This document shows, piece after piece, positions 1 through 64,000 of a stretch of DNA of 64,000 nucleotides. The notes beneath the pieces were generated by a model. The model ran no database searches. It had not been told where the DNA came from and saw nothing but the letters and a program-made list of their open reading frames with translations. Where the stretch lies: the IMG/VR virus record IMGVR_UViG_3300029906_000003, positions 1 through 64,000 of that record; one strand, given 5' to 3'. The DNA is from a virus (Duplodnaviria; Heunggongvirae; Uroviricota; Caudoviricetes). The translations under genes were made by a program, and so were the position numbers. Positions within the stretch are counted from its first letter, which is position 1, and the number at the start of each line of letters is the position of its first letter.

Positions 1-551
1 ATAAAATTGCTTAAGCAAAAAATTCTATAAGTTTTAAAAGTGTCATGTTTTACACTAATATTAAAAATTGCTTGTCAATCATTAATTAAAAAAGTCCAAT
101 CAGCCAAATCTTTCAAAGTTAATTCCATTCCTTCATATAATTCCATATTTTTATCTCCTTTTGCTTTCTGTAGATTTTTTTGCTATAGATGAAACACCAC
201 AAAAAGTTAGACTCTAAGAGAATATAGAGTCTAAAAATCAGGGGGTTTCTGCTTGTTGAGCGTTTGCTTGACTTCATTATTAATAAATAAAATGACGCAT
301 TTCTTAATCTAATTAGTCTAAAAATTCTTAATTTTTCTTTAATACTACACCCTATTTCTTCAACTCACCCCCAAAATTTCAAATGAGATTTTTTAACGTT
401 CCTTAAGAAAATCTAAAAAACTTTTCTCCAACTAAAAATCTACCTCCATTCAATAAAAATTTTCATATGAAACTGCTAAAATCTCCTTATCTTCCTTTAT
501 AACCAAATCCTCCCACCCATTCTATCCGATAGGAGTGAAAAAACTTTACAT

Positions 552-1106
552 ATGACCGAAAGAGACAGAGAACAGTACTTACTTTATCTCATGCAAAGAC
601 TAATAGATGCCTCTCCCCTTGAGATTTCAAAAAAAGACAGACAAGATATTAAAAAGATCATATTCAAAATGAGAGCCCATTTTTTCCATAAGCCCATAAA
701 TGAAACAGAAGCGCAACTTGAATTAATTGATATAGTATATAATAAATTAGATGATAATATACCAAAATCTACTCGTGAGATAACACTTGAATTAATAGAA
801 GATGGCATTTTCTCTCCCTCCGATGGTTTCCCCAGTATATGTAATGCGGTAGGGGCAGCCCTTAAACGCCTTGATGCCTTATACCAAGTAATAACCGGAA
901 TCCAGGTTCCTCGCACTTATGATACGCGGCATAAGGAAAGAATGTTCATAAAGCGGCCGGAGCCTGGTACTGTAATGGACTTAGACTTTTGGAACGAAAG
1001 ACTTAGACTGGCGGGGAGGCGGCCAGTCCGTTATGTTCTCCCCGCTTACCCGCCCCTAGAAGAAAACGGGAAAAGCGTAGCGAAAGATGCGAGTTGGCGC
1101 CCGTAA
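552..1106 (+). CDS. hypothetical protein. The 3' third runs into a GC-rich structured region, so the true stop is uncertain.
   Basis: ORF track; AGGAG 8 nt upstream of ATG 552; the N-terminal 130 aa are protein-like, the C-terminal part lies in atypical GC-rich sequence. Confidence 0.4.
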   Translation: MTERDREQYLLYLMQRLIDASPLEISKKDRQDIKKIIFKMRAHFFHKPINETEAQLELIDIVYNKLDDNIPKSTREITLELIEDGIFSPSDGFPSICNAVGAALKRLDALYQVITGIQVPRTYDTRHKERMFIKRPEPGTVMDLDFWNERLRLAGRRPVRYVLPAYPPLEENGKSVAKDASWRP

Positions 1107-1440
1107 GGGCTGCAAGGAGCATCTTGAGCGTAGCGAAAGTGCGTCCAGCAGAACATATATATAATATATATATAATACTTACATTCACTTGTTCTATACA
1201 TGGTGGCTTCGCCACCCCAGAGGCGTTTCGCTCACTTCGTTCGCTGCACCCTCTGGACTCCCGCAAAACAATAGCAAAAAGAAAAGGGAAGGCGAAAAGC
1301 CTCCCTTTTTTTATTACATATTTATATATGTTATATATGCTATATACATTATACATATTATATATATTATACAAAACACGTGGCCAGTCACCCCTTGCAT
1401 ACAGTATCGCGTCCTTTGCATACATACACGAAAGCCCGCT
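940..1440. other. GC-rich (about 55%) hairpin-dense region, candidate structured RNA or regulatory element
   Basis: Local GC far above the genome background. Direct repeats gacttagact x2 and agcgtagcgaaag x2. Hairpins GGTGGCttcGCCACC and CCAGAGG..CCTCTGG. Flanked by AT runs. Confidence 0.3.
1286..1313 (+). terminator. rho-independent terminator-like hairpin followed by a T-run
   Basis: gggaaggcgaaaagcctccc followed by tttttttt. Confidence 0.45.
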
Positions 1441-1631
1441 TATATTTCCTTATAATCACAATCTATAACTGCGGGGGCCTCGTCTAATACAGTGACGGTA
1501 CGCATCTCATTGAGTATTTTAACGAGAACCGCGGCGCCCCCAGGTACGCGAGTCTTAAATTCTCTCTTCAAATCATCCACATTTATTAATCGCATTTCTT
1601 TACTTCCTTTTTTAGCTCTCCGTTTCCGCAT
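1440..1631 (-). CDS. hypothetical small protein
   Basis: ORF track; TAA stop. Confidence 0.45.
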   Translation of the reverse strand: MRKRRAKKGSKEMRLINVDDLKREFKTRVPGGAAVLVKILNEMRTVTVLDEAPAVIDCDYKEI

Positions 1632-1699
1632 TAAAATTAATACAAATTTTGAGTTTTAAAAAAGCGGCAAAAACTGCCCAAATTTCAAATCTTCAAATC

Positions 1700-1846
1700 T
1701 CATGCGGCGCCACTCCCAGTCCAATCATTATAACAAACAACCATTATTCCAGCCAGTAGTAAATGAGTAATACTACCTTGTGTAAAAAACATCAGTAAAT
1801 CAAGAACTATAGCAACAAAGCACACAATCTGCATCATTTTAATCAT
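1700..1846 (-). CDS. small hydrophobic membrane peptide (48 aa)
   Basis: manual ORF MIKMMQIVCFVAIVLDLLMFF...; below the ORF-track size cutoff. Confidence 0.3.
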   Translation of the reverse strand: MIKMMQIVCFVAIVLDLLMFFTQGSITHLLLAGIMVVCYNDWTGSGAA

Positions 1847-1867
1847 AGATAGAATCCTCACTTATAC

Positions 1868-2139
1868 TTAATAACTACATTCTTCATATCAGTCATATAC
1901 TTATATTCATCTTCACCAGTTACAATGATATAGAAATCACTTGGCTTACTGAAAGCTAAGACGGGAACAACCTCCCATCCCGTGATATAACCACTATAAA
2001 CATTCTCACCAGCCCCATTAGTTACCCACGCATACATATTAGTAAACGCTTCCGCCCTCTAACTCGCCAAAATACAAATTACTACAATAATAATTCCAAC
2101 AGTAAAACCAATCAAATATTTCTTAATCCCATCTCGCAT
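1868..2139 (-). CDS. hypothetical membrane-anchored protein with 1 in-frame TAG
   Basis: manual: MRDGIKKYLIGFTVGIIIVVICILAS[TAG]RAEAFTNMYAWV...KNVVIK, TAA stop; coherent only if TAG is read through. Confidence 0.4.
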
Positions 2140-2152
2140 ATATTATTTTCCT

Positions 2153-2383
2153 CTATTGTAAAAAATATCCAGTCATAATATCAGTAATAAGAAGATTTAT
2201 ACCTTTTACAATATTTATAATAATCCATGTAATAAGATAAGGGAACCAAAGAACACTATAAGCTATTACTCTTTCTTTCTCCAAGTCATCATTATCAAAG
2301 AAGACCAAAAACACAAGGAAACCTATTAACCCATAAGCGGAAAAACCTAATATAATAGTTGATATTATATAAAACCAATCCAT
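2153..2383 (-). CDS. small membrane protein; ORF ends at a TAG, so it may extend about 10 codons to TAA near 2123
   Basis: ORF track; two TM segments. Confidence 0.45.
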   Translation of the reverse strand: MDWFYIISTIILGFSAYGLIGFLVFLVFFDNDDLEKERVIAYSVLWFPYLITWIIINIVKGINLLITDIMTGYFLQ

Positions 2384-2507
2384 TATTTACTTAAAACTCC
2401 TTTGAATATCTTGAACACTTATAAATAGCAAGAACTAAATAATAAAAACAAGTAAAAGAGCAATAGCGATAATGAAGTGAGCACATCCAGTAAAGAAAAG
2501 CCCTCTA

Positions 2508-3065
2508 TCAATATCCATAATCAACCTCAATGCAATTCATTTCCAACACGCGGCAGGCCGCTTCATGATTTTCCACACGGGTCCCCGCGCAACATGAGGC
2601 GCATACCTTAATGGGGATAGAGGGGAAAGCATTTCTCAACATAATTGCATTACTAAGTACGCATATATCCGTACAAACCCCCACCAGCTCAATACTATCA
2701 ACTTCTTCTTTAAATTCTTTGATTCTATTGATTAAAGTCTTGGCGCCGAAGGTGCTCTTCCAAACTGTATTGAAATGATTTGCATAACCTCTCAATTCGT
2801 CAATAATTTCCCATCCCCAAGTATCAATGAGACAATGCGCGGGCAGCTGTTTCATTTCAATATATTTATTTTGAATCTCTGAACCAAGAGAATGAGTATC
2901 TTGAGTAAAGAAAATGTAGTTTTCTTTATCTTCCAAATATTCTCTAATCTTTTTGTCTATATTAGAAATCATTTTATTAGTCAGAGCTTCATCTTGCTGA
3001 ATAGGCAAAGCTCCTTTCACGTTAATAAAATCATTTTGCATATCAACAACAATTAAAATCTTCAT
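2508..3065 (-). CDS. isochorismatase/cysteine-hydrolase family protein, nicotinamidase (PncA)-like
   Basis: N-terminal MKILIVVDMQNDF and catalytic-Cys motif GVCTDICV, typical of nicotinamidase/pyrazinamidase family; TGA stop; extended -10 promoter TGATATAAT upstream. Confidence 0.7.
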   Translation of the reverse strand: MKILIVVDMQNDFINVKGALPIQQDEALTNKMISNIDKKIREYLEDKENYIFFTQDTHSLGSEIQNKYIEMKQLPAHCLIDTWGWEIIDELRGYANHFNTVWKSTFGAKTLINRIKEFKEEVDSIELVGVCTDICVLSNAIMLRNAFPSIPIKVCASCCAGTRVENHEAACRVLEMNCIEVDYGY

Positions 3066-3287
3066 GCGGCGGCCGTCCTTTCTTACATTATATGCGTGGT
3101 CTCATGCGGCAGTGCGCTTGCCGCATTCCTCTTTTTCTATTGTTTTTTCTTCTTTATATATATTATATCATAAAAAGCAAAAGAAAACAATATATAATTT
3201 TTGATGCGGGCGGCCGTCCCCTGATAACATGAACGCGTCCAAAAAAATAAGCGGTGCCATCCGACACCGCACAGGACGAGGGCCGCA

Positions 3288-4187
3288 TTAAAATTCAATA
3301 ATGGCTTCGCCTTCGTCAGTAATTTTAAGACTTCTAAGAGCGTCCTTAATCATCAGCCCTGTAGACCCATCCCAACTTTCAGCCACTTCATCCAGGCTCT
3401 TGCCTGCGTGCATCTCAAGGATAGAAACAATGGTTTCCGCAATCTTACTCTCATCTTTTAGCATGATTGCGTTCTGCCCCAGTAGATTAGTCCATTCTTC
3501 CTTTACAGGCTGGTAATATACAGGATGGATAATGAGATGATACACGTTATAACGTCTCGACAGTTCAGTCAAGATTTCTTCAGAACTAATATCATCCTGC
3601 ACATCATCGCCAATGAACTCTTTAATGGCTTCCTTACTAATCTTAGGTAAGCAACATTCATCACCAATAGTAAAGATGAAACCTTTCTTCTTGTGTTTAT
3701 CCCAACTATCAATCTTAGTATGTCTTGCCGCAAAGTACCAAGGCAGAGAATAACTCTCACCCGCGTTACCGCCCCCACCTCGTTCAAAGTATACATCATT
3801 GAGCTGTTCCGCGATACGAATGTCACTTTCAAACTGTGTTACTTGAAGGGGGTAATCATCACATTCAGTATCACCAAAGGCCGCGAACATAATCTGCGGG
3901 TCTTCAATGGGCTTGCGGTCATACAGTTCAGAAATCAAATCATTCAGTTTCTTGAAGACACTCTCAAGGCAATGCCCCATAGAACCAGTCACATCCAGCC
4001 CAATGATAATAGGCGTGCTATTAGGATGTTCGTCACTGTCACACGCTTCGCGCGTCACATTCTTAGGACTAAGAGTTTTCTTCATAGAAGTGCACGAATA
4101 AAGAGAATCAACGGTAGAACTCGCACCATAACCCCTAGTTGTAGTATAAGTAGTCCAATCCATTGCAGTCCAACTACCAGAACCCAT
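3288..4187 (-). CDS. von Willebrand factor type A (vWA) domain protein
   Basis: MIDAS motif LDVTGSMG (DxSxS) near the N-terminus. Confidence 0.65.
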   Translation of the reverse strand: MGSGSWTAMDWTTYTTTRGYGASSTVDSLYSCTSMKKTLSPKNVTREACDSDEHPNSTPIIIGLDVTGSMGHCLESVFKKLNDLISELYDRKPIEDPQIMFAAFGDTECDDYPLQVTQFESDIRIAEQLNDVYFERGGGGNAGESYSLPWYFAARHTKIDSWDKHKKKGFIFTIGDECCLPKISKEAIKEFIGDDVQDDISSEEILTELSRRYNVYHLIIHPVYYQPVKEEWTNLLGQNAIMLKDESKIAETIVSILEMHAGKSLDEVAESWDGSTGLMIKDALRSLKITDEGEAIIEF

Positions 4188-4191
4188 AATA

Positions 4192-5199
4192 TCAATCTCC
4201 TTTATAAATCTCGTTTAATGTCCAATCAATCTTTATAAACTTTCGCTCTCCCCATGCAGAGGTGAGGACTTTTTCCCATTTTTTTAACTCAACAACAGCA
4301 TCAGAATTAGAACCAGAATTAAAATATTCAACAAGCGCGGGCGGCGTCTCTGGCGTCATCAGGGTGCGTCCAAATAGCTTTACAGACTCAATATCTGTGA
4401 CAGGACTTGCAATCTTATTGGCTTTTACTGCGGGCGGCATTACGTCAAAGACTTCTTTAGTTGTACCAATCATCTTTTCGCCATCATTGGCCGCGTACTG
4501 CCATCCGCCATATAGATAAATGTCATGATTAGCTAAATCTATAAACATATTATCTAATGTAATTCCATTATGAACGCAACCCCCACCTTTCATATATTTA
4601 AAACAACAGCAAAGGTTAAGAAGGCGAGTAATCATCCAAGCTAAGTGGCGCGGCGGCACATTTAGTCCAAAAAAGTTTTCAACGACTGGCCGCATTGGAA
4701 CTACCTCTGGCCGCTTATTCAAAACAAGCACTTTTTCTTTGTCTATTGTTTCGTAGACTTTGGAAATTTCAGGCAAAAAGTGCTTAAATTTTAAGGCTAT
4801 TTCCTTGTGTGCGAAGTCGATAGCCCCTGTACGGTTAATGTATTGGGCCGAAAATTTTTCTTTGTTTTTATCAAAGATGTACAAAACGTGACTAGCCCCT
4901 ACAAGGCATTTGCCGCACTCAAAGTCATAACTATATTGAGGTCTTACTTCCAAAGTTTTGCTGTCTATTGTTTTTATGCGAACTAAATACTTGCTTTGCC
5001 AATTCCCATTTTGAAGGGCGGCCAGCGCTTCATGATACATGGTATTTAGCTTAGTAAAGGCTTCATATGCATCTTCTTCACAACAAATATCAGGATGACA
5101 AATTTTACTAAGTGCAAAGTACGTTGACTTTACACTGTTAATATCTGGTTCAAATATATCTGCGTACTCTCTTGCCGCAAGAATCTGTTTAATAGTCAT
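4192..5199 (-). CDS. J-domain (HPD motif) protein with a C-terminal kinase-like region
   Basis: YFALSKICHPD (HPD tripeptide of DnaJ J-domains); HNGITLDNMFID resembles a kinase catalytic loop. Confidence 0.5.
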   Translation of the reverse strand: MTIKQILAAREYADIFEPDINSVKSTYFALSKICHPDICCEEDAYEAFTKLNTMYHEALAALQNGNWQSKYLVRIKTIDSKTLEVRPQYSYDFECGKCLVGASHVLYIFDKNKEKFSAQYINRTGAIDFAHKEIALKFKHFLPEISKVYETIDKEKVLVLNKRPEVVPMRPVVENFFGLNVPPRHLAWMITRLLNLCCCFKYMKGGGCVHNGITLDNMFIDLANHDIYLYGGWQYAANDGEKMIGTTKEVFDVMPPAVKANKIASPVTDIESVKLFGRTLMTPETPPALVEYFNSGSNSDAVVELKKWEKVLTSAWGERKFIKIDWTLNEIYKGD

Positions 5200-5490
5200 T
5201 TATTCATTTCCTTTGCTTTTCTTTATATATATATTATATCATAAAAACAAAAGAAAAACAACATGGAATTTTTAAGACGCAAAAAGTGCTATGAACAGAC
5301 ACAAGCAAATCCAACAAAAAGAGAAGCGCCAAAACGCCTCTCCTCATAAATAAAAGTCCTTCTCTGACAAGACTATTTTCTTCTACAACAAGCAGATAAG
5401 GCCCCTATCGAATATTTTATCGTTTCGGAAAAAACTTAGCTCATTCTGCTTGACCGCGCAAAAAGAGGAGGCTTTCGCCCCCTCCATACA

Positions 5491-6366
5491 TTACTCAATA
5501 TTGTTCAATACTGGGATGGTTTCCCCTCCGCCAACATAAGAAGGAAGCTCGCCATTCCACTTACTATCCACGTCCATGATACGATAATATTCAATCAGTT
5601 CAGGCGTAATACTAGAGGTCAATGCCTGGTTAGCTTCCGCCGCTTTCTGGGCCGCATACAATTCAGTATCAGCTGCAATCTTCTGCTGGGTGGCCGCAGC
5701 TTCCGCCTCAATGACCTTCTGTTCAGCCTCCGTCTGGGCGCGTTCCTTATCTTGTTCAGCCTTAGCTTTTGCCTCAACCGCATCTGTAAAGGTGTCCGTG
5801 AAGTCAATATTAATCAGACTAATATAGTCCAGTTCAATATTATAACCACTAAGTTGTGTAGCAAGAGTTTCCGTGATTTCATTCACAGCTTGCGCCCGAC
5901 TTTCAATCAGTTCATTGGCAGTATACTTCGCTAGACCAGTTTTTACTACCTCGCGCATCTTGGGCAAAATGATAATATCTTTATAATTCTTGCCAACTTC
6001 CTTGTACAGGTTCATAGCCGCGTCTTGATTAATTCTATAACCGATTGTAACACTTGCACTCACTTCCTGAATATCAGAACTAAAGCACATCAAGTCTTCA
6101 CTGAACTCTTGCACGCGGTTATCCATTTTAACGACCCCTTGCCACGGAGCGATAAACGACAAACCTGCATCCAGAGTCCTATCTTCAACGCGGCCAAAGG
6201 TAGTAACAATACCCGTATAACCTGTGGGGATGCTCACTACACATGAGGTTACGGCTAGTACTACGGCAAGGGTACACGCCGCCCCGCCAATAATCTTCAT
6301 CTTACCTTTTGTTTTAAGGAAGAGAATCGCGCCAACAATAGCAAAAATAATAGCTACAAAAATCAT
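5491..6366 (-). CDS. SPFH/band-7 (prohibitin/HflK-like) membrane protein
   Basis: N-terminal TM helix; GIVTTFGRV...LSFIAPW signature of SPFH; Ala/Glu-rich coiled-coil tail. Confidence 0.75.
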   Translation of the reverse strand: MIFVAIIFAIVGAILFLKTKGKMKIIGGAACTLAVVLAVTSCVVSIPTGYTGIVTTFGRVEDRTLDAGLSFIAPWQGVVKMDNRVQEFSEDLMCFSSDIQEVSASVTIGYRINQDAAMNLYKEVGKNYKDIIILPKMREVVKTGLAKYTANELIESRAQAVNEITETLATQLSGYNIELDYISLINIDFTDTFTDAVEAKAKAEQDKERAQTEAEQKVIEAEAAATQQKIAADTELYAAQKAAEANQALTSSITPELIEYYRIMDVDSKWNGELPSYVGGGETIPVLNNIE

Positions 6367-7149
6367 TTAATCATTCTCCTTAATTAATTTAGTTACTTTC
6401 TTATAATATTTATTAACAAAATCTTTCTGCGCTTCTTCATCTTCAAAATATGTCAGATGGCGCAAAGCAGATAGATTTTCATCATAATAAAGGAAAGTAT
6501 CCTTTAAAGACTCGTAAGTATAATCACAGTTCTTCAGAAGAGTATCAATCTTATATTCATCCCACTCTTCTTCTTTTGCTTCTTTGATTGCTTGGACAAC
6601 AAAATCGTTATAAGGGATAAAAATATCTCTAATATCTTCGTTTAAACCATGCACATAGTTATCAAGAAATTCCGCTTGGAGGATGGCGTTGACAGTACCT
6701 TTTATTGTACTTTTCTCCAAAAGACTCAAACCCATTTTAACAGAATGAGTAATTGTATTAATTGGATTCAAATAAACAAAAGTATCATACAAATAAGACT
6801 CGCAGAAGTCCCGCCGCCAATATTCAGTCGTGTTAAACCGAGTAAGCAATAGCTCAATGTCTTTGGGATAACCTTGCATTAGACCTTGCGTCCAGGTGCG
6901 GATGTCTTTAAGAACAACCTTCTCTCCATTCTCTAACTGAATCTCTTTATTTACTGGCCCCTTATGCCAGACCGTAAAGTCAAGAGAAGGAATAAATAGA
7001 GTCACGGTATCAACATCGCTTTTTGCAGTGTCGGTTTTATAGTTCTGGCTACCGTACAGATAGGTGCCAAAGTTCTTAGCTTTCGGCGACCACTTCTCCA
7101 ATTCTTTTAAAGCAATACTTTCGTGCGCGGCAAGTGCCTGTTCAATCAT
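6367..7149 (-). CDS. nucleotidyltransferase-fold protein (pol-beta superfamily)
   Basis: GS-x10-DVD motif (YLYGSQNYKTDTAKSDVD) near the N-terminus. Confidence 0.5.
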   Translation of the reverse strand: MIEQALAAHESIALKELEKWSPKAKNFGTYLYGSQNYKTDTAKSDVDTVTLFIPSLDFTVWHKGPVNKEIQLENGEKVVLKDIRTWTQGLMQGYPKDIELLLTRFNTTEYWRRDFCESYLYDTFVYLNPINTITHSVKMGLSLLEKSTIKGTVNAILQAEFLDNYVHGLNEDIRDIFIPYNDFVVQAIKEAKEEEWDEYKIDTLLKNCDYTYESLKDTFLYYDENLSALRHLTYFEDEEAQKDFVNKYYKKVTKLIKEND

Positions 7150-7417
7150 ATGGTATCTCCATTAACTCCAAATTATTAATTAAGAAAACTATGTTAGTAC
7201 CGTTCATTCCATGAGATGATATATTTGCAATTTTACCTTTTTCCATCTTTGCGAAAAGGTTTTTCACGACTGGCCGCGAAACATCACAATCTATACAAAC
7301 CTAAGTAACCACTAAATCTGTGCTTTTTTTCTTTCCACCATCAAAGTATTTATTCAATATATCTTTATACAGGCGACTTTCTTTTTTTGTGAGTGTGGAC
7401 GCAAACATTGCGCGGAG

Positions 7418-7846
7418 CTAATTCTCATCTTTGTCGGGGTCTCGTCCATTGAATTTGTCAATGACCTGCCGCGCGAACTTATAAATAATATTTAACGATT
7501 CTGTTTGCGATGAACTAGTCCATTCTTCTTTTGCTTTAAGGAAAGAATCTTTATATAAAGCATTTTTTAGCGTTGAAGAACTATTATTAAACAATAAATC
7601 AGCTCTTTGAAATGATTCGTGAGTTATGGCATCATCTAATGAATGTAACCCAAAATACTCTCGTATATCAACTACACACACTGAGCCTCTTTCCTTGGTT
7701 GATTTAGGAACTAGACAACTATACAAATCTTTTTCTTTAGGAAGAATTATTCCAAAAATGAGGTTGTTCTAAATTGAAACAACGGCTAGTAACTAATTCC
7801 CATACCATCTGAATAACTCATAGTAACACTCTTTGAGCCCATCCAT
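7418..7846 (-). CDS. hypothetical protein with 2 N-terminal in-frame TAG codons. The track ORF 7418-7726 ends at a TAG; read-through would extend to about 7283.
   Basis: Manual extension upstream through TAGs gives MDGLKECYYELFRWYGN[TAG]LLAVVSI[TAG]NNLIF.. in frame with the track ORF. The sequence downstream of the terminal TAG is protein-like (MFASTLTKKESRLYKDILNKYFDGGKKK). Confidence 0.4.
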
Positions 7847-7985
7847 ATTTCTTTTCTCCTTTTCTCTTGTTTCTTATGTATATATTATATCATCTTTTTA
7901 ATAAAAAATCAATAAGAAATTTTTGGACAAAGATAATTTATGATAAATGGACTATTTTTATAGTAAGAAAAGGAGGTCATGCCTT

Positions 7986-8270
7986 ATGACTTTGAATGGA
8001 AGAATTGGACAAGTTCTAGGCCCATTTGATGCTGGTATTGATTTGCTTGCAGACGATGGCGCTATAGGACAATTTACTCCTGAATCTACTAAGCCTGTCA
8101 TCGAAAAATTAGGTATTCAGACAGATGTGGGTACAATGGTAGAAATTAATGGAGTCCAAATAAAGATTGGAAAAACTGGAATATACGAATTAGACAATCG
8201 TGTAGCAATCAAGACTTTGAAGTTCCCTGATGGGGCAAGTGCAGATACGATTGTTGATTTTGTCTACTAA
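7986..8270 (+). CDS. hypothetical protein (94 aa), possibly structural
   Basis: ORF track, with the start moved to the ATG 9 nt after the AAAGGAGG RBS. Confidence 0.5.
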   Translation: MTLNGRIGQVLGPFDAGIDLLADDGAIGQFTPESTKPVIEKLGIQTDVGTMVEINGVQIKIGKTGIYELDNRVAIKTLKFPDGASADTIVDFVY

Positions 8271-8296
8271 TCAAAAGAAAGAGGTGACTTTAATAC

Positions 8297-11200
8297 ATGA
8301 CTAGCTTTTATGGAAGCGTGAATGGCGGCCAAGGGGGAAGCGGCGAAGGGGTTGATACTTCTACTCTAATGCAGAAGAATAACCCGACCTTCAATGGCAC
8401 TATCACTGGCCCCAATGCGCGCTTTACAGGAACTGTGCAGATTCCTGAACCAACAGAAGATAATCATGCAGCTACCAAAGGCTATGTCGATGCGGCCCTC
8501 GCTGATGTCGATTTAAGTGAAGTTACTACTAGAATGGACGCAATCGAAACCGCATAGGACGAGCTTGCCGCGCAGTTAGATGATAAAGTTGATGCGGAGA
8601 ATCCCGCATTTACTGGCACAGCTACTTTAGATGGAAAGAATATTGCAACTGTAGACTAGATTCCTAATATAAGTGATTTACCTTACCTAGATGAAAATAA
8701 TCCAACTTATACTGGGACTTTAACTGGCGAAAATGCGGCCTTCAGTGGAACCGTCACGGTTGCAACCCCTGCCGCAGAGGGCGAGGCCGCGAACAAAGGC
8801 TATGTGGATGCAGCCAAGACAGAACTTGAAGGAGATATTAATACTTTACAGCAGACTGTTGCAAATCAGGCTGAAACTATTAATACTCTTAATCAATAGG
8901 TAACTAATATAACAGGCGGAACAGTAGAGCTTCCTTATTTGAAGAATACTGGTGATAGCGGCACTGGCGTCTATGATTTCACGGGTGCAACTGTTAATGC
9001 GGCCGACCCAGTTGATAACAGCAATGTTGCAACTAAACACTATGTGGATTAGAAGGTTGCAAGCGCAGGTGGCACAGGTGAAGTCGTAAGCTATACTCAA
9101 GGCGATGGTATTTCTATCTCACCTGAAAATGAGATTAGCTTGTCTATTGATAGCGCGGGCGCCAATGGTTTGAAAGTTGGAGCTAATGGTCTAGGCTTAG
9201 ACCTTGCGACCGGTACAACATCAGGTGCCATGGCCGCATCAGATAAGACTGCTATTGCTTCAAATACGACTGAAATTACTAATATTAAAGATGGAACTAC
9301 TGAATTGCCATACTTAAAAGAGACTAACCCTACATATGAAGGCACTCTAATCGGTGGAGATGCGACTTTCACTGGGAGCGTCTAGATCTCAACTCCTGAC
9401 CAAGACAACGAGGCCGCGAACAAAAGCTATGTAGATACAGCTCTTGCAGAAGCTAAATCTTATACTGATAATGCAGTATCTGGAATTGCTTCTGATGAAA
9501 CAATTCAGCAAATTCAATCTGATATTGAAAATATTGAAAATGGAACTACAGTTCTTCCTTACTTGTCATCAGCTGGGGGAACAGTGACAGGTCCTATCAA
9601 GTATGGAACGAGTCCTAAAGATACGTCAGACTTGGCAAATAAAGCATATGTAGATGCTATCCATGTCCAAGCTGTCGCAGATGCTAAAAATTATACTGAT
9701 AGTGAAATTACTAATCTTGAGAATGGGACAACTGAATTACCTTATATTAAAAACAATGGAGATACTATAACAGGTAGCTATGATTTAACTGGGGCCGCAG
9801 TTACTATCGCTGAACCTGTATCTGATAATAGCCCCGCTACTAAGAAATATGTTGATGATTCTATTTCTGCTATTGATGTAAGTGAATAGATTGCGCCTTT
9901 AACTGGAAGAGTCGCTGCCGCGGAGGGTGAGATTGATACCCTGTAGATTGACGTTGAAGCTGTTGAGATTAGCGTGGCTAATATTACTAATGGGACAACT
10001 GAATTACCTTATGTAAAAGATTCTGGTGACACTGTTACTGGCACCTATAATTTTACGGGAGCTAATGTGACTATTGCCGAACCTACTGTCAGTAATAATC
10101 CTGCTACTAAGAATTACGTTGATACAAAGATAGCAAGCGCAGGCGGCTCTGGAGAAGTTGTGAGTTACACTTAGGGTAATGGTATTAATATTTCTCCTGA
10201 GAACATTATTTCTGTAGTCATTGCCGCAGATAATGCCAATGGTCTCGCTGTCGATACTAATGGTATCAAATTAAATGTGGCGACTTCTACAACAGCTGGT
10301 GCGATGAGTGGAGCTGATAAAGCTAAACTAGATGCTTCTTCTACTACTGAGCAGATGAATCAAGCTATTAGCAGTGCTATTGATGAAGCTCTTGAAGACC
10401 CGACCAAACTGCCTTTTGTAAACATTAATGGAGATACCATGCACGGTAGCCTTACTACCACTGAATTGTTTACTGATTTTGTCACTATTCGTAATGCAGG
10501 GACAGATGGTAAGACAGGTTTCCAGAATAATAGTGATACTGACCATATTAGAGTCTATGATAAAGTAGCCAACACTCTTGTTCCTATTGAAGTTGGAGAA
10601 CCTGTAAACAATCAAGATGCTTCAACCAAGAAATATGTTGACGATAAGGTTACTACTGAAACTGCTGCTAGAGCAGAAGCTATCGAAGACCTTAATGAAG
10701 CAAAAGCAGATAAGGACAATCCCACATTTACTGGCACTCTTTCAGGTGCAAACGCGACTCTTAGTGGCACATTAACTGGCAACACAGCAACCTTCTCAGG
10801 TGGAATTACTGTTCCTCTTGAGCCAGGAGCAGAAGGAAGTGCAACTTCTAAGAAGTATGTTGATGACCAGATTGCCGCCATAGATGTAAGCGAGCAGATT
10901 GAACCTTTAGCTCAAAGAGTTACTACAGCAGAAGGAGAAATTGATACTCTTCAAAGTAATATTGTCAACATCACTAATGGAACTACTGAGTTACCATATA
11001 TTGAAAAATCCAATGGCTCTTATACCGGACAGCTTTTTGGAGAAAACCTTGAGTTGTCTGGCAATATCAACGCAGCAAATGCTGAATTTACTGACAGTGT
11101 TACCGTACCAGTTACACCTATAAATGATGCGAATGCTGCGTCTAAAAAGTATGTAGATGAGAAGGTTGCTACTCTTCCCTATGTAACAAAAGAAGAGGTA

Positions 11201-14200
11201 GAAATTGCTGCTGATACTCGTGATGTAGCTAGAGCATATCGTTATACCTTCAATGATGGTCTTGACGGAACTAATTCTAATGCGGGCTTCGGCTTCATTG
11301 ACTACACTCCTGCTATTGTTACAGAGAAAGATGGAAGTACGGATTTCTCACCTTTGTATATTGGAGAGCCAGAAAAAGAGTCTCAAGCTGCTACTAAGAA
11401 GTATGTCGATGATACTATTGCGGCTGTTAATGCTCCTGAATATACTTTAGCTAAGCAGACCGCAGCAGAAGATGGATATTTCGCCACTTATTATCTGACC
11501 AAAGATAGTGTGCAAGTTGGCGAAAAGATTAATATCCCTAAAGACTACCTAGTTAAAGAAGCAGAATTGTTAGAAGTTGCGGTAACTGATACTCCTTATA
11601 GCGGAGCTGTGATTGGTGACAAGTACATTGACTTTACAATTAATACACAAGCCTCTGATGAAGATGAGCAGCATATCTACTTGCCCGTTAAGGACTTGGT
11701 TGATGTCTATACTGGCGGCAATGGTATAAACATTGACGCATCTAATATTGTAAGTGTTTAGATTGATGCGGCAAATAGTAATGGACTAGCTCTGGGTAGC
11801 GCAGGACTCAAATTAAATCTTGCGACCACGAGCGCCGCAGGAGCTATGAGTGCGGCAGATAAGACTAAATTAGATACTGCAATAAGCGAAGAACAATTAA
11901 CTGCGGTTGAGAATGAAGTTGATACTCTTCAAACAGAAGTAAATAATATTAAGAGCGGGACAACTGACCTTGGTTATTTGAAAGCAACTGACCCAAGTTA
12001 CACAGGAATTATGACTGGTGTCGATGCTACATTCAGTGGAAATGTAGTTGTTCCCGCACCTGATACAGATAATGAAGCTGCTAACAAGAGTTATGTTGAT
12101 ACCGCTATAAGTGGAGCTAAGACAGAGCTTGAAGGAGATATAAGCACTATTCAACAAACTGTTACCGCTGTGCAAGGAACTGTATCTGGTTTTGAGAGTG
12201 AAATTGAAACTCTTACACAAGCCGTAAATAATATTACTAATGGAACAACAGAACTTCCTTATATTAAGGATTCTGGAGATTCTGTTAGTGGTAATTATAG
12301 CTTCAATGGCACTGTTACTGATATTGCATCTCGTACTTCTAATCTTCAGCTTGCCAATTTAAATACTGCTCCTGACCAATGGATAGATGCTGAATATGCT
12401 AATATCAAATACAATTCTACAAATAAGAGAGTAGACTTCAGCCTCATGACCAATACTGGTCTTACTACTAATGGAGTTAAAGTCAGTGGTGCAGAGCCTG
12501 AAGGAACTAATGACTTTACTACTAAAAATTATGTAGATACTAAAGTAACAGACCTTCAGAATAACAAGCTGAATAAAAATAATCCTGCCTTTACTGGCAC
12601 TATTACAGGAGCCAATGCTAGCTTCGCTGGGACATTAACTGGCAATGCAGCAACATTTTCTGGCGGGGTTACTGTACCTCTTGAACCAGGCGAAGAAGGA
12701 AGTGCTACTTCTAAAAAGTATGTTGACAACCAGATTGCTTCTATTGATGTCAGTGAACAAATTGAGCCATTAACTCAAAGAGTCACCGCTGTAGAAGGAG
12801 AAGTTGATACCCTTCAATCTAATGTTGGAACTATTGAAACCAATATCACTAATATTACTAATGGGACAACAGAGCTTCCTTATGTTAAAAAAAGTGGAGA
12901 CACAGTAACTGGCTTGCTTACTCTTGAGCAAGGGGTAAAGAATGTCAACACAGATGACCCCTCTTATGAAACTAATCTAAGTTCTAATGGATTTACTTTT
13001 AAACATGATTCAACAGTAAAAATGCTTAGCCTTCAGGGCAACAAATTAAAATTCTCAGACGCAACTGCTCAAACTTTAGTTCCAGTTGAAGTAGGAACGC
13101 CTATTGAAGATAAAGACGCAGCTACTAAGGGATATGTAGATGAAAATACTTCTCCTTTGTATACGAAGTCTAGCTTTGGTGTAAATATATTTGGATAGCC
13201 CCTAGGCGAAGAAAGCCTAGGAGTTTTCGTAGATAATGTTAAGACTGAAAAGCCTTTATATGGATTAACTCTGTATGGAGACTCGTCTCAAGAACATTAC
13301 GAAGGATATAACTTATTAAATCCTGATAATATTACTGAGAATGTAGGATATAGTGATACTGGTACATCAGAGACTAAACAAGGCGTCTTCAGTATAAAGT
13401 TTGTATTTGAAGAAGGTCAGGATTATGCGTTTGTTCTTGCATGGGATATCAGTAAGAATTTTGAAGAATACTTGTCTCAATTAAATATATTCTATTATAA
13501 TGCTGGACAATCTTTTGTTAGGAAGGAAACCGTCTATTTGGGAAGCCGATATGAGCAATTATTCAATAGTTATACCAACTCTGCTCATTCTGGATATGTA
13601 TATATTGAATTGACTCCTAAAGAGAGTTTTACCCTTACAAAAGAATTTATTACGAATAACTTTATGATTCTTTTAATTGAAAACCGAGCTTTCCCTTTTG
13701 AACCTTATACAGGTAAAAATCCAGCTCCTTCTCTTATATATCCAACTGATATAACAGGTATAGAAGAGAATCCTGTATTATTTGATTATGGACAATTATA
13801 TACGCAAAATAACAGTGGCTCTTCTTCAATTGATTTTGAAAATTTAGGCAAGATACATTTGCCTACTATAACTTCTCCTTTGTATGGAGGTTATCTGGGA
13901 AATATGAGCACTTATAGCGAATCGCCCAATATTATTATGAATTCAATTGCTAGAGCTTCATTTGATAGTGCTACAATATGTAATAATGGTTTAGAAGACT
14001 GTATTTATTATATAGACAAACGTGATTATAAAAAGGGAAAGGATATTAGAGTATTTAAGACTTTAACTATTAATCCTACAGAAGTAAGCGATTACATTAC
14101 TGATGGCGGGGCTTTAGGAAATGGTCATAAGTTTATTCTTAATGTAAATGATAATGTTAAGTTTGAAAATTATAGTTTGAATGACTTAAATGAAAAAGAA

Positions 14201-16123
14201 GAAAAGCTTTTAGTGGTTGTTCCCGTGAATGGTTTTGTTGACTACAATGAAATTGATAGATGGCATCAAAGAATCTGGTGTAACTATTTACAATCTGCTG
14301 ATTTTGAATTTGTTAGTAACCTTGAAGAAGAAAATCCAGAACCAACTACTTCTTATGATACAATTTATTATGATTATGATATTCAAAAGGGTGACGACCC
14401 TTCTAATATAACAATCTCTTTGTCAAATATTGCCATTTATACTACTAGAGCAACAACAGTGGAAGAATTTGCGGCCTTTATTACGACTCCAATGCAAATT
14501 GTATACGCTTTGGATGAACCTGTTGAAACAGATATTCCAGAAGATGAATTACTTAACTTAGATAATATCCATATTAAGAATAATAGCTTATATACTATAC
14601 TGTCAGAAGATATAAACGAAGAGAATCTAAATAGTAATACCGTTAAGATTATTGACTTCGATATTACTTATTATAGAGTTCCTTCTTCCAATGGTGACAT
14701 ATATCCAATTGAAAATCTTAATACTCTGGAGCTCTTTAGCTATAAGGCATTGGCTACTTCCAGTGATAATTCAATAGAAATAAATAATATTAAAGATAAG
14801 CTGACTATTGCAAACCGTGCTGTTTTTATTGGCGATTCAATTTCTCAGGGATATGATAATGATGATTATAGTTTCGTTGATATTTTTAAAAAGAATGACG
14901 ATTTCTCTGGTGTTACTAAATTAGCTGTTGGAGGAGCTACATTAGGTCCTTATCAGATAGTTTCTGAAGCTTCTGGTTATAGTTGTCTTGAACAAATTCA
15001 AGCAAATGAATCTGCGATTTCAGGTGCCAATTTCTGCTTCTTACAGTTCTGCATTAATGATGTAAAATGCTTGGTTTCTAAGAATATCCAGATTGGAACT
15101 CCTTCTGAGACTAGTGCAATAACTACTGTTTGTGGCTATTTGAAGAAGTGTATTGAATTACTGTATACTTATAATCCTACTATTTCTATTGTATTTATTA
15201 ATCTCGCAACTAATGAGCCTGTAATTGATATGATATGGGACAATGAAGTAAATAGCGATGCTGATAAGTATAAATTCTATCATAAAGTTTGGAATCTCAG
15301 CATAGCAGAAGTTCTTGAACAGTATAATATTCCTATGATTAATATCTTTGATTGGACAAGTATAAATGCAAATAACTTTAGCAATTATACAGTTCATACA
15401 GCAGATGGTACTCATTTGAATACAGCTGGAAATACTCTTGCTTATTATCGTATTAAGAATGCTCTTTGGAATGAATCTGAGAAGTCTTATCCAACTCAGC
15501 CAAAGAATTTAATCATTGATGCAACATTAGGCGGAAATATTGGAGTAGAGAATATTGAAAGAATTAAAAACGCTTTTGACAATAATATTCAAGTCTTCTT
15601 CAATCTGAAAGAAAACGAAGATAGTACTGAAGATTTAATTGTCCCTGTTAATTTTAGTTCTGATGTTGGATATGGTTCTCATTTCACATTGGCTCAGGAT
15701 AGCAAATTGTATTTGTATGAATTATAGACAAATACCGTTGGCCAAATTACTTATACATCTTATAATATAACTGATATGAAGGCTAATATTGACATTGCTT
15801 TAGAGGCTGGAACAGAGAAGCTTGAAACTCTTAAGTCTTATTCTGGTGCTACTTATACAATAGATTCTATGAAGCCAAATACTTTGTACAACTTACGCAA
15901 TGTTGACTTACCAACTATTACTGTTACAGCTTTTGAGGCACCAAGTAGTACAGAATATGTTTCTACATATCATATGATTTTCCAGAGTAATGTTACTCCT
16001 GTAATTCTTAATCTGCCAAGTAGTGTTATTTATCCAGAAGATTTTACAATAGAAACTAAGCATATCTATGAAATTAATATCATGGATAATCTGTTAAGCT
16101 ATCAGAGCTGGCCTATGGAATAA
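8297..16123 (+). CDS. giant tail-fiber-like protein (about 2600 aa) with about 13 NGTTELPY-type repeats and a C-terminal SGNH/GDSL esterase domain. It contains at least 12 in-frame TAG codons.
   Basis: Track ORFs 8297-8557, 9140-9385, 9563-9889, 9974-10174, 10277-11761, 11846-13198, 13472-15727 and 15776-16123 are all in one frame and separated only by TAG. Repeats NITNGTTELPY[IV]K, ATKKYVD and AIDVSEQIEPL recur. GDSL motif AVFIGDSISQGY. RBS AAAGAGGTGA. Single gene 8297-15727 versus fusion with 15776-16123 is uncertain. Confidence 0.7.
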
Positions 16124-16134
16124 GAGGTGAGACT

Positions 16135-16859
16135 ATGAATAGTTTAACACGTCGTAGAGTCTTGAAAACGATAACGGGAGGGGGTATCAACTCCATAACT
16201 CGTAATATTTTAGTACAAGAGAAAGATTGCTTGTCAGGAGAAACTTTTGAAGAAAATATGGAATTCACTTCTGCTTATGGAAGTACAGTTGTTGTATATA
16301 TGGATTTTACTTTTACAAGAACTTATACTTCAATAAACAATATTATAGCTATGGGGCGTAATCCTAATACTTGGACAGATGACTCAATAAGACTCTTTGC
16401 TGATACAAACGACCAACTTCTTATTGTTCCTTTTATTAGTTCTGCCCAAACAAACTTCGACGCACCTCCTTTTACTGGGAAAAGAAATAAACTGATTTGT
16501 AAAATTGTTTACCCAACTAGGACAGAAAAAATTCAAACAACAAATATTATGGGTTAGACTCGTAAAATTTCTTATGCCAGTTACACTAATCCAACAGTTA
16601 CTGTCTGGTTAAATGGCCAAGCTGTTTGTACAAATTTTTCTATTTCTGGCAACGGAAGACAAGAGTGTTTAGAAACAGGCTGGTTTGCACAATTCTGGCA
16701 GATTGAAAGCGGATATACGGAAGGTAACTGGGATGCTATTATGGGAGTGAACACCATCTCAAACAAAGAAGGAACTAATAGATTCTATGGAACCTACCAT
16801 GAAATTAGCATAATACAACAAGACTTATCAGATGAAGAACTTTTGGCATTAACAATTTA
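16135..16859 (+). CDS. hypothetical virion-associated protein with 1 in-frame TAG
   Basis: track ORF 16135-16557 ends at TAG and the same frame stays open to TAA 16857-9. Confidence 0.5.
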
Positions 16860-16974
16860 ATGAAGGTAATGTCATGATTGAAGTTAGACGCAGACTCGCA
16901 AGTAATGGGGGGGTAAATAACATACTTCCTATAATTGCGGGATATAAAAGATTGATAAACTTATTAAAAAATAA

Positions 16975-17003
16975 AAAAGAGGGAGCAAATGCTCCCTCTC
17001 TTT
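16975..17003. terminator. bidirectional terminator hairpin
   Basis: aaaaaagagggagcaaatgctccctctctttt between convergent genes. Confidence 0.55.
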
Positions 17004-17005
17004 TC

Positions 17006-18535
17006 TTATGCCATATCAATTACCTTATACCGCTCGCCATCCAGAACTTCATACATCAAATCAGTTCCCGTTTTGCCACTCAAAACCTGCTTGAAGATGA
17101 TGGGGCTGCATCCAGATACATAAGTGATATTAGGGCCATCATCCAGAATGTCAGCATTCCCCGTAGCATTCACATTCCAATACACGAGTTTAGGCAGGGT
17201 AAGGCCATGTGCCGCCCACTTCTCTCGCATATTTTCCATCATAGTTCGCGGATTAGGCTTCTGCGTAGAATATCTGTACACACCACGCGCCGAATCAATC
17301 TGCATATCGCTAATAACAACAAGAGTCTTAGGAATATCTTCCTTTCGAACACCAGGTTGCGTAGCAATCTTCAACAGCAAATCAAAGGTGGCTTCGAGGT
17401 TGGTGTTATCTACGAGATTAGTTCTATAGATACGATTAACCTTATCAACAAAGTCTACGCCTTCAATTTTAATCAACTGCGGGCGAGAAGCAAAAGAAAT
17501 ATAATTGTTCTGGAAAGGACCGCGGCAACGCTCACCGCAGTAGATGCCGAGCGAAATGGCTACGTCAATGGGACGCACAGCATTACCGTAAGTCATGGAA
17601 CCAGAGGTATCCACAACGCACATCATGCTAGATTCCTTGCCCTCAAAGTAATCAGGAAGATTTTCCCAATACTTATTAACAGCAAGCCGCTCAACAGAAT
17701 CGTAATCTGCGGCCTTCACGAATCTCCCATACCGATCCATATGAACGAGGTCAAGGGTCTTCTTAACTACGTCATACGGATAAAGGGTGGCCGCATTGAC
17801 CTTTTTAGTTTCGTCCTTAATGAAAGCCTCATACTCAGCCTTCAAAATGTCGCGGCGGGCAAATGCGTTCTTGTAGATAAGACCTGCACGAGACGGAATC
17901 TTATCAAACATATCCGCAATCTCATCCCAGCGGTTGGCGGACATGAGCTTCTCAAGCACCTTAATGCGCTCACGCAGAATGCTAAGTACCTTCCGATACT
18001 GACGAGAGGTCATACCCAAGTACTTCCGCACATCATGAGCCAGCGCAATGGTCTTGGCCGCACTCGCGTTCTCGGAAGGCAGCCACTTAGCCAGCAAAGA
18101 AGGGGCCTTGCACTCCATATCCAAAGCCAGCTGATGCTTGACAATCTTCATTGCATCATTCCAAAGCTGAGTGCCCTGAGTAATGTACAGAAGGTCGTCC
18201 CAGCGGCCATATTCGGGGATGAACCCAAGATTATGCTTAGCCGCATCCTTGTTATAGCCGATTAGCCAACGATAACAGGTACGAAAGTACCGACGCTCGC
18301 CTTGGCCTCCGCGCACATCCCTTTCATAGAACAAACACTTCAGCGCATAGACGGGATTCTCATCAAACGCATTCTTAAACAAAAGAATGCAATCTTCATC
18401 CGGTCTATTCCGCATCGCGCCCGCATGAGCAAACATATCATACAGAGCTTCGCCCGTACTCTTATGTGCCAGCCCGCCATTCTGGGTGAGGCCATAGTTT
18501 GCAGACTTGTTCATCTCATTCATAAAAGTATTCAT
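17006..18535 (-). CDS. vWA-domain protein (DUF2828/TROVE-like architecture)
   Basis: VVDTSGSM MIDAS motif; 509 aa; the overlapping + ORF 16874-18265 is a shadow ORF. Confidence 0.65.
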   Translation of the reverse strand: MNTFMNEMNKSANYGLTQNGGLAHKSTGEALYDMFAHAGAMRNRPDEDCILLFKNAFDENPVYALKCLFYERDVRGGQGERRYFRTCYRWLIGYNKDAAKHNLGFIPEYGRWDDLLYITQGTQLWNDAMKIVKHQLALDMECKAPSLLAKWLPSENASAAKTIALAHDVRKYLGMTSRQYRKVLSILRERIKVLEKLMSANRWDEIADMFDKIPSRAGLIYKNAFARRDILKAEYEAFIKDETKKVNAATLYPYDVVKKTLDLVHMDRYGRFVKAADYDSVERLAVNKYWENLPDYFEGKESSMMCVVDTSGSMTYGNAVRPIDVAISLGIYCGERCRGPFQNNYISFASRPQLIKIEGVDFVDKVNRIYRTNLVDNTNLEATFDLLLKIATQPGVRKEDIPKTLVVISDMQIDSARGVYRYSTQKPNPRTMMENMREKWAAHGLTLPKLVYWNVNATGNADILDDGPNITYVSGCSPIIFKQVLSGKTGTDLMYEVLDGERYKVIDMA

Positions 18536-18589
18536 AACTTTTCTCCTTTTCTCTTGCTGTAAAAATCTTATCCTAGATTTCTGTATTAC

Positions 18590-19066
18590 TTACTTTGCTC
18601 TTGCCATCTTGCTGTCAAGGTCTTCGATATAATTTGCCACCTTATCATACAGCTTCTTAGCTTCTTTCAGCTTCTTTGCAGCCAGACGCCGCTTGTCCTT
18701 GTAATATTTGCCCAACATTTTGTTCCGAGCAACCTTCATACCTTCTTTCAGATTGAAAGTATCATCAACAGAACAATAAGCTACGCCCTTATAGACTTCA
18801 TTCATATAATAATTAGTATCTGAAAAATAGCTACTTTCCAGAGTTGAAACGTATCCATTGACGACTCGACCAATATCGCGATCATACATATCACCCAGCG
18901 CGTCACAAGCGCAATCGCCCCAGTTCTCATCTTCCTTGCCCATGATTGCAATTACGATTCCCTTATACGGATGGCCGCAATACACGCCCTGGGCCGTTTC
19001 ATCGTAATAATATGCAATCCGATGAGTTTTATCCGCAGGCAGATACTTCATATTATTATTAGCCAT
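18590..19066 (-). CDS. hypothetical protein
   Basis: ORF track; RBS AGGAGAA. Confidence 0.5.
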   Translation of the reverse strand: MANNNMKYLPADKTHRIAYYYDETAQGVYCGHPYKGIVIAIMGKEDENWGDCACDALGDMYDRDIGRVVNGYVSTLESSYFSDTNYYMNEVYKGVAYCSVDDTFNLKEGMKVARNKMLGKYYKDKRRLAAKKLKEAKKLYDKVANYIEDLDSKMARAK

Positions 19067-19087
19067 TTTATTTTCTCCTTTTTTCTC

Positions 19088-19525
19088 TTAAACAATAGAA
19101 CTGAAATAATCAGTTACAACCTTATTCACCAACTTACCGTCAGCTTTTCCTTTTACTTTTGCCATAATCGCTTTCATAAACTTACCTTTATCTTTCGCGG
19201 AAAAAGGATAAAGTTCCTTAGCGACCTGCAAAACAATGACATGAATTTCATCTTCTGTCATCATGCGCGGCAAGTATTTATCAATCACACTAATCTCATA
19301 ATTGATTGTCTTTAGTTCTTCATCTGTGCGGGCGTAGCCTCTGTTTTCAAGAAGCGCGTTCTTTTCTTTGCGGAACGCGTTATAGATTTCATCAACGCCG
19401 CCCCCATCTTTTTCTACTTTCTTAGCAACAGACAGCAAATAAGAATAAATCTTCTCCGCGGGCTTGTCACCATTTTTTAAAGCTTCGATTCTGCGGTCAT
19501 TTAAATTTCTAATCATATTCTTCAT
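19088..19525 (-). CDS. GatB/YqeY-domain protein
   Basis: the EISVIDKYLP...MTEDEIHVIV...GKFMKAIMAKVKGKADG pattern matches YqeY/GatB C-terminal domain family. Confidence 0.55.
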   Translation of the reverse strand: MKNMIRNLNDRRIEALKNGDKPAEKIYSYLLSVAKKVEKDGGGVDEIYNAFRKEKNALLENRGYARTDEELKTINYEISVIDKYLPRMMTEDEIHVIVLQVAKELYPFSAKDKGKFMKAIMAKVKGKADGKLVNKVVTDYFSSIV

Positions 19526-19764
19526 TACTTATTATACCAAATTACATTCTTATATATTCTTGCTTTTGTTAGGAAATTTTCCAAATCAAATAAATCTACT
19601 TCATCTTTTTCCTCCAAAGATTCATTAAGAAAGAATCCATATCCACTCTCCGTATCAAAGATTCCCATAATAACTCCCGTAAGGAACTCATTAACAGGAA
19701 CAATATTTGCGTATGGAGCTATCTCACAAGTCAAGATAAACATAATGTTCACCATCAATAACAA
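19525..19764 (-). CDS. hypothetical small protein overlapping the upstream gene in another frame; could be a frameshift product
   Basis: ORF track; TAATG overlap with the downstream start. Confidence 0.25.
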   Translation of the reverse strand: MLLMVNIMFILTCEIAPYANIVPVNEFLTGVIMGIFDTESGYGFFLNESLEEKDEVDLFDLENFLTKARIYKNVIWYNK

Positions 19765-20035
19765 AGTTCAAACTCTTAAGAAAAGCTCTGAACATATTCC
19801 GAATCGTGGCGGCGTCCTCTTCATCCTTGGACGCACCCTCATATGGCATTTCCTTAAACAAAGAAAATCTCAGGCTCACCTGTGTATCGGGAGAGACTGC
19901 GCCCGCGCTCACATTTTTAGCAAGCTCTTTCTCCTTCAAGTCAGGATACTGCTCATAAAATGCTTCAAGGGCTTCCTGAAAATTAATATGAATAAATGGC
20001 CCCTTTACAAAAAGTTTTTCCTTTTTCTTTGCCAT
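19724..20035 (-). CDS. hypothetical protein
   Basis: ORF track; TGA stop. Confidence 0.5.
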   Translation of the reverse strand: MAKKKEKLFVKGPFIHINFQEALEAFYEQYPDLKEKELAKNVSAGAVSPDTQVSLRFSLFKEMPYEGASKDEEDAATIRNMFRAFLKSLNFVIDGEHYVYLDL

Positions 20036-20175
20036 AAGTTATTTCTCCTTTTGTTTTCTTATGTATAAATTATATCATAAAAAAGGAAAATAATCAATAA
20101 GCAATTTTATTTTTTAAACAATAGAAAAAAGAAAAAGAGACGCGGCAGCTCGTGCCTTACGTCTCTAGTTGCGTT

Positions 20176-20249
20176 GGAGCAGGATACCAGACTCGAACTG
20201 GCGCTGTATGATTGGAAGTCATAAATGCTACCACTACACCAATCCTGCA
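20176..20249 (-). tRNA. tRNA-Gly(UCC)
   Basis: cloverleaf folded by hand: acceptor GCAGGAT/ATCCTGC, anticodon stem TATGA/TCATA with loop CTTCCAA, T-loop TTCGAGT, U73, CCA encoded. Confidence 0.8.
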
Positions 20250-20254
20250 TATGT

Positions 20255-20328
20255 GGAGCCGCCACGAAGAATCGAACTCCGATACGCTCATTACAAGTGA
20301 GCAGTTCTACCGTTAAACTATGGCGGCA
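20255..20328 (-). tRNA. tRNA-Thr(UGU)
   Basis: acceptor GCCGCCA/TGGCGGC, anticodon stem GCTCA/TGAGC, loop CTTGTAA, T-loop TTCGATT. Confidence 0.85.
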
Positions 20329-20406
20329 TAATTACTAGAGACTAAAAATAAATGGAGGTTTTTTCAGAACCGATTTATAAAATAAAATTTGCTGTGAGTC
20401 TCTAAT

Positions 20407-20482
20407 GGAGCACATGGGAATCGAACCCATCTGACTTCTTCCTTGCAAGGGAAGCGAACACCCCATGCATTCCCGTACCCCA
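20407..20482 (-). tRNA. tRNA-Ala(UGC)
   Basis: acceptor GGGGTAC/GTGCTCC with G3:U70, anticodon stem CTTCC/GGAAG, loop CTTGCAA, T-arm ATGGG-TTCGATT-CCCAT; CCA not encoded. Confidence 0.7.
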
Positions 20483-20485
20483 TAT

Positions 20486-20561
20486 GGTTGCAACTCGGAG
20501 ACTTGAACTCCAATCCTTCGATTATCAGTCGAAAGTTTTAACCGGTTAAACTAAGTCGCAT
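20486..20561 (-). tRNA. tRNA-Ile(GAU)
   Basis: anticodon stem TTCGA/TCGAA, loop CTGATAA, T-loop TTCAAGT, CCA. Confidence 0.85.
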
Positions 20562-20636
20562 TATAAAAACTAGAGAGCTTCAAAAATAAATCCAAGTCTT
20601 GTTATTTGATACCTCTTGCTGTAACTCTCTAATGGT

Positions 20637-20725
20637 GGTGCGCCCTGGGGGAATCGAACCCTCACAATGCGATAGCGTCTGAAGATTAGAAGTCAACTGT
20701 TTTATCCAATTAAACTAAGAGCGCT
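20637..20725 (-). tRNA. tRNA-like, type II architecture, anticodon arm does not pair (probable pseudo-tRNA)
   Basis: good acceptor GCGCTCT/AGGGCGC, D-arm GTTT..AAAC and T-arm, but no pairing around ..GTTGACTTCTAATCTTCAG.. Confidence 0.3.
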
Positions 20726-20958
20726 TAAATATAATTGATGAAAGAATTATTTTTGAACAGTCTTACTAATTCTGCGCTATCTACATCATTCAATCGGTTA
20801 GCAAGTTTATTAAGAATCTTAACAGTGCTCTCATTGTAATCTCCTTTATTAAGGATCTTAATAATTTCATCTTTTGCCGCAGAACTGTCCATAATGTACA
20901 AATTTAAAAGATTATCACTTGTAATTTTAGGATAAATAGTCATTCTATTCCCCTTCAA
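20725..20958 (-). CDS. hypothetical small protein
   Basis: ORF track. Confidence 0.4.
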   Translation of the reverse strand: MKGNRMTIYPKITSDNLLNLYIMDSSAAKDEIIKILNKGDYNESTVKILNKLANRLNDVDSAELVRLFKNNSFINYI

Positions 20959-21028
20959 GGCATAATATATTATTTTTTATTTTTCCAGAATAATAATTAA
21001 AAATTGCTGTATATGCCTTCATGGCTGA

Positions 21029-21664
21029 TTATAAATATCTCCATTCATATCCGTAAGCAGTTTTTCTTTTCCCTCTACAAGCAGCAGATATATGACTAAT
21101 GACTCCATTTATTTTTGAAAAAGTAATTCCTTCTTCGATTAAATATCTTGCAGCATCACTCATAGATAAGAATGTTCTTACGGGTAAATTATTTTTATAA
21201 GCAATAACTTTTTTAGAGCAGATTTCTTTCTGAAAAGAGTTATCTTTTATTCTAGGAACTCCTCTCGATTCTAAAATATTATATACTGAATCTACACAAA
21301 TATTCAAAGTATCTGCTACTTTTACACAGTTGTGTAAATTTTGATAAGTTTCAACAACTAAATCATAATCAATATATTTCTTTCCATCTCCTCCTAAAGT
21401 TGCATTATACCCGTTATGGTAAGAACCATAATATTGAATCCAATATCGCTCTCTCTCTTCTGAATTATCTGTTTCTTCAATCAGCTCAATATGGAAATGT
21501 TCTGGTCCATATTTATTCATTGCTGCATATAAAGGGCGCTTTTCGCATTTTTCTCTTTTATAGTCACAAAGATGCTCTTTAAATCTTGATTGAATACTCT
21601 ATTCTGTTTTTCCAATATAGATTTTCTAATTAATGTCGTTTGTAATTTTGTAGATGTATGCCAT
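21029..21664 (-). CDS. GIY-YIG homing endonuclease (I-TevI-like) with 2 in-frame TAG codons inside the GIY-YIG motif
   Basis: Track ORF 21029-21520 extended upstream gives MAYIYKITNDIN[TAG]KIYIGKTE[TAG]SIQSRFKEH. The ERERYWIQYYGS..NGYNATLGG region and the C-terminal ..AYGYEWRYL match I-TevI family. RBS AAGGAG. Confidence 0.75.
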
Positions 21665-21756
21665 ACTTAAATAGCTCCTTTCTATATGGTTCATTCTGTT
21701 AAAATAATAAAATATTTTTATCCAGGCGCACCACGTGGAGGAAAACCTTTGCGCCC

Positions 21757-21852
21757 TCGAGGCGGTGGGATTCGAACCCACATACTAGGGGTCAGAGCCC
21801 TAGGCTGTGAATGTTTTAGAGACATTTGCTGAACCAATTTAGCTACGCCTCG
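21757..21852 (-). tRNA. suppressor tRNA, anticodon CUA (reads UAG), long variable arm (type II), A73
   Basis: acceptor CGAGGCG/CGCCTCG, D-stem GCT/AGC, anticodon stem AATGT/ACATT with loop CTCTAAA (CUA at 34-36), variable arm hairpin CTAGGG-CTCTGAC-CCCTAG, T-arm GTGGG-TTCGAAT-CCCAC; CCA not encoded. Confidence 0.7.
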
Positions 21853-21991
21853 TTACGATACGAGAGGCAATTTACTTATGGTAATACAATCTTTTTTCCT
21901 TGTACTTTATCGCATATATTTGCTGTCTGTCTCTCTTTGTATTTATATTATATCATAATTTTAATTTTATGTCAATAGAATTTTTTAAATA

Positions 21992-22183
21992 TTAAAGAAC
22001 TCCGCGCCGATGAAGTTCATGGCAAATGATATTATACCTTGAAACAATAGCAGAGAAATTAATATACTTGGCTTTTACAGACTCTTCAATTACATTCCAC
22101 AGTTTATCTCGTTCTCTCATTAAACGTTCAGTCGAAAGCTCATTAGGAAAATGAGTCTCAACATTGTACATCTTTTCGTTCAT
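21992..22183 (-). CDS. hypothetical small protein
   Basis: ORF track. Confidence 0.4.
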   Translation of the reverse strand: MNEKMYNVETHFPNELSTERLMRERDKLWNVIEESVKAKYINFSAIVSRYNIICHELHRRGVL

Positions 22184-22216
22184 GCGGCCTCAGTCCTTTC
22201 TTTACAGTATTGAGTA

Positions 22217-22292
22217 TGGTCGGAACGGCGAGACTCGGACTCGCTGCATCCAGATCCCAAATCTGGCATTCTACCAGTTGAATTACGTCCCG
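22217..22292 (-). tRNA. tRNA-Pro(UGG)
   Basis: anticodon stem CCAGA/TCTGG, loop TTTGGGA, D-arm ATTC..GAAT, CCA. Confidence 0.85.
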
Positions 22293-22312
22293 TTTTAGAC
22301 GGCTCCTGCCGC

Positions 22313-22484
22313 ATTATCTTCGCTGTAGGAACCAAATATCTCTCTTCCTTTGTCTCTTGATATTATCTATTTCTTTAGATAAACTACTTATTTTATTTTC
22401 TATTCTTACAATATCTGAAATGATAATTGGAGGATTATTTATAGATTCTAATTCTACTATTTTATCATCTAATTGTTCATACAT
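22313..22484 (-). CDS. hypothetical small coiled-coil protein (56 aa)
   Basis: manual ORF MYEQLDDKIVELESINNPP... Confidence 0.3.
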
Positions 22485-22511
22485 AGTATCACCTGCTCTT
22501 TATCATTCATA

Positions 22512-22587
22512 TGGGCAGAAGGAAGAGAATTGAACTCTTACTATCAAATCCACAATTTGAGGTGCTAACCATTACACTACCAACTGC
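22512..22587 (-). tRNA. tRNA-His(GUG)
   Basis: extra G-1 opposite C73, anticodon stem TCAAA/TTTGA, loop TTGTGGA; two U-U mismatches in the acceptor stem. Confidence 0.7.
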
Positions 22588-22603
22588 ATATTATATTTTT
22601 TAG

Positions 22604-22679
22604 TGGTGCGCTCGGAGAGATTTGAACTCTCGACCAACGGATTAAAGGTCCGCGACTCTTCCAGCTGAGTTACGAGCGC
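22604..22679 (-). tRNA. tRNA-Lys(UUU)
   Basis: acceptor GCGCTCG/CGAGCGC, anticodon loop CCTTTAA (unusual C33), T-loop TTCAAAT, CCA. Confidence 0.75.
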
Positions 22680-22694
22680 ATAGAAAAGAGAAGA

Positions 22695-23231
22695 TTAGCT
22701 CTTCTCTGTTTGATTTAGAATAATTTTAAATATATCTTCCGCTGTTTTAATAGTCTTACTAGCTTTTTCTACTTCCTGAGCGGTTTTTGCTTTCATATCT
22801 TTAAGAAATTCTGCTTGAACCGCGCATTGTTTATCTCTTTCCTCTTGTTCTTTTTTGTCCTTGAAATATTTATCTACTTTGTCGTAGTCTATTGCGGTCT
22901 TTAATTTAATATATTCGTAATTTGGTTCTGAAGAACTCAGATATACACTTATATTAGTATATTGTTGTTTTTTCTTCTTTTCAAATTCTTCATATGACTT
23001 ATCTGAAATATAAATTAAATATTTATGGCCAGGAGTTCTTTTTAAAAGAAAATTTTTAGGATAAAGCTCATGGAATAGAATATATTGGTTTGCTGTTAAT
23101 TCTATACAAGATGCCGAACTAGGAGGACTCATAAATTCATGTATAGCGGATATTTTTGCTAATTTATCAACAATAAAAGCAGTAGCAAAAAACGTACAGA
23201 GAAAAATTAGAACAACTAACATTTTAACCAT
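22695..23231 (-). CDS. hypothetical membrane-anchored protein
   Basis: ORF track; N-terminal TM helix. Confidence 0.55.
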   Translation of the reverse strand: MVKMLVVLIFLCTFFATAFIVDKLAKISAIHEFMSPPSSASCIELTANQYILFHELYPKNFLLKRTPGHKYLIYISDKSYEEFEKKKKQQYTNISVYLSSSEPNYEYIKLKTAIDYDKVDKYFKDKKEQEERDKQCAVQAEFLKDMKAKTAQEVEKASKTIKTAEDIFKIILNQTEKS

Positions 23232-23248
23232 ATATTACCTTCCTTTTG

Positions 23249-23322
23249 TGGAGCACACGGTTGGAGTCGAACCAACTTTCACAGATTTGCAGCCTGCTAT
23301 CTAGCCGTCTGATTCCGTGCGC
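23249..23322 (-). tRNA. tRNA-Cys(GCA)
   Basis: anticodon stem GCAGG/TCTGT (two G-U pairs), loop CTGCAAA, T-loop TTCGACT, U73, CCA. Confidence 0.7.
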
Positions 23323-23617
23323 ATATAAATACTCCCCAATATTTTGTAGTCCGTATCAGACTATTATCCGAATTGTTCTCCTTGGGGAAGGCAAACTCCT
23401 TGAGATTTGCTCAAGTATAGCCAACTATTAATATAGTTGTCAAATAATAAAGCAGGTGTGCTATTACGCTAAAAAATATTATTTTTACCTATTGGCACTT
23501 CATTATTTTATAGGACATTATTTCATGTAGCCTATTATATAATTTTTTGCACCTAATAGAATAATATTTACTCATTATAGGATAGCTGCTTCTAAGCTTA
23601 CCTTCCTGCTTTGCATA

Positions 23618-23709
23618 TGGCGCCGGTTAGAAGATTCGAACTTCTGGAGGGGAATTTCCCCTCAAGGGTTTAGCAAACCCCTGCACTCGACCAACTATGC
23701 GAAACCGGC
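23618..23709 (-). tRNA. tRNA-Ser(GCU)
   Basis: type II: acceptor GCCGGTT/AACCGGC, anticodon loop TTGCTAA, long variable arm GAGGGG-AAATT-CCCCTC, G73, CCA. Confidence 0.85.
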
Positions 23710-23723
23710 AAAAAAAAACAAGA

Positions 23724-23799
23724 CAGTATGTATATACTAATGCGTTACCATTACGCTATATTCGCTATTAATGGCGCGAACATTCGGATTTGAACCGAA
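23724..23799 (-). other. permuted or fragmented tRNA-like element: a 3' half (T-arm, acceptor 3' strand, CCA) lies 6 nt upstream of a matching 5' half (acceptor, D-arm, hairpin)
   Basis: sense order TTCGG-TTCAAAT-CCGAA TGTTCGC G CCA ttaata GCGAATA TA GCGT-AATGGTA-ACGC ...; the two acceptor strands are complementary. Confidence 0.3.
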
Positions 23800-23869
23800 A
23801 ATACTTAGTTCCCTAAGAATTTTGCTGTTACTGTCTTTATTTATATAAAACTATCAAGATACCTTTTTA

Positions 23870-23938
23870 AAACTGGGACTCGAACCCAGACCCTTTTGAT
23901 TATCAGTCAAATGCTCTAACCAGTTGAGCTATTAAGCG
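23870..23938 (-). tRNA. tRNA-Ile(GAU)-like pseudogene (acceptor strands do not pair)
   Basis: D-arm GCTC-AACTGGTTA-GAGC, anticodon arm TTTGA-CTGATAA-TCAAA and T-arm CTGGG-TTCGAGT-CCCAG are good, but the 3' acceptor TTTTAAA does not pair with the 5' side. Confidence 0.3.
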
Positions 23939-24056
23939 CGAGGTGCGCTCAAAAGTGTTTGCTGTAAGTATCTTTAATTGCGGATGGGATTAACCAATAT
24001 ATTTCTGCAAAATTAGTTAAAACAGACTCACCACGTGAAGGTTTTTGCATGAGTCC

Positions 24057-24142
24057 CGGGCGGGGTGGGATTCGAACCCACGGAGGCGTGAACCTCAACG
24101 GTTTTCAAGACCGTCTCAATAATCCAGCTCTGACACCCGCCC
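24057..24142 (-). tRNA. tRNA-Ser(UGA)
   Basis: acceptor GGGCGGG/CCCGCCC, anticodon stem ACGGT/ACCGT, loop CTTGAAA, long variable arm, G73. Confidence 0.85.
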
Positions 24143-24150
24143 AAAATAAT

Positions 24151-24297
24151 GGGGAAATTCACCCCTTGGCCGCATTCATCTGCCGCTTAGCCTTACGAAC
24201 AAGATTCTTATTACTTACCTGCTTTTTACCATTACTTACTGTATCACGATAGTTCAAACGGTTAATACGATTCTGAAAATGTTCAACAGTCTTATTC
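24151..24297 (-). CDS. small basic (Lys/Arg-rich) protein (48 aa)
   Basis: manual ORF MNKTVEHFQNRINRLNYRD...; RBS GGAGGG. Confidence 0.3.
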
Positions 24298-24305
24298 ATA
24301 TTATT

Positions 24306-24524
24306 TTAGCCCTCCAACATTGTCCAAAGAGTTACTTTATAACCAAATTGTGAATCTTCAATTAAAGGAACAATAGCAACAATATCTTTGCTTGCCAAAT
24401 TATTTGCCTTATAAAAAGTGATAAAACTTTCAATAACATTTTTCATAGCCGCCTTTTTGCTTGGATGCGGCCCATCCTCAAAAGTTCTAATTCTCATTTT
24501 CTGTAATAATGTTTTTCCCACCAC
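24306..24524 (-). CDS. hypothetical small protein
   Basis: ORF track. Confidence 0.45.
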   Translation of the reverse strand: MVGKTLLQKMRIRTFEDGPHPSKKAAMKNVIESFITFYKANNLASKDIVAIVPLIEDSQFGYKVTLWTMLEG

Positions 24525-24607
24525 TTCAAATAATCTTTAAGGGTTCCCTGGTTCTTCAAATGCGGCGATGGCGTTCCAAAAATTTTTAATTGCATTCCGA
24601 CGACACC

Positions 24608-24970
24608 TTACTTCCGATACTGAGGGCCGCGCTTATAATAAAAATTAACGAAGTCCTCAAGACTATTAATTTCAGGATGCTTCCACATAAAATATGGAGT
24701 AATTCCAGTTGCTTCATACTCTCTCATTTCGTGATAGTATGAAGCAATAACATCTTTCAAAGGCCAATAACAAATATAATCCGCAATATCCCAAGATTCA
24801 AAATTCTTTCGATAATATTTTTTTGCTCTTGGATTAGATGATTCATCCATTTGCCGCAGGAGGTCTTGCTTCATCTTTCTACGATACTTTCGATTAGCAA
24901 TTTGCTTAATCTGTTTCTTTTTCCTATTGCCATCTTTTGAAACAGGAAATTTCTTATAGCTACGACTCAT
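24608..24970 (-). CDS. hypothetical basic protein
   Basis: ORF track. Confidence 0.5.
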   Translation of the reverse strand: MSRSYKKFPVSKDGNRKKKQIKQIANRKYRRKMKQDLLRQMDESSNPRAKKYYRKNFESWDIADYICYWPLKDVIASYYHEMREYEATGITPYFMWKHPEINSLEDFVNFYYKRGPQYRK

Positions 24971-25090
24971 TAAGCAATCCTCCTACTCTTTTAACAAGAC
25001 AGTTTTTAATAATCACTTATATGATTCAAATTCATATGTTTATATTATAAAAACATTTGCTGTAACTGTCTTTCTTTTGTTTATATGCTT

Positions 25091-25119
25091 ATTATATCAT
25101 TTTTATAAAAATCTGTCAA
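25091..25119 (-). promoter_or_regulatory. sigma-A consensus promoter (TTGACA-17-TGaTATAAT), leftward
   Basis: revcomp reads ttgttgTTGACAgatttttataaaaaTGaTATAATaag; it is followed in the transcript by the conserved leader AAGACAGTTACAGCAAA. Confidence 0.6.
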
Positions 25120-25199
25120 CAACAGATTTCTTAATCTAAAATAAGTAGCAGTTTTACATCATGCTCAGGATGCGTCTTGAGGTAGCGAAATCTCTTGAC

Positions 25200-25286
25200 T
25201 GGTGGGCAGGGAACGGATTTGAACCTTTGAAGGACTAAGCCACCAGAACTACAATCTGGCCTCGTTGACCACTTGAGTACCTACCC
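25200..25286 (-). tRNA. tRNA-Tyr(GUA)
   Basis: type II; anticodon stem CCAGA/TCTGG, loop TTGTAGT, 3-bp D-stem, A73; T-stem has one mismatch and an extra C. Confidence 0.65.
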
Positions 25287-25294
25287 ATAATTAA

Positions 25295-25372
25295 TGGTAC
25301 TGTTGGAGAGACTTGAACTCTCAATTGTACAAGGTTTGAACTTGTTGCGTATGCCAATTCCGCCACAACAGC
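25295..25372 (-). tRNA. tRNA-Leu(CAA), atypically short variable arm
   Basis: anticodon stem ACAAG/CTTGT, loop TTCAAAC, T-arm GAGAG-TTCAAGT-CTCTC, A73, CCA. Confidence 0.6.
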
Positions 25373-25439
25373 ATATAAATTAGCCTTTTAAAGTCATGCT
25401 TAGGACTCATTGAAATGATGTAGTTAATTAGACTGCTAA

Positions 25440-25529
25440 TGGTGCGGGAAGAGAGATTTGAACTCTCATTCCTACTTTGTTCGGAGTCAACTTCTAAGGC
25501 TGATGTGGCTGCCGTTTCACCATTCCCGC
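25440..25529 (-). tRNA. tRNA-Leu(UAG)
   Basis: type II; anticodon stem TCAGC/GTTGA, loop CTTAGAA, T-arm GAGAG-TTCAAAT-CTCTC, A73. Confidence 0.8.
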
Positions 25530-25584
25530 ATATGAGAGCCTTTTATAGTCGTACTCAGGACTAATTTTTGGAGGTTCATCATGG

Positions 25585-25899
25585 TGGTGCTGCTGACGAG
25601 ATTTGAACTCGTAAGCTATTTCTAGCAACGGATTTTCTTACTACTTCATGTCGCCATGACCGCATTTGCGTTGTAGTCTGGAGTATACCTTGACCATATT
25701 ACTATTGTAACTTAGGTCCGCGCCGTCTACTCTCTCCACATTCCATTTTTCAATGTTAGCTCGGCGATAGTCTTAACCGATATTAATTAAGATTTCCCCC
25801 GAATTTGACGCGATTCACTCTAGTCATTTCTTCCTAGGTGCTCAAGCCTTCTTTTGTTAAGGCCAAGTCCGTAGTGTTTGCCAATTTCACCACAGCAGC
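25585..25899 (-). tRNA. tRNA-Leu(UAA) interrupted by a 229-nt putative group I intron in the anticodon loop. Exons are 25866-25899 and 25585-25636; the intron is about 25637-25865.
   Basis: 5' exon: GCTGCTG TG GTG-AAATTGGCAAA-CAC T ACGGA CTT. 3' exon: AAAA TCCGT T-GCTA-GAAA-TAGC-TT ACGAG-TTCAAAT-CTCGT CAGCAGC A CCA. Both acceptor strands and both anticodon-stem strands are complementary. The intron follows U34 and ends in G, as in cyanobacterial tRNA-Leu(UAA) introns. Confidence 0.55.
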
Positions 25900-26613
25900 A
25901 TATAGAAATTGAATACCTCACTTTTAACCACTCGCTAGACCTTCGTCTTACTCTCATCTATTCTCTGTTATATTCAGTCACGAGGCAATGAAGTCTGAGC
26001 TTCGGGTAGCGACCCCTAACTTCTTCACTGGCGGACCTAAATCCGCATTCTCTCTAGCCGCTTGATTACGACTAACTTTCACTCGTCATTCAGACCAATG
26101 TGTATAATACATATTCATCCAACGTCCAGATTTTGAGCTACTTGTACTGAACTCTCCCCTTATAGACAGATTTCTCTGCTTCAACTGGACATTATTTGCT
26201 TACTAGGATTACCTAGAGTTTGCTTAGTTTCCTAGGCTAAACCTTATCTAGGCTTATTCTCGTACTTGCGAGCGTCTATTGCGCAAACGGGGAGTCAAGT
26301 TCATACCTTTAACTAGGGAATAAATTACTAGCACCATAAACTCGCGGAAGTGGCCTTTGGCCGCTCATACTCTCACATCACTGAAAGAGTCATTTGGCTG
26401 TTACAAGGGTATCCTCTTGTCCAGTCCTACCCGCATATTTAAAGCTCATGTCTAGGCCAGATGACCTTCTGTCTTCACCTAGATAGCTAGTGGCTAAAAG
26501 TAAGGTATTCAATTCTCAAAGTTCTATTTATTTATCAAGACAGTATTTAAATCAGACTATCAATCTAACATTATCCAAGCTAAAATTTGCTGTAACTGTC
26601 TTTTGATGTATTT

Positions 26614-26642
26614 ATTATAACAAATTTTTATTTATTTGTCAA
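26614..26642 (-). promoter_or_regulatory. sigma-A consensus promoter (TTGACA-17-TATAAT), leftward, with the conserved leader motif
   Basis: revcomp reads TTGACAaataaataaaaatttgtTATAAT, then ..AGACAGTTACAGCAAATTTT. Confidence 0.6.
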
Positions 26643-26658
26643 TAAGGAATTTTATCTA

Positions 26659-27211
26659 TTAAACTTTGTTAAAGATAAAAACAACTTCCTTAGTGACCTC
26701 TTCCTCGTCAACAGTGTCAGTCAGATTGAGGACAATAGCAACACTAGACCAAGTCTCAGGCTCCTTAAAATAGACAGAACCTTCAAGAGAATAATCAGAA
26801 ATGTTTACGCCGTCTTCATCATGCGGATTCAGATTCACCTCAAGCAGATTATCGTCGCCAGTGTTCACAGGAGTCTCAGGAACATAACTGCCATCAAAAT
26901 AAGCGCGAACCATCAAATTCAAATGACCGTCATCAGGTTCCGCACTATTGATTTCAACGACCTTATCCAAATGATTCACCATTGTAAAATCTACCTGAAT
27001 ATAGCCGTCATGAGTAACGCCATACCCTACAGAATTTACAACGAATGCCTTGTCATCAAAAATCAAACTCTTAGTCTGCGGCTGGGAAGTAATGCCTTCA
27101 TCCTTATCTGCGGCAGGAGTCTGAGCTCAAGCCGTCATCATACTAGTTGCGGCCATGACACCAATAGCAGAAAGAAATGCCCGACGAGAAATCTTATTAA
27201 AATTCTTCATT
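26659..27211 (-). CDS. secreted (Tat-signal) hypothetical protein with an in-frame TGA between the signal peptide and the mature domain
   Basis: MKNFNKISRRAFLSAIGVMAATSMMTA[TGA]AQTPAADKDEG.. runs in frame into track ORF 26659-27066 (which starts at TTG); the twin-arginine motif SRRAFL is present. Confidence 0.35.
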
Positions 27212-27262
27212 AATTTTACCTCACTTTATGTTTTTGTTTTTTAATTTATTTATATTTTTTAC

Positions 27263-27338
27263 TGGAAGCGGCCATGGGGATTGAACCCATATCTCGAACT
27301 TGAGAGGCTCGTATCTTTGCCGATTGGACGAGGCCGCC
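27263..27338 (-). tRNA. tRNA-like, possible Glu(CUC); D-arm poorly formed
   Basis: acceptor GGCGGCC/GGCCGCT, T-arm ATGGG-TTCAATC-CCCAT, CCA; best anticodon stem CGAGC/GTTCG with loop CTCTCAA. Confidence 0.35.
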
Positions 27339-27493
27339 ATAAAAACAAGACGGAGTATAAAATGGAGCTATTTAAAGTAGCAATTTTTATTAGAATATTT
27401 GCTGTATCCGTCTTTAAGCTAATCCTTTTATATGGAGGACTAAAACCATACATCGTTATAGAAAGGAATTAAATATAATGGAACTTACTCCGG

Positions 27494-27569
27494 TGGTTGC
27501 GATGGAAGGATTTAAACCTTCGAATGGAGGAGTCAAAGTCCTCTGCCTTCATCACTTGGCTACACCGCA
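27494..27569 (-). tRNA. tRNA-Gln(UUG)
   Basis: U1:A72, anticodon stem GAGGA/TCCTC, loop CTTTGAC, T-arm GAAGG-TTTAAAT-CCTTC, CCA. Confidence 0.85.
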
Positions 27570-27608
27570 TTATAACTTAGCCTTTTTACATGGAAGGCTA
27601 AAACCGCA

Positions 27609-27684
27609 TGGGTGCGGATACGAGAATCGAACTCGTCCTATACTGCTTATGAGACAGTTCAGTACTCCAGCACTGTCATCCGCG
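27609..27684 (-). tRNA. tRNA-Met(CAU); the C1-A72 mismatch suggests an initiator type
   Basis: anticodon stem ACTGT/GCAGT, loop CTCATAA, T-loop TTCGATT, CCA. Confidence 0.75.
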
Positions 27685-27823
27685 ATATAAAAGCAAGCTT
27701 ATTTTACTACTGGCCTTGCTAACCAGGTGTCTGTTCAGTTCCTCCGAGTTCGTCATTCTTATATTATAGTCCCTTTGAACTCGCCAACTACGTTTTCCCT
27801 CGAAAGGCACAACTAAGGACTGA

Positions 27824-27916
27824 TGGAAGCGTAGAGGAGGCTCGAACTCCCAAACAGTATCACTACTGAGCTCCACTGTGAAAGAGTGGGGACTCTACCA
27901 ATTTGTCTACTACGCC
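27824..27916 (-). tRNA. tRNA-Glu(UUC)-like with an unusual 21-nt variable arm
   Basis: acceptor GGCGTAG/CTACGCT, D-stem GAC/GTC, anticodon stem CCACT/AGTGG, loop CTTTCAC, extra arm CAGT-AGTGAT-ACTG, T-arm GGGAG-TTCGAGC-CTCCT, CCA. Confidence 0.45.
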
Positions 27917-28036
27917 ATATTAAAGAGAAAAGATTTAAAAGTATTACTTTTCTCTTGTTTGTATATCTATTATACCATTTTTTATCTATTTTGTCAATAA
28001 GTAATTTCTTAAATCAAATTTTTCTTTTCTTTCTCT

Positions 28037-28177
28037 CTATGCGTTTTTATACGCTTCTAGCTCTTTCAAAAGTTTACATCCATTACAAGACTTCCTACGT
28101 TCGCAAAACCAACAGTTATCGGTATCCAGAGTAAACCATCGCGGAGGCTCTGGCCGCATCTTTCGTTTCTTTTTCAT
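28037..28177 (-). CDS. small Cys-rich (CxxC..CxxC) protein
   Basis: manual ORF MKKKRKMRPEPPRWFTLDTDNCWFCERRKSCNGCKLLKELEAYKNA, ends at a TAG (possible read-through). Confidence 0.3.
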   Translation of the reverse strand: MKKKRKMRPEPPRWFTLDTDNCWFCERRKSCNGCKLLKELEAYKNA

Positions 28178-28215
28178 AGATGTACTCCTTTTTCTATTGT
28201 TATTTTATTGCTGAC

Positions 28216-28291
28216 TGGTGCGGAATGAGGGATTTGAACCCACTACTTTTTGGATGTAAGCCAAATACTCTACCAACTGAGTTAATCCCGC
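28216..28291 (-). tRNA. tRNA-Val(UAC)
   Basis: acceptor GCGGGAT/ATTCCGC, anticodon stem TTTGG/CCAAA, loop CTTACAT, CCA. Confidence 0.85.
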
Positions 28292-28297
28292 ATTTTT

Positions 28298-28373
28298 TGG
28301 TGAGGTATCTTCGAGTTGAACGAAGATTGATAGATTTTCAGTCTACTGCCTTGACCACCTAGGCTAATACCCC
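28298..28373 (-). tRNA. tRNA-Phe(GAA)
   Basis: anticodon stem GTAGA/TCTAT, loop CTGAAAA, D-arm GCCT..AGGC, CCA. Confidence 0.85.
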
Positions 28374-28374
28374 A

Positions 28375-28450
28375 TGGCATAGTCGGAGAGAATCGAACTC
28401 CCAACATATAGTTTTGGAGACTATTGTTCTACCAGTTGAACTACGACTAC
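28375..28450 (-). tRNA. tRNA-Trp(CCA)
   Basis: anticodon stem ATAGT/ACTAT, loop CTCCAAA, T-loop TTCGATT, CCA. Confidence 0.8.
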
Positions 28451-28455
28451 ATAAT

Positions 28456-28530
28456 TGGCGGGTACACAGAGAATCGAACTCTGATTTTCAACTGGACAGG
28501 TTGAACTTCTAGCCATTGAACTATGCACCC
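28456..28530 (-). tRNA. tRNA-Asp(GUC)
   Basis: anticodon stem TCAAC/GTTGA, loop CTGTCCA, T-arm CAGAG-TTCGATT-CTCTG, CCA. Confidence 0.8.
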
Positions 28531-28534
28531 ATAA

Positions 28535-28611
28535 TGGAGGGGTATTTCAGATTTGAACTGAAGACACGAAGCTTAACAGGCTTCTGCTCTAACCTACTGA
28601 GCTAATACCCC
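28535..28611 (-). tRNA. tRNA-Asn(GUU)
   Basis: acceptor GGGGTAT/ATACCCC, anticodon stem GAAGC/GCTTC, loop CTGTTAA, CCA. Confidence 0.85.
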
Positions 28612-28757
28612 ATATATGGCGGGACAAGATGCGCCCTGCCGCAAGACAGTTTTATATTTCTTGCCTATCAAATATATATAAAAGAAATTTGCTGTATCTG
28701 TCTTATGTATTTATTATACCATTTTTTTATTTTTTTATCAATAAGGATTTTTTTTTA

Positions 28758-29585
28758 TTAAGCTATATAATCCTTTAAAACAGAAGCCCTGATTGGATTC
28801 CTCATCTTCTTGAGGGCGCACTTTTCTACTTGCCGCACTCGTTCTTTAGAAAGACCAATCTTTCTTGCAATTTCATCAAGAGTAAGAGGTTTAATATAAC
28901 CAATACCGAACCGCATCTTTAATATATCAGATTCTTTATCAGGAAGAGTACTCAATACTTTATTTATCTTCTAACACATTTCTTTTTCTTCATACTTCTC
29001 TTGAATTTCTGATTCTTTATCTTCAATAAAATCACCAAAAGAGTCTTCATTATCTTCCGAGATGGGAGAATCAAGAGAAATCATATCATTCATATAACTC
29101 TTAATTTTTTTCAGCTCTTCAAAAGTAATGCCCATTTCCGCGGCAACCTCTTCATCAGAGAACGAGTTATATTTTTGCATCATTCCCGTCGTAATCTTTT
29201 TATACTTATTAATTTTCTCAACAATATGACTAGGAACTCTGATATTTTCAGATTGCTGACTTAATGCTCGCGAAATTGCAGACTTAATCCAATAATAAGC
29301 ATATGTACTAAAACGATAACTACTGGACAAATCATATTTGTCAATAGCTGTCATTAAGCCAATATTACCTTCTTGGACCAAATCCAAAAAAGATAAACTT
29401 GCATTTTGCGAATAATATTTCTTAGCAATAAAAACAACAAGTCTAAGATTAGCCTCAATCAATTCTTCTCGTGCAGTCTTATTTCCTGACTGTGCTTTTT
29501 CAAGAAGAATCCTTTCGGTTTCCGTATCTAATATATTATCAGATAACTCATTTAAATAGATAGAACTAATATCAATATCTGCCAT
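28758..29585 (-). CDS. sigma-70 family sigma factor (regions 2-4, group 3/SigF-G-like) with 1 in-frame TAG between regions 3 and 4
   Basis: Track ORFs 28971-29585 (DLVQEGNIGLMTAIDKYD, region 2) and 28758-28955 (LTLDEIARKIGLSKERVRQVEKCALKKMR, region 4.2 HTH) share one frame and are separated by a single TAG: ..KEMC[TAG]KINKVLSTLPDKESD.. Confidence 0.75.
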
Positions 29586-29646
29586 TTATCTACATTCTCC
29601 TTTTTGTGTCAATAATTATAACATAAAAAAGAAAAAATGTCAATGG

Positions 29647-29865
29647 TTACTTTTTTGTTTTAGTATCCGCACGGTAACACAGCATAGAAACTGTCCAACA
29701 CTCATTTCCACATTCAGGACAACTAGCTGTATAATACGGAGGATTCAAGTCGTCCGCGGGGTGAAGGCACGTTTCTGTCGCCCTTTCAGCTTCAAAGACG
29801 CACCCACACAAATTACAATGGAAACGAATATTATTATAGTGATAACCATGTTCAAGGACTCTCAT
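29647..29865 (-). CDS. zinc-ribbon protein
   Basis: two CxxC pairs (CNLCGC, CPECGNEC). Confidence 0.45.
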   Translation of the reverse strand: MRVLEHGYHYNNIRFHCNLCGCVFEAERATETCLHPADDLNPPYYTASCPECGNECWTVSMLCYRADTKTKK

Positions 29866-29869
29866 TATT

Positions 29870-30463
29870 TTATTCCTCCACTATTACTTGAAAGACTTCC
29901 TTATCTACCCACAATCCAGAATTTAATGCCTCTTCATGCGAATCAAAGTAAATGTCAATAATCTTTTTTCCTAGTCCGCCGCCGCGGTCTTCAACAATGT
30001 ACTCATGTCCATCAATAACAATCTTAGTTCCGAAAGGAATACCATTCATTGCCGCAGTCCTGCCCGCAGTAGCTTTCGTTCCAGATGCAGTAATGCCATC
30101 CGTCTTGCCGCAACACTTTACGCAAGGGCAATAGGCAGAAATCTTATAAACGCCAAGTGAAACCAATTCAGGTTCTTTCTCTTTTTTAGCTTCCGCCTCT
30201 TTAATAATTACAGCATCTTTTTCTTTTTGCTCTAAAGCTAACTGCTCCATAGTAAATTCATACGGAGACTGATATGCGACAAGCTCACTATCGCATTCTT
30301 GAGACGCAATGGCATTTTTTACCGAAATGCATCCTACTAACGCAATAAGTGCGATTCCCGCGATAAATTCCTTTCCCAATCTCATTTCTCTTTCTCCTTT
30401 TCTATTGTTTTGATGCAAAGAATGAGAACTGGGAGGGGTAATATTAATTAAAAAATGAGCCAA
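29870..30463 (-). CDS. 3D-domain (MltA/YocH-like) lytic transglycosylase lipoprotein. The likely true start is MRLGKEF.. near 30388.
   Basis: lipobox LIALVGC; 3D domain YKISAYCPCVKCCGKTDGITASG...IDIYFDSHEEA. Confidence 0.65.
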   Translation of the reverse strand: MAHFLINITPPSSHSLHQNNRKGEREMRLGKEFIAGIALIALVGCISVKNAIASQECDSELVAYQSPYEFTMEQLALEQKEKDAVIIKEAEAKKEKEPELVSLGVYKISAYCPCVKCCGKTDGITASGTKATAGRTAAMNGIPFGTKIVIDGHEYIVEDRGGGLGKKIIDIYFDSHEEALNSGLWVDKEVFQVIVEE

Positions 30464-30659
30464 ATAAATTATCTAAAATAGTCCAGACATCTATAAGGCT
30501 CATTTATTGGTGCCACCCCCGTGAATCGAACACGGAACCTGTCAATTATAAGTTGACTGCTCTGACCAGTTGAGCTAGAGCGGCATATAAGGAGGCTTGA
30601 AGCACCTTGTCGCTTTCACATGGCGGCCTCTTTCTTTATATATTATACCATTTTTATTC

Positions 30660-30812
30660 TTCTTCGTCAATAAAAGATTTTTTAAGCTGAATTACTTCAT
30701 AATCAATGACAGTATAACGCTCCTGAAGAAAATACAAATCAGCAAAATTGTTAATAACACAAATATGCTTAATAGAATAGTCGTCAATATACCAAACCTG
30801 AATATGAAGCAT
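30660..30812 (-). CDS. hypothetical small protein (50 aa)
   Basis: manual ORF; RBS AAGGAGAG. Confidence 0.25.
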
Positions 30813-30829
30813 CTTTAACTCTCCTTCTT

Positions 30830-31114
30830 TTATAGATTAAACTTATCAATCAATCTACGAACATTTTCTAGTTCTTCTTCTGTTGGCATAGAATCAATAG
30901 AAGAAAGAATTGGTGCGGGCAGCTCACTATCTCCACGCTGAGACTCGTGTGATACGTTCTCCTTTGCCGCGGTCATAGTAAGTTTAATTTGAATTTCTTC
31001 ACCATCTTCAATGCCGCAAATTCTTAACTCTTTACCATTAATGAATGAGTTAGGAAAAATCTAAAGAATAAGGTTAGAAATTTTTTCCTTAGTTGCGCTT
31101 CCTTTTGCCGCCAT
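30830..31114 (-). CDS. hypothetical protein with 1 in-frame TAG; possibly an AbrB/SpoVT-like swapped-hairpin regulator
   Basis: manual: MAAKGSATKEKISNLIL[TAG]IFPNSFINGKELRICGIEDGEEIQIKL.. Confidence 0.35.
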
Positions 31115-31182
31115 TATTTTCTCCTTTATATTTTTTATCTTTATTGTATAATTATTATATCATTTTTCTTATTTTTTGTCAA

Positions 31183-31998
31183 TTATGTTTTTTCTTTTTT
31201 ATCTTTTATCTTTTTTGCAACGTGACTCAATTCTTCAATCCTCTTGCACATTTTACATGAGCCATCTATAAGACAACGTTTGCGGCAACTCGTTCTAAAC
31301 CAAGCAAACTCTGGCCCAATGTATCTATTATCAATATCAGAATCTAGTCCCAAGATAATTTCTTTCAGCGGCCCCCACCATTTTTTTTCTTTTGCATATA
31401 TCTTGTATAGAGTTCCATCTGAATTGTTAAAAGATATAAGTTCGCAAACATCAACCCAATTCTCATAAGCAGATATATCCTCTGGCCGCACATAGAATTG
31501 CGTCAATTTATCTCCATACGAGTATGATGACTGACAGATATTAGGGTATATCCGTACAGAGGCGCCGGCCGCATGAACCTTCTTTGCAACATTTTGAATA
31601 TCAAATCCTAATTGGTTTCCAATATATATATCAGTTACACCAAGAGAAAGAAAACCATCTATGGTATCGTAGTCCAATGGGATGTTGACAAAAAAGAATG
31701 GAATCTTATCTTCTTTAAAGAAATCAAGTATATTTTTTATTTTTTCATTGTTAAGATAATAAGCAAATCTTATTTTTATTTTCTCTGGATATTTTTTGAC
31801 TAGAGACTTAATTGATTTATATTCTTGGCCACGCAAAGACAATTTATCTATTACATCATTAGAGCAACTTAGAATAAAAGAGGTGGAATCATCGTCCCAC
31901 CCCTGAATTTGATTCTCTATTGCTTTGATGCGGCCAAAGTCTATGTCAATAATTAGTTCATCCAATCCGGGGACGCTTTTCCGCATACAAAACTTCAT
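31183..31998 (-). CDS. hypothetical protein with a C-terminal Cys cluster
   Basis: ORF track. Confidence 0.55.
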   Translation of the reverse strand: MKFCMRKSVPGLDELIIDIDFGRIKAIENQIQGWDDDSTSFILSCSNDVIDKLSLRGQEYKSIKSLVKKYPEKIKIRFAYYLNNEKIKNILDFFKEDKIPFFFVNIPLDYDTIDGFLSLGVTDIYIGNQLGFDIQNVAKKVHAAGASVRIYPNICQSSYSYGDKLTQFYVRPEDISAYENWVDVCELISFNNSDGTLYKIYAKEKKWWGPLKEIILGLDSDIDNRYIGPEFAWFRTSCRKRCLIDGSCKMCKRIEELSHVAKKIKDKKEKT

Positions 31999-32001
31999 TT
32001 A

Positions 32002-32217
32002 TTACTCCCATCTATCCCATTTTGATTCTCGCAATTCTTTCTTACGGGCATCGCGCATCTTTTCTTCTTTGAGATTTTTACGAGCAGGTTTTCCACCCGG
32101 AATTGCATCATACTTAGAGCACTTCTGACAATAATGCCAGAAAGTTCCTTCTCGCCCTAAAGCACAATGCCCTTCATACTCATAATACTGACACGCAATA
32201 TTTCTTTCTTTTGCCAT
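32002..32217 (-). CDS. small Cys/His-rich protein
   Basis: ORF track. Confidence 0.4.
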   Translation of the reverse strand: MAKERNIACQYYEYEGHCALGREGTFWHYCQKCSKYDAIPGGKPARKNLKEEKMRDARKKELRESKWDRWE

Positions 32218-32247
32218 TGGGATAAATCCTTTCTTTATTATATTATA

Positions 32248-32661
32248 TTACTTTACACTAGAGAACATTGCGTTCAAGAAATTCTTGATAATGTCATCAT
32301 CACTCTTGCCCTTGGGCGCTTTAGTCATATTACCAAAACTCTTAAAAGTATTGTCCAAGTCACGAAGAGTTTCGTCAATAATTTCATCCAAATCCTTCTT
32401 GATAAGTTCAGCAAGGTCCCCTTCGAAGCTAGAATCAACACAAATGACCAAGTAATTCTTCAGTGCCTTAACAAGTTCAACTCTTGCCGCATCGGCCTTA
32501 GCCTTCTGCTCATTCTGGCTATTATCTGCCTTAGCCTTCTCAATAATCCTATCAAGAAATTTGTGATACTGTTCAGCAACCTTCTTCTGATGCTCTGCAT
32601 CAACTCCAAGGCACTCCTTCATATACTCATAATCAACGGACATAATCTTCTTGTTTTCCAT
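32248..32661 (-). CDS. hypothetical protein
   Basis: ORF track. Confidence 0.5.
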   Translation of the reverse strand: MENKKIMSVDYEYMKECLGVDAEHQKKVAEQYHKFLDRIIEKAKADNSQNEQKAKADAARVELVKALKNYLVICVDSSFEGDLAELIKKDLDEIIDETLRDLDNTFKSFGNMTKAPKGKSDDDIIKNFLNAMFSSVK

Positions 32662-32791
32662 TAATAATTTCTCCTTAAAAAGTTAATCAAAACAAACAAA
32701 TTTTCTTTATATTATTATAAGTTAAAAATGCGGCCAGGTCAATATAGCATTTTTGGGACTAATCCAATGTTGCATAGGACGGCTGGCCGCG

Positions 32792-33517
32792 TTACGAATT
32801 GAACCCCGCATAATCAAAAATAATTGGCCGCCCTTCAACATCATAACCATAATTTAGCTCGTGCATATCTCCCAGCAAATTAGCCACATAGTCAAGATGT
32901 TTATTGCTTTCAAGATAACTCGTGAACTTATTTAAGAAAAGTTCTCCATAAATATCATAAACTTTTGCAAGCCATTTCTGCTCAAAATAGCGATTTGCAC
33001 TACTAGGCTTCCTATTGATATAATTTCTTGCTTTGTTTGAAACCTCTATGGCAGAAGCATAAGCCGTTGGAGTTCCAATTACCCCTTGCAAATAATAACT
33101 AATACCTTTCTTGCTCTTGTAAAATTTAATTTCAGCAAAAACATCTAAAAGTTCTTCTTCATTGTCGTCTCTTAACATTTCACAGAAACAAATTTCATCT
33201 TCTAAATAATTATCATTAATGCAGCCAGTGAGATATTTATGAGACAGAGGAATTTTAATTACGATTGGGAGCAAATCCATTTGAAAGACAATCTTTGTTG
33301 CTCCATAATGATAACTAATATCCCCCAGAGAATTACCAAAAACTTTCTTCAAACAATAAACTTTTTTATTTAAAAGTTTTTCCATGGCCTTATCAGACTC
33401 CATTTCATTGTCTAGCCAAGTTGCAGTAGCCTTTTCTAATTCTTTTGTCTGAATATTAATTATATCAATAATCTTATCAATAATATATTTATTTTTTTGA
33501 GTAAGGACAGGAAACAT
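32792..33517 (-). CDS. hypothetical protein
   Basis: ORF track. Confidence 0.55.
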   Translation of the reverse strand: MFPVLTQKNKYIIDKIIDIINIQTKELEKATATWLDNEMESDKAMEKLLNKKVYCLKKVFGNSLGDISYHYGATKIVFQMDLLPIVIKIPLSHKYLTGCINDNYLEDEICFCEMLRDDNEEELLDVFAEIKFYKSKKGISYYLQGVIGTPTAYASAIEVSNKARNYINRKPSSANRYFEQKWLAKVYDIYGELFLNKFTSYLESNKHLDYVANLLGDMHELNYGYDVEGRPIIFDYAGFNS

Positions 33518-33634
33518 TTTAATCTCCTTTTTCTCTTTCTATTGTTTTATCTTTTATAAATGTATTATATCATATATCATATTATTTATCAATAAATAAT
33601 TTTTGCTTCTGAAACAATAGAAGAAAATATATAT

Positions 33635-33662
33635 TGACATATCTATTATAATATGGTATAAT
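33635..33662 (+). promoter_or_regulatory. sigma-A consensus promoter TTGACA-16/17-TATAAT driving the rightward block
   Basis: atatTTGACAtatctattataatatggTATAATtttt. Confidence 0.55.
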
Positions 33663-33696
33663 TTTTTCAGAAAATCAATAGAAAGGAAAAAGATAA

Positions 33697-34881
33697 ATGT
33701 TTTCTAACCTAAAAAATATTTATGCTATTGTTGGTGCAAATTTTGGAGATGAAGGAAAAGGAATGATGACAGCATATTTTGCAAGGGAAGCTAATCATCC
33801 TATTGTCGTTCTCCATAATGGAGGCTGCCAGCGCGGTCATACTGTTCTTTCTAAAGATAATAATATTAGGCATATTTTTCATCATTTTGGGGCAGGTACT
33901 CTTGATGGTGCTCCTACTTTCTTTGCAGATACTTTTCTTATTAATCCAATGGTTCTCGTTCGAGAATATAATGAATTAAAAGAAAAAGGAATTACTCCGC
34001 ATTATTATATTCATAAGGACTGCTTGATTACTACTATTTATGATGTAATGATTAATCAGATTCTTGAAATTGATAGGGGCCGTGTATCTAAGCATGGCTC
34101 TTGCGGCTGGGGCATTTTTGAAACTTTGTATCGAAATCATTCAGCTACAGTTGATTTTAAAGATAAGCTTATTAAAAAATGTAGTATGACGGTAGAAGAG
34201 TTCAATATGCTAAATATTATTAGCAAAATTGATTTTATGGATTTTATTCGCAAAGAATATTTACCACTTCGGCTTAATAGTTTTAATATTCGTAAAGATA
34301 TGAATGAATATTATTCTAAAATTATTAATAGCGATGGCGCAATGATTCATTATATTGAAGATTTCAACTTCATGATTCAGCACGCAGATGGAATTGTAGA
34401 TAATGAAATCCTTAATGGCTATGAAGATATTATTTTTGAAAATGGGCAGGGGCTTTTGCTTGACCAAAATAATGAGGAATATTTTCCCCATTTGACCCCT
34501 AGCAATACTGGAATTAAAAATCCTGTCGCTATCATGAAAACTATCAATACTAATATCCCTATCCATGCCTGTTATGTATCTCGTACTTATGTGACTAGAC
34601 ATGGAGCAGGTCGTCTTGACAATGAGTGCGATAAAAAGGATATCTGTGCTAATATGTGGGATAGAACTAATATTTATAACCCTTGGCAGGATTCTCTTAG
34701 ATATGGTTTTCTTGACTATAAAAATCTAATGAAAAATATCAATAATGATATCAAAGATGGAGCTGGGCTAGTAGATTTTTCTATTGCATTTACTCATTTG
34801 AATGAATATCCTATGAAAAGGTTCTTTCCCGAAAATCGCTATATTTCTTTTAAGGATGGTGAAGTTATTAAACGATGGTAA
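33697..34881 (+). CDS. adenylosuccinate synthetase (PurA) homolog, candidate PurZ
   Basis: P-loop GANFGDEGKGM, GGCQRGHTV (PurA GxxxAGHT), SCGWG; phage-encoded and immediately followed by an HD hydrolase. Confidence 0.7.
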   Translation: MFSNLKNIYAIVGANFGDEGKGMMTAYFAREANHPIVVLHNGGCQRGHTVLSKDNNIRHIFHHFGAGTLDGAPTFFADTFLINPMVLVREYNELKEKGITPHYYIHKDCLITTIYDVMINQILEIDRGRVSKHGSCGWGIFETLYRNHSATVDFKDKLIKKCSMTVEEFNMLNIISKIDFMDFIRKEYLPLRLNSFNIRKDMNEYYSKIINSDGAMIHYIEDFNFMIQHADGIVDNEILNGYEDIIFENGQGLLLDQNNEEYFPHLTPSNTGIKNPVAIMKTINTNIPIHACYVSRTYVTRHGAGRLDNECDKKDICANMWDRTNIYNPWQDSLRYGFLDYKNLMKNINNDIKDGAGLVDFSIAFTHLNEYPMKRFFPENRYISFKDGEVIKRW

Positions 34882-35378
34882 AAGAATTTTCAATTTTTAA
34901 AGATGAACCTGCGACTTATGATTCTGTAGAAAGATTTAAAGAAATTTGTGAATATTCTTATCAAAAGGATAGTTATAAGCATATTTTCCAAGTTGGAGAA
35001 AAAATAGTAGAGCTATTTTGTGGAAAAATGCACGATCTTAGTCAATATAATTTTATAATTGCTGTAGCCTATGGACACGATCTCTTAGAAGATACTCTTT
35101 TTGCAAAAGAAGAAGATCTTTCTAAATTTGATGAAGATTTTATTAAGGCAATTTCTTATCTTACGAGAGATAAAGAAAAAGAATCTTATAAAGACTATAT
35201 TATTAAAATTAAAACTTTTTATGAAGATAGCAAATCTAAATCAGAATATGAAAAGAAGCTTGCAGAAGCTGTATATTATGTAAAACTAGCAGACATATTT
35301 GACCATTTGTCAAGGATAAAAACTTTGAAACCTTCTTTAAAGAAAAGATATTTGGAGGCACTTGATATTTTGCTATAA
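34875..35378 (+). CDS. HD-domain phosphohydrolase, DatZ-like
   Basis: H..HD..D pattern (KH, AVAYGHDLLED, KLADIFDHL); about 167 aa; ATGGTAA overlap with the upstream gene. Confidence 0.55.
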   Translation: MVKEFSIFKDEPATYDSVERFKEICEYSYQKDSYKHIFQVGEKIVELFCGKMHDLSQYNFIIAVAYGHDLLEDTLFAKEEDLSKFDEDFIKAISYLTRDKEKESYKDYIIKIKTFYEDSKSKSEYEKKLAEAVYYVKLADIFDHLSRIKTLKPSLKKRYLEALDILL

Positions 35379-35383
35379 GAAAA

Positions 35384-36130
35384 ATGTTGAATAAAAAAAT
35401 AAAATATTATATAATACTTATAGGAAGTATATTTCTATTATGGAATATTGGAGCAAAATTAACTTCTCCAATTTTTATTCCAGATCCATTTACCGTTTTT
35501 GATTCATTTATTAAAATGGCTTTAAATGGACAATTATGGATAGCGTTTATTTATTCATTTACTAGAATTACAATAGCATCAATAATAAGTGCAGTTTTAG
35601 CAATTTTTCTTGGGTGTTTAATAAAAATTTATTATCCGGTAAATACTTTATTAAGCCCTATTGTAAATATTATGCGTTTTCTTCCAGTTACCGCCTTTTA
35701 TCCAATGCTTACTATTTGGTTCGGTATTGGAGAAGAAATGAAAATTGCATTTCTTTTTGTAGCAACTTTTGTATATATGTTGCCAAGCGTAATTCTTGCC
35801 TTAAATGAAGTAAATAAAGACGTAATAGAAGCAGCTTCTGTAGAAGGAGCAAATAAAGAACAATTAATTCATAAAATTATTCTTCCAATTGCGACGCCTT
35901 CTATTGCGCAGTCTTTTGCAATGATGTATGGAATTGGATATACTTATATTGCAGTAGCTGAACAAACAAATGCGAAATATGGAATTGGATATTTAATTTA
36001 TACATCTTCCGCAAGAGGATTAACCTACATGACATTTGTAGGAATTTTAACTATAATCTTAGTTGGAATTTTATTTGATTTATTTGCAAATAAAATAATA
36101 AAGAGTATTTTTAATTGGAAATTTAATTAA
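35384..36130 (+). CDS. ABC transporter permease (NitT/TauT/SsuC family)
   Basis: 6 TM segments; EAASVEGANKEQLIHKIILPIATPSI signature. Confidence 0.7.
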   Translation: MLNKKIKYYIILIGSIFLLWNIGAKLTSPIFIPDPFTVFDSFIKMALNGQLWIAFIYSFTRITIASIISAVLAIFLGCLIKIYYPVNTLLSPIVNIMRFLPVTAFYPMLTIWFGIGEEMKIAFLFVATFVYMLPSVILALNEVNKDVIEAASVEGANKEQLIHKIILPIATPSIAQSFAMMYGIGYTYIAVAEQTNAKYGIGYLIYTSSARGLTYMTFVGILTIILVGILFDLFANKIIKSIFNWKFN

Positions 36131-36154
36131 TTAAAGAAAGGAAAAATATAAAAT

Positions 36155-36715
36155 ATGAAGAAAAATTTTCTTGAAAAGCTAGGACTTATTGAAACTTCTG
36201 AAAGTGAAGATGGAAAATCTTCAATTCTTCCAGAAGAAATGCTAGAGACAGATGTTCCTGAAGAAATTCCCGAAGTTCCTGTTCATTTTTCTTCTGACGA
36301 CGTACTAACTATTGAAGGTATTTATACATCAAATGATGTTAATGATTTATCTCAAACTGTATATAAAGTTAAAGAAATGATTGATACGCTACCCAAGGAA
36401 ATGCCAGATAAGACCAAGCAGACTACCGTATGTAGCATGATGAATGTTATTGGCTTAAGCATAGATTCAATTTTTGAAGATGCAAAAAATCGTATAAGTA
36501 TTTTGCACTCTGCTTTTGAAGCTAAAAATAGAAATCTAACAAAAGACCTCAATGATAATGAAATGAGCATTGAGGCACTTAAGCAAGAAATTGAAAACAG
36601 ACAAAAGCGTAGCCAAGAAATTCAAAAGGCTATCAAAGAAAATGGAGATACAATGAGTAAGGAATTAGAAAAAATTAGCTATATTACAGAATTTATTGGG
36701 GGTGAAAAAGAATGA
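36155..36715 (+). CDS. hypothetical acidic protein
   Basis: ORF track. Confidence 0.5.
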   Translation: MKKNFLEKLGLIETSESEDGKSSILPEEMLETDVPEEIPEVPVHFSSDDVLTIEGIYTSNDVNDLSQTVYKVKEMIDTLPKEMPDKTKQTTVCSMMNVIGLSIDSIFEDAKNRISILHSAFEAKNRNLTKDLNDNEMSIEALKQEIENRQKRSQEIQKAIKENGDTMSKELEKISYITEFIGGEKE

Positions 36716-37461
36716 CCCTTACAACAACACAATTTATTATAATCTGTGCTATTGTCTTATTCGCTATTATCCTATTTATTTTCCCATCTTTCAGAAAACA
36801 GCTTAAGTCTCTTGTTGGTGGATTCTTACAGATTTTCATTCAGGATAAAGCAAAAACCCCAGAAGGCGCAAGAGCAATCTATTCTCAAGCGATTGAAGAG
36901 CGCCAAGAAGACTATAGAAAAATCTGCAATGCAGTAGATGATTTTGCTGGAAAATTTAAGTCTTTTACTGACGAGTATAACAAAAACAAAAAAATTGCAG
37001 AAGATGCAGACAACAAAGCGCGTCTTGCTGTAAGCAGAAATGATATGGAAACTGCGAGAACTTGGGCACAAACGCGGCAAGAAGCTATTGATATGTGTAA
37101 TAATATTTCTCCATATATCGAAGAAACAAAAAGTGCTCTTGAAGAAGCAAGAAAAATTAAAGAGCAAATTGGAAATGAACTTGCAAAACTGAAAAGAGAA
37201 AGCAAAAATGTTATTACTCAAATGGAATTTAATGAGAAAATGACAGACTCTTATTCAAGGATGGATAACCTTCGCGTTGATTCAGCAACAGAAAAACTTC
37301 TTAATGCCACAAGAGAAGGAATCCAAGAAAAGAAAGAGCGTGCTGCTGGAGCTAAGATGAATTATCAAACTAGCCGAGAAGGAAAACAGGCTGCGGCAAA
37401 AGCAAAGGCAGCAGATTATGATATTGACGCATATTTGAATTCAATTAAGAAAAAGAATTAA
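36712..37461 (+). CDS. PspA/IM30-family protein with an N-terminal TM helix
   Basis: coiled-coil EERQEDYRK...ARLAVSRNDMETARTWAQTRQEA, similar to PspA/LiaH. Confidence 0.55.
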   Translation: MTLTTTQFIIICAIVLFAIILFIFPSFRKQLKSLVGGFLQIFIQDKAKTPEGARAIYSQAIEERQEDYRKICNAVDDFAGKFKSFTDEYNKNKKIAEDADNKARLAVSRNDMETARTWAQTRQEAIDMCNNISPYIEETKSALEEARKIKEQIGNELAKLKRESKNVITQMEFNEKMTDSYSRMDNLRVDSATEKLLNATREGIQEKKERAAGAKMNYQTSREGKQAAAKAKAADYDIDAYLNSIKKKN

Positions 37462-37472
37462 GGAGTAAATAA

Positions 37473-39062
37473 ATGAATAAATTTAAGCTTACTACGGCAG
37501 GTCGAATTTTGATTGTTGTTATTGTGCTTGCTATTTTGGGAGGCATTGGCGCTTTTGCTTTTAAGTCAGGCTTTATTAACATTGACAAAAATAGTACAGA
37601 TGACAGTATCACGTCTATTATTCCTGATAAAGACTCTACTGCTACACCAGTATCAGAAGATAATACTATCAATTTGTCTCTTGATGAATGGGCGGGATGG
37701 CTTTCTATCGTAACTGCGAACGGCGGTTTAACTACTCAACCTGGCTCTGTATTTGATGAACTCGGTATTAAGGTAAATATTAATGTTATTAACGATGCTA
37801 CTGAGTCTAGCAATGCTCTAATTGCAGGCGATCTTCAGGCGGCAGGATATACTACTAACCGCGTTGCTTTCTTGTCCAATAAGTTTAAATCTGCAAATTT
37901 TGATGTTGTAATGCCAGTTTTTACTAACTATTCTTATGGTGGCGATGGCATTATCGCTTCTAAGAATTTTGCAGATATTGATACTTGGGTTAATGCCCGT
38001 ATTGGCGTACCTGAATTCTCTGAGGCACAGACCATCGTGGCCTGGTTCGTTAAAAACTCTGATTTGAGTGAAGAGGATCAGAACAAAATTCTTGACAATT
38101 TGATTACTTTTGCTACTGCTGATGACACTGCGAAGGCTTTCTTTGCTGGCGAGCTTGATGTTGCTGCTACTTGGGAGCCTTATCTTACTCAGGCAAAAAC
38201 TTATACGAATTCTACTGTTGTATTTGACACTAAATCTTCTAGTTCGTTGGTTATGGACGGTATCCTTTTTGATCGTGATTGGGCAGAAGCACATCGTGAC
38301 ACAGTTGAAAAATTTATTCAGGGTGTAATCATGTGTTATGACCAGCCTATCAATTATGATGCTGCTCGTGAAGTATTCCCTATGTACGGTACAAGTTCTG
38401 ATGAAGATATTGCCGCAACTTATGCTAATGCAAAAATGGCAAGCTGGGGAGATAACTATGAAATTCTGACTGAAACAGCGCCTATGATTTATAATCAGAT
38501 GTGCGATATTTGGATTGAGCTAGGTGAAACTGTAAATAAAGATCTGTCTAGCACTATTTTTGATGTAAGTTATATTGAAAATCTTAAGAGCACTTTTGCT
38601 GGTACAAATGCATCAAGCGAGACTACAAATGCAAATGTATCTAGCGATTATAAAAATTCTGTAACCGAGATGGTATCTAATAATCTTGATTATGAATCTC
38701 TGCTGAGTAAGTCTGCAAATGTTACTTTCGTACCTGATACAGCAGTATTTAGCGATCAGACAACTGCGGCAGCCGAGTTGAATGAGTTTGTAGATATTGC
38801 AAAAACTCTTAATGGAACTATCATTGTAATTAATGGTAATATTAATACTGCTTCTGCAACAGAGTTTGGTAAGAATTTGTCTGTAAATCGTGCTCAAGCA
38901 GTCGCAAATTATCTTGCAACGCAAGGTATTGATACTAATCGAATGATTATTACTGGGGCTGGAAATGCTAAGTATCTTGCTGACCAGGCCGCAGGTACAC
39001 TCAATTCTGATGCTTCTGTCTATCAGTCTACTGATATTAGCTTTCTTAGAATTGAGGGATAA
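37473..39062 (+). CDS. membrane-anchored substrate-binding (SsuA/NMT1-like) protein fused to a C-terminal OmpA-like peptidoglycan-binding domain
   Basis: N-terminal TM helix; C-terminal NRAQAVANYLATQGIDTNRMIITGAGN (OmpA_C motif). Confidence 0.55.
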   Translation: MNKFKLTTAGRILIVVIVLAILGGIGAFAFKSGFINIDKNSTDDSITSIIPDKDSTATPVSEDNTINLSLDEWAGWLSIVTANGGLTTQPGSVFDELGIKVNINVINDATESSNALIAGDLQAAGYTTNRVAFLSNKFKSANFDVVMPVFTNYSYGGDGIIASKNFADIDTWVNARIGVPEFSEAQTIVAWFVKNSDLSEEDQNKILDNLITFATADDTAKAFFAGELDVAATWEPYLTQAKTYTNSTVVFDTKSSSSLVMDGILFDRDWAEAHRDTVEKFIQGVIMCYDQPINYDAAREVFPMYGTSSDEDIAATYANAKMASWGDNYEILTETAPMIYNQMCDIWIELGETVNKDLSSTIFDVSYIENLKSTFAGTNASSETTNANVSSDYKNSVTEMVSNNLDYESLLSKSANVTFVPDTAVFSDQTTAAAELNEFVDIAKTLNGTIIVINGNINTASATEFGKNLSVNRAQAVANYLATQGIDTNRMIITGAGNAKYLADQAAGTLNSDASVYQSTDISFLRIEG

Positions 39063-39065
39063 TAA

Positions 39066-39173
39066 TGATTTGGATAAGCATTCTTAATATTGTATATATT
39101 TTTTTAGCAGGTTTGATTATAGGTTCTCTTATAACCGCTATTGGAATTATTCATCATATAAAGAATAAATAAT
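39066..39173 (+). CDS. 35-aa hydrophobic peptide
   Basis: manual ORF MIWISILNIVYIFLAGLIIGSLITAIGIIHHIKNK. Confidence 0.25.
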
Positions 39174-39182
39174 TTTTAAAGA

Positions 39183-39215
39183 ATACAGCTTAATTAAGCT
39201 GTATTCTTTTTATTA
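39183..39215 (+). terminator. rho-independent terminator
   Basis: aatacagcttaattaagctgtatt followed by ctttttatt. Confidence 0.55.
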
Positions 39216-39294
39216 TCAAAAATTTCTTATTGATTTTTTATTAAAAAGATGATATAATATATACATAAGAAACAAAAGAAAAGGAGAATAGACT

Positions 39295-40533
39295 ATGGTT
39301 AATCCTAAAACTGGTATGCGGGAACTTGCTTACGTTGTTAAAGTAGATTGTATTAATCCTCTCCCTGGGTATGACCGGGTTGAGCAGGCAGTCGTGGGTG
39401 GCTGGTGTCTGGTTGTGAAAAAAGACCAGTTTAAGCCCGGAGACCTTGGAATCTATTTTGAGATTGATTCCAAAGTTCCCGCTGTAGAACCCTTCCTGTT
39501 CCTTGAATCTAAACATTATAAGATTAAGACCCAGCGTATGTGTAAATCTATTTCGCAGGGTTTGCTTATGCATCCGTCTGATTTTGGTTGGACTTTGAAT
39601 GAAGATGGGACTATTAATGCGGATGGCGACACCCTTGCATTGGGCGATTTCTTGACTGCACGTCTTAACGTAACTTATGCGTCTGAAGAGGATAATGCGC
39701 GTAAGGGCATTAATCCTACTTCGTCTAAGTATCAGAGCATGGCCGCCCGCAACAAAGAACGCTTTAAGAAAGCTCCGTATCGTTGGCTTATGAAATATGA
39801 GCTTGGCCGCAAGTTTCTTTTCCTTATTTTTGGCAAGAAACGCGATACTATTCCCACTCACTTCCCAACTAAGTTCAATGGGGTATCTAAAACCGATTCT
39901 GAGCGGGTTGAGAATATGCCTTGGGTGTTGAAGGATAAGAGTCCTTTAATTGTAACTTCTAAGGTAGATGGCACTTCTAGCACTTTTATCTTAGAGAAGA
40001 AGCCTTTCGGCAAATACGAATATTATGTTTGTTCTCGTAACGTGAGACAGCTTGTCCCTGACCAGAAAAACTTTCATGCGGAAGATGAAAATGTTTACTG
40101 GGAGGTTAGTGACAAATTTCATATTAAGGAATTTCTTAAGGATTATATCGAAAAGAATAATTTTGCTTGGGCCGCAATTCAAGGCGAGACTGCGGGCATT
40201 AGTTTGAAGGGAGTTAAAATTCAGGGCAACCCGCATGGCTTAGGAGAACTTTCTTTCTTTGCTTTTGATTTAATTAACTCTAAGGAAGGCAAGGTAAATC
40301 CTGTTGAAGGTGAATATCTTGTTAGACCTTATGGAATTAATTGGGTTCCTATTATCTCAACCAACTTCATTCTTCCTGATACCATGGAGGAATTCAAAAA
40401 GCAGGCGGACGGGCCTTGTGACATTAAGCATTCAACCGGACTTCGCGAAGGGTTCGTCTATCGCCGCGCCGATAATCCGAACTTTAACTTCAAAAATGTT
40501 AGCAATCAATATCTGTTGAAGAAGAAGGAGTAA
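39295..40533 (+). CDS. RNA ligase (Rnl-like)
   Basis: nucleotidyltransferase motif I TSKVDGTS (KxDG); 412 aa; extended -10 promoter TGATATAAT upstream. Confidence 0.65.
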   Translation: MVNPKTGMRELAYVVKVDCINPLPGYDRVEQAVVGGWCLVVKKDQFKPGDLGIYFEIDSKVPAVEPFLFLESKHYKIKTQRMCKSISQGLLMHPSDFGWTLNEDGTINADGDTLALGDFLTARLNVTYASEEDNARKGINPTSSKYQSMAARNKERFKKAPYRWLMKYELGRKFLFLIFGKKRDTIPTHFPTKFNGVSKTDSERVENMPWVLKDKSPLIVTSKVDGTSSTFILEKKPFGKYEYYVCSRNVRQLVPDQKNFHAEDENVYWEVSDKFHIKEFLKDYIEKNNFAWAAIQGETAGISLKGVKIQGNPHGLGELSFFAFDLINSKEGKVNPVEGEYLVRPYGINWVPIISTNFILPDTMEEFKKQADGPCDIKHSTGLREGFVYRRADNPNFNFKNVSNQYLLKKKE

Positions 40534-40536
40534 TTT

Positions 40537-41331
40537 ATGGCTAATAGGATTTTTCTTTGTGGGGACATCCATGGGGATGCATCCCCTATTTTTGATTTTG
40601 CGAACAGAGTTAAATTAGACGAGACTGATTATATTATCTTTCTTGGTGACTTTGGTGCTAATTATTGGCTTGACCATAGAGATGATAAATTTAAGCAACA
40701 GATGGAAGAAATCCCTGGATATAAGATTGTTCTGCGCGGCAACCATGAAGCTAGACCATCCGAGCTAATGGAAACTGCAACCGCATTTGACAAATGGAAT
40801 ATAATTAATGTGACAGAATTAGCTATCCAAGGAAATTTCATTGTATAGAATAGATACCCTCATATTCTTTATATGAGCGATGGACCTTCTATTTATACTA
40901 TACGCGGCAAAACCATTATAACTCTCCCCGGCGCTTATAGTGTAGATAAATATTATCGTTTGCAGAAAGGTTGGCGCTGGTTTGAGCATGAGCAAATGAT
41001 GGAAGGTGAAATGAATATTGTCCGTAGTTGGATGAGAAATAAATTACATATTAACGGCGTTTTCTCTCACACTTGCCCGCTCAAATATGAACCAACTGAT
41101 TTGTTTTTGCCTATGGTTGACCAATCTTCTGTTGATAAGACTATGGAAAATTTCTTCGATGAAGTTGATGATAAACTTCGTCCAAACGTATGGGTATGGG
41201 GCCACTTCCATCAATATCGCGAGTACCCGCGCGGAGAGGACGGCCGCCGCGCCCTTATGCTATCCAATGATAAACTCGTTCTTTTTGACGAACTTTTTGA
41301 CAAAGAAAAAGACTCGTTGACAACTTATTAA
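40537..41331 (+). CDS. metallophosphoesterase (PPP/lambda-phosphatase-like) with 1 in-frame TAG
   Basis: Track ORFs 40537-40848 and 40873-41331 share a frame and are joined through the TAG at 40846. Motifs LCGDIHGD, GNHE, GHFH. Confidence 0.7.
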
Positions 41332-41409
41332 AAATATGATATAATTATTATAGAGAACAGAAAAAAGACAATTCTGTTCTCTATTGTTTTATAAAGGAGG
41401 AAATAAAAA

Positions 41410-41865
41410 ATGATTGTTAAGTGCATGGCTAGAAAAATTCTCGAAAAGAATATTAATAATTTTGATGTACCAACTATCATTATTTCTATTCGCAGTATTG
41501 GAGATAAACCTCCTAAAAAGCTTTTTCTTCATTCGAATCCTCAAGTAAAAGACTTCATCACCCTTGCTTTTGATGATGTTATTACTTATTGCCAAGGCTA
41601 TTATCCTATTACTGAACAGCAAGCCAGAAAAATTGCAAGATTTGTTATGCGCTATAAAGATAGTAGAGTAGAGCAAATTGTTGTCCATTGTGATGCGGGC
41701 ATTTCCAGGAGTGCGGGAGTAGCTGCGGCAATCGCTCAATATCTGAATGGAAATGACGATGACTTTTTTGTCAGAAGCCCATACCATCCAAATATGACTT
41801 GTTATTCTAAAGTGCTTTTTGCACTCCATGTTGCGGAGTTAGAGGAGGAAGATAACAATGGCTAA
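41410..41865 (+). CDS. Cys-based (CX5R) phosphatase, dual-specificity/RNA-phosphatase-like
   Basis: VVHCDAGISRSAG P-loop. Confidence 0.6.
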   Translation: MIVKCMARKILEKNINNFDVPTIIISIRSIGDKPPKKLFLHSNPQVKDFITLAFDDVITYCQGYYPITEQQARKIARFVMRYKDSRVEQIVVHCDAGISRSAGVAAAIAQYLNGNDDDFFVRSPYHPNMTCYSKVLFALHVAELEEEDNNG

Positions 41866-42274
41866 TTTTAAACAACTTAAAAAATACCAAAGAAAAATTA
41901 ACAAATTGGTTCGTGAGCTTAATAATATTTTAGCCGCAGACCCTTTATTTAATAATATTCATGTGAAATTTTTTAAACGAGAATATTATTATAAGCAAGA
42001 GCCAAAGACAGAATGTTTTATTCCTAAACAGGGGGTAGATTTTTTCTTGCTCTATACTAATGATTATAATAATAATGAATGGACATCTAACTTACCTTTT
42101 GAAAACACGACAGAAAATAAATTAGATGATGCTCTCAAACAATTAAGCTATTATATTCATCAATGGATGCCGGACTACCTTGAGCATACCTACCAATCAA
42201 TAGATGAAGATGAATGGAATGAGAAATGTTCTAATTCTATTGTATATAAATATTTAAATGAGGAAAATAATTGA
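41858..42274 (+). CDS. hypothetical protein
   Basis: ORF track. Confidence 0.5.
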   Translation: MANFKQLKKYQRKINKLVRELNNILAADPLFNNIHVKFFKREYYYKQEPKTECFIPKQGVDFFLLYTNDYNNNEWTSNLPFENTTENKLDDALKQLSYYIHQWMPDYLEHTYQSIDEDEWNEKCSNSIVYKYLNEENN

Positions 42275-42558
42275 TGAACAAGAATTTTGGAGAAGCTTCT
42301 AAATTTTATTGCACGAAATGCGGGAAAGAAGCTCTGCCTGTTTTTCGCACTTCTAAAAATCAGCGTGGGCCTGGGCATCTAAAAGTATTGTATTGCCCGC
42401 ATTGTAAAGATGTTCATAATTGTGTTGAGATTAAACCCATAAGTAATTATACAAAAGAAATTTTCAAGATTGAATTTGAAGGTCACAATTTTGATGAAAA
42501 AGGAAACAGAATTGTGCCTTGGGAGAAATTTATTAGAAAGAAGGATAATAATGGCTAA
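42274..42558 (+). CDS. zinc-ribbon protein
   Basis: CTKCG...CPHCK. Confidence 0.45.
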   Translation: MNKNFGEASKFYCTKCGKEALPVFRTSKNQRGPGHLKVLYCPHCKDVHNCVEIKPISNYTKEIFKIEFEGHNFDEKGNRIVPWEKFIRKKDNNG

Positions 42559-43102
42559 TTTATATATGATGATGGGCTTGCCTGGAAGCGGAAAAACTAC
42601 TTTTGCTCATACTTATTTTAAGCATCAGCCAGGGCCGCCCCCCGTATATATTTCCAGAGATGAAATTAGATTTGGAATCTTGGAAAAGTATAATATTGAT
42701 ACAGAAGATGAATACTTTGCTCATGAAGTAGAAGTCTATGAGAAATTCTGCAATCAAATTATTCTCTATCTTAAAAAAGGATACGATGTAATTGCTGATG
42801 CTACTCATCTTTATAATGCTTCAAGATGGAAGCTGATAAATCGTGTAAGTGATTACTATGATAAATGGATTATTATTTTTCTCAACCCTAATGTAAGAGA
42901 GTGCATTGAAAACAATAGAAAAAGAACAGGACTTGCGCGCGTGCCTGAAAATGTTATTTATCATATGAATCGTAATATGGAGTATCCTTCACTTAATAAA
43001 GATATGCTTGGGCGCGGCATCAATGAAATTTGGACTGTAACCCCTAAGTCAAAGAAATGGTGTATTGACGTACATACTTATAAGGAGATTTTGAATGAGT
43101 GA
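42551..43102 (+). CDS. P-loop polynucleotide-kinase-like protein (PNK/AAA_33)
   Basis: MMMGLPGSGKTT Walker A; start moved to the internal ATG behind an RBS. Confidence 0.6.
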   Translation: MANLYMMMGLPGSGKTTFAHTYFKHQPGPPPVYISRDEIRFGILEKYNIDTEDEYFAHEVEVYEKFCNQIILYLKKGYDVIADATHLYNASRWKLINRVSDYYDKWIIIFLNPNVRECIENNRKRTGLARVPENVIYHMNRNMEYPSLNKDMLGRGINEIWTVTPKSKKWCIDVHTYKEILNE

Positions 43103-43643
43103 GATATTCTTTACTTCTGATTGGCATTTTTGTCATGATAAACCTTTTATATACGAGAGTAGACATTTCTCTGATATTGAGTCAATGAATGAAAGCATTG
43201 TTGAAAACTATAACAGCTTAGTTTCTCCAAATGATACTGTTTATTGTCTTGGAGACTGTATGTTGGTGAATGATGCGGCCGCCCTTGCTTATATTAGACG
43301 CCTCCATGGCAATATTAAGCTAGTCCTGGGGAATCATGACACGGCTGCCCGCATAAAAAAGTATTCAGAACTGCCTAACATTGAAATTCTTGGCTATGCT
43401 TATATGCTTAAATTAACAAAAACAAAAAATGCTTTTCTTTGTCACTACCCAACTATTTGTGATAATGGCGATAATAAGGTATTTAGTTTACACGGACATA
43501 CTCATTCTCGCTATTGCTTTGAGATGGTTGATGCAGAGTCTGATAGATGGACTTTAAATGTTGGTATTGACGCATGGAATTGCTGCCCAGTTCATGTTAG
43601 CCAAGTAATTGATTCAATACAGAAAGGCCCTTGGGCAAATTAA
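43095..43643 (+). CDS. calcineurin-like metallophosphoesterase
   Basis: SDWHFCH, GNHD, GHTH. Confidence 0.65.
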   Translation: MSEIFFTSDWHFCHDKPFIYESRHFSDIESMNESIVENYNSLVSPNDTVYCLGDCMLVNDAAALAYIRRLHGNIKLVLGNHDTAARIKKYSELPNIEILGYAYMLKLTKTKNAFLCHYPTICDNGDNKVFSLHGHTHSRYCFEMVDAESDRWTLNVGIDAWNCCPVHVSQVIDSIQKGPWAN

Positions 43644-43696
43644 AATAATCTTTAAAGCCTTACTCCTATAAAAAATAGGGAGTGAGGCTTTTTATT

Positions 43697-44146
43697 ATGA
43701 AATCATATAGACAAAGAGCTGCAAGGATACAGCAAAAGAAAGAAGAATGGGAAAAAGAAAAAGTCCTATTACAAGAAGAATATAATCTTAAACAAGAGAA
43801 AAAGCTCTTTAAACAAAAGCAGAAAAAGAAATGGTTTGATAAACTAAGCAAAATAAAAAAGCCAAATACTTCTAAAATGTTAATTCTCTTTCTGTTTATT
43901 AACTGTACTCTTATTGAATTATTTTCTTGTGGAATTATCATTTACGCATTAACGTTATCAAAGACGACTATGTTAGCTGTTGATTTTTCACCCTTGACCG
44001 CATTGATTGGCGCTATTGTTACAGAAGTTATTGGATATGCGGTCTATTCTATTAAATCAATGAAAGAAAACACTAAGGGCGGCATTACTTATGAAACAGC
44101 AATATTGAATGGAGGTCAAGATAAAAACAATGAACAAAATGAATAA
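43697..44146 (+). CDS. membrane protein with an N-terminal basic region
   Basis: ORF track; two TM helices. Confidence 0.45.
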   Translation: MKSYRQRAARIQQKKEEWEKEKVLLQEEYNLKQEKKLFKQKQKKKWFDKLSKIKKPNTSKMLILFLFINCTLIELFSCGIIIYALTLSKTTMLAVDFSPLTALIGAIVTEVIGYAVYSIKSMKENTKGGITYETAILNGGQDKNNEQNE

Positions 44147-44451
44147 AATAACTGACTTTGAATTGAAGTTCTTTAACTTATTAAAAAATGAACTTAAAAC
44201 CCAATATAATATTGACGTTGCTATTGATTTACAAGAGGAAAATGGTATTACTGATATTTTTGGAGACAACATAATAAATGCAATATTGCAAGTTCTCTAT
44301 TAGCAAACTCAACCAGCAAAGAAAGTATTATATAATATACTCAAAGAATTTATTCCAAAAGAATTAAGATTTGAACAAATAGTTACTTTTGAAGAATTTA
44401 GTTCTTTGATTGACCATATTTTATAGATTCTAATTTAGAATTAAGGTGATA
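44130..44451 (+). CDS. hypothetical protein with 3 in-frame TAG codons
   Basis: track ORF 44109-44303 continues ..ILQVLY[TAG]QTQPAKKVLYNILKEF...HIL[TAG]ILI[TAG]N to TAA. Confidence 0.35.
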
Positions 44452-44454
44452 TAA

Positions 44455-45119
44455 TTGAGTGTACAAACATATTCATTAAGGACACAAGGAGATAATTTTT
44501 TAAGTAAGAATTTTAGAGTGCGGGAGTTTAAGTGCAATGATGGTTCGGACTCAATCTTAATTGACAGTGACTTAGTTAATGTTTTACAAAAAGTGCGTGA
44601 CCATTTTAATTAGCCCGTAACCATAAATAGTGCGTATAGAACACAATCATATAATCGAAAAGTGGGCGGAAGCAGCTCTAGTCAACATTGTAAGGGGACT
44701 GCCGCAGATATAGTTGTTAAAAATATTAATCCTTTGGCTGTTGCTTTATACATTGTTTCTTTACCCGAGTTTGCGGCAAAAGGTGGAGTTGGATATTATT
44801 CAAGAGCTAACTTAAAAAGCGGCTTTGTCCATGTAGACACGCGCAGCTATGTAAGTAGATGGATTAGTAAGGCTGGAACATCATATTTAAGCACTTCTAA
44901 AATTATGCCTACAATTAAACGCGGTCAGAGAGATGCCACTTCAAAAGGTAGAATTAGTTACGCTGTAACTGTATTACAACGTCACTTAAAGCTAACTGCT
45001 GATGGCATCTTTGGGACTAATACAGAAACAAAAGTAAAAGAATTTTAGAAACAAGCAGGTCTTACAGTTGATGGAATAGTAGGACAAAAAACTTGGGAAA
45101 AATTAGGAGGATTATAATT
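44455..45119 (+). CDS. endolysin: peptidase M15 (VanY/L-Ala-D-Glu peptidase type) plus two PG_binding_1 repeats, with 2 in-frame TAG codons
   Basis: FRVREFKC..DSDLVNVLQKVRDHFN[TAG]PVTINSAYR..SQHCKGTAADI; C-terminal LQRHLKLTADGIFGTNT..[TAG]..QAGLTVDGIVGQKTW; TTG start proposed. Confidence 0.65.
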
Positions 45120-45503
45120 ATGGAAAATGTTTTAGGCTTTTTAGTTGGAAACTGGGTTCTGATTATTTTATGTATCGCGGCCCTAGCTTATTTGATTTAT
45201 AAAGTTTATAAATTTACTAAGGCGCCCACTGACGTACAGATTGCAAACCTGAAAGAATGGTTGAAAGGTGCGGTTACAGAAGCGGAGGCGGCCTTGGGGA
45301 GTGGAACAGGCCAATTAAAATTAAGATACGTTTATGATTTAGCTATAGAAAAGTTTTCTTGGCTAGAAACATTCGTTACTTTTGAACAATTTAGCGCTAT
45401 GGTAGATGAAGCCTTAGACTGGATGGACAAACAGCTAAGTGATAATGAAGCCATCAAAACCTATGTTATTAATGGAGACATTACTCCTATTGAATTAGAA
45501 TAA
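45120..45503 (+). CDS. putative holin or membrane protein
   Basis: starts at ATG directly after the endolysin TAA with RBS GGAGGA; one TM helix. Confidence 0.4.
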   Translation: MENVLGFLVGNWVLIILCIAALAYLIYKVYKFTKAPTDVQIANLKEWLKGAVTEAEAALGSGTGQLKLRYVYDLAIEKFSWLETFVTFEQFSAMVDEALDWMDKQLSDNEAIKTYVINGDITPIELE

Positions 45504-45517
45504 AATAAAATAATAAA

Positions 45518-45548
45518 AAGAGGTAGGTTATATATCTACCTCTTTATC
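45518..45548 (+). terminator. rho-independent terminator
   Basis: gaggtaggttatatatctacctc followed by tttatctttt. Confidence 0.55.
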
Positions 45549-45688
45549 TTTTGTTAATAATTATGAACAGTTCTTGTATAAAATATTGACAAATTATGAA
45601 CAGGGTATGTCTATAAGTAAAAATAAAAGGTAAGAGATAGATATTTCTCTTACCTAATTTACTTTATCTAATAAGTACATATACTATT

Positions 45689-45709
45689 ATATATATATAT
45701 ATATATATA
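45689..45709. repeat. (AT)10 microsatellite
   Basis: atatatatatatatatatata. Confidence 0.9.
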
Positions 45710-45893
45710 CTAATACCTTTCCTCTGGAGTATTTAAAACCAATAATCATCATCGTCTCTCTCTGTTAATATTGTACCAAAAATTTTTTGGGTTGTCAAGA
45801 GGGGAATTTTTGAGACTAGGTACGAAGTAGCATAAATGAGGATAGATTTTAAGCAAAATATATGATATAATGAAAGAAAAAGGGGAAAAGAAT

Positions 45894-46415
45894 ATGAAAA
45901 AATATCTTCAAATATATACAGACGGTTCTAGTCGTGGTGATAGACAAGGTGGATATGGTGTGGTAGTTATTGAAAATAATGAAATACCTATTCTTATTGA
46001 GTCTCGTCAATTTAGCAACGTAACGAATAATCAAATGGAATTAATTGCAATATTAAGAGCTTTACAATTAGCTTGTAATGAATATAAAGATTGCAGAGTT
46101 TCTATTTATAGCGATTCTGCTTATTGCGTAAATATATGCACGGATTGGATTTATAAATGGGAGAAGAATGGCTGGTCAAGGTCAGCTACTAAAAAACAAG
46201 AGATAAAGAATTTAGAAATAATCCAAAAGATTTTTTCTCTTTTACCCACATCTCCGCTGGGCTTTAATATCTGTAATTACAGTATTAATAAAGTACGCGG
46301 ACATACGGGTATATTCGGGAATGAACTAGCTGACTGTGCGGCCACAGGCTGTAAAAATAAAATTAAAAAAGCCCTCGAAGAAAAACACGTTACACAATGT
46401 ATCCTTGATTTTTGA
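45894..46415 (+). CDS. rnhA: ribonuclease HI
   Basis: IYTDGSS, NNQMELIA, IYSDSAY, VRGHTGIFGNELADCAA. Confidence 0.75.
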   Translation: MKKYLQIYTDGSSRGDRQGGYGVVVIENNEIPILIESRQFSNVTNNQMELIAILRALQLACNEYKDCRVSIYSDSAYCVNICTDWIYKWEKNGWSRSATKKQEIKNLEIIQKIFSLLPTSPLGFNICNYSINKVRGHTGIFGNELADCAATGCKNKIKKALEEKHVTQCILDF

Positions 46416-46471
46416 CAGAAAATTATATATAATATGATAGATAAAATACATAAAAAAGGAGAAAGGTAGAC

Positions 46472-48376
46472 GTGTCAGAAAAAGATAAAAATCTATATGG
46501 AAAAGACTCGATTGAGTCATTGAACCCACGAGAGTTTACACGTTTGCGGCCGCAGGTATACGCAGGTGATTGCACTTATTCTACGCAATTACTCGTTGAA
46601 ATTATATCGAATGCAGTCGATGAATACAATATTGGGCATGGCCGCGATATTTTTGTAACAATAGATGAAGATATATGTGAAGTAAGAGATTGCGGCCAAG
46701 GCTTTATTCCAGGACTAATTCGAGAAGATGGAATATCAGTTCTTGAAGCCGCTTTTAGTGTTCTTAATACAAGCGGCAAGTTCAAAAATGATGGGGCCTA
46801 TGAAGGTACTTCACTTGGCAGCTTTGGGATAGGCGCAAAGATAACTAACTTCTTGTCTCATTGGTTTGAAGTTGAAACTTACAGAGACGGAAAAAGCGAA
46901 AAACTATATTTTGTTGAAGGATTGCGGCAAGGAGATATGGTTTTAAGCGAGACTAAAGAAAGGAATGGGACGAAAGTTAGGTGGCAACCGAGTGAAGAAT
47001 TTTTTACTCACACAGAAGTTGATATTAAAGTAATTAAAGACTTATTCAACACAATTAGTTGTCTGTGTCCTGGACTTAATATTCTTTTAACTTATAATGG
47101 AGAAGCCATTCAATATTATTCTAAGAATGGATTAAATGATTTGTTAAACGATAAAGTTAAAAATAATGAAATTATTAAGAATAGATTTAATGCGAATATT
47201 GTTTCTGGGAAGAGTCGTTTGAATTTAGTTCTCACTTATACAAATAGTTACACTAGTTCTATCATTCCTTATGTGAATGTCGGTTTTACAGAGTCGGGGC
47301 CGCACATTACACAAATAAAGACTCTTATTACAAGAGAATTAAATAAGTTTTTTCGCGAAAAGAAATGGTTAAAAGAAAAAGATGAAAATCTGTCTGGCGA
47401 TGACTGTCAAGAAGGTATGAATGTAATCTTTAATATTACTGCTTCAAATGTCGGATATGATGCGCAAGTTAAAAGCAGAATAACTAAGATAGATATTAAA
47501 GACTTACTTACTCAACTTTCTATTGATTTTCAAAAATGGTTAGTCTTAAATGAGAAAGACATTAAACAGATTGCAGATAAAGCTCTGAATGCGCGTAAAG
47601 CGCGTGAGGCCGCACGGAAAGCTAAAGAGGTAGTCCGTAATAAGGGAGAGAAAAAGCCTAAACTACTTACTCTTCCCACTAAATTGGTTGATGCATGGTC
47701 TAAAGATAGGTCTAAATGTGAATTAGCTATCACAGAGGGAGATTCAGCTGCTGCAGGATTGATTGAAGCCCGCGATAGTGAAACGCAAGGTGTCTTTCCT
47801 ATACGCGGTAAGATATTGTCTGTAATGAAAGCCACAGACGAAAAGATTTGGTCTAATCAAGAGATAGTGAATCTTGTTAAGGCGCTAGGATTAGATGTCG
47901 ACGCAAAAACACGGAAGCTTGTTTATGATAAGACTAAACTACGATATGATAAGATACTCATGTGCTGTGATGGTGATGCAGATGGCGAGCAAATACGAAA
48001 TCTTTTACTCACATTGTTTTGGGTATTATGTCCAGAGCTAATCATTAATGGTCATGTATATGCAACTTATCCTCCGTTATTTCGTATAACAACAGCTAAG
48101 AATGAATATATATTCTTAAAGGATGCGGCCGCACTTAATGAATACAAGAACGCACATCAAGGCGAAAAGTATCTAGTCTCACGAAATAAGGGACTAGGGG
48201 AAAGCGACGGGGACGAACTAAGATATTGTATACTTGACCCCGCCACGAGAAATATTGAACAAATGCAAGTGAATGATATTGAAGATACTGATAAGTTATT
48301 TGATATATTAATGGGGCCATCTGTCCCGCCAAGACGCGAATATATATTAATACACGGGGAGGAAGCGAGAGTTTAA
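46472..48376 (+). CDS. type IIA DNA topoisomerase, ATPase/TOPRIM subunit (GyrB/T4 gp39-like)
   Basis: GHKL ATPase N-terminus; TOPRIM motif EGDSAAAG. Confidence 0.8.
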   Translation: MSEKDKNLYGKDSIESLNPREFTRLRPQVYAGDCTYSTQLLVEIISNAVDEYNIGHGRDIFVTIDEDICEVRDCGQGFIPGLIREDGISVLEAAFSVLNTSGKFKNDGAYEGTSLGSFGIGAKITNFLSHWFEVETYRDGKSEKLYFVEGLRQGDMVLSETKERNGTKVRWQPSEEFFTHTEVDIKVIKDLFNTISCLCPGLNILLTYNGEAIQYYSKNGLNDLLNDKVKNNEIIKNRFNANIVSGKSRLNLVLTYTNSYTSSIIPYVNVGFTESGPHITQIKTLITRELNKFFREKKWLKEKDENLSGDDCQEGMNVIFNITASNVGYDAQVKSRITKIDIKDLLTQLSIDFQKWLVLNEKDIKQIADKALNARKAREAARKAKEVVRNKGEKKPKLLTLPTKLVDAWSKDRSKCELAITEGDSAAAGLIEARDSETQGVFPIRGKILSVMKATDEKIWSNQEIVNLVKALGLDVDAKTRKLVYDKTKLRYDKILMCCDGDADGEQIRNLLLTLFWVLCPELIINGHVYATYPPLFRITTAKNEYIFLKDAAALNEYKNAHQGEKYLVSRNKGLGESDGDELRYCILDPATRNIEQMQVNDIEDTDKLFDILMGPSVPPRREYILIHGEEARV

Positions 48377-50710
48377 ATGGATATAAGAGATGAATTAAGA
48401 CAAAATGCTGTTGATTATGCATATGAAGTTAATGTACAACGAGCTTTCCCTGATGTAAGAGATGGATTGAAACTTGGACAGCGGGCTTGCATATGGGAAA
48501 TGTATGTACGAGGCTATGCCTCAAATAAACCTCATGTCAAGTCGGCAAAGGTCTCAGGAGGGGTGATAGCGAACTGGCACCCTCACGGTGACGCTGCAGC
48601 CTATGAAACTTTTGCGCGTATGTCTATGCCATGGATTAATAATATTCCAGAAGTTGACTGGCATGGCGCGAACGGGAACCAAATTATTGGAAACGCTCCT
48701 GCTAGTTCTCGCTATACTGAAACGAGATTATCAAAAGCAACAGAAGAAGGTATGTTGCAAGGATTAAAGAAGAATAATGTTGATATGCAGTTAAATTTTT
48801 CAGAAGATGAAGAATGGCCTGTTGTATTGCCTGCAATTATGCCTCGACTTCTAATTAATGGTTGTCAAGGGATTGGTTTCACTATTTCAAATTGCTGGTT
48901 GCCTAATAATTTAAAGGAAATAAGCAAAGTTATTAATGAATATATATTAACAGGCACTCTTAACTATGATAATATATTTCCTGATTTTCCCACAGGTGGA
49001 ATCATCTTAAACAAAGATGAAATACATAAGATATATGAAACAGGAAAAGGTAGAGTCGTCTTGCGCGGCAAAGCAGAAATTGATAAGGATTCTATTCTTA
49101 TAACAGAACTCCCTTATCAAGTTTTTGTAGAACCTTTAATTGAGCAAATTAAGAAATTAGTAGAATCAGAAGATATTCTATATATTAAAGATATACTTAA
49201 TAAAAGCGATAGAAAAAAGCTACTTATTGAAATTGAGTGCGAGAAGAATAAAGCCTCAATAGTTTTAGCTAAATTATTTGAAATAACAGACCTTCAAAAG
49301 ACTTACAATGCAAATCAATACGCCTTGGTAGGCAAAACTCCTCAACTATTGACCTTAAAAGATTATATTGATATTTATGTAAAACATAATATTGAGTGTA
49401 TAAAGAGAGAATATCAATTTGACTTAAATAAAGTCCAAAATAGAATGGAAATAGTTTTGGGCTTAATTAAAGCGCTTGAAGATATAGATAATATTATTAG
49501 TTTAATTAAGAAAGCTGATAATTCTAAAGATGCTCAAAATAAATTGATAGAAAGATATTCTTTTACAGAGAGGCAAGCGAAAGGTATTATTGATATGAGG
49601 CTTGGTAAGCTAGCTCACCTTGAGAAAATTGAATTAAATCAAGAGAAAGAAGAATTGATTTCTCAAATTAAGGCTTTCAATCAAGTTTTAAGTTCTCAAC
49701 AAAGTCAAATCCAGATTTTATTAGATAGATTAAACACATTCGTTAAGAAATATGGCTATGAAAGAAGAACAAAAGTTATTCAACTAGAAGAAGATAAGAA
49801 AGCAAAAGAAGAAAAAGCTAAAAGTATTCCTAGTGAAAAAACTTTAATCAAGGTTAAAAGTAATAATGCAATAGAAAGAGAAAACATTAAGGACATAAAA
49901 GTCCAAAAAAAGTATGGTAAGGGGACTAAGGCCAATAATGAGTCATTAATCACTTTAATTTCTTCTTATACAGATAAGTATATAATGCTTTTTACAAACA
50001 TGGGAAGAATGTATAAGATATTAATAAATGATATTCCTGAATTAAATACAAATCTTTCTGACTTAATAAAACTAAAAGAAGATGAAAAAGTAATCGCGGC
50101 CGCCGTCCCTGAAAATACCGAGACTAAGTATGTCGTGTTCTTTACACGGAATGGATTACTAAAGAAGACTAGTTTCAGTGAGTATAATGATTTGAAGCGT
50201 GGGAGCGGGGTCGCAGCAATTAAATTGCTACCAGGAGATTCTGTAGTGAATGTGATTTTTATTAACGAAGAAAATGTATTTATCTTAACCAAAAACGGAA
50301 TTGGTATTCAATTTGAAACTAAAGATATTAAAGCAATAGGAAGAAATACTAGTGGAGTAAAGGCTATTAAATTAGAGGAAGGTGATAGTGTAGTACGCGG
50401 CCTCGCGTCCTCTGATGATTCATACGCAAGTCTTGCAATCTTTACTGAAAATGGATATGGTAAAAGGATTGGTGTCGATGAACTCTTTATCCAAGGCCGC
50501 GGAGGTAAAGGTCTTCAATACTATAAGTCAACTGACGAAACAGGTAAGATTATTGGAGGAATTTTTATAAAGGATTCTGATTCAAAGATTCTGTTAAGTG
50601 GAGTTTCTTCTAATCTATGTCTTGCTGCATCAGACATAATTCAAGCAGGCCGCTATAGTCAAGGGCATCTTCTAGCAAAGAACTATATCTTATCAGCAAC
50701 TTTGTTATAA
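48377..50710 (+). CDS. type IIA DNA topoisomerase, breakage-reunion subunit (GyrA/ParC-like)
   Basis: N-terminal RAFPDVRDGLKLGQRACIW; 777 aa. Confidence 0.8.
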   Translation: MDIRDELRQNAVDYAYEVNVQRAFPDVRDGLKLGQRACIWEMYVRGYASNKPHVKSAKVSGGVIANWHPHGDAAAYETFARMSMPWINNIPEVDWHGANGNQIIGNAPASSRYTETRLSKATEEGMLQGLKKNNVDMQLNFSEDEEWPVVLPAIMPRLLINGCQGIGFTISNCWLPNNLKEISKVINEYILTGTLNYDNIFPDFPTGGIILNKDEIHKIYETGKGRVVLRGKAEIDKDSILITELPYQVFVEPLIEQIKKLVESEDILYIKDILNKSDRKKLLIEIECEKNKASIVLAKLFEITDLQKTYNANQYALVGKTPQLLTLKDYIDIYVKHNIECIKREYQFDLNKVQNRMEIVLGLIKALEDIDNIISLIKKADNSKDAQNKLIERYSFTERQAKGIIDMRLGKLAHLEKIELNQEKEELISQIKAFNQVLSSQQSQIQILLDRLNTFVKKYGYERRTKVIQLEEDKKAKEEKAKSIPSEKTLIKVKSNNAIERENIKDIKVQKKYGKGTKANNESLITLISSYTDKYIMLFTNMGRMYKILINDIPELNTNLSDLIKLKEDEKVIAAAVPENTETKYVVFFTRNGLLKKTSFSEYNDLKRGSGVAAIKLLPGDSVVNVIFINEENVFILTKNGIGIQFETKDIKAIGRNTSGVKAIKLEEGDSVVRGLASSDDSYASLAIFTENGYGKRIGVDELFIQGRGGKGLQYYKSTDETGKIIGGIFIKDSDSKILLSGVSSNLCLAASDIIQAGRYSQGHLLAKNYILSATLL

Positions 50711-50786
50711 TGTTTTGAGGTCAAGATTTTTATCTTGACCATTTTATTTTATTATGGTATAATTATTATAAGAAAGTAGGTGTATT

Positions 50787-52709
50787 ATGGAAAATAATAT
50801 CCAAGAAAAGATTGCATTATTGAATAGAGCGACTAAAGCCTATGATGAAGGACATCCAATCATGTCTGATAAAGAATGGGACTCTATTTATTTTAGTATT
50901 AAGAGACAAGCAGATAGTCAAGGGATTGATTATCAAGTAGTATCTGAACTTAAAAAGGTTGAACACAATCATCCAATGCTTAGTCTCAATAAGACAAAAG
51001 ATATTGAAGTATTGAAATCATTTATTGGCGACCGAGAATATGTAGTTATGCCTAAATACGATGGTTTATCGTGTTCTCTATTGTATAAAAAAGGCAAATT
51101 AGTACGCGCTGAAACTCGCGGCAATGGCCAAGTCGGAGAGGATATTACTCATAATGCGATGGTTATTCCGTCTATCCCAAAATGGATTAACGACGAAAGT
51201 AAAGAAGTAATTGTTGATGGTGAAATTATTTGCCGCAATAATATTTTTCAGAAAAACTTTTCTGACCAATATAGTAATTCGAGAAATTTTGCGGCGGGCA
51301 GTATTAGATTGCTTGATGCTAATGAATGCGGCAAAAGAGGACTAGAGTTCTGGGCTTGGACACTAATTAAGAGTGATTCTAAGTCTAATTCTTTCAATCA
51401 GAATATGCTTTCTCTTTTTAACAATAGATTTTATGAGACTTGGATTTCATCAAAAGATGTACCTTCAATAGAGGCAGCGATTAGTGAACTAAAGTCTTGG
51501 GCCGCGTATAATTTTATTCCTATTGATGGCGTAGTAGTTAGATATGATGATGAAGAATATTCATCTTCTCTTGGTAATACTGCACATCATCCTCGTGGCG
51601 CATTGGCTTTTAAATTTTATGATGAAACTTATCCTACAAGGCTTGAAAATATTGAGTGGACTATGGGCCGTTTGGGCACTCTAACTCCCGTAGCTGTGTT
51701 TCAAGCTGTGGAAATTGATGGTGCAGTTATTAATAGAGCTAATTTACATAATATAACCATTATGAATGAGTTGCTTGGTCCGCATCCATATCAAGGGCAA
51801 GAAATTGAAGTCTATCGTGCAAACATGATAATTCCGCAAGTCTATTCGGCAGATAAAAAAATTCCTTCTGTGAAAGTAGAATACTTTGTAAAACCAGCAA
51901 TTTGTCCGTATTGCGGAGAGAAACTCGTTGAAAAAACTTTGAATGATTCTACAGTTTTAATGTGTGTAAACACTAGTTGTGAGTCAAACATGATTGAACG
52001 TTTGAATCATTTTGCGGGTAAGAAGGGTATGGATATTAAAGGATTATCTAAAGCTACCATAGAAAAACTTATCCGTAAAGGCTGGCTGAACTCTCCTTAT
52101 GATTTTTATGAATTAAAGAGTCATAAAGAAGAAATGATAAAGATGCCAGGTTTTGGTGTTAAATCTGTTGATAAAATTTTGAAAGCAATAGAACAAAGTA
52201 AAGAGGAATGCGACTGGCCGCAGTTTCTTTCTGCTATAGGTATTCCTTCTATTGGTATAAATGTGGCCAAAGAATTAGCTAATTATTTTGATTCATATCA
52301 GAGTTTTAGAGATGCAATCAATCAAGGATATAACTTCATGTCTCTGTATAATTTTGGTGAAAGCAAACATATTGAAATAATGAAATTTGATTATACAGAA
52401 GCGGATAAAGTGGCATCTATATTGACGTTCAAAAAAAATAATGTTATAAAAGATATAAGAAAAGGAAATAATCTTGAAGGACTAACTTTTGTTATTACTG
52501 GTAAACTTTCTCACTTTAAGAATAGAGATGAACTGAAAAGTTTGATTGAAAGTTATGGTGGTAAAGTAAAAGAAACTGTTAATAGAGATATTTCTTACCT
52601 TATTAATAATGATATTCAGTCAGGTTCTGCAAAAAATAAGAAGGCTAAAGATTTGAATATTCCTATTATTTCAGAAGAAACATTCTTGGAAAGATTTGAC
52701 TTATCATAA
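50787..52709 (+). CDS. ligA: NAD-dependent DNA ligase
   Basis: adenylation motif MPKYDGLS (KxDG), Cys4 zinc finger CPYCGE..C, C-terminal BRCT region. Confidence 0.85.
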   Translation: MENNIQEKIALLNRATKAYDEGHPIMSDKEWDSIYFSIKRQADSQGIDYQVVSELKKVEHNHPMLSLNKTKDIEVLKSFIGDREYVVMPKYDGLSCSLLYKKGKLVRAETRGNGQVGEDITHNAMVIPSIPKWINDESKEVIVDGEIICRNNIFQKNFSDQYSNSRNFAAGSIRLLDANECGKRGLEFWAWTLIKSDSKSNSFNQNMLSLFNNRFYETWISSKDVPSIEAAISELKSWAAYNFIPIDGVVVRYDDEEYSSSLGNTAHHPRGALAFKFYDETYPTRLENIEWTMGRLGTLTPVAVFQAVEIDGAVINRANLHNITIMNELLGPHPYQGQEIEVYRANMIIPQVYSADKKIPSVKVEYFVKPAICPYCGEKLVEKTLNDSTVLMCVNTSCESNMIERLNHFAGKKGMDIKGLSKATIEKLIRKGWLNSPYDFYELKSHKEEMIKMPGFGVKSVDKILKAIEQSKEECDWPQFLSAIGIPSIGINVAKELANYFDSYQSFRDAINQGYNFMSLYNFGESKHIEIMKFDYTEADKVASILTFKKNNVIKDIRKGNNLEGLTFVITGKLSHFKNRDELKSLIESYGGKVKETVNRDISYLINNDIQSGSAKNKKAKDLNIPIISEETFLERFDLS

Positions 52710-52732
52710 AAAATAATATATAATAAGGATAT

Positions 52733-52906
52733 ATGACAAAGAAAGAAATAAAAAAGTACGCGCAGAAGATTGCGCAAATTGAAACTGATGATACTATTTC
52801 AAATAGCAAGAAAGAAGAATTGATTTATCAAATTATTGCGACTTTTTCTACGCAGGATATTCTTGCTATCGGAAATCAAGTTGATAAAATTTTAGATAAT
52901 TATTAA
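52733..52906 (+). CDS. hypothetical 57-aa protein
   Basis: manual ORF MTKKEIKKYAQKIAQIETDD.. Confidence 0.3.
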   Translation: MTKKEIKKYAQKIAQIETDDTISNSKKEELIYQIIATFSTQDILAIGNQVDKILDNY

Positions 52907-52920
52907 AGGAGACAAAAATT

Positions 52921-53241
52921 ATGTTGAAAGAAAACGCTCGTATTGTATTTAAGTATTTGCTTGACCATGATGGAGAGAATTTTACTGCAAGTGATATTGC
53001 AGAAGAGACTGGCCTGAATATTAAGTCTGTTAATGGTATTTTGACCCAGGCATTTCAACGCCATCGTGACCCTGTTACCAGAGAAATCGTTCCCCTGATT
53101 GAACGGGTTCCCGCAGAGCTTGAGATGACTGATGAAGATGGTAATGTAACTCACAAGCCCATTAAGTTGATTGTTCTGACTGACGAAGGCCGGGAGTTCG
53201 ACCCTGACGAGACTGCACCCGTCGAAAATCCAGACGAGTAA
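52921..53241 (+). CDS. hypothetical acidic protein
   Basis: ORF track. Confidence 0.5.
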   Translation: MLKENARIVFKYLLDHDGENFTASDIAEETGLNIKSVNGILTQAFQRHRDPVTREIVPLIERVPAELEMTDEDGNVTHKPIKLIVLTDEGREFDPDETAPVENPDE

Positions 53242-53246
53242 AATAC

Positions 53247-53275
53247 ATGGGACTCATAATGAGTCCCTTTTTTTG
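53247..53275 (+). terminator. rho-independent terminator
   Basis: gggactcataatgagtccc followed by tttttttg. Confidence 0.65.
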
Positions 53276-53286
53276 TAGGAGAATAT

Positions 53287-54237
53287 ATGACCATTGTTAT
53301 AATAATATTATTAATGCTTGTTATAATTCTTCTATTTATAAATACTTCTATAAAAAAAATAGATGCAAGAGAAGCATAGCTAAAAGTAGAAGAATTATAG
53401 CATAAGAATACGATACTACAGTATACAATATAGCAATAGCAAGATGAAAAAGAAAAATATTCTAGCAAGATAAATAATCTAATTCAAGAGAAAGAAAAAC
53501 TTGATACTGAAATAAACCAGAAGAAAATATGCTTAGTTAATTATGAAAAAGATATTGAACTAGATTACTAGAATAAACAATAGCAAATGAAAAATGCGGC
53601 AAGTCTTTATTTTGACTCGCTAGAAAAATCATATAAAACAAAAGAAGAAGAATATGATAAGAAGTGCGCGGCCCTCGTCTCAGAAATGGCGGACATGCAA
53701 TCCTAGTATGCAGAGATTTAGTCCCAACTTGTATAGGGCGCCGCGGCCGCATTAAGAGAGCGAGAAAAGAAAGAGAAGATTAATTTCTACAAACTCAAAT
53801 TATCAGATTCTGATTCTATTGATATAAAAGAATTGTTTGAGCTAAGAAAGAGGTTCCGCAATCCTTCTGCATTAAGCAAATTGGTTTGGAGCGAATACTT
53901 CTTGAAGTAGACCTCTGAATTATGTAATAGAGTATTGGGGACTAATACGAAATGCGGAATTTATAAAATAACTAACTTAATTTCTAATCAGGCTTATATT
54001 GGTCAAAGTGTAGATATAGCTAGTCGTTTTAAGCAACACATTAAATGCGGTTTGGGCATAGACGCGCCTGCATCAAATAAACTATATAAATCCATGATCG
54101 AAGATGGTGTTTGGAATTTTTCTTTTGAATTATTAGAAGAATGCCCTAAAGATAAATTAAATGAAAGAGAATCTTTCTGGATAGATTTATATTAGACTAA
54201 TAAAGTAGGATTAAATAGTACGAAAGGAAATGGCTAA
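53287..54237 (+). CDS. coiled-coil protein with a C-terminal GIY-YIG nuclease domain; 13 in-frame TAG codons
   Basis: One frame runs from ATG 53287 (RBS AGGAG) into track ORF 53935-54195 (GIYKITNLISNQAYIGQS..R..H..ERESFWI). Translation with TAG as X gives a Q/E/K-rich coiled coil. Confidence 0.6.
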
Positions 54238-54905
54238 TGGGACAAATTATTTTACAACCAGAAACTACAAAGAATGTATTTGAGCTAATGGGGCGGGCCG
54301 CGGGTTACTGTTATGGTTCAGACATTAGCAATGTTGAGAAGAATGTCAAGCGAGGCCGCGAGTGTTTTAAGAATAAGCACGACAGAACATTAGAATATCC
54401 TCAAATTTATGTAGTCTTTAAAGACTATTCTGCAAGAGTCATGAGAGAATTGTATACGCATATTGGCGGCGCACCTACAAGATTGCAGTCAAGTACGCGC
54501 TATATTAATTATGGAAATTTCAATTATGTAACGCCTAAAGCAATAGAGAAAGATAAAGATTTAAAAGACGAGTATGATAGGGCGATGAATAACATTGTTC
54601 TTAGTTATTGTGAGCTATTGTCTAAAGGGGTTAGCAAAGAAGATTTAGGTAATTTACTGCCATTAGGAATGTGTACTACAGTCTTTTTCCGTACTAATGC
54701 GCGCCAAGTGATTGATATGGCTCATACTCGTTTGTGCACGCGTGCGCTCCCTGAGTTTCAAGGACTCATGCATGATTTCAAAAGTGCGCTTGCCGCATAC
54801 TCACCAGACTGGGAAGAGATAGTTAATATTACTTTTCGTCCAAAATGTGAAATTCTTGGATACTGCCCAGAGAAAAATAGCTGCGGACGAATGCCGAAAA
54901 AGTGA
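54237..54905 (+). CDS. ThyX-family (flavin-dependent thymidylate synthase-like) protein with a divergent active-site motif
   Basis: GRAAGYCYGS, KHDRTLEY (compare GHESVLEH), SSTRY (SxRY), LPLGMCTTVFFRTNARQ; the canonical RHR motif reads THI here. Confidence 0.55.
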   Translation: MGQIILQPETTKNVFELMGRAAGYCYGSDISNVEKNVKRGRECFKNKHDRTLEYPQIYVVFKDYSARVMRELYTHIGGAPTRLQSSTRYINYGNFNYVTPKAIEKDKDLKDEYDRAMNNIVLSYCELLSKGVSKEDLGNLLPLGMCTTVFFRTNARQVIDMAHTRLCTRALPEFQGLMHDFKSALAAYSPDWEEIVNITFRPKCEILGYCPEKNSCGRMPKK

Positions 54906-54980
54906 TATAGAAAAAACAAAAATAATATCGTATAATATATATGTAGTTTATAATAGTTTTTAAGATTGGAGAAAAAGTAA

Positions 54981-55958
54981 ATGAGAAAGAAAGTAATTAA
55001 TAATACTGTTATTTATGGATACGTTTATCAGCTAGGAACTACAGACAAAAACAGATTGCAGGTAAAGACTGTAAAGAATCCTAATTCTCCGAACTTTGGA
55101 AAAGAGTTCATTCAGGGCGAGCTTGATGTTGCAGTAGATGAAGATGGGTTGAACGTAGTCCCAATTCATTTTACTTATGTGACTCGTTACCAGAAAGATG
55201 GTAAGACTGAAAATCGGACTTATGGTATCTTGAAGTCTTTGATTGAAAATGAGTCTGATAAGACTTGGATTAGCGCGGGTAAGGAGAACGCAGCTAAGGT
55301 AAAAGTAACGACCTCTCTTGATGTAAATGACTTCTATAGCGTTAAGCAAAATCAGCTTGTTGCCGCGCTACAAATCAGAGGCTCTTTTGTTGATAATATC
55401 TCAACTCTTCCTGTAGAAGATGAAAGAAATAAGTTCGAAGCAGATATTCTATTCAATAGAGCAAGTAGAATTGAAGCAGATGAAGAAAAAGGTATCGAGC
55501 AGGATTATCTTGAATTGGGCGGAGCTGTATTTAATTTCAAAGGAGAGCTTTTGCCGCTAAAGTTCTGTGTCAGAATTGAAAGTGGTATAGAATACTTTGA
55601 GAGCCTTGATATTTCTTCTTCTAATCCTCAGTTCATGTCTTGCATTGGTCATGTTAATTGTATGACAGTCAGAAAAGAGCTTCATAGCGAAAGTGTGTGG
55701 GGCGAAGCTAAAGTTGATGTCTTTGAAAATAAGAGTAAGACTTTAGATATTACTGGTATTCAGAAGGTTTATGACTTTGGCGACGAAGATAATGGTATTA
55801 CTGCGGAAGAGCTTAAGACTAAGATGCAGGATAGACAGATTAAGTTGGCAACTATTAAGAAAGATACCGAAGATTATCAGGCTAATAAAGAGAAAACTAC
55901 ATCTTCATTTGATAAAATCCTACCTAAAGACGACAATGATGAAGATTATGATTTTTAA
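54981..55958 (+). CDS. hypothetical protein with an acidic tail
   Basis: ORF track. Confidence 0.5.
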   Translation: MRKKVINNTVIYGYVYQLGTTDKNRLQVKTVKNPNSPNFGKEFIQGELDVAVDEDGLNVVPIHFTYVTRYQKDGKTENRTYGILKSLIENESDKTWISAGKENAAKVKVTTSLDVNDFYSVKQNQLVAALQIRGSFVDNISTLPVEDERNKFEADILFNRASRIEADEEKGIEQDYLELGGAVFNFKGELLPLKFCVRIESGIEYFESLDISSSNPQFMSCIGHVNCMTVRKELHSESVWGEAKVDVFENKSKTLDITGIQKVYDFGDEDNGITAEELKTKMQDRQIKLATIKKDTEDYQANKEKTTSSFDKILPKDDNDEDYDF

Positions 55959-55980
55959 TGATTGATGGAGGATAAATAAT

Positions 55981-56334
55981 ATGGCAATAGATTTATTGGC
56001 AATTTAGCCTCACAAGGTTAGTCGTGATTTGTCGGGGTACGCAGTCTATGTGTACGGACCAGCTAAAGTCGGCAAGACGACATTTGCGTCCCAGTTCCCG
56101 AATACACTCCTTCTCGCGTGTGAAAAAGGTTATAGCGCAATCCCCGGTATCTATCCCGTGGATATTACCTCATGGCGCGAGATTCGTGATGTCATAAGAG
56201 AGTTGAAAAAACCAGCAGTTAAAGAAAAGTTTCATACGATTGCTATTGATACAGTAGACCTTGCTGGAATGATGTGTGAAAAATATGTTTGCGCTTAGAA
56301 TGGCGTAGATAAGATTACCGAATTGCCTTACGGT
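55981..56334 (+). CDS. Sak4-like/AAA_24 recombination ATPase, exon 1 (1 in-frame TAG at codon 9)
   Basis: MAIDLLAI[TAG]PHKVSRDLSGYAVYVYGPAKVGKTT..IAIDTVD..ITELPYG; splice site inferred. Confidence 0.55.
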
Positions 56335-57430
56335 CTAAACTTGGCCGCCTAAGATAGAAATATTTTAGTGAAAACAGAGTAAAAACTGGAAGGCTGAAAT
56401 GCTAATCAGAGCGGAAGTTGGATTTTAAAAGGTCTAACACGCGCAACGCATAGGACTATTAAACAATAAAAGGGAGGTTTGGCCTGAATGGCGAAACGGA
56501 GAGAATTTTCTTTAGAAGAGATAGAAGATATATGTAATTCTTATAAATTAGGAGTTCCAAGACAACAATTAAGTTTAAAATATCATTGTACAGATAAAGT
56601 CATAGTTAGGATATTAGAAGAAAATAATATAAAAATTAGAAGAGTAAAGAATCCAGGAAAACATCCAAAAAGATATAATGTTAATGAAGAATATTTTAAT
56701 ATAAATAATCAAAGCAATAATAGTGCTTATATATTAGGTATATTAGCATCTGATGGATGTGTAGCAAAAAATCAAAATCAAATTTATATAGAGTTACAAA
56801 GATGTGATAAAGAGCTTTTAGAGAAGATAAATAAAGAAATAGAAAACGAACGGCCAATAAAAGATTACCATAATAACTCAAAAAATTATGATAATAGTAA
56901 ATTATATTTCTTCTCTAAACAAATAAAAGATGATTTATCTTTATATAATATAATTCCTAACAAGACTGCTTATAATAATGACTTTTTACATAATATTGAC
57001 CCCAGATATTATATAGACTTTATTAGAGGCTTATTTGATGGAGATGGAGCTATTAAATGGACAGGAGGTTCTATTCAATGGCAAATTGATTCCACTTCAT
57101 TAAAAACTCTTAATCATATTCAAGAAATATTAAAAGAAATAGGAATAGAAACAAAAATAGTTGGCAAGTCAGAAAAACAAATAATCCATTATAATGTTTA
57201 TAGAATATACTGCTATAACTATGAAAACTGTTATAAACTTTATCAATTATTTTATTCTAAAGAAAATGTCATTTGTTTAAACAGGAAAAAAGAACATTTT
57301 AAAGAACTTTTATTGAAATATAAGTCCCACGAGACTCTGGGCCTGTAAAAAGGCTAAAAGATATGCTGAACTTATACGAATAAGTAAGTATAAGAACTAG
57401 AGGATAAAAAGCCTCTAGGATAACATAATG
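56335..57430 (+). mobile_element. putative group I intron (about 1.1 kb) carrying a LAGLIDADG homing endonuclease ORF
   Basis: separates the two halves of the AAA_24 gene; 5' exon ends in U, intron ends in G; P9-like hairpin CTAGAGG..CCTCTAG near the 3' end. Confidence 0.5.
56488..57348 (+). CDS. LAGLIDADG homing endonuclease (double-motif)
   Basis: YILGILASDGCV and FIRGLFDGDGAI; own RBS AAGGGAGG. Confidence 0.8.
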   Translation: MAKRREFSLEEIEDICNSYKLGVPRQQLSLKYHCTDKVIVRILEENNIKIRRVKNPGKHPKRYNVNEEYFNINNQSNNSAYILGILASDGCVAKNQNQIYIELQRCDKELLEKINKEIENERPIKDYHNNSKNYDNSKLYFFSKQIKDDLSLYNIIPNKTAYNNDFLHNIDPRYYIDFIRGLFDGDGAIKWTGGSIQWQIDSTSLKTLNHIQEILKEIGIETKIVGKSEKQIIHYNVYRIYCYNYENCYKLYQLFYSKENVICLNRKKEHFKELLLKYKSHETLGL

Positions 57431-58075
57431 CAAGGTTGGAATCTAATGAAGCGTGAGTTTGAAGATGTGTGCAGAAACATAACGCAATCTGGATACGCAT
57501 TGATTTTCATCTCACACGATAAAGACCGCACTATAAAAGATGACAAAGGGCAAGAGATAATCCAAATCTTCCCTTCCTGCCCGTCTAGTTTTAATGATAT
57601 TGCAAAAAATGCAGCAGATATATATGGATATGCTCAAAAGTATAAAGATGAATCTGGTAAACCTAAAGTTCGTTTGGTATTACGTTCAGCGGATGGAAAT
57701 ATTGACACAGGGAGTCGTTTCAAGTACATTCGCCCTAGTATTGAATTTACTTATACAGCTCTTGTCGAAGCTGTAAATGAAGCAATAGACAAAGAAGCTG
57801 CGGAAACTGATAACAAGTTTATTACGAATGAGAGAGAAACCTTCAAAGAAGAAGAAAAGCTAGATTATAATACTTTAATTCAGCAGTTCAATGAAGAAGT
57901 ATCTCTCCTCATGGAGAAGAATAAGAGTTATTATGCTCCATATATTACAACTATTGTGAATAAGTATCTTGGAAAGAATAAAAAGGTCTCTGACTCAACC
58001 CCTGAACAAGTTGACTTAATTAAACTCATTGTTGACGAAATCAATGATGAATTAGTTAGCAAGATGAACTTATAA
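57431..58075 (+). CDS. Sak4-like/AAA_24 ATPase, exon 2
   Basis: QGWNLMKREF..GYALIFISHDKD (Walker B region) continues the frame from exon 1. Confidence 0.55.
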   Translation, partial: QGWNLMKREFEDVCRNITQSGYALIFISHDKDRTIKDDKGQEIIQIFPSCPSSFNDIAKNAADIYGYAQKYKDESGKPKVRLVLRSADGNIDTGSRFKYIRPSIEFTYTALVEAVNEAIDKEAAETDNKFITNERETFKEEEKLDYNTLIQQFNEEVSLLMEKNKSYYAPYITTIVNKYLGKNKKVSDSTPEQVDLIKLIVDEINDELVSKMNL

Positions 58076-58147
58076 AGATAACGAGGTCAAGGATAAAACC
58101 TTGACTTTTTTTTGTTATTATGATATATTTATTATAAGGTGATTTTT

Positions 58148-58669
58148 ATGGGCTTAAGAACCTGCATTTATTGTAAACAAAAATTTGACATAGATAAAGT
58201 TGATAAAGCAACTTTAGTTAAAGTTACTCCATCCAGATATGCTCACAAAAAATGCTATGAAGATTTTAATAACAATAGACTAAAGAAAAAAGGAAATGAA
58301 GTTACTCTTGAAGCGGTAAAGGCTTATATTAATGAAGCCTTAAAAGGGACTGAAATTAATTGGCCTAATCTAATGAAAGAGATTGTTAAGTATACCAAAT
58401 CAGGATATAATTATGAAAGAATTTATAAGACTTTGATTTATTGTTTTGAAGTCAAGAGAATAGATAAATTTAAGTTTAATGGGCATATTGGATTAATTAA
58501 TAATTATTTTGCAGAAGCGGCTAAGTATTATAAAGATATTGATAAATATAACGAATTAAAGGCAATAGAAATAAAGAAAGAGGACGCGGCCAAGCAGATA
58601 AAAATCCTGCCGCCGCGCAGTAAACCAAATATAAAGTTAATTGATTTGGAGGAAGATTTAGGTCTATGA
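58148..58669 (+). CDS. hypothetical zinc-finger protein
   Basis: ORF track (start at MGLRTCIYC). Confidence 0.5.
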   Translation: MGLRTCIYCKQKFDIDKVDKATLVKVTPSRYAHKKCYEDFNNNRLKKKGNEVTLEAVKAYINEALKGTEINWPNLMKEIVKYTKSGYNYERIYKTLIYCFEVKRIDKFKFNGHIGLINNYFAEAAKYYKDIDKYNELKAIEIKKEDAAKQIKILPPRSKPNIKLIDLEEDLGL

Positions 58670-60195
58670 ATAAAAGGATTGTAGATATGCAAAGTAATCT
58701 TCAAGTATTAGGAAATTTGTTGTTGAATCCTAGCCTTTTAGACCAGCCAGAATATAATGTAATCAAAGAAGATTTTACAGAAGATTTACATAGAGTAATT
58801 TTTGCCGCAGTAACTAATTTGTACAAGTTAGGAAATAAAGAAATTACTGCGCCTCTCATTAATGATTATTTAAGAGATAAAGTAAAAGCCTATACAATCT
58901 TCAAATCTTGTAATGGTATTAACTGGATAAAACAAACTCTTGAAATTGTTCAATCTAATGGATTTAATTATTATTATAAGAGAATGAAGAAGTTCACTCT
59001 TTTAAGAATGTATAATGATATTGGATTAGATATATCAAATTTTTATGATGCTGATAATGCTTTTGATTTAAAGAAGAAACAAAAGCAAGATGAATGGTTG
59101 GATAATACAGACGTTGAAGAAATAGCTGACTTAATTGATAAGAAAATTAATTCTATTAAGTTAAAATATGCGAATGTTTCAGAGTCAGATTTTTTTGATG
59201 GCGGCGATGGCATTGTCGAGTTGATTGAAAGTTTTAAATCAACCCCTGATGTGGGAATGCCTTTATATGGAGACATTATTAATACCGTAACGCGCGGCGC
59301 TCGTCTCGGAAAGTTTTATTTGCGCTCTATGCCGACAAATACTGGTAAGTCGCGTATGATGATTGCAGACGTATGTAACTTTGGATGCGATGAAATTTAT
59401 AATATTGAGACTGGTCGCTGGGAAAAGAATGGCGTGAAGGTAGAAACTTTATTCATCATTACAGAGCAGAAAAAAGATGAAGTACAAACTGCTATGTTGG
59501 CTTTTTTGTCTGGTGTTAATGAAGAAAAGATTAGATTATACTCATATAATGAGGATGAGTTGCAAAGAATTTATCATGCGGCTGAATTAATAAAGAACTC
59601 TAAAATCCATATAAAAGAATTACCAGATTTTTCCATGCAAGATATTGAAAATGCAATAAAATATTCAATTAATGAATGGGGAGTTCAATACGTATTATTT
59701 GATTATCTACATTCATCTTTGAAAATATTAAGTGAAGTATCTAGTAAAGCGCGAGTATCTAATTTAAGAGAAGATAACATTCTTTTTATGATTAGTACTC
59801 GCCTTAAAGATTTATGCACGCAATATGATATTTTTATTCTAACTTCCACCCAGTTGAATGGAGGATACCAAGATGCAACGGTATATGACCAGAACCTGTT
59901 GCGAGGAGCGAAGAGTATCGCGGACAAGACGGATATCGGAATGATTGGACTTGGTACCACAGAGAAAGACCGCGAGACACTGCAAAATCTCACTATACAG
60001 CTTGGTGTTCCAATGCCAAATATAAAAATCTCAATATATAAGAACAGGGGCGGCCGCTGGAAAGATATTATTCTATGGTGCAATGCAGATAAAGGTATTT
60101 GTAGATATAATCCAATCTTTGTTACAGACTATAACTATGAGTTGATTCCTATTGTTGATTTAAAAATTAATGTAGAGGATTTAAATAATGCTTGA
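58666..60195 (+). CDS. DnaB-family replicative helicase
   Basis: N-terminal DnaB-like domain; RecA-fold motifs GARLGKFYLRSMPTNTGKS and KNRGG. Confidence 0.7.
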   Translation: MNKRIVDMQSNLQVLGNLLLNPSLLDQPEYNVIKEDFTEDLHRVIFAAVTNLYKLGNKEITAPLINDYLRDKVKAYTIFKSCNGINWIKQTLEIVQSNGFNYYYKRMKKFTLLRMYNDIGLDISNFYDADNAFDLKKKQKQDEWLDNTDVEEIADLIDKKINSIKLKYANVSESDFFDGGDGIVELIESFKSTPDVGMPLYGDIINTVTRGARLGKFYLRSMPTNTGKSRMMIADVCNFGCDEIYNIETGRWEKNGVKVETLFIITEQKKDEVQTAMLAFLSGVNEEKIRLYSYNEDELQRIYHAAELIKNSKIHIKELPDFSMQDIENAIKYSINEWGVQYVLFDYLHSSLKILSEVSSKARVSNLREDNILFMISTRLKDLCTQYDIFILTSTQLNGGYQDATVYDQNLLRGAKSIADKTDIGMIGLGTTEKDRETLQNLTIQLGVPMPNIKISIYKNRGGRWKDIILWCNADKGICRYNPIFVTDYNYELIPIVDLKINVEDLNNA

Positions 60196-61294
60196 TAAAG
60201 ACCAAATAAAAAATTCTTTAAGTATCAATCAAATCTTTGATTTTTTATCAGAGTATGGCGGCGAGCCAATAGTGAAAGATAGTAATACTATTATTAGTAA
60301 AACTATCTGTCATAATGCAATAGAAGAAATAAATGATGCAAGTTATAAGTTATATTATTATGACAACACTCATTTGTTTCATTGTTATACTGGATGTGCA
60401 GAGCCTAGCTTTGATATATACGATTTAATGACTAAAATCAAAAATATTAATGGCAATGACCAATGGAAAATGGCTAATTCTGTTTTTTATATAGCAGAGT
60501 ATTTTGGTTATTCTCAATTAGATTCAACTTTAAGCCAAGAAGAAAAAGTTTTACCAGATTGGAAAATCCTTAAAGATTATGATAAAATAAATTTAGAAAT
60601 AGATGAAAAACAAATTGTTGAATTAAAAATCTATGATGAAAAAGTTCTTAGATATTTGCCTAGGCCGCATATCTTAAATTGGGAAAGAGAAGGAATAACT
60701 AAACAGGTCATGCAAAAGAATAATATTTGTTATGACCCTTTAAGTCAAGGGATAGTTATTCCACATTATAATATTGAGAATCAATTAATTGGAATAAGAG
60801 AAAGAACACTAATTAAAGATAAAGAAATAGAAGGAAAATATAAACCAGCTTTTTTGAATGGGCAATTATATAATCATCCATTAGGATTTAATTTATATAA
60901 TATAAACAATAGCAAAAATAACATAAAACTAATGCAGAAAGCTATTATCTTTGAGTCAGAGAAATCAACTTTGTTAATGCAATCATATTTTCCTGGAGCT
61001 GATATTAGTGTAGCGTGCTGCGGCAGCAATTTAACTAATTATCAATTCAAGTTATTGTTATCTCTTGGCGTAAATGAAGTTTCAATAGCTTTTGATAGGC
61101 AATTTAAGAAAGTTGGAGATGAAGAATTTAAAAGATGGACAAAAAAGCTGGAGAGTATTAATAATAAATATAAAGGCTTTTGTCGTATTACTTTTCTGTT
61201 TGATAAAAAAGGACTATTAAATTACAAAGATAGTCCAATAGATTGCGGGCCAGATATATTTATGAAATTATACACAGAAAGGATTGCTATGTAA
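60188..61294 (+). CDS. DNA primase (zinc-binding plus TOPRIM)
   Basis: CHNAI..HLFHCYTGC zinc finger; TOPRIM IIFESEKS. Confidence 0.7.
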   Translation: MLDKDQIKNSLSINQIFDFLSEYGGEPIVKDSNTIISKTICHNAIEEINDASYKLYYYDNTHLFHCYTGCAEPSFDIYDLMTKIKNINGNDQWKMANSVFYIAEYFGYSQLDSTLSQEEKVLPDWKILKDYDKINLEIDEKQIVELKIYDEKVLRYLPRPHILNWEREGITKQVMQKNNICYDPLSQGIVIPHYNIENQLIGIRERTLIKDKEIEGKYKPAFLNGQLYNHPLGFNLYNINNSKNNIKLMQKAIIFESEKSTLLMQSYFPGADISVACCGSNLTNYQFKLLLSLGVNEVSIAFDRQFKKVGDEEFKRWTKKLESINNKYKGFCRITFLFDKKGLLNYKDSPIDCGPDIFMKLYTERIAM

Positions 61295-61298
61295 GAAA

Positions 61299-63062
61299 AT
61301 GGGTTTTAACTTTAAACTAATTAATCCTAGAAATGAATTATATACAATAGAAGAATAGATATTAACGAATCGTGGAATCCCTTATGAATTAGTTAGCTCT
61401 TATTTGGATAGAAATAACTTTGATGACATTGCTGAACCAGAAACTTTAGGAGAAGAATTGTTGGAGAAGGCGGCTAAAGCAATAGGAGAATGTATTGAAC
61501 GCGGCGGCCGCACCCTTGTCATAGTGGATTGCGATGTTGATGGGTATACCTCTAGTGCTTTACTTGTCAATTATTTAAATCGTATTGCCCCCACATGGGC
61601 TAAGGACAATCTCTTTTATTATCATCATACCTCTAAACAACATGGTCTGGGAGATTGTATAGATGAAGCGTTGAAATATGATTTAGTTATTTGTCCAGAT
61701 AGTGCATCTTCTGATGTAAATGAGCATAAGAGATTATATGATGCAGGAATACCTTTAATCGTATTAGACCACCACTTGACAGACATCGGAGAAAATACTT
61801 TAAACTATCCTTATGCTATTATTATAAATAGCTAGTGCAATGGATACAAAAATAAAGATTTATCTGGCGTAGGAGTTGTTTGGCAGTTCTGTAGATATTG
61901 TGATAAAAGAATGAACCGCAATTATGCAGATGATTATTTAGACTTGGCCGCGGTTGGACTAGTAGGAGATATGATGGATTTGAAGTCTATGGAGACGAAG
62001 GAACTAGTCCAATTAGGGCTTGGCCGCATCCATAATCCTTTTCTTGTTGGTATGTGTGAGAAGAACGCTTTCTCAATGAAGGGTGCAGTTAATCCATTTA
62101 CCGTAACATTTTATATTGTGCCTTTTGTTAATGCGATAACTAGAAGCGGAACTCAAGAGGAAAAAGAATTAATTTTTGATTCAATGCTTGAGTCAAAAGC
62201 TAATAATAAGATTCTTTCAACAAAAAGAGGTCATAAGTTAGGAGAACAAGAAACAATCCTTACGCAAGCTCTTAGGGTAGTTACAAATGTTAAAAAACGT
62301 CAAACTGATGCTCAAGATGCTAGTGTAGAATATCTAGAGCGCATTATCGCAGAGAAAGGACTGGCCGCGCACAAAACTTTAATTATCACTTTAGAAAATA
62401 ATAATAAGGTTGAACCAGAAGTTAGAGGTTTAATTGCTAATAAATTAATGGCTAAATATTGCAGGCCTTGTTGCATTTTAACGTTGCGGAATGACATCTA
62501 TGAAGGTAGTGCAAGAGGATATGAAAAAGGTAGTGTGAAAGATTTCAAAAATATATGCGAACAAACTGGCTTGATTGAATACGCGCAAGGTCATATGTCC
62601 GCCTTTGGTCTTAGTGTGGCTAAAGAAAATTTAGCTAAATTTATTGAGACATTAGATGATATTCTTGTAGATTTTACCCCTGATTCTTCTTACTTTGTTG
62701 ATTTTATTTATGAGAATAAAGATATTCCTGATAAAGACATTCTGACTATTGCTTCCATGAATGATTTGTGGGGGCAAGGAGTAGCAGAACCTTATATTGC
62801 AATTATTCATTTAAAATTGACTAAAGATATGATAACACTAATGTCGCCTGGCGCGCATCCTACACTAAAGTTTTCTGTCAATAAAATAGGTATTATTAAA
62901 TTTAAAGCTAGTCAAGAAGAATATGAACAGTTAATAGCTGATGGATACGTTGAACTTAATATTATTGGTAGATGCGCAAAAAATGAATGGCATGGAAGAA
63001 TTTCACCTCAAATACTTGTAACTGATTATGAAATAATTAGTAAATGTGATTATGATTTTTGA
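61299..63062 (+). CDS. recJ: RecJ-like DHH-family 5'-3' ssDNA exonuclease with 2 in-frame TAG codons
   Basis: One frame from ATG 61299 runs through the TAGs at about 61365 and 61836 and joins track ORFs 61404-61835 and 61911-63062. Motifs ILTNRGI, VIVDCDVDGYTS, VLDHHLTD. Confidence 0.7.
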
Positions 63063-63145
63063 TTAAGCTGCTGTGGAAGCAGCTTTTTCTATATTGATAA
63101 AAAAGTAAAAATATGATATAATTATTATATATGAGGTGATAATTA

Positions 63146-64000
63146 TGGAATTGAATGAAGGCCAGAAGAAAGCTGTTCAAGAAGCAATTAAAAGAATCAA
63201 TAATCATGAAATTTGTACTTGTATAGCTGGGCCTGCGGGCACAGGCAAAGCTCAACCGGTAAGCACCAAGATTCCTACTCCAACTGGAAAAATGCGTATG
63301 GGCGATTTAAGGGTTGGAGACTTTGTTTTTAATGAAAAAGGTCAACCAACAAAGGTAATTGGAGTTTTTCCGCAAGGAGTCAAAGAAATTTATGAAGTTA
63401 GTTTACAAGATGGGAGAAAAACTCAGTGCTGCGAAGAGCATCTGTGGTATGTAAAGCAGATTGGCTGTAAGAATTGGAAAGTATTCACTACAAAAGAAAT
63501 ACTAGATAGCAATTTGTATTTGATTGCCGCATATAGAATCCCAGTATGTAATAATCCAGTAGAATATAATTATCCTGATGAAATTGGAATAGATTATTTC
63601 CTTGCAGGCCAGCAACTAGCTATTCAAGAAGAAGAGATTCCAGAATCTTATAAATATATTTCAATTCCTAGTCGTCATAAACTAATCCAAGGCTTAATGT
63701 CTTGGGGTGGCACGATAAATAGCGAGAGTTATGATGTTAGGTTTAGTACCAAAAATGAGGCACTGGCCGCAGATGTCCAAGAAGTGTTATATAGTCTAGG
63801 ATATATTTCTTCTTTATCTATTGATTTATCTTATCATTTGAATATTGATATTCCAAATAAGAAAAAATATAAGTTATTTGAAAAAGGCTCGGAACACTAT
63901 CTACTTGCATTGGAAGCAATGAAAATAAAGCAGCTTAGAGATTTTGATTCAACTGCTATTGTTAATATTCAACCAACTGGTCGTTATGAAGAGATGGTCT
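63146..64000 (+). CDS. SF1 (Dda/RecD-like) helicase, 5' part, interrupted by an intein (Hint plus LAGLIDADG-like domain) inserted in the Walker A motif; truncated by the window end
   Basis: LNEGQKKAV..CIAGPAGTGK, then AQPVSTKIPTPTGKMRMGDLRVGDFVF..KTQCCEEHLWYV (Hint blocks A and B), then YFLAGQQLAIQ. Confidence 0.55.

What the first reader, a model, noticed from the sequence alone, without database searches (positions are those of the whole stretch)
25585..25899. tRNA-Leu(UAA) split by a ~229-nt putative group I intron in the anticodon loop
A perfect tRNA 3' part (half of the anticodon stem, long variable arm, T-arm, acceptor strand, CCA) lies about 260 nt from an equally perfect 5' part (acceptor, D-arm, other half of the anticodon stem). 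Every helix is complementary across the gap. The intervening sequence sits between U34 and A35 of a CUU|AAAA loop and ends in G, exactly like the classic cyanobacterial/plastid tRNA-Leu(UAA) group I intron. I first considered a tmRNA and rejected it because no tag ORF is present. An intron in a phage tRNA gene is uncommon.
Basis: partly seen in the sequence, partly recalled or inferred. Interest (0 to 1): 0.75.

Follow-up and report, generated by a model that had tools for sequence, protein, structure and literature searches.

The report
Self-splicing intron in phage tRNA-Leu
A phage leucine-tRNA gene is interrupted in its anticodon by a 228-base group I (self-splicing type) intron of the classic bacterial tRNA-Leu(UAA) kind; such introns prove to be common but unannotated in phage tRNA genes.

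Summary
On the minus strand, a 35-nt 5' exon (25899-25865) and a 52-nt 3' exon (25636-25585, CCA encoded) join into a perfect class II tRNA-Leu(UAA). They are separated by a 228-nt insert (25864-25637, not 229) between U34 and A35.

The insert is a group I intron. It has a U·G pair at the 5' splice site, a terminal G, helices P1-P9 and the P3/P7 pseudoknot. Rfam's own model scores it only 24.7 bits (gathering score 50), but five relatives score 57-66 bits. A core model built from 31 relatives, with the window left out, finds it as the only hit in 64 kb (83.8 bits, E 6e-15). Covariation is strong: 97% of cells are paired, against 35-39% in slid controls.

A sister phage contig carries the same intron. 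Every stem difference between the two copies preserves pairing, so the RNA is under selection. Its nearest relatives are the chromosomal tRNA-Leu(UAA) introns of Clostridia.

The kind is known; the setting is under-reported. The same gene-intron combination occurs in about 90 of 119 sampled viral contigs, in roughly one in five of a sample of phage tRNA-Leu(UAA) genes, and unannotated in the cultured jumbo phage Atu_ph07. Self-splicing is inferred, not shown.

The parts
25585..25899 (-). Split tRNA-Leu(UAA) gene: exon 1, intron, exon 2
   Evidence: ARAGORN with introns allowed: tRNA-Leu(taa) c[25585,25899] i(36,228)
25865..25899 (-). Exon 1 (35 nt): acceptor 5' strand, D arm, 5' half of the anticodon stem, C32-U33-U34
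   Evidence: Sequence. Acceptor, D and anticodon stems are 99-100% paired, with changes on both sides, across relatives
25637..25864 (-). Group I intron, 228 nt, with no ORF
   Evidence: Rfam RF00028 full-length match, 24.7 bits. Model R1 core hit, 83.8 bits. MFE fold z = -2.95. No ORF of 50 aa or more lies between 24970 and 26659
25585..25636 (-). Exon 2 (52 nt): A35-A36, 3' half of the anticodon stem, long variable arm, T arm, acceptor 3' strand, A73, encoded CCA
   Evidence: Sequence. Identical to sister contig L345 except one base in the variable-arm loop
25841..25867 (-). P1: exon C-U-U (25867-25865) pairs with the internal guide G-A-G (25843-25841), with U·G at the splice site. Between them lies a 6-bp P1 extension hairpin (25864-25859 with 25850-25845). 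U55-U56 (25845-25844) can pair with exon 2 A-A as P10
   Evidence: CUU and GAG pair as CG/UA/UG in all 46 sequences of A1 and, with one U-A to U·G change, in all 34 of A2. The extension hairpin appears in the MFE fold. P10 is inferred from the sequence
25816..25840 (-). P2 with a bulged A and a GAAA loop (25830-25827)
   Evidence: 6-7 of the P2 pairs change on both sides; 93-97% of cells are paired
25807..25812 (-). P3, 5' strand (CGCGUC)
   Evidence: Pairs with 25724-25719. 100% paired, and 4 of 6 pairs change on both sides
25719..25724 (-). P3, 3' strand (GGCGCG)
   Evidence: As above
25760..25803 (-). P4 (25803-25797 with 25766-25760; one G·G mismatch) enclosing an extended P5 hairpin (25792-25771)
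   Evidence: P4 is 98.7-98.8% paired in relatives. The P5 stem appears in the MFE fold. L345 has a compensatory U-A to C-G change in P5 and lacks the 11-nt tip
25739..25759 (-). P6 (C141-G161 plus a U·U) and P6a, a CAUU-GAAA-AAUG hairpin
   Evidence: The second P6 pair covaries CG/GC in relatives. P6a shows a compensatory U-A to C-G change against L345
25728..25734 (-). P7, 5' strand G[A]GAGUA, with the bulged A and the G-C pair expected of the guanosine-binding site
   Evidence: Pairs with 25685-25680 and crosses P3 as a pseudoknot. 100% paired in A2, with two covarying pairs (UA x21 / AU x13; CG x33 / GC x1, the GC being the window)
25680..25685 (-). P7, 3' strand UACUCC, preceded by J8/7 (25692-25686)
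   Evidence: As above
25693..25717 (-). P8, containing CCUAAG...UAUGG, the sequence of the 11-nt GAAA-tetraloop receptor
   Evidence: Outer pairs covary (CG x24 / UA x22 in A1; A2). The receptor reading rests on established knowledge, not on a test here
25640..25677 (-). Branched P9: P9 (ACUAC/GUAGU), P9a (CGC/GCG) and P9b (UCAUG-GCGA-CAUGA, GNRA loop)
   Evidence: MFE fold. P9b is 100% paired with 5 of 5 pairs changed on both sides, and P9 has 4 of 5 such pairs. Clostridial copies have the same layout
25637..25637 (-). Terminal G (omega-G) at the 3' splice site
   Evidence: Invariant in A1 and A2
25918..26506 (-). ROOL RNA, 18 nt upstream on the same strand; probably the same transcript
   Evidence: Rfam RF03087, 303.4 bits against a gathering score of 99.1. 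No minus-strand terminator-like site lies between it and the tRNA
26614..26642 (-). Consensus sigma-70-type promoter (TTGACA-17-TATAAT, TG before the -10) upstream of ROOL
   Evidence: 12 of 12 matches. This is a pattern match only

Best explanation
This is a functional phage tRNA-Leu(UAA) gene interrupted between U34 and A35 by a small group I intron with no endonuclease gene. Its layout is that of the bacterial tRNA introns, and it most likely descends from the chromosomal tRNA-Leu(UAA) gene of a Clostridia-like host.

Proposed mechanism, inferred rather than shown: the gene is transcribed with the upstream ROOL RNA and the downstream tRNAs from a strong promoter. The precursor folds so that exon C-U-U pairs with the intron's G-A-G (P1, with U·G at the splice site). 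A free guanosine bound in P7 attacks after U34. The terminal G then takes that site, and the freed 3'-OH of U34 attacks after it. This joins the exons into an 87-nt tRNA with anticodon loop CUUAAAA and releases the intron. No protein is needed for the chemistry. Splicing is obligatory, because the anticodon does not exist until the exons are joined.
For: Shown by tools:
- The exons form a complete tRNA-Leu(UAA).
- The Rfam group I model matches over its full length, E 2.7e-4 on the 461 nt searched. Relatives L072, L005, L041, L026 and L001 pass the gathering score at 57-66 bits.
- Model R1, built from 31 relatives without the window, gives one hit in 64 kb: 83.8 bits, E 6e-15.
- The hand-derived P1-P9 plus tRNA structure is 91.1% paired on 46 sequences and 97.2% on 34, against 35-41% for slid partners. 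50-53 pairs change on both sides, and 0 of 500 shuffles reach the observed values.
- The P7 pseudoknot is 100% paired with two independent swaps; one of them (G170-C217) occurs only in this phage lineage.
- Sister contig L345 has the same split gene, 291 of 315 positions identical. All three stem differences keep pairing: two double compensatory changes and one U-A to U·G. One 11-nt deletion removes a hairpin tip. The other changes are in loops and junctions.
- TTA makes up 26.7% of Leu codons in 20 long ORFs, and no uninterrupted tRNA-Leu(UAA) gene is in the window.
- A consensus promoter lies upstream.
- The closest introns and exons are Clostridial.

From established knowledge: the two-step guanosine-initiated mechanism, and self-splicing of the Anabaena/Nostoc tRNA-Leu intron, which PMC13011429 used as its positive control.
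Against: - No RNA data: splicing is not shown.
- The Rfam score is below the gathering score (24.7 against 50).
- This copy is the most divergent of its family: 25 of 117 near-invariant positions differ. The differences include a G·G mismatch in P4, a U·U in P6 and a U-to-G change in J6/7 that no relative in A1 shares.
- Some small group I introns splice poorly without helper proteins.
Confidence: 0.85

Rival explanations
1. It is a group I intron by descent but has lost activity, so the phage tRNA-Leu(UAA) gene is a pseudogene carried along in the tRNA array.
For: Lowest Rfam score in the family. The most departures from near-invariant columns. Mismatches in P4 and P6.
Against: Most departures are paired changes that keep helices: P5, P7, P9 and P9b. 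Between the window and L345, no substitution breaks a helix and two are double compensatory. The exons are almost unchanged between the two phages, while the flanks are 77-89% identical. All splice-site elements are intact: U·G, GAG guide, terminal G, bulged A plus G-C in P7.
Confidence: 0.08
2. The intron is removed, but only with protein help: a host or phage RNA chaperone, or cleavage followed by rejoining by the phage RNA ligase encoded at 39295-40533.
For: The phage encodes an Rnl-type RNA ligase (PF09414 and PF21189). Many group I introns need protein help in vivo (general knowledge).
Against: The complete, covarying catalytic core argues that RNA does the chemistry. There is no bulge-helix-bulge motif, and the position is 34/35 rather than 37/38. 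In T4, ligases of this kind repair tRNAs cut by host nucleases (general knowledge), which is a sufficient reason for the ligase gene to be there.
Confidence: 0.06
3. The two halves are unrelated tRNA fragments, or parts of a tmRNA or a permuted tRNA, with an unrelated spacer between them.
For: None found.
Against: All four stems that span or flank the gap are complementary and covary. The spacer is a significant group I core. ARAGORN finds no tmRNA. Dozens of orthologous split genes exist in phages and bacteria.
Confidence: 0.01

Closest known systems
[quoted passage not shown]
   Same: Same host gene and same insertion point (34/35). Same CUU/GAG P1 with U·G, a terminal G and no endonuclease gene. 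Similar size: 228 nt, against a surveyed range of 184-894 nt and mean of 257 nt.
   Different: It is carried by a phage. Its nearest relatives are Clostridia/Bacillota copies, not cyanobacterial ones. It also has a lineage-specific P7 base-pair swap, an extended P1 and P5, and a GCGA rather than GAAA loop on P9b.
Chromosomal tRNA-Leu(UAA) introns of Clostridia/Bacillota MAGs (loci L142, L147, L167, L184 and others)
   Same: Shared P2/P3 junction GAGCAC...GTGAATCGCGTCAAATTCGG. Shared branched P9 with a GNRA-capped arm. Near-identical exon design (acceptor GCYGCTG/CAGCRGC, CCA encoded). 59-68% identity over the 202 retained intron columns.
   Different: The Clostridial copies have the GACUU/AAGUC form of P7 and short P1 and P5 helices. 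They sit alone or in a Val-Gly-Cys...Leu cluster, not in a phage array of 25 or more tRNA genes next to ROOL.
Azoarcus tRNA-Ile(CAU) and Agrobacterium tRNA-Arg(CCU) introns (subgroup IC3)
   Same: Small tRNA anticodon-loop introns without an ORF. From memory of the published Azoarcus sequence, they share the GUCAAAUUCGG...CCGAG P3-P4 core, the P8 CCUAAG/UAUGG receptor and a GAAA loop on P2. That comparison was recalled, not tested here.
   Different: A different tRNA and insertion position.
Lak megaphage tRNA introns (Devoto et al., bioRxiv 10.1101/356790)
   Same: Introns in phage-encoded tRNA genes, conserved across cohorts, missed by bacterial tRNA finders.
   Different: Those were reported as 'enigmatic' and unclassified, in Thr, Phe, Gly and Tyr tRNAs. 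Here the intron is shown to be a group I ribozyme homolog in tRNA-Leu(UAA).
Classic phage group I introns (T4 td, nrdB, sunY; Twort; SPO1)
   Same: A group I ribozyme in a phage genome.
   Different: Those interrupt protein-coding genes and often carry homing endonuclease genes. The 2014 review PMC3984707 states that all phage introns known then were in protein-coding genes. This one is in a tRNA gene with no endonuclease.

Membership tests
Group I intron (Rfam RF00028) | Score at or above the family's gathering score | tested here: not met
   24.7 bits against 50, full-length match, E 2.7e-4 on the 461 nt searched; absent at gathering threshold. Five relatives score 56.9-66.2 bits.
Group I intron (Rfam RF00028) | Homology of the catalytic core (P3-P4-P6 and P7-P3-P8) to accepted members | tested here: met
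   Model R1, from 31 relatives without the window, gives 83.8 bits, E 6e-15, full length, as the only hit in 64 kb.
Group I intron (Rfam RF00028) | P3/P7 pseudoknot and helices P1-P9 supported by covariation | tested here: met
   91-97% of cells paired against 35-41% when slid. P3 has 4 of 6 and P7 2 of 6 pairs changed on both sides, and both helices are 100% paired in A2.
Group I intron (Rfam RF00028) | 5' splice site after a U that forms U·G in P1; intron ends in G | tested here: met
   U35·G57 and G263 are invariant in A1 and A2.
Group I intron (Rfam RF00028) | Guanosine-dependent self-splicing | not testable with these tools
   Needs in vitro transcription with GTP and Mg2+, or RNA from infected cells.
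tRNA-Leu(UAA) 34/35 intron family | Host gene is tRNA-Leu(UAA): class II tRNA with a long variable arm and A73 | tested here: met
   ARAGORN cloverleaf of the joined exons; sequence shows A73 and CCA.
tRNA-Leu(UAA) 34/35 intron family | Insertion between U34 and A35 | tested here: met
   Junctions gactt|intron|aaaat. The same junctions occur in 45 viral and 23 bacterial copies.
tRNA-Leu(UAA) 34/35 intron family | Intron sequence homologous to those in bacterial tRNA-Leu(UAA) genes | tested here: met
   Alignment A2 and distance tree: it joins the Bacillota clade, with 59-68% identity over the 202 retained columns.
Subgroup IC3 | Assignment by subgroup-specific covariance models | not testable with these tools
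   No subgroup models are available here. The layout (P2, simple P5, no P5abc, P8 receptor) fits IC3 from general knowledge. PMC13011429 finds 81% of bacterial tRNA introns to be IC.
Mobile group I intron with homing endonuclease | An endonuclease ORF in or beside the intron | tested here: not met
   No ORF of 50 aa or more in the intron. Neighbouring small ORFs have no HNH, GIY-YIG or LAGLIDADG hits.
tmRNA | tRNA-like domain plus a tag reading frame | tested here: not met
   ARAGORN with tmRNA search on finds none. No Rfam tmRNA hit in 25500-25960.
Protein-spliced (bulge-helix-bulge) tRNA intron | Short intron, usually at 37/38, bounded by a bulge-helix-bulge motif | tested here: not met
   The position is 34/35, the length is 228 nt, and it folds as a group I core.

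The most novel reading that the evidence does not exclude
Phages may be a large, overlooked reservoir and vehicle for the endonuclease-free group I introns of tRNA genes. They pick up intron-bearing tRNA genes from hosts, and within phage tRNA arrays the introns can colonise new tRNA genes. The sister contig L345 has a related intron in its amber-suppressor tRNA(CUA), where the window has the uninterrupted allele. In an amber-recoded phage, obligatory splicing could also time the supply of decoding tRNAs.
Probability: 0.3. Interest if true: 0.7.

Novelty: new member of a known kind. Interest (0 to 1): 0.5.

Why it matters
1. **Annotation.** Standard tRNA finders miss these genes, so phage tRNA repertoires and codon-matching analyses are undercounted. 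In Atu_ph07 a 'hypothetical protein' is annotated over the 3' part of the tRNA gene.
2. **Evolution.** How the endonuclease-free tRNA-Leu(UAA) intron came to be scattered across bacteria and plastids is an old question. A 2026 survey argued that horizontal transfer is infrequent because the introns lack endonucleases. Phage-borne, host-like, intron-bearing tRNA genes offer a concrete route. Two sister phages that differ by intron presence in one tRNA gene give a natural system for studying gain and loss.
3. **Ribozyme biology.** This lineage supplies natural compensatory variants of P7, the helix that holds the guanosine-binding site.

Tried and rejected
- **tmRNA or permuted tRNA:** no call from ARAGORN or Rfam.
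- **Bulge-helix-bulge intron:** wrong position and size.
- **Homing endonuclease:** none in the intron or the neighbouring ORFs.
- **Close relatives among GenBank phages:** none for the intron or for the 11-kb tRNA region.
- **Pattern built on the window's P7 swap:** no match in viral or metagenome contigs. It missed sister contig L345 only because of one J8/7 substitution.
- **My first P3 assignment** (GAC... paired with GUC, with a bulge) was wrong. The register CGCGUC/GGCGCG, with GAC as the P7-to-P3 linker, is the one that covaries.
- **Peripheral helices in A1:** MAFFT misaligned P5, P6a, P8-inner and P9a, which show only 22-74% pairing there. That reflects length variation, not evidence against them. 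P5 and P9a rise to about 80% pairing in A2.
- **A strict core regex** failed on most Clostridial copies because their P7 differs. This turned out to be a second covarying pair.
- **The bacterial 17-mer scan:** about 97 of the 120 hits are not in a split tRNA. That is in line with roughly 70 chance matches in 596 Gbp on both strands.
- **ARAGORN 'tRNA-Tyr(ata)' calls** in viral loci are tRNA-Leu(UAA) with the splice site set 2 nt off.
- **ARAGORN 'tRNA-Ile(gat) i(40,83)'** at 23772-23939 was not pursued. No R1 hit lies there, and Rfam sees only a truncated tRNA at 23871-23933.

Full report
**1. Observation**

The window holds a minus-strand array of at least 25 tRNA genes between about 20.1 and 30.6 kb. 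Default ARAGORN and Rfam's tRNA model at gathering score list no gene at 25585-25899.

Read on the minus strand, the stretch has three parts:
- a 35-nt 5' part, 25899-25865
- a 228-nt insert, 25864-25637
- a 52-nt 3' part, 25636-25585, ending in CCA

ARAGORN calls the joined parts an 87-nt tRNA-Leu(taa) with every stem intact, a long variable arm and A73. With introns allowed, it makes the same call on the genomic sequence, with the junction gactt|intron|aaaat.

**2. What the insert is**

A permissive Rfam scan of 25500-25960 gives a full-length match (model positions 1-253) to Intron_gpI. It scores 24.7 bits, below the gathering score of 50, with E 2.7e-4 for that 461-nt search. On its own the insert folds into the expected helices, with z = -2.95 against shuffles.

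I assigned the following by hand, in pre-tRNA numbering, and checked the pairing:
- P1: C33-U34-U35 with G57-A58-G59, U·G at the splice site
- P2: 60-84, bulged A, GAAA loop
- P3: 88-93 with 176-181
- P4: 97-103 with 134-140
- P5: 108-129
- P6 and P6a: 141-161
- P7: 166-172 with 215-220, bulged A167, crossing P3
- P8: 183-207, containing CCUAAG...UAUGG
- P9: a branched helix, 223-260
- terminal G263

**3. Relatives**

ARAGORN places 99 of them in a split tRNA gene. 67 are tRNA-Leu(taa). A further 23 are called 'Tyr(ata)' but are the same gene with the splice site set 2 nt off. A few are in Met, Thr, Ser, Arg or Phe tRNAs. Five of seven relatives tested pass Rfam's gathering score, at 57-66 bits.

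On an alignment of the window with 45 unique viral copies (A1), my structure is 91.1% paired, against 36-41% when partners are slid. 53 pairs change on both sides.

A bacterial scan with the window's P2/P3 junction found 23 split tRNA-Leu(UAA) genes. Nearly all are in Clostridia/Bacillota MAGs, in chromosome-like settings. They share the window's exon design, its P2/P3 junction and its branched P9.

On the mixed alignment A2 (34 sequences), 97.2% of cells are paired, against 35-39% when slid. P7 is 100% paired with two independent swaps: UA x21 / AU x13, and CG x33 / GC x1. The single GC is the window.

A covariance model of the core, built from 31 relatives without the window, finds one hit in the window. 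It lies at 25679-25815 (-), with 83.8 bits and E 6e-15. Membership in this group I family is therefore established even though the Rfam threshold is not met.

**4. Is this copy alive?**

It is the most divergent member: 25 of 117 near-invariant positions differ. Most of those changes are paired or lie in loops.

The best evidence comes from metagenome contig L345, a syntenic relative of this phage that is 77-89% identical across the tRNA region. Its tRNA-Leu(UAA) has a 217-nt intron, and the whole split gene is identical to the window's at 291 of 315 positions. It shares the P7 swap. The differences are:
- U148-A153 to C-G in P6a
- U111-A126 to C-G in P5
- U41-A50 to U·G in the P1 extension
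- an 11-nt deletion of the P5 tip
- single changes in loops and junctions
- one base in the variable-arm loop of the exon

No helix is broken. This is the pattern of an RNA under purifying selection.

Other supporting points: TTA supplies 26.7% of Leu codons in 20 long ORFs, and the window has no uninterrupted tRNA-Leu(UAA) gene. A perfect TTGACA-17-TATAAT promoter lies upstream of the adjacent ROOL RNA, and no minus-strand terminator-like site separates ROOL from the split tRNA.

**5. Mechanism**

This section is inferred from the established chemistry of group I introns. Free guanosine bound in P7 attacks after U34. The terminal G then occupies the site, and the U34 3'-OH attacks after G263. 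The exons are joined and the intron is released. The anticodon UAA exists only after splicing. Splicing itself is not shown here.

**6. Origin**

A distance tree of the intron columns puts the window on a long branch with the Bacillota clade and viral L031. It sits apart from the clade that holds Atu_ph07 and the 735-kb phage LR756501. The exons also resemble Clostridial tRNA-Leu(UAA). The simplest reading is capture of an intron-bearing host gene. The direction of transfer was not tested.

**7. Comparison with what is known**

The tRNA-Leu(UAA) 34/35 intron is the classic bacterial and plastid tRNA intron. A 2026 survey of 4,934 complete bacterial genomes lists 333 tRNA group I introns, 81% of them subgroup IC, and did not cover phage genomes.

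For phages, the 2014 review states that all introns seen to that date were in protein-coding genes. The 2018 Lak megaphage preprint reports 'enigmatic' unclassified tRNA introns and says that, to the authors' knowledge, phage tRNA introns had not been reported before. In nine searches I found no paper describing group I introns in phage tRNA genes. That is a statement about the searchable library only.

The sequence data tell a different story:
- The cultured jumbo phage Atu_ph07 carries an unannotated tRNA-Leu(UAA) with a 278-nt intron of this family. A 'hypothetical protein' CDS overlaps its 3' part, and the genome paper does not mention an intron.
- LR756501 has a copy with a 205-nt intron.
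- Among viral loci sharing the window's D-arm 19-mer, 14 carry the core and 50 are uninterrupted tRNA-Leu(UAA) genes. That is about one in five.

Caveat: I did not check the viral status of individual IMG/VR contigs.

**8. Verdict**

This is a real, well-supported group I intron in a phage tRNA-Leu(UAA) gene. It is a new member of a known kind. The surrounding pattern is of moderate interest: these introns are widespread but unannotated in phages, this one is of Clostridial type, and intron presence differs between sister phages at another tRNA gene.

Noticed in passing
window 21757-21852 (-); L345 850-1163 (-): The 96-nt tRNA that ARAGORN labels Phe(aaa) has anticodon loop CTCTAAA, which gives anticodon CUA. 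It is a class II amber-suppressor tRNA. Its ortholog in sister contig L345 is split after CUCU by a 214-nt group I intron (R1 72.1 bits; guide GGA pairs UCU). That intron is about 59% identical to the Leu intron and very similar from P7 to P9. The window has the intron-free allele.
   Followed up: partly
window 8294-16123 (+) and 53263-54237 (+): With TAG read as sense, 8294-16123 becomes one 2,610-codon frame with 11 in-frame TAGs, fusing three tail-fibre-like ORFs. 53263-54237 becomes a 325-codon frame with 11 TAGs and no standard ORF of 150 aa or more. Together with the CUA suppressor tRNA, this suggests amber recoding of some genes.
   Followed up: partly
window 25918-26506 (-); promoter 26614-26642 (-): A ROOL RNA (303 bits) lies 18 nt upstream of the split tRNA, behind a perfect sigma-70 consensus promoter with an extended -10.
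   Followed up: partly
window 39295-40533 (+), 17006-18535 (-), 28971-29585 (-): The window encodes an Rnl-type RNA ligase (PF09414 and PF21189), a 509-aa DUF2828/DUF7788 protein (phrog_850, 'RNA-binding protein') beside the tRNA array, and a sigma-70 region 2/3 protein inside the array.
   Followed up: no
L120 1494-1855 (Agrobacterium phage Atu_ph07, MF403008 about 112890-113251): Unannotated tRNA-Leu(UAA) with a 278-nt group I intron. CDS AUZ94936.1 ('hypothetical protein') overlaps its 3' part. The published count of 33 tRNAs omits it.
   Followed up: partly
L022, L033, L041, L048, L054, L080, L108 (viral contigs): These intron-bearing tRNAs have the CUU|AAAA loop (anticodon UAA) but no long variable arm, so they are class I tRNAs. 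Their amino-acid identity is unclear.
   Followed up: no
L037 4573-4703 and 5941-6082: Two separate group I cores (112.7 and 101.6 bits) lie about 1.3 kb apart on one viral contig, so at least two tRNA-region introns occur in one phage.
   Followed up: no
window 20636-20724, 27824-27916, 23252-23322, 23772-23939 (-): Other unusual tRNA calls: an 89-nt Arg(tct) and a 93-nt Glu(ttc) with long extra arms; a tRNA seen only by Rfam at 23252-23322; and an ARAGORN 'Ile(gat) i(40,83)' where Rfam sees a truncated tRNA at 23871-23933. No group I core hit lies at any of them.
   Followed up: no

What the first reader, a model, noticed from the sequence alone, without database searches (positions are those of the whole stretch)
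25900..26600. ~700-nt ORF-free, GC-elevated region next to the intron-bearing tRNA
No ORF of 60 aa or more lies on either strand, and GC content is well above the genome background. The region holds many local hairpins (for example GCGGACCTAAATCCGC) but no recognisable tRNA T-arms. It sits inside the leftward tRNA transcription unit. It could be a large structured RNA such as a ribozyme or a degenerate intron, or a decayed insertion.
Basis: seen in the sequence. Interest (0 to 1): 0.5.

Follow-up and report, generated by a model that had tools for sequence, protein, structure and literature searches.

The report
ROOL RNA gene in phage tRNA array
The ORF-free stretch is a full-length gene for ROOL RNA, a described large phage and bacterial RNA that builds hollow RNA-only cages of unknown function, so it is a real but ordinary member of a known family.

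Summary
Window 25900-26600 has no ORF of 60 aa or more. Its GC is 40.7% against 35.5% for the window, a moderate rise. It lies in a minus-strand tRNA array.

It is a ROOL RNA (Rfam RF03087) at 25918-26506 on the minus strand: 303 bits against a gathering score of 99, E about 1e-69, covering the whole model. A 31-bp closing helix extends it to 25906-26515.

- 77% of the consensus base pairs form in this sequence, against 32-46% with slid partners.
- 55 pairs are kept although both bases differ from the family consensus.
- Covariation is strong against 17 other phage ROOLs, which are only 42-51% identical.
- Seven related contigs all keep a full-length ROOL, and in two of them (one arrangement) it sits elsewhere in the array.

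A perfect TTGACA-17-TGnTATAAT promoter lies about 100 nt upstream. An intron-bearing tRNA-Leu(UAA) starts 6 nt downstream, followed by tRNA-Leu(UAG), tRNA-Leu(CAA) and tRNA-Tyr.

The RNA is probably co-transcribed with these tRNAs, released by tRNA processing, and assembled into a homo-oligomeric nanocage like the solved ROOLs. Its biological role is unknown, here as in the literature.

It is not a ribozyme, an intron or a decayed insertion. Novelty is nil at the family level and interest is low to moderate.

The parts
25906..26515 (-). ROOL RNA gene, the complete element including the extended closing helix P1. The Rfam RF03087 match covers 25918-26506.
   Evidence: 303.4 bits, gathering score 99.1, E 1.8e-69, model 1-574/574; same hit at gathering threshold and the only ROOL in the window; base-pair conservation and covariation. 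P1 extension.
26485..26515 (-). 5' arm of closing helix P1. It forms 31 contiguous base pairs with 25906-25936, 15 pairs more than the Rfam consensus helix.
   Evidence: helix 1: 96% of cells paired across six related sequences, and 7 pairs changed on both sides.
25906..25936 (-). 3' arm of closing helix P1. It ends 6 nt before the 5' end of tRNA-Leu(UAA).
26226..26237 (-). Hairpin loop GCCUAGGAAACU. Its CUAGGA is complementary to the junction UCCUAG at 26199-26210. I take this to be the covarying loop-junction contact that is an inter-subunit kissing bridge in solved ROOL cages.
   Evidence: 6 bp within this sequence, but only 2-4 bp between this loop and the junctions of other ROOLs. The equivalent pairing is GUGGCA/UGCCA in the Rfam consensus. 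The mapping to bridge B4 of PMC12286853 is my inference.
26199..26210 (-). Junction AAUCCUAGUAAG, the partner of the loop at 26226-26237.
26095..26136 (-). Variable linker of 42 nt between the conserved GUACAAGUAGC and UCUGAAUGA...GUGAAAGUU boxes. It corresponds to the non-conserved linker that is disordered inside the solved cage.
   Evidence: this stretch aligns to the model's long unstructured loop with low posterior probability; length and sequence vary even among close relatives. Linker described in PMC12286853.
26614..26642 (-). Consensus sigma-70 promoter with extended -10 (TTGACA-N14-TGT-TATAAT), about 100 nt upstream of ROOL.
   Evidence: 8 exact matches in the window against 0 in 100 shuffles; the same promoter sits upstream of ROOL in L038-L041, with a near-identical copy in L042.
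26516..26613 (-). AT-rich leader (25.5% GC) between promoter and ROOL. It contains the repeated motif AAAGACAGTTACAGCAAA at 26586-26603.
   Evidence: motif 6 times, 0.05 expected..
25585..25899 (-). tRNA-Leu(UAA) interrupted between U34 and A35 by a 228-nt group-I-like intron (25637-25864). It is the first tRNA downstream of ROOL, so RNase P cleavage at its 5' end would define the ROOL 3' end.
   Evidence: ARAGORN with introns allowed. Intron_gpI 24.7 bits, below the gathering score of 50, E 2e-4 on this 361-nt stretch; an intron-less tRNA-Leu(UAA) occupies the same position in L041 and L042.
25200..25529 (-). The remaining tRNAs of the same inferred transcription unit: Leu(UAG) 25440-25529, Leu(CAA) 25295-25372 and Tyr(GUA) 25200-25286. 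The next promoter follows at 25091-25119.
   Evidence: The scan found no minus-strand terminator-like site between 26614 and 25300; its one minus-strand hit in the unit, 25271-25257, lies inside tRNA-Tyr.

Best explanation
The region encodes a ROOL RNA (Rumen-Originating, Ornate, Large; Rfam RF03087) on the minus strand at 25906-26515, inside the tRNA array of a large, uncultured phage.

What the sequence analysis shows: the RNA matches the whole ROOL model, forms the family's consensus helices, keeps them through compensatory changes, and is retained in every related contig recovered.

What I infer about expression: transcription starts at the consensus promoter at 26614-26642 and yields one precursor containing a leader, ROOL, tRNA-Leu(UAA) with its intron, tRNA-Leu(UAG), tRNA-Leu(CAA) and tRNA-Tyr. 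RNase P cleavage at the 5' end of tRNA-Leu, 6 nt beyond the P1 helix, frees the ROOL 3' end. The 31-bp P1 helix then protects both ends of the RNA.

What I infer by homology with solved ROOL structures: the RNA folds into a flat multi-junction monomer and self-assembles without protein into a hollow dihedral cage of six or eight copies. Loop-junction kissing contacts hold the cage together, including the CUAGGA/UCCUAG pair kept here. The 42-nt variable linker faces the interior.

What the cage does for the phage is unknown. Its consistent co-orientation with phage tRNAs suggests a role tied to the phage's translation programme or to enclosing some macromolecule.
For: **Family match**
- The hit is full length and far above threshold: 303.4 bits against a gathering score of 99.1, E 1.8e-69, model 1-574.

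**Structure**
- 119 of 154 consensus pairs are canonical (77%), against 32-46% when partners are slid.
- 55 pairs are kept with both bases different from the consensus.
- In an alignment with 17 full-length phage ROOLs, only 42-51% identical to this one, 68.7% of cells pair against 40-47% slid. The covariation score is 0.50 against 0.13-0.20, and 0 of 500 shuffles reach it.
- In an alignment with five lineage relatives, 78% of cells pair against 34-46% slid. 34 pairs change on both sides against 5-10 slid.
- The minus strand folds better than the plus strand: z = -6.2 against -4.0.
- The loop-junction complementarity is specific to this sequence.

**Conservation**
- All seven related contigs that span enough of the array carry a full-length ROOL at 281-298 bits.
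- In L036 and L037 it sits at a different place in the array, so it was kept through rearrangement.

**Context**
- All 23 IMG/VR contigs found with a ROOL sequence pattern carry a ROOL. Every tRNA in those stored stretches is on the ROOL strand.
- A same-strand tRNA lies within 50 nt downstream of ROOL in 6 of them.

**Expression signals**
- An exact extended -10 promoter lies upstream. There are 8 in the window against 0 expected.
- The promoter is also present upstream of ROOL in the close relatives.

**Published properties**
- ROOL is encoded in phages and prophages near tRNA islands. The env-120 ROOL forms a 280 A homo-octameric cage, stable down to 12.5-50 nM (PMC12286853).
- Other ROOLs form hexamers or octamers (PMC12990946).
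- The L. salivarius ROOL is more abundant than 16S rRNA (PMC5643018).
Against: - There is no transcript, end-mapping or structural data for this sequence. Co-transcription, processing and oligomerisation are all inferred.
- About 23% of the consensus pairs are not canonical here, concentrated in three helices. Some of this may be local misalignment.
- The oligomeric state cannot be predicted from sequence. Solved ROOLs differ in stoichiometry (hexamer or octamer) because of small differences in an apical stem.
- No function is known for any ROOL, and deleting it in L. salivarius gave no clear phenotype.
- The scan found no terminator inside the unit, but it is only a consensus scan.
Confidence: 0.9

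Rival explanations
1. It is a ROOL-family RNA that works in cis as part of the tRNA precursor rather than as a free cage. For example, it could be a structured 5' module that stabilises the transcript or governs the processing of the downstream class II tRNAs and the splicing of the intron-bearing tRNA-Leu.
For: ROOL heads its own promoter-driven unit and abuts a tRNA within 6 nt. Same-strand tRNAs lie close to ROOL in most phage loci. Weinberg et al. raised co-transcription as a possible reason for the tRNA proximity.
Against: In L036 and L037 the ROOL moved to a different set of tRNAs, following Ser and Lys. In other phages its neighbours are many different tRNAs, or none. L. salivarius and E. 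faecalis ROOLs accumulate as free, stable RNAs and form cages in vitro. The inter-subunit contact is conserved here.
Confidence: 0.07
2. It is a catalytic RNA or a degenerate self-splicing intron.
For: It is large, ornate and conserved. A genuine group-I-like intron sits 40 nt away in tRNA-Leu.
Against: No intron or ribozyme family matches 25900-26600 at E <= 1, while ROOL matches end to end. The region does not interrupt any gene: the flanking sequences are a promoter leader and a complete tRNA. Solved ROOL structures show a cage with no described active site. Relatives that lack the tRNA intron still have ROOL.
Confidence: 0.02
3. It is a decayed insertion or non-functional spacer that happens to be ORF-free and GC-richer than its surroundings.
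For: There is no coding capacity. Homing endonuclease genes and introns in the array show that mobile DNA does land here.
Against: The match to the covariance model is full length. Double compensatory changes maintain the helices across 64-95% identical relatives and 42-51% identical family members. The element is retained in all seven related contigs even after relocation. It has a dedicated consensus promoter.
Confidence: 0.01

Closest known systems
ROOL RNA (Rfam RF03087; Weinberg et al. 2017, PMC5737381; the lncRNA of Ligilactobacillus salivarius, Cousin et al. 2017, PMC5643018; cryo-EM cages in Kretsch et al. 2025, PMC12286853)
   Same: Full-length match at three times the gathering score. 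The size is right: 589 nt in the model and 610 nt with P1. It has the same multi-junction helices, the same conserved boxes (GUGAAGA, GGAUAC, CAAUAGACGC, GUACAAGUAGC, UCUGAAUGA-N3-GUGAAAGUU, GCUCAGACUU, CGAAGG), the same variable linker, the same loop-junction contact, and the same phage and tRNA-array context.
   Different: Only details differ. P1 is 15 bp longer than the consensus helix. Sequence identity to 17 other phage ROOLs is low, at 42-51%. The kissing pair uses CUAGGA/UCCUAG instead of the consensus GUGGCA/UGCCA. It heads its own promoter-driven unit and is directly followed by an intron-bearing tRNA-Leu.
[quoted passage not shown]
   Same: It is also a large ornate RNA of phages and prophages, found near or inside tRNA arrays. 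It also forms RNA-only cages, and its function is also unknown.
   Different: Its sequence and secondary structure are unrelated. It is larger (about 700-830 nt in the solved examples) and forms cages of 10 to 14 copies. No GOLLD match occurs anywhere in the window.
phi29 prohead RNA (pRNA)
   Same: It is a phage-encoded RNA that works as a homo-oligomer held together by intermolecular loop-loop pairing (mentioned).
   Different: pRNA is far smaller than ROOL and forms a ring on the packaging motor together with proteins (size and motor role from my own knowledge). It shows no sequence or structural relation to ROOL and has no tRNA association.
tRNA-Leu(UAA) group I intron of cyanobacteria and plastids (relevant to the neighbouring tRNA, not to the finding itself)
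   Same: The intron next to ROOL sits between U34 and A35 of tRNA-Leu(UAA), the classical insertion site (established knowledge). It also gives a full-length though weak Intron_gpI alignment.
   Different: The score is below Rfam's gathering threshold (24.7 against 50). It is a phage copy with presence/absence polymorphism among relatives. Versions in two other ROOL phages carry an HNH-type ORF.

Membership tests
ROOL RNA (RF03087) | Covariance-model score at or above the curated gathering score, covering the whole model | tested here: met
   303.4 bits against 99.1, E 1.8e-69, model positions 1-574 of 574, not truncated.
ROOL RNA (RF03087) | Length of roughly 550-660 nt (family mean 581 nt) | tested here: met
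   589 nt aligned to the model, or 610 nt including the extended P1. Family mean from PMC5737381.
ROOL RNA (RF03087) | The consensus multi-junction secondary structure is formed and is maintained by compensatory changes | tested here: met
   119 of 154 pairs are canonical, against 32-46% slid, and 55 pairs change on both sides relative to the consensus. Covariation score 0.50 against at most 0.20 slid, with 0 of 500 shuffles reaching it. Within the lineage, 34 pairs change on both sides against 5-10 slid. Three helices pair poorly in this sequence.
ROOL RNA (RF03087) | Conserved sequence boxes of the family | tested here: met
   All upper-case consensus boxes are present. 60 columns are invariant across the window and 17 phage ROOLs, including GTAGC and TCTGAATGA...GTGAAAGTT.
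ROOL RNA (RF03087) | Covarying loop-junction pairing (a predicted pseudoknot, seen as inter-subunit kissing bridge B4 in the env-120 cage) | tested here: met
   CUAGGA (loop at 26226-26237) pairs with UCCUAG (junction at 26199-26210) over 6 bp. The partner sequences differ in other ROOLs but stay complementary in 13 of 18. Assigning this pairing to B4 is my inference from the description.
ROOL RNA (RF03087) | Non-conserved internal linker | tested here: met
   The 42-nt stretch 26095-26136 aligns to the model's unstructured loop. Its length and sequence vary among homologues, even close ones.
ROOL RNA (RF03087) | Phage or prophage context, next to tRNA genes on the same strand | tested here: met
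   26 tRNAs are on the same strand. Phage-type genes surround it: sigma factor, homing endonuclease, primase, RecJ-like exonuclease, gyrase and ligase. The 23 IMG/VR ROOL loci show the same arrangement.
ROOL RNA (RF03087) | Protein-free assembly into a dihedral homo-hexamer or homo-octamer cage | not testable with these tools
   Known for env-120, E. faecalis and L. salivarius ROOLs. Testing it here needs cryo-EM or mass photometry of this RNA.
ROOL RNA (RF03087) | Accumulates as an abundant, stable, non-coding transcript | not testable with these tools
   No expression data are available for this metagenomic contig. Only a consensus promoter and the lack of ORFs bear on it.
Group I / group II introns and known ribozymes | Match to a catalytic-RNA covariance model, and interruption of a host gene | tested here: not met
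   No such family matches 25900-26600 at E <= 1. The element lies between a promoter leader and a complete tRNA rather than inside a gene. The only intron-like hit is in the neighbouring tRNA-Leu.
GOLLD RNA | Match to the GOLLD covariance model | tested here: not met
   There is no GOLLD hit in the window, either at the gathering threshold or at E <= 1 across the array.

The most novel reading that the evidence does not exclude
In this phage lineage ROOL could be tied to the phage's reprogramming of translation. Three observations make this possible:
- ROOL is kept while moving about inside a tRNA array.
- That array also encodes an amber-suppressor tRNA(CUA).
- ROOL is driven by the same consensus promoter and shares the same leader motif as the tRNA units.

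The cage might enclose or shield a translation component during the switch to amber-recoded genes, such as phage tRNAs, a ribosomal subunit or a release factor. The evidence does not exclude this, and it offers no direct support for it.
Probability: 0.05. Interest if true: 0.75.

Novelty: already known. Interest (0 to 1): 0.25.

Why it matters
ROOL is one of the few natural RNAs known to build protein-free nanocages, and nobody knows what the cages are for. This copy adds nothing new at the family level, because a routine Rfam scan annotates it.

It does offer a tidy natural comparison set:
- close relatives with the same promoter-ROOL-tRNA unit;
- relatives with and without the tRNA-Leu intron;
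- a more distant relative in which ROOL has moved within the array but kept its helices through compensatory changes.

That retention argues for selection on the RNA in a lytic-type large phage. It also gives defined constructs for expression, processing and assembly experiments. The practical gain is correct annotation: the region should not be treated as a novel ribozyme or as junk.

Tried and rejected
- **Phage database searches.** blastn of the region and megablast of 20 kb of the window against the INPHARED phage collection found nothing. No deposited phage is closely related.
- **Protein-based locus searches.** The search for related loci with the 120-aa neighbour found no relative in IMG/VR. 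With the sigma factor it found one distant locus (37% identity) that has neither ROOL nor tRNAs, which is uninformative.
- **Genome scan.** A scan with a ROOL box returned 10 MAG contigs from very different phyla. None is close to this ROOL, so no host could be inferred.
- **Covariance model.** The model builder is limited to 400 columns, which is too short for a full-length ROOL. I used MAFFT alignments with the Rfam structure projected from the window's cmscan alignment. Misalignment probably lowers the pairing percentages in some helices.
- **Second kissing loop.** I tried to map the symmetric kissing loop (L18/B6 in PMC12286853, described as a 4-bp L15-L15'' contact in PMC12990946) onto the UCGCU hairpin at 26004-26016. 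I could not establish a self-complementary 4-mer there, so I make no claim about it.
- **Stop-codon usage.** A window-wide test was not decisive for a global code change.
- **tRNA neighbours.** I looked for enrichment of tRNA-Leu or other class II tRNAs next to ROOL in other phages and rejected the idea, because the neighbours are varied.

Full report
**1. The observation**

The interval 25900-26600 has no ORF of 60 aa or more on either strand; the longest is 45 aa. Its GC is 40.7%, against 35.5% for the window. This is the 87th percentile of 701-nt windows, so the rise is real but moderate. No tRNA lies inside the interval. With introns allowed, ARAGORN finds 25 tRNAs, all on the minus strand, and Rfam adds one more at 23252-23322. 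The interval sits between tRNA-Glu (27263-27338) and an intron-bearing tRNA-Leu (25585-25899).

**2. What it is**

A scan of 19000-32000 against all Rfam families gives one outstanding hit: ROOL RNA (RF03087) at 25918-26506 on the minus strand. It scores 303.4 bits against a gathering score of 99.1, with E 1.8e-69, and covers model positions 1-574 of 574. At the gathering threshold it is the only non-tRNA RNA family in the whole 64-kb window.

I parsed the cmscan alignment to test the structure.
- Of 154 consensus base pairs that have letters on both sides, 119 (77%) are canonical in this sequence.
- Sliding the 3' partners by 1-3 positions gives 32-46%.
- 55 pairs are kept even though both bases differ from the family consensus.

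The outermost helix goes further than the model. It is 31 contiguous pairs, 26515-26485 with 25936-25906, so the element spans 25906-26515, or 610 nt. The minus strand folds to -205.3 kcal/mol (z = -6.2). The plus strand folds to -172 kcal/mol (z = -4.0).

**3. Comparison with other ROOLs**

The conserved box TCTGAATGANNNGTGAAAGTT finds 23 IMG/VR viral contigs. All 23 carry a ROOL at the match, at 170-363 bits. Nineteen of the stored stretches contain tRNAs, and every one of those tRNAs is on the ROOL strand. A same-strand tRNA lies within 50 nt downstream in 6 of them.

The 17 full-length copies are only 42-51% identical to the window's RNA. I projected the Rfam structure onto a MAFFT alignment of all 18 sequences.
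- 68.7% of cells pair, against 40-47% with slid partners.
- The covariation score is 0.50, against 0.13-0.20.
- 570 cells change on both sides, against 191-276.
- None of 500 column shuffles reaches the observed values.

A hairpin loop and a downstream junction also covary. The Rfam consensus has GUGGCA/UGCCA. Other phages have UGAGA/UCUCA and UUGACA/UGUCAA. The window has CUAGGA/UCCUAG, which gives 6 bp. The window's loop finds only 2-4 bp with the junctions of other ROOLs. From the published description this is most likely the contact first predicted as a pseudoknot and later seen as the conserved inter-subunit kissing bridge B4. That assignment is my inference.

**4. Conservation in related phages**

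No deposited phage is similar. The 120-aa ORF just downstream (24608-24970) has homologues at 66-88% identity, and I fetched their contigs. The window itself matches ENA assembly ERZ27239287, contig k119_35755, of 140 kb. All seven related contigs that reach far enough carry a full-length ROOL at 281-298 bits.

| Contigs | ROOL identity to window | Arrangement |
|---|---|---|
| L038, L039, L040 | 95% (measured for L038 and L040) | promoter, ROOL, tRNA-Leu(UAA) with a 217-229 nt intron, Leu(UAG), Leu(CAA), Tyr, 120-aa gene; same as the window |
| L041, L042 | 93% | an intron-less tRNA-Leu(UAA) follows ROOL by 17 nt |
| L036, L037 | 64% (measured for L036; both give the same Rfam score) | the Leu tRNAs lack ROOL; ROOL sits 22 nt after tRNA-Lys, downstream of the 120-aa gene |

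In the six-sequence alignment, 78% of cells pair against 34-46% slid, and 34 pairs change on both sides against 5-10 slid. The RNA is therefore under selection in this lineage, and its position within the array can change.

**5. Expression signals**

An exact TTGACA-N14-TGN-TATAAT promoter lies at 26614-26642 on the minus strand. The window has eight such sites against none in 100 shuffles, and six of them are on the minus strand inside the tRNA region. The next one downstream is at 25091-25119, after tRNA-Tyr. The scan found no minus-strand terminator-like site between the promoter and the last tRNA; its one minus-strand hit in that stretch lies inside tRNA-Tyr. The same promoter precedes ROOL in L038-L041, with a near-identical copy in L042.

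The inferred unit is: leader, ROOL, tRNA-Leu(UAA) with intron, tRNA-Leu(UAG), tRNA-Leu(CAA), tRNA-Tyr. The tRNA-Leu 5' end (25899) is 6 nt past the P1 helix, so RNase P would release ROOL. This rests on established knowledge of tRNA maturation and is not shown here.

**6. What is known about the family**

[quoted passage not shown] It occurs in several phyla, often near tRNAs and in prophages (PMC5737381).
- It was found independently as a very abundant, stable and dispensable lncRNA of L. salivarius (PMC5643018).
- Cryo-EM showed that the env-120 ROOL forms a hollow homo-octamer of about 280 A. The cage is stable at nanomolar concentration, has a disordered internal linker, and has conserved intermolecular bridges (PMC12286853).
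- Other ROOLs form hexamers or octamers (PMC12990946).
- A search in 2024 listed 1,596 non-redundant ROOL sequences.
- The function is still unknown. Enclosing tRNAs, ribosomes or other molecules has been proposed.

**7. Verdict**

The finding is a real feature, a standard member of a described family. The ideas of a ribozyme, a degenerate intron or a decayed insertion are not supported. The cage assembly and the processing route are inferred by homology and context, and the biological role remains open. At the family level it is already known. Its interest lies in the comparative set of relatives and in its association with an apparently amber-recoding, tRNA-rich phage.

**8. Side observations**

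- **Group-I-like intron.** The neighbouring tRNA-Leu(UAA) carries a 228-nt group-I-like intron between U34 and A35. The intron is absent in some close relatives. Versions in two other ROOL phages carry an HNH-type ORF.
- **Amber suppressor tRNA.** The tRNA at 21757-21852 is an amber suppressor (anticodon CUA) with a long variable arm, which ARAGORN miscalls as Phe(aaa).
- **In-frame stops.** The sigma-factor gene has an in-frame TAG between regions 3 and 4. L036 has its own tRNA(CUA) and an in-frame stop aligned with Gln of the relatives.
- **Repeated leader motif.** A motif repeated six times follows several of the promoters, and it is also found in L036.

Noticed in passing
window 25585-25899 (-); intron 25637-25864: tRNA-Leu(UAA) is split between U34 and A35 by a 228-nt intron. 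The intron gives a full-length but sub-threshold Intron_gpI alignment (24.7 bits). Close relatives L041 and L042 have an intron-less tRNA-Leu(UAA) at the same place, while L038-L040 have the intron. In L007 and L021 a similar intron containing an HNH-type ORF lies just upstream of their ROOL.
   Followed up: partly
window 21757-21852 (-): This tRNA has the anticodon loop CUCUAAA, so its anticodon is CUA and it is an amber suppressor. It has a long variable arm. ARAGORN miscalls it as tRNA-Phe(aaa). The related contig L036 has a different, short-arm tRNA(CUA) at 8262-8336.
   Followed up: partly
window 28971-28973 (-), inside the sigma-factor gene at about 28750-29585: An in-frame TAG separates sigma-70 regions 2-3 from a well-conserved region 4, which suggests that TAG is read as an amino acid. 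In L036 an in-frame stop in the lipoprotein gene aligns with Gln of the relatives. A window-wide codon test was not decisive.
   Followed up: partly
window 27127-27129 (-), in ORF 26659-27210: An in-frame TGA replaces the TGC codon for the lipobox cysteine (MMTAC|AQ in relatives L038 and L041) of a small predicted lipoprotein. This is probably a nonsense mutation or an assembly error rather than recoding.
   Followed up: partly
window 21947-21975, 25091-25119, 26614-26642, 27969-27997, 29615-29643, 31154-31182 (-); 33634-33662, 41317-41345 (+): There are eight exact TTGACA-N14-TGN-TATAAT promoters, against none in 100 shuffles. This is a strikingly uniform set of consensus extended -10 promoters in a phage that also encodes its own sigma-70-family factor.
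   Followed up: partly
window 23821-23838, 23958-23975, 25056-25073, 26586-26603, 27398-27415, 28688-28705 (motif on the - strand): An 18-nt motif, AAAGACAGTTACAGCAAA, occurs 6 times against 0.05 expected. Three copies lie within about 20 nt downstream of a consensus or near-consensus -10 box, ahead of tRNA, ROOL or gene units. It is also present in the 64%-diverged relative L036. Its function is unknown; it might be a processing or regulatory site.
   Followed up: partly
window 17006-18535 (-) and 19088-19525 (-): A 509-aa protein matches phrog_850 'RNA-binding protein' and the domains DUF2828 and DUF7788. A YqeY-like protein is also present, annotated in PHROGs as tRNA amidotransferase. Both sit at the edge of the tRNA array.
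   Followed up: no
window 33697-34881 (+): A phage-encoded adenylosuccinate synthetase homologue (PF00709, E 1e-27). Some phage homologues of this enzyme make 2-aminoadenine DNA (my recollection, not checked here).
   Followed up: no
window 23772-23939 (-): An odd tRNA-like element. Rfam matches only tRNA model positions 6-65, at 23871-23933. ARAGORN calls it tRNA-Ile(gat) with an 83-nt intron. Two copies of the leader motif lie in or just beside it.
   Followed up: no
window 21029-21520 (-): A homing-endonuclease-like ORF (phrog_314, GIY-YIG type) is embedded in the tRNA array.
   Followed up: no

What the first reader, a model, noticed from the sequence alone, without database searches (positions are those of the whole stretch)
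28758..29585. Phage sigma factor whose region 4 is reachable only by UAG read-through
Regions 2-3 and the DNA-binding region 4.2 HTH are in one frame separated by a single TAG. Without suppression the product lacks the -35-binding domain. This links the timing of sigma-factor activity (late transcription) to suppressor tRNA availability.
Basis: partly seen in the sequence, partly recalled or inferred. Interest (0 to 1): 0.6.

Follow-up and report, generated by a model that had tools for sequence, protein, structure and literature searches.

The report
Phage sigma gene with recoded TAG
A gut-phage sigma-factor gene does contain one in-frame TAG before its last domain, but this phage reads TAG as an amino acid throughout its genome and the TAG is a one-letter change private to this strain, so it is an ordinary case of a known alternative genetic code and not a built-in timing switch.

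Summary
On the minus strand, 29585->28758 is a 275-codon SigA/RpoD-like sigma gene. It has a single in-frame TAG at codon 205 (28971-28973), after region 3 and before region 4.

The window comes from a roughly 140-kb phage that uses TAG as a sense codon. One 2608-codon tail-fibre-like gene carries 11 TAGs. TAG lines up with Gln in orthologues and in paralogous repeats. A tRNA with anticodon CUA lies 7 kb downstream, behind its own consensus promoter.

In 24 related loci the same codon is CAG or CAA. Twelve of these contigs differ from the window's sigma gene by only 8-19 of 828 nt. None has any TAG in its sigma gene. The TAG is therefore a recent, private C->T change that is synonymous under code 15.

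About 8% of Gln-type codons in the window are TAG, so one TAG among nine is unremarkable. The sigma gene and the suppressor tRNA both sit behind perfect TTGACA-17-TGnTATAAT promoters, so no staged delay is built in. Dependence on suppression is real but generic (Borges et al. model).

Low interest. This is a new member of a known kind.

The parts
28758..29585 (-). Sigma-70-family (SigA/RpoD-like) gene: 275 sense codons including one TAG, then a TAA stop
   Evidence: sequence, translation; Pfam r2, r3, r4; PHROG 351, E 1.8e-78; RpoD_Cterm 262 bits, below its cutoff; best solved relative is SigA 7ckq_F, 213 bits
28974..29585 (-). Codons 1-204: regions 1.2-like, 2 and 3 (including the GDFIED region 3.2 motif). 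This is the product if UAG terminates (23.5 kDa)
   Evidence: called as a 204-aa protein on an identical public contig
28971..28973 (-). In-frame TAG, codon 205. Relatives have CAG or CAA (Gln) here
   Evidence: It aligns with the start of the region 4.1 helix of SigA
28761..28970 (-). Codons 206-275: region 4 (4.1 and the 4.2 helix-turn-helix), intact and in frame
   Evidence: Sigma70_r4 at 210-263, E 7.5e-18; synonymous changes outnumber non-synonymous ones against relatives: 6:2 to 18:9
29615..29643 (-). Consensus promoter TTGACA-17-TATAAT with TG extended -10, directly upstream of the sigma gene. AGGAG Shine-Dalgarno at 29597-29601
   Evidence: identical 29-mer upstream of sigma in L001, L003, L024, L025 and L026
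28713..28741 (-). Near-consensus promoter (TTGATA-17-TGGTATAAT) immediately after the sigma stop codon, heading the tRNA array
20175..28611 (-). tRNA array on the same strand, downstream of sigma. It holds 22 of the 23 ARAGORN calls plus 2 Rfam-only hits, and a ROOL RNA
21757..21852 (-). Predicted UAG-decoding tRNA: anticodon loop CUCUAAA (anticodon CUA), 96 nt, with a 25-nt variable-region hairpin. ARAGORN mislabels it Phe(aaa)
   Evidence: Rfam tRNA model, 56.7 bits; anticodon arm AAUGU/ACAUU; only CUA candidate in the window
21947..21975 (-). Perfect consensus extended -10 promoter about 95 nt upstream of the tRNA(CUA)
   Evidence: The same promoter and leader precede a homing-endonuclease gene and then a different 74-nt tRNA(CUA) in the closest relative, L038

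Best explanation
The gene encodes a SigA/RpoD-like sigma factor (regions 1.2-4.2, no region 1.1) of a roughly 140-kb gut phage that uses genetic code 15, in which TAG is a sense codon, most likely Gln. Codon 205 was CAG in the immediate ancestor. A single C->T transition made it TAG in this strain only. A phage tRNA(CUA) is transcribed from its own strong consensus promoter in the same minus-strand tRNA block. In infected cells it decodes the UAG, and the normal 275-residue sigma is made. Some 204-residue product lacking region 4 is expected whenever host RF1 wins the competition, but that is a by-product. The change is neutral or nearly so, being synonymous under the phage's code, and is not an evolved regulatory element. 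What is shown: the gene anatomy, genome-wide in-frame TAGs, TAG/Gln correspondence, the presence of a tRNA(CUA), the promoters, and the absence of the TAG in relatives. What is inferred: that the tRNA is expressed, charged and efficient, and which amino acid it inserts.
For: Genome-wide recoding. Treating TAG as sense fuses fragments into a 2608-codon tail-fibre-like gene with 11 TAGs, a GIY-YIG gene with 11, RecJ-like with 2, and others. TAG corresponds to Gln. Sigma codon 205 is CAG or CAA in 24 loci. Phosphoesterase codon 104 is TAG in the window and CAA in four relatives. Four TAGs in the tail-fibre repeats match Q in paralogous repeats, for example EGEIDTL[TAG] against EGEIDTLQ and VVSYT[TAG]G against VVSYTQG. 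Suppressor. One tRNA with anticodon CUA is in the window, at the slot where relatives carry 74-75-nt tRNA(CUA) genes. Private allele. Twelve contigs from 12 sequencing runs differ by 8-19 of 828 nt and read ATG TGT CAG AAG ATA, against the window's ATG TGT TAG AAG ATA. The TAG allele is seen only in the window and in one 100%-identical contig. Region 4 is intact, with mostly synonymous differences from relatives. One TAG among nine Gln-type codons is expected by chance with p = 0.3-0.5. Residue 205 is variable in more distant homologues (K, A, R, D, E). The phenomenon itself is published: Borges et al., bioRxiv 10.1101/2021.08.26.457843; PMC10607447; PMC9523058, abstract only.
Against: There is no direct evidence of decoding, such as peptides or expression data. 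The window's only tRNA(CUA) is atypical: 96 nt, a long variable arm, C1-G72, A73, and no encoded CCA. It is unlike the window's tRNA-Gln(UUG) and unlike the relatives' 74-75-nt suppressors, so both its charging identity and its efficiency are unknown. Only 64 kb of about 140 kb is visible. Sigma genes are TAG-free in every relative examined, which could mean TAG is selected against there, so the allele may be mildly deleterious and not neutral. The TAG falls exactly at a domain boundary, so a truncated product could fold and act.
Confidence: 0.8

Rival explanations
1. Evolved timer. The TAG makes full-length sigma depend on accumulation of the suppressor tRNA, which delays sigma-dependent (late) transcription. 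Before that, only a region-4-less form is made.
For: The TAG lies precisely between r3 and r4. A suppressor tRNA gene is present. TAG use is higher in the tail-fibre gene (11 of 80 Gln-type codons) than in most replication genes, as in the published model. Nearly all consensus promoters here carry a TG extended -10. From my own knowledge (Kumar et al. 1993, E. coli sigma70), this promoter type can work without region 4.
Against: The TAG is not conserved: 24 of 24 related loci have CAG or CAA and no TAG anywhere in sigma, including relatives at 99% identity. Sigma and the tRNA(CUA) share the same promoter type, so no ordering is built in. The sigma is SigA-like, and no late-promoter motif was found. 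The chance expectation is 0.3-0.5.
Confidence: 0.07
2. Loss or attenuation of function. The TAG is a recent nonsense-like lesion that is poorly suppressed, so this strain mostly makes a truncated sigma. That product would be either dispensable or dominant-negative, and the allele transient and mildly deleterious.
For: The allele is private to one strain. Sigma is otherwise TAG-free in all relatives examined. The window's suppressor tRNA is structurally unusual.
Against: Essential-looking genes in the same genome need UAG decoding many times, for example 11 TAGs in the tail fibre. Suppression must therefore be efficient enough for a single TAG. Region 4 shows no decay.
Confidence: 0.07
3. Sequencing or assembly error at one base. 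The true codon would be CAG.
For: A single-base difference from 12 near-identical contigs.
Against: The same base appears in a separately built Logan assembly of run SRR4096758 that is identical over 10,926 nt, and in a JGI/IMG record, although these may share reads. A second lineage-specific Gln->TAG change in the phosphoesterase gene shows the same process at work.
Confidence: 0.04
4. Split sigma. Regions 2-3 and region 4 are made as two polypeptides that assemble on core RNA polymerase.
For: A TTG at codon 211 opens a 65-aa ORF covering region 4.
Against: No GGAG or GAGG lies upstream of that TTG (the upstream sequence is AGAAGATAAATAAAGTA), while 36 of 69 window genes have one, including AGGAG before the sigma ATG. 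The gene is continuous with a sense codon in all 24 relatives.
Confidence: 0.01

Closest known systems
Genetic-code-15 (TAG->Gln) gut phages with their own tRNA(CUA): Borges et al. 2021/22 (bioRxiv 10.1101/2021.08.26.457843); crAss-like phages with proteomic proof (PMC9523058); 'Phassvirus' phAss-1, 136 kb with 28-36 tRNAs (PMC10607447)
   Same: Many in-frame TAGs in conserved genes. TAG aligns with Gln. A phage tRNA(CUA) sits inside a large tRNA array. TAG is denser in a structural gene than in most replication genes. Recoding patterns differ between close relatives, as reported for phAss-1 and its relatives.
   Different: No close sequence relative exists in GenBank phages, IMG/VR or JGI metagenomes. 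The tRNA(CUA) in this strain is a 96-nt form with a long variable arm. The TAG discussed here sits in an early-looking regulatory gene and is strain-private.
Primary-type sigma factors (SigA/RpoD) and phage-encoded RpoD-like sigmas (PHROG 351)
   Same: Regions 2, 3 and 4 are present. The best solved match is SigA chain 7ckq_F (213 bits, residues 103-370 aligned). The GDFIED motif and the RERxRQxE helix of region 4.2 are conserved.
   Different: Only 275 aa, with no region 1.1. It scores below the curated RpoD cutoffs (262 against 354; 278 against 555). There are substitutions in the -10-reading helix (YYWIKSAISRA against TWWIRQAITRA) and in region 4.2 (SKERVRQ against TRERIRQ). Its promoter specificity is unknown.
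Programmed stop-codon read-through giving C-terminally extended isoforms (Qbeta A1, retroviral Gag-Pol; my own knowledge)
   Same: One frame, one internal stop codon, and a longer product that requires decoding of the stop.
   Different: In those systems the stop is conserved and the codon is otherwise a terminator. Here the codon is a sense codon genome-wide, and the position is not conserved.
Sigma70 lacking region 4 acting at extended -10 promoters (Kumar et al. 1993, J Mol Biol; my own knowledge), and split sigma genes (B. subtilis sigK interrupted by skin; SigO-RsoA)
   Same: A product ending at codon 204 would correspond to a region-4-less sigma. The phage's consensus promoters nearly all have the TG extended -10 motif.
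   Different: There is no evidence that a truncated or separate region-4 product is made or used. There is no ribosome-binding site for a second piece. Relatives encode one continuous protein.

Membership tests
Sigma-70 family, primary-like (SigA/RpoD-like) | Region 2 (core binding, -10 recognition) present | tested here: met
   Pfam Sigma70_r2 at residues 42-112, E 1.4e-17
Sigma-70 family, primary-like (SigA/RpoD-like) | Region 3 present | tested here: met
   Pfam Sigma70_r3 at residues 123-196, E 3.2e-17
Sigma-70 family, primary-like (SigA/RpoD-like) | Region 4 helix-turn-helix (-35 recognition) present in the same polypeptide | tested here: met
   Pfam Sigma70_r4 at residues 210-263, E 7.5e-18, but only when TAG at codon 205 is translated
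Sigma-70 family, primary-like (SigA/RpoD-like) | Reaches the curated score of an RpoD/SigA equivalog (a true housekeeping sigma) | tested here: not met
   TIGR02393 scores 262 bits against a cutoff of 354; NF004208 scores 278 against 555. There is no region 1.1. So it is RpoD-like but not an RpoD orthologue.
Sigma-70 family, primary-like (SigA/RpoD-like) | Binds core RNA polymerase and directs promoter-specific initiation | not testable with these tools
   Needs biochemistry
Genetic code 15 phage (TAG = Gln) | Multiple in-frame TAGs inside conserved protein-coding genes | tested here: met
   Tail-fibre-like gene 11 TAGs, GIY-YIG 11, RecJ-like 2, Sak4-like 2, phosphoesterase 1, sigma 1
Genetic code 15 phage (TAG = Gln) | TAG positions align with Gln in homologues | tested here: met
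   Sigma codon 205 (24 loci), phosphoesterase codon 104 (CAA read directly in 4 loci; Q in 5 by tblastn), and 4 tail-fibre repeat positions. The number of sites is small.
Genetic code 15 phage (TAG = Gln) | Phage-encoded tRNA with anticodon CUA | tested here: met
   Window 21757-21852(-), Rfam tRNA 56.7 bits, anticodon CUA. Relatives also carry one. Its amino-acid identity is unresolved, because the window's tRNA is not tRNA-Gln-like.
Genetic code 15 phage (TAG = Gln) | TAG not used as a terminator | not tested
   My ORF definition, and the depositors' calls, treat TAG as sense, so counts of end codons are circular
Genetic code 15 phage (TAG = Gln) | Peptides showing Gln at UAG | not testable with these tools
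   Needs proteomics, as in PMC9523058
Programmed regulatory read-through | Stop codon conserved at the site in related genomes | tested here: not met
   CAG or CAA in 24 of 24 related loci, at 51-99% identity
Programmed regulatory read-through | The codon is otherwise a terminator, so decoding at this site is exceptional | tested here: not met
   38 in-frame TAGs in window genes of at least 100 aa
Programmed regulatory read-through | Downstream read-through-stimulating signal | not tested
   Not examined. The base after the TAG is A, as for 18 of 36 in-frame TAGs.
Split (two-polypeptide) sigma | Independent start codon with a ribosome-binding site for the region 4 piece | tested here: not met
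   TTG at codon 211 has no GGAG or GAGG upstream
Split (two-polypeptide) sigma | The split is conserved in relatives | tested here: not met
   All relatives examined encode one continuous 275-278-aa protein

The most novel reading that the evidence does not exclude
In this one strain, the newly arisen TAG at the region 3.2/4.1 boundary produces two sigma isoforms. One is a 204-aa form without region 4 that still works at the phage's many TG extended -10 promoters. The other is the full-length form. The ratio between them is set by competition between the phage's unusual long-variable-arm tRNA(CUA) and host RF1. This would be a regulatory use of a recoded stop codon in a transcription factor, caught at its origin.
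Probability: 0.06. Interest if true: 0.6.

Novelty: new member of a known kind. Interest (0 to 1): 0.2.

Why it matters
As it stands this is mainly an annotation lesson. Under the standard code the gene is called as a 204-aa sigma with no DNA-binding region 4, and a public record already does this. Under code 15 it is an ordinary full-length SigA-like factor. The comparison with 24 relatives also shows how recoded TAGs spread: by single CAG->TAG transitions that appear in individual strains, even in early-looking genes, once a suppressor tRNA is present. If the truncated form turned out to be functional, this would be a rare natural example of a sigma isoform switch. The lack of conservation makes that unlikely.

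Tried and rejected
(1) Split sigma with separate translation of region 4. Rejected: no ribosome-binding site, and the gene is continuous in relatives.

(2) Conserved regulatory TAG. Rejected after reading the codon in 24 related loci.

(3) Reading the 96-nt tRNA as tRNA-Gln(CUG) with a 22-nt insertion before the anticodon arm. ARAGORN accepts either hairpin as the anticodon arm when the other is deleted. I rejected the CUG reading for three reasons. The Rfam model places the CUA hairpin at positions 27-43. The L027 homologue has a group-I-intron-like element that starts in that first hairpin, and from my own knowledge tRNA group I introns sit in the anticodon loop. The second hairpin is conserved with a compensatory change, as a variable arm would be.

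(4) Searches for close relatives in GenBank phages (megablast and tblastn), IMG/VR, JGI metagenomes and GTDB genomes returned only distant sigma homologues (<=42% identity), so host and taxon remain unassigned. One unannotated human-faecal contig (MT835556) matches a neighbouring gene at 70% aa identity. Strong AAGGAG Shine-Dalgarno sites suggest a Gram-positive-type host.

(5) Looking by eye for a distinct late-promoter motif upstream of the tail-fibre region found nothing convincing. Too little late-gene sequence lies in the window.

(6) MAFFT alignment of the suppressor tRNA with the window's Leu, Ser and Tyr tRNAs was uninformative.

(7) Pfam and NCBIfam scans of the sigma gene's small neighbours gave no function.

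Full report
**Observation**

The finding's coordinates match a minus-strand ORF exactly. Reading 29585->28758 gives 275 sense codons plus TAA, with one in-frame TAG at codon 205 (window 28971-28973). With that codon translated, Pfam finds Sigma70_r2 (42-112), r3 (123-196) and r4 (210-263), each at E about 1e-17. PHROGs gives 'RNA polymerase sigma factor' (phrog_351, E 1.8e-78).

NCBIfam's best models are RpoD and RpoD_Cterm, but below their cutoffs. The best solved relative is a 371-residue SigA chain (7ckq_F, 213 bits). In that alignment the TAG falls at the start of the region 4.1 helix, just after the GDFIED region 3.2 motif. Termination there would give a 204-aa, 23.5-kDa protein with no region 4, against 31.7 kDa for the full length.

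**The genome reads TAG as a sense codon**

If TAG is treated as sense, one + strand ORF grows to 2608 codons with 11 in-frame TAGs (8297-16123; hyaluronidase and tail-protein PHROG hits). Other genes with in-frame TAGs:
- GIY-YIG homing endonuclease (53287-54237): 11
- RecJ-like exonuclease: 2
- Sak4-like fragment: 2
- metallophosphoesterase: 1

 The large replication genes (topoisomerase II subunits, NAD ligase, DnaB, primase, RNA ligase) have none.

TAG corresponds to Gln at several kinds of site. In the tail-fibre repeats, TAG sits where paralogous repeats have Q, for example EGEIDTL[TAG] against EGEIDTLQ, AIDVSE[TAG]I against AIDVSEQI, and VVSYT[TAG]G against VVSYTQG. In the phosphoesterase, the window's TAG at codon 104 is CAA in four relatives. 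At the sigma codon, all relatives examined have CAG or CAA (below).

This is the published code-15 pattern of gut phages (Borges et al., bioRxiv 10.1101/2021.08.26.457843; PMC10607447; PMC9523058, abstract).

**The suppressor tRNA**

The sigma gene is followed on the same strand by a tRNA array (20175-28611). The tRNA at 21757-21852(-), which ARAGORN labels 'Phe(aaa)', has in the Rfam tRNA model (56.7 bits) a canonical anticodon arm AAUGU-CUCUAAA-ACAUU at positions 27-43. That gives anticodon CUA, plus a 25-nt hairpin in the variable region. It is the only CUA candidate in the window.

Relatives carry 74-75-nt tRNA(CUA) genes at the same slot, between tRNA-His/Pro and tRNA-Arg(UCU). The window's version is not tRNA-Gln-like: it has C1-G72, A73 and no encoded CCA, whereas the relatives' suppressors have a weak 1-72 pair, G73 and CCA. 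The amino acid it carries cannot be settled here. The comparative evidence says Gln. Residue 205 is variable in distant homologues (K, A, R, D, E), so another residue would probably be tolerated.

**Is the TAG a designed feature? Comparison with relatives**

The protein search found six full-length 275-aa clusters at 84-94% identity. The 90% cluster of P0002 has 80 members, and some listed members differ from the window's protein by only 1-2 residues. I read the DNA in 24 related loci:
- L001-L006 and L024-L026 (82-94% nt identity): CAG or CAA, with no TAG anywhere in sigma.
- L027, L029 and L030 (51-55% aa identity): no TAG.
- L038-L049, twelve contigs from twelve sequencing runs that differ from the window by only 8-19 of 828 nt: all read ATG TGT CAG AAG ATA, where the window has ATG TGT TAG AAG ATA.

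The TAG allele occurs only in the window and in one contig that is 100% identical over 10,926 nt (L031, SRR4096758). There the public gene call is the truncated 204-aa protein, which is also recorded on a 140,363-nt JGI/IMG contig.

The TAG is therefore a single, very recent C->T transition private to one strain. Under the phage's code it is synonymous. Region 4 downstream is intact, and its differences from relatives are mostly synonymous. A second Gln->TAG change specific to this lineage, in the phosphoesterase, shows the same drift.

Statistically, TAG is 7.7% of Gln-type codons in the window (4.1% without the two TAG-rich genes). One TAG among nine is expected with p = 0.3-0.5.

**Timing**

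The window has 17 matches to TTGACA-N17-TATAAT with at most one mismatch, against 1.08 expected. Nearly all carry a TG extended -10. Three matter here:
- 29643-29615, directly upstream of sigma, with the identical 29-mer in five relatives.
- 28741-28713, right after the sigma stop, heading the tRNA array.
- 21975-21947, about 95 nt upstream of the tRNA(CUA). The same promoter and leader precede the suppressor slot in L038.

Strong AGGAG Shine-Dalgarno sites are common, which suggests a Gram-positive-type host. Sigma and the suppressor therefore look like co-expressed early genes read by the host's primary holoenzyme. That they are early, and read by the host sigma and not the phage's own SigA-like sigma, is my inference. 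Nothing in this arrangement staggers them.

I found no separate late-promoter motif, and too little late-gene sequence lies in the window to look properly. In the relatives' 20-kb early region only 2 of 31 called genes contain a TAG. This fits the Borges model, in which early genes stay compatible with the standard code. It makes the window's sigma TAG an exception and not a rule.

**Rivals**

A split sigma is rejected. The only start codon after the TAG (TTG, codon 211) has no ribosome-binding site, and relatives are continuous. An evolved timer is not excluded physically, but non-conservation argues against it. A poorly suppressed, mildly deleterious allele is possible, although the 11 TAGs in the tail-fibre gene imply workable suppression. 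A base-call error is unlikely given a second assembly with the same base, but the reads may be shared.

**Comparison with what is known, and verdict**

This works like, and is a member of, the code-15 phages with their own tRNA(CUA). The gene is a member of the sigma-70 family. It is SigA-like, but it is not an RpoD orthologue by the curated cutoffs. It fails the defining test for programmed read-through, which is a conserved stop at the site.

No close relatives are in GenBank phages, IMG/VR, JGI metagenomes or GTDB genomes, so the phage lineage itself is poorly described. The finding as stated is an ordinary consequence of a known phenomenon.

Interest is 0.2, and the novelty class is a new member of a known kind. 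The most novel reading still open is a functional region-4-less isoform at extended -10 promoters, at about 6% probability.

Noticed in passing
window 21757-21852 (-); L027:17203-17516; L038:17930-18003; L003:18084-18158: The 'suppressor slot' holds three unrelated tRNA(CUA) genes in closely related phages. The window's is 96 nt with two tandem anticodon-like hairpins (loops CUCUAAA and CUCUGAC). Deleting either one gives a canonical 74-nt tRNA-Sup(CUA) or tRNA-Gln(CUG) in ARAGORN. The homologous gene in L027 is interrupted by a group-I-intron-like element (RF00028, 32 bits, E 1.6e-6, below the gathering score).
   Followed up: partly
window 25918-26506 (-): A full-length ROOL RNA (Rfam RF03087, 303 bits, E 9e-69) lies inside the tRNA array. 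Homologous sequence at about 70% identity is present in L001, L003, L025 and L029.
   Followed up: no
window, 17 sites, e.g. 33634-33662 (+), 31154-31182 (-), 27969-27997 (-), 41317-41345 (+): There are 17 near-perfect TTGACA-17-TATAAT promoters (1.08 expected), almost all with a TG extended -10 and AT-rich spacers. They are concentrated in the sigma/tRNA block and the replication module. A promoter cassette of about 70 nt is repeated at about 7850-7930 and 39220-39290.
   Followed up: partly
window 25295-28652 versus 28598-33890: The window is a recombinant. The sigma side is about 92% identical to the L003 lineage. The adjacent tRNA block is 92.7% identical to the L027 lineage, whose own sigma is only 55% identical in protein. 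The tRNA array is exchanged as a cassette.
   Followed up: partly
window 27824-27916 (-), 20636-20724 (-); L027:9078-9171: Several tRNAs that normally have short variable loops carry long inserts: Glu(UUC) 93 nt, Arg(UCU) 89 nt, and Ile(UAU) 94 nt in L027. For the Glu tRNA the insert folds as a hairpin placed, by my reading of the sequence, in the variable region. Long inserts recur across this phage group.
   Followed up: no
window 53287-54237 (+): The GIY-YIG homing endonuclease gene uses TAG for 11 of its 23 Gln-type codons, far above the genome average of about 4-8%. Some lie within QQQQ runs. A mobile gene is the most heavily recoded one in the window.
   Followed up: no
window 19088-19525 (-) and 17006-18535 (-): A YqeY/GatB-tail-like protein (Pfam PF09424, E 4e-18) and a 509-aa 'RNA-binding protein' (phrog_850; DUF2828/DUF7788 in relatives) sit just downstream of the tRNA array. 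The synteny is conserved in L001, L003, L027 and L029. They may be tRNA- or RNA-handling accessories.
   Followed up: no
window 30830-31114 (-): A 94-codon ORF behind a consensus promoter has a TAG at codon 18. By direct codon read the TAG is conserved in L001 and L003, and tblastn shows a stop at that position in five further related loci. So at least one early-region TAG is old, unlike the sigma TAG.
   Followed up: partly
window 33697-34881 (+): A divergent adenylosuccinate-synthase-like gene scores 78 bits to PurA and 35 bits to PurZ, both far below their cutoffs. It starts the + strand module from a perfect consensus promoter. Whether it is a PurZ-type enzyme (2-aminoadenine DNA) was not examined.
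   Followed up: no
window 23871-23933 (-): A tRNA-Ile(GAT)-like element matches only Rfam model positions 6-65 and has no pairing acceptor stem. It is a tRNA remnant or a non-canonical tRNA-like RNA.
   Followed up: no
window 55981-56352 (+), 56488-57348 (+), 57428-58075 (+): The Sak4-like gene is only a 123-aa fragment (PHROG profile positions 28-134 of 382). It is followed by a LAGLIDADG-type endonuclease gene. The gene may be interrupted by a mobile element or an intron.
   Followed up: no

What the first reader, a model, noticed from the sequence alone, without database searches (positions are those of the whole stretch)
43275..61511. Extreme over-representation of GCGGCCGC and GGCCGC in a 30% GC genome
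Seven perfect NotI octamers occur, at about 43275, 46546, 48125, 50096, 53743, 60050 and 61504. At this base composition the expectation is about 0.02 for 64 kb. At least 50 GGCCGC/GCGGCC hexamers occur against an expectation of about 2. They appear in coding sequence in different frames (Ala-Ala-Ala via GCG GCC GCx, or Gly-Gly-Arg), so the motif is maintained at the DNA level against the AT-rich codon bias. Copies also sit directly upstream of three leftward start codons as ..AAAGGAC(N)GGCCGC(CGC)ATG, at about 3063, 22183 and 1703. Possible roles are a modification or recognition site, a Chi-like recombination signal, a packaging or condensation signal, or the footprint of a motif-specific mobile element.
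Basis: seen in the sequence. Interest (0 to 1): 0.7.

Follow-up and report, generated by a model that had tools for sequence, protein, structure and literature searches.

The report
Hyper-abundant GC words in gut phage
An AT-rich, roughly 140 kb gut phage keeps short GC-only DNA words (CCGC, GCSGC, GGCCGC) at 5-6 times the number its proteins and codon usage predict, on both strands, in every reading frame and between genes; sister phage clades show related "dialects", and the cause is unknown, much as for the HIP1 word of cyanobacteria.

Summary
There are 7 NotI octamers (0.09 expected) and 88 GGCCGC/GCGGCC words (6 expected) in a 35.5% GC window.

The excess survives a null that keeps every protein sequence and each gene's codon usage: GGCCGC 77 vs 13.9, z 17. 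It is similar in both orientations and all three frames, and non-coding DNA is almost as dense.

It is not explained by GC-rich patches, paralogous repeats or palindrome avoidance.

NotI is not the unit. The octamer is rarer than its two halves predict (7 vs 13.8). Most of the signal sits in CCGC and GCSGC, and GGCCGC is the top hexamer.

The words are strand-symmetric and better conserved than other GC-rich words among strains 84-96% identical. They are gained about as often as lost. They are scarce in a recently inserted five-gene module, which also holds 9 of the window's 16 GATC sites.

The whole gyrase-carrying phage family shares a CCGC core with clade dialects (GGCCGC here, CGCCGCA elsewhere). 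Phages that share only the mobile module lack it.

Best reading: a lineage-specific, sequence-specific maintenance of word density on duplex DNA, similar in kind to HIP1. The agent was not identified. A Chi-like role fails the orientation test, and a mobile-element footprint is not supported.

The parts
1..64000 (.). Field of over-represented GC-only words on both strands: 401 CCGC/GCGG, 199 GCSGC, 88 GGCCGC/GCGGCC and 7 GCGGCCGC.
   Evidence: Densities are 6.3, 3.1 and 1.4 per kb. CDS has 1.42 GGCCGC per kb and non-coding DNA 1.12 per kb.
43275..43282 (.). NotI octamer, coding Ala-Ala-Ala in gene 43095-43643.
46546..46553 (.). NotI octamer in GyrB (46472-48376). The G at 46552 is derived in this strain: the relatives read GGCCTC.
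48125..48132 (.). NotI octamer in GyrB, coding Ala-Ala-Ala.
50096..50103 (.). NotI octamer in GyrA (48377-50710), coding Ala-Ala-Ala.
53743..53750 (.). NotI octamer inside the TAG-recoded GIY-YIG ORF 53287-54237.
60050..60057 (.). NotI octamer in the DnaB-like helicase (58666-60195), coding Gly-Gly-Arg.
61504..61511 (.). NotI octamer in the RecJ-like ORF 61284-63062.
34800..39200 (+). Five-gene module that is poor in the motif and normal in GATC. It is absent from the closest long relative (L080), so it is a recent insertion and serves as an internal control.
   Evidence: It holds 1 GGCCGC and 2.7 CCGC per kb against 6.3 per kb for the window, and 9 of the window's 16 GATC sites. It is missing between the PurA-like gene and the RNA ligase gene in L080. 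Its homologues in other phages show no enrichment.
56350..58100 (+). Block with no GGCCGC or GCSGC (4 CCGC remain), holding a LAGLIDADG ORF that splits the AAA_24 gene.
   Evidence: 0 GGCCGC and 0 GCSGC.
11850..17200 (+). Motif-poor distal part of the giant repeat-rich, TAG-recoded ORF and the following gene.
   Evidence: 1 GGCCGC and 2 GCSGC in 5.4 kb.
3063..3080 (-).
   Evidence: Judged incidental.
22181..22198 (-).
   Evidence: Judged incidental.

Best explanation
The NotI and GGCCGC copies are not individual functional sites. They are the most visible part of a lineage-specific genome signature.

Shown:
- A sequence-specific process acting on duplex DNA keeps short GC-only words at a high density. 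The core is CCGC, then GCSGC with a 5' base that is not A. GGCCGC is the top hexamer in this clade.
- The excess is independent of strand, reading frame and coding status.
- The words are lost more slowly than comparable GC-rich words.
- They are still being gained at about the rate they are lost.
- DNA that entered the genome recently has not yet acquired them.
- Related phage clades carry different dialects of the same core.

Inferred (the mechanism I favour): the word is the target of a sequence-specific DNA-modification or correction activity of the phage-host pair. One candidate is a cytosine methyltransferase coupled to short-patch mismatch correction. The alternative form is weak selection on the density of such a recognition word. 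Either would work as proposed for the HIP1 word of cyanobacteria: mismatches or mutations inside a partial or full site are resolved towards the site, so sub-words and full words accumulate symmetrically on both strands over evolutionary time.

Confidence that this is a real, duplex-level, lineage-specific maintained signature is about 0.85. Confidence in the methylation- or correction-linked agent specifically is about 0.35. The single confidence value given (0.4) is for the whole statement including the inferred agent.
For: - Codon-aware excess: GGCCGC 77 vs 13.9, GCSGC 173 vs 69, CCGC 348 vs 197.
- Both orientations and all three frames are each 5-9x enriched.
- Non-coding DNA is as dense as coding DNA.
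- Ala-Ala uses GCC or GCG as first codon in 90 of 130 cases, against 32% overall.
- Strand symmetry.
- Enrichment is hierarchical and sits mainly at the 4- to 5-mer level, which suggests an activity that also acts on partial sites.
- The clade at 84-96% nucleotide identity shares 17-20x GGCCGC.
- The wider family shares CCGC at 2.4-3.7x with dialects CCGCA, CGCCGCA and GGCCGC, and CCGC is the only enriched NCGN word.
- Phages that share only the mobile module lack the signal.
- Conservation against L080: GGCCGC 23/31 vs 236/563 for GC-rich controls, Fisher p 6e-4. S third positions inside GCSGC are conserved 65/82 vs 927/1521 outside, p 7e-4.
- Polarised gains roughly equal losses.
- The inserted module is motif-poor and GATC-normal.
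- The analogy with HIP1, including the methyltransferase-linked model, comes from PMC4390886.
Against: - No methyltransferase, Vsr or mismatch-glycosylase gene was found in the window, in the 6 kb beyond it, or in any roughly 20 kb locus of relatives. About half of the genome was not readable.
- One-step transition neighbours of the words are not depleted.
- Several inferred gains are transversions. These counts are small, and many gains lie in recombinant patches.
- Positions are not shared beyond amino-acid context with relatives at 45-59% amino-acid identity. This argues for density maintenance rather than site function, but it does not identify the agent.
- Conservation of the sites is equally what selection on a functional word would give (the argument of PMC5861425).
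Confidence: 0.4

Rival explanations
1. The word is a selected, functional recognition sequence unrelated to methylation. Examples would be a site read by a phage replication or recombination protein (primase, nuclease-helicase) or by a nucleoid or packaging protein. What is selected is its density, and the orientation does not matter.
For: - The sites are conserved above GC-rich controls.
- Gains include transversions, as expected if any mutation that creates the word is favoured.
- Dialects change between clades, as the specificity of a protein would.
- Density is about 1.4 per kb for the hexamer.
- The phage encodes its own DnaB, primase-like protein, gyrase, RecJ and UvrD-like helicase.
Against: - In a maximal-order Markov test the full hexamer and octamer do not stand out from their sub-words, unlike Chi, USS or HIP1.
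- Spacing is over-dispersed, not regular.
- Positions are not conserved at larger divergence.
- No candidate binding protein was identified.
Confidence: 0.25
2. It is a purely mutational context bias with no recognition protein. Examples would be the error spectrum of the phage DnaE-type replicase, or context-dependent cytosine deamination that spares C/G flanked by C/G.
For: - The pattern is strand-symmetric and frame-independent, and it accumulates with residence time.
- GC-only runs of 6 or more bases are enriched in general.
- The S fraction at four-fold sites rises with GC flanks.
- Losses are mostly C>T.
Against: - The effect is sequence-specific, not a generic GC effect. T-GCSGC is 6-7.5x enriched but A-GCSGC only 1.3-1.9x. 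CCGC is 2.7x but CCGA 0.49x.
- GC-only hexamers lacking the core are conserved no better than average against L080 (46/93 vs 23/31 for GGCCGC).
- AT-rich phages that share only the module (34-37% GC) lack the signal, although L068 also encodes a DnaE-type polymerase.
Confidence: 0.2
3. The words are Chi-like sequences that attenuate the host AddAB/RecBCD nuclease. The family-wide core TGCGG resembles Bacillus subtilis Chi, AGCGG.
For: - The words are GC-rich, share a GCGG core and are over-represented. The resemblance to the Firmicute Chi sequences AGCGG and GAAGCGG is from my own knowledge of those sequences.
- The host is probably a Firmicute: there are sigma-A-type promoters, and a published group of TAG-recoded gut phages (not shown to be related to this one) is predicted to infect Clostridia (PMC10607447).
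- Chi-rich phages exist (PMC12315714).
Against: - There is no orientation bias: CCGC 201/200 and GCCGC 105/94. In L073-L076, GCCGCA is 18/24, 22/28 and 21/23 although the large ORFs (>=150 aa, listed for L073) are nearly all on one strand. Known Chi-rich phages show 20:3 and 32:0.
- The signal is a degenerate word family rather than one defined sequence.
- A relative carries a T7 gp5.9-like RecBCD inhibitor and still has the enrichment.
Confidence: 0.07
4. It is an artefact or by-product of amino-acid composition, codon usage, GC-rich patches, paralogous repeats, avoidance of restriction palindromes, or short mobile GC clusters.
For: - Ala-Ala dipeptides are 1.8x enriched, and the amino-acid order roughly doubles the expectation.
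- A few copies lie in the internal repeats of the giant ORF.
Against: - A synonymous shuffle still leaves a 5.6x excess.
- The residual GC3 autocorrelation is only 0.03-0.06.
- A shuffle constrained to remove GATC, TCGA, CCGG and similar words gives the same expectation, 12.8.
- Only about 3 of the 88 copies are in repeats.
- The sites align without gaps to relatives.
- Identical sequence was found in independent assemblies.
Confidence: 0.03

Closest known systems
HIP1 (GCGATCGC) and alternate highly iterated palindromes of cyanobacteria
   Same: - A GC-rich short word, hyper-abundant at about one per kb.
- Present in all reading frames and between genes.
- Lineage-specific variants exist.
- Conserved between related genomes.
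- Function still debated, with methyltransferase-linked repair set against selection (PMC4390886, PMC5861425).
   Different: - Here the palindromic octamer is not the unit: 7 seen vs 13.8 expected from its halves.
- The signal sits in a non-palindromic 4- to 6-mer family.
- The carrier is a phage family, not a bacterial phylum.
- No cognate methyltransferase was found in the part of the genome that I could read.
Chi-enriched phages (LLS, MD8, P1 class)
   Same: - A short GC-rich word is strongly over-represented in a phage genome.
- Density is of the order of one per 1-2 kb (PMC12315714).
   Different: Those phages show extreme orientation bias and clustering towards one genome end. Here the words are strand-symmetric and dispersed.
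DNA uptake sequences (USS of Pasteurellaceae, DUS of Neisseriaceae)
   Same: - A non-palindromic word, equally frequent in both orientations.
- Present in all frames at about one per kb, with clade dialects.
- The USS core GCGG is the same tetramer (from my own knowledge).
   Different: - Uptake sequences are 9-12 nt and well defined.
- They belong to naturally competent bacteria and act in DNA uptake.
- Nothing links a phage of a probable Firmicute host to uptake.
Word biases driven by very-short-patch repair (Dcm/Vsr in E. coli)
   Same: - Strand-symmetric and frame-independent.
- Affects sub-words of a methylation site.
- Lineage-specific (from my own knowledge).
   Different: - The magnitude here is far larger.
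- The T-containing transition neighbours are not depleted.
- Gains are not restricted to transitions.

Membership tests
Chi-like recombination hotspot | Over-representation of the word in the genome. | tested here: met
Chi-like recombination hotspot | Strong orientation bias relative to the DNA end or replication direction. | tested here: not met
   CCGC 201/200, GCCGC 105/94, GGCCGC 53/35. The words are also symmetric in L073-L076, where the large ORFs (>=150 aa, checked in L073) are nearly all on one strand. Known Chi-rich phages show 20:3 and 32:0.
Chi-like recombination hotspot | Recognition by the host RecBCD/AddAB. | not testable with these tools
   The host is unknown. Only a binned MAG contig labelled Peptococcaceae was found.
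Highly iterated palindrome (HIP) | A palindromic octamer that is itself hyper-abundant beyond its sub-words. | tested here: not met
   NotI is seen 7 times against 13.8 expected from its halves. No family member stands out at k=6-8 under a maximal-order Markov model.
Highly iterated palindrome (HIP) | Excess in all frames and in intergenic DNA. | tested here: met
Highly iterated palindrome (HIP) | Sites conserved between related genomes above control words. | tested here: met
   23/31 vs 236/563, p 6e-4. This holds within the clade only; it is not seen at 45-59% amino-acid identity.
Highly iterated palindrome (HIP) | A cognate methyltransferase encoded in the genome. | tested here: inconclusive
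   None was found in about 70 kb of this phage or in the relatives' loci.
DNA uptake sequence (USS/DUS) | A defined 9-12 nt non-palindromic word in both orientations. | tested here: not met
   Both orientations are present, but flank information beyond about 7 nt is weak and the signal is at the 4- to 6-mer level.
VSP-repair-driven word bias | Depletion of the T/A transition neighbours of the favoured word. | tested here: not met
   GGCTGC 0.95, GGTCGC 1.22, GGCCGT 1.05, GGCCAC 1.11 of expectation.
VSP-repair-driven word bias | A Vsr endonuclease plus a C5-methyltransferase gene pair. | tested here: inconclusive
   Not found in the parts I could read. The genome was only partly accessible.
Mobile GC clusters or short insertion elements | Copies are insertions relative to homologues and share flanking sequence. 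| tested here: not met
   The sites align without gaps and differ by substitutions. The flanks are not conserved.
Restriction-site avoidance | Under-representation of the target word. | tested here: not met
   The sign is opposite for this word family. Avoidance does apply to GATC (0.07), TCGA (0.39), CCGG (0.38), CAATTG and GATATC.

The most novel reading that the evidence does not exclude
The CCGC-core words would be a selected 'self' word system of a whole family of TAG-recoded phages of about 130-140 kb that probably infect Firmicutes (possibly Clostridia). That would make them a phage counterpart of HIP1, USS or DUS. A phage-encoded protein (a methyltransferase/correction pair or a replication-recombination factor) would read them, and its specificity would drift between clades (CCGCA, then CGCCGCA, then GGCCGC). 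In this reading the phage genome actively converts newly acquired DNA to its own dialect.
Probability: 0.3. Interest if true: 0.8.

Novelty: new variant of a known kind. Interest (0 to 1): 0.6.

Why it matters
Hyper-abundant DNA words such as HIP1, USS/DUS and Chi are among the few genome-wide signals that act at the level of DNA rather than genes. The cause of HIP1 is still disputed after 30 years.

A phage family could make the selection-versus-biased-repair question directly testable, for four reasons:
- it has the same kind of signal;
- its genomes are small;
- it has clear clade dialects;
- it carries a built-in control, a freshly inserted module that is still poor in the word and rich in GATC.

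Practically, the word profile (CCGC-rich, GATC-poor) is a sharp signature for binning these phages, for dating horizontally acquired segments, and eventually for host assignment.

Tried and rejected
- Megablast of 10 kb against GenBank phages gave no match. tblastn found only distant gyrases and one 70%-identity module hit.
- The single genome-contig scan gave only a 7.9 kb MAG contig labelled Peptococcaceae and an irrelevant Halomonas hit, so the host was not identified.
- The 61 IMG/VR loci found with the OmpA-domain protein share only a mobile module, not the backbone. They are still useful as negative controls.
- The GC-rich-patch idea was rejected by the GC3 autocorrelation.
- The by-product-of-palindrome-avoidance idea was rejected by the constrained shuffle.
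- GCWGC avoidance as the cause was rejected. Depletion is seen only where the central base is synonymous, and it cannot explain the excess in frames 1 and 2 or pairs such as GGC-CGC and CGG-CCA.
- The paralogous-repeat explanation was rejected.
- Multi-nucleotide motif-creating changes at first looked like templated conversion, but they lie in generally divergent recombinant patches.
- The PurA-like gene was checked as a possible PurZ (a 2-aminoadenine genome). It matches ordinary adenylosuccinate synthetases only weakly, so this is unresolved.
- Literature searches for GGCCGC or GC-word over-representation in phages found nothing relevant.
- Look-up of the exact protein 10277-11761 failed, because that ORF is part of a TAG-recoded giant gene.
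Full report
**1. What the window is**

The window is part of a phage genome of about 140 kb.
- Exact copies of its genes lie on ENA contigs of 140,124 and 65,234 bp and on Logan contigs. All are 100% identical to the window over 10-21 kb.
- It encodes GyrB, GyrA, an NAD-dependent ligase, a DnaB-like helicase, an RNA ligase, ThyX, YorF/YorH-like proteins, a RecJ-like protein, a sigma factor and 23 tRNAs. Just beyond the window lie a UvrD-like helicase and a DnaE-type polymerase.
- TAG is read through in several genes: RecJ-like 61284-63062, GIY-YIG 53287-54237 with 11 TAG, and a 2,608-codon repeat-rich ORF at 8297-16123.
- Promoter-like TTGACA-N17-TATAAT repeats point to a Firmicute host. A published group of 136 kb TAG-recoded gut phages is predicted to infect Clostridia (PMC10607447). 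That phage group was not shown to be related to this one. The host itself was not identified.

**2. The observation**
- The seven NotI octamers are at the stated coordinates, against 0.09 expected.
- GGCCGC/GCGGCC occurs 88 times against 6.2 +/- 2.2 expected.
- The window is 35.5% GC, not 30%.
- The hits are spread over the whole window.

**3. Is it more than codons and amino acids?** Yes.
- I re-called genes with TAG as a sense codon (69 genes, 54 kb) and shuffled synonymous codons within each gene. This keeps every protein and each gene's codon usage. It predicts 13.9 GGCCGC (77 observed, z 17), 69 GCSGC (173 observed), 197 CCGC (348 observed) and 0.48 NotI (7 observed) (an earlier version is).
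- On the sense strand, GGCCGC is 6.4x enriched and its complement GCGGCC 5.4x. Each of the three frames is 5-9x enriched.
- Non-coding DNA is nearly as dense as coding DNA, 1.12 vs 1.42 per kb, although it is only 31% GC.
- A concrete example: Ala-Ala uses GCC or GCG as first codon in 90 of 130 cases against 32% for Ala overall. GGC-CGC encodes 12 of 44 Gly-Arg pairs against 1.8 expected.

**4. Trivial causes excluded**
- GC-rich patches: the residual GC3 autocorrelation is only 0.03-0.06.
- Paralogous repeats: about 3 of the 88 copies lie in repeats.
- By-product of palindrome avoidance: a synonymous shuffle constrained so as not to add GATC, TCGA, CCGG, CAATTG, GATATC, GGGCCC or GCCGGC still predicts 12.8 GGCCGC.
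- Assembly artefact: identical sequence occurs in independent assemblies.
- Insertion elements: the sites align without gaps to relatives.

**5. What the unit is**
- NotI is not the unit. Of 134 GGCC sites, 53 are followed by GC and 35 are preceded by GC, so 13.8 octamers are expected by independence and 7 are seen.
- Under a maximal-order Markov model the strongest signal is the tetramer CCGC/GCGG (401 vs 235, z 10.8). Smaller increments come at GGCCG and GCGGC, and nothing from this family stands out at k=6-8.
- Against a first-order model the ranking is GGCCGC 13x, GCCGCG 9.7x, CGGCCG 6.4x, GCCGCC 6.1x. GC-only hexamers that contain CCGG, and GGGCCC, are depleted.
- The core is GCSGC (199 vs 35). 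Its flanks are specific: G, T or C on the 5' side gives 5-13x, but A only 1.3-1.9x.
- TGCSGCA occurs 34 times against 6 for TGCWGCA.
- Among the NCGN tetramers only CCGC is enriched. CCGA (0.49), CCGG (0.38) and TCGA (0.39) are depleted.
- GC-only runs of 6 or more bases are enriched in general. The base-specific flank effects show that this is sequence recognition, not merely GC clustering.

**6. Strand and position**
- The words are strand-symmetric: CCGC 201/200, GCCGC 105/94 and GGCCGC 53/35.
- Spacing is over-dispersed.
- Motif-poor blocks are at 34.1-37.1 kb, 11.9-17.2 kb and 56.3-58.5 kb.
- The first block is a five-gene module (ABC-permease-like, PspA, OmpA-domain and two others) that is absent from the closest long relative, L080. 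It has 2.7 CCGC per kb against 6.3 for the window, a single GGCCGC, and 9 of the window's 16 GATC sites.
- Homologues of this module in 60-odd other phages have normal GATC and no GGCCGC excess.
- So the word excess and the GATC avoidance both behave as signatures that DNA acquires with residence time in this lineage.

**7. Phylogenetic distribution**

| Group | Relation to the window | GC | Word statistics |
|---|---|---|---|
| L070, L071, L080, L081, L082 | strains 84-96% identical in nucleotides | about 33-35% (L080-L082) | L080-L082: GGCCGC 17-20x, 0-2 GATC per locus; L070/L071: 13-14 GGCCGC words in about 10 kb |
| L083 | GyrB 68% identical | 34.6% | CCGC 2.75x, GCCGCA 8x, GGCCGC 8x |
| L084 | GyrB 65% identical | 25.5% | CCGC 3.7x, CCGCA 6.6x, no GGCCGC |
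| L073, L074, L076 | GyrA about 50% identical | 38-40% | CCGCA 4.6x, GCCGCA 8x, CGCCGCA 19x, GGCCGC about 2x |

- In the last group the non-palindromic GCCGCA is again equally frequent on both strands (18/24, 22/28, 21/23), although the large ORFs (>=150 aa, listed for L073) are nearly all on the + strand.
- The family therefore shares a CCGC(A) core with clade-specific extensions, which I call dialects.

**8. Dynamics within the clade**
- Against L080 (86% identity), 23 of 31 GGCCGC words are intact. Only 236 of 563 control GC-rich hexamers are intact (Fisher p 6e-4).
- G/C third positions inside GCSGC are conserved 65/82 against 927/1521 outside (p 7e-4).
- GC-only hexamers without the core are no better conserved than average against L080 (46/93). 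GCWGC words are very unstable (3/14).
- Three-taxon polarisation gives roughly equal gains and losses: GCSGC 6 gains and 4 losses on the window branch, 5 gains and 3 losses on the L081 branch.
- Losses are mostly C>T. Gains include transversions, many of them inside recombinant patches.
- With a 5.6-fold excess, neutral decay would give many more losses than gains. The excess is therefore actively maintained.
- At 45-59% amino-acid identity the positions are shared no more than the amino-acid context predicts. What is maintained is density, not particular sites.

**9. Mechanism**

The data show a lineage-specific, sequence-specific, strand-blind process on duplex DNA that lowers the loss rate of these words and keeps replacing them. 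Known kinds of system that do this:
- (a) Methyltransferase-linked short-patch correction (Vsr-type). This is the model proposed for HIP1 (PMC4390886).
- (b) Selection on the density of a recognition word. This is the conclusion drawn for HIP1 from site conservation (PMC5861425).
- (c) A polymerase or deamination context bias.

I favour (a)/(b), a recognised word, because of the base-specific flanks, the motif-specific conservation and the dialects. Within that I lean towards a modification or correction enzyme, because sub-words are enriched hierarchically and symmetrically.

The evidence is indirect. No methyltransferase or Vsr gene is present in the parts I could read. Transition neighbours are not depleted. 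Gains are not limited to transitions.

A Chi-like role is attractive because the core TGCGG resembles Firmicute Chi sequences, a resemblance I draw from my own knowledge. It fails the defining orientation test: Chi-rich phages show 20:3 and 32:0 (PMC12315714). A relative that carries a gp5.9-like RecBCD inhibitor still has the excess.

**10. Verdict**

The emphasis on NotI and two of the proposed roles (Chi-like signal, mobile-element footprint) are not supported. A modification or recognition word remains the best lead.

I found no description of this signal in the literature I could search. It is best filed as a new variant of the class of hyper-abundant DNA words, seen here in a family of TAG-recoded gut phages.

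Noticed in passing
window 8297-16123, 28758-29585, 40537-41331, 53287-54237, 61284-63062: TAG is used as a sense codon (probably Gln, genetic code 15) in a subset of genes. The 316-codon GIY-YIG ORF and the 2,608-codon repeat-rich ORF each have 11 in-frame TAGs. None of the 23 tRNAs in the window has a CTA anticodon.
   Followed up: partly
window 34800-39200: A five-gene module (ABC-permease-like, PspA, OmpA-domain protein and two others) is absent from the closest relative, L080. It carries 9 of the window's 16 GATC sites and almost none of the GC words, so it is a recent horizontal insertion. It is shared with many otherwise unrelated gut phages.
   Followed up: yes
whole window: Strong avoidance of GATC (0.07 of expectation; near zero outside the inserted module), TCGA (0.39), CCGG (0.38), CAATTG, GATATC and GGGCCC. 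This suggests a host with several type II restriction systems.
   Followed up: partly
whole window; also L083: A second over-represented hexamer, CAATAG/CTATTG. It occurs 105 times vs 60 under a maximal-order Markov model and 91 vs 51 in the codon-aware null. It falls mostly in frame 1 on both strands and is also enriched in relative L083. The cause is unknown.
   Followed up: partly
window 3152-33603 (minus-strand copies) and 33630-63129 (plus-strand copies): More than a dozen sigma-A-type promoter-like repeats: TTGACA, a 17-nt spacer with a TG extension, then TATAAT. They sit in front of gene blocks and tRNA clusters.
   Followed up: no
window 55981-58075; 21029-21781; 53287-54237: The AAA_24 recombinase-like gene is split by a LAGLIDADG ORF, probably an intron or intein. 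Several GIY-YIG homing-endonuclease-like ORFs are present. In relative L080, gyrA and gyrB are also interrupted.
   Followed up: no
window 33697-34881: An adenylosuccinate-synthetase-like gene (394 aa) is only distantly similar to PurA structures (E about 1e-12). I did not resolve whether it is an auxiliary PurA or a PurZ-type enzyme of a modified-base pathway.
   Followed up: partly
L083 5046-5294; L084 14338-15489: Family members carry different counter-defence genes in the same backbone: a T7 gp5.9-like RecBCD inhibitor in L083 and a Mom-like DNA modification protein in L084.
   Followed up: no
window 20175-30584: 23 tRNA genes, all on the minus strand. Several are unusually long (87-96 nt), for example Phe(aaa) at 21757-21852 and Glu(ttc) at 27824-27916. 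These may contain introns or be mispredicted.
   Followed up: no
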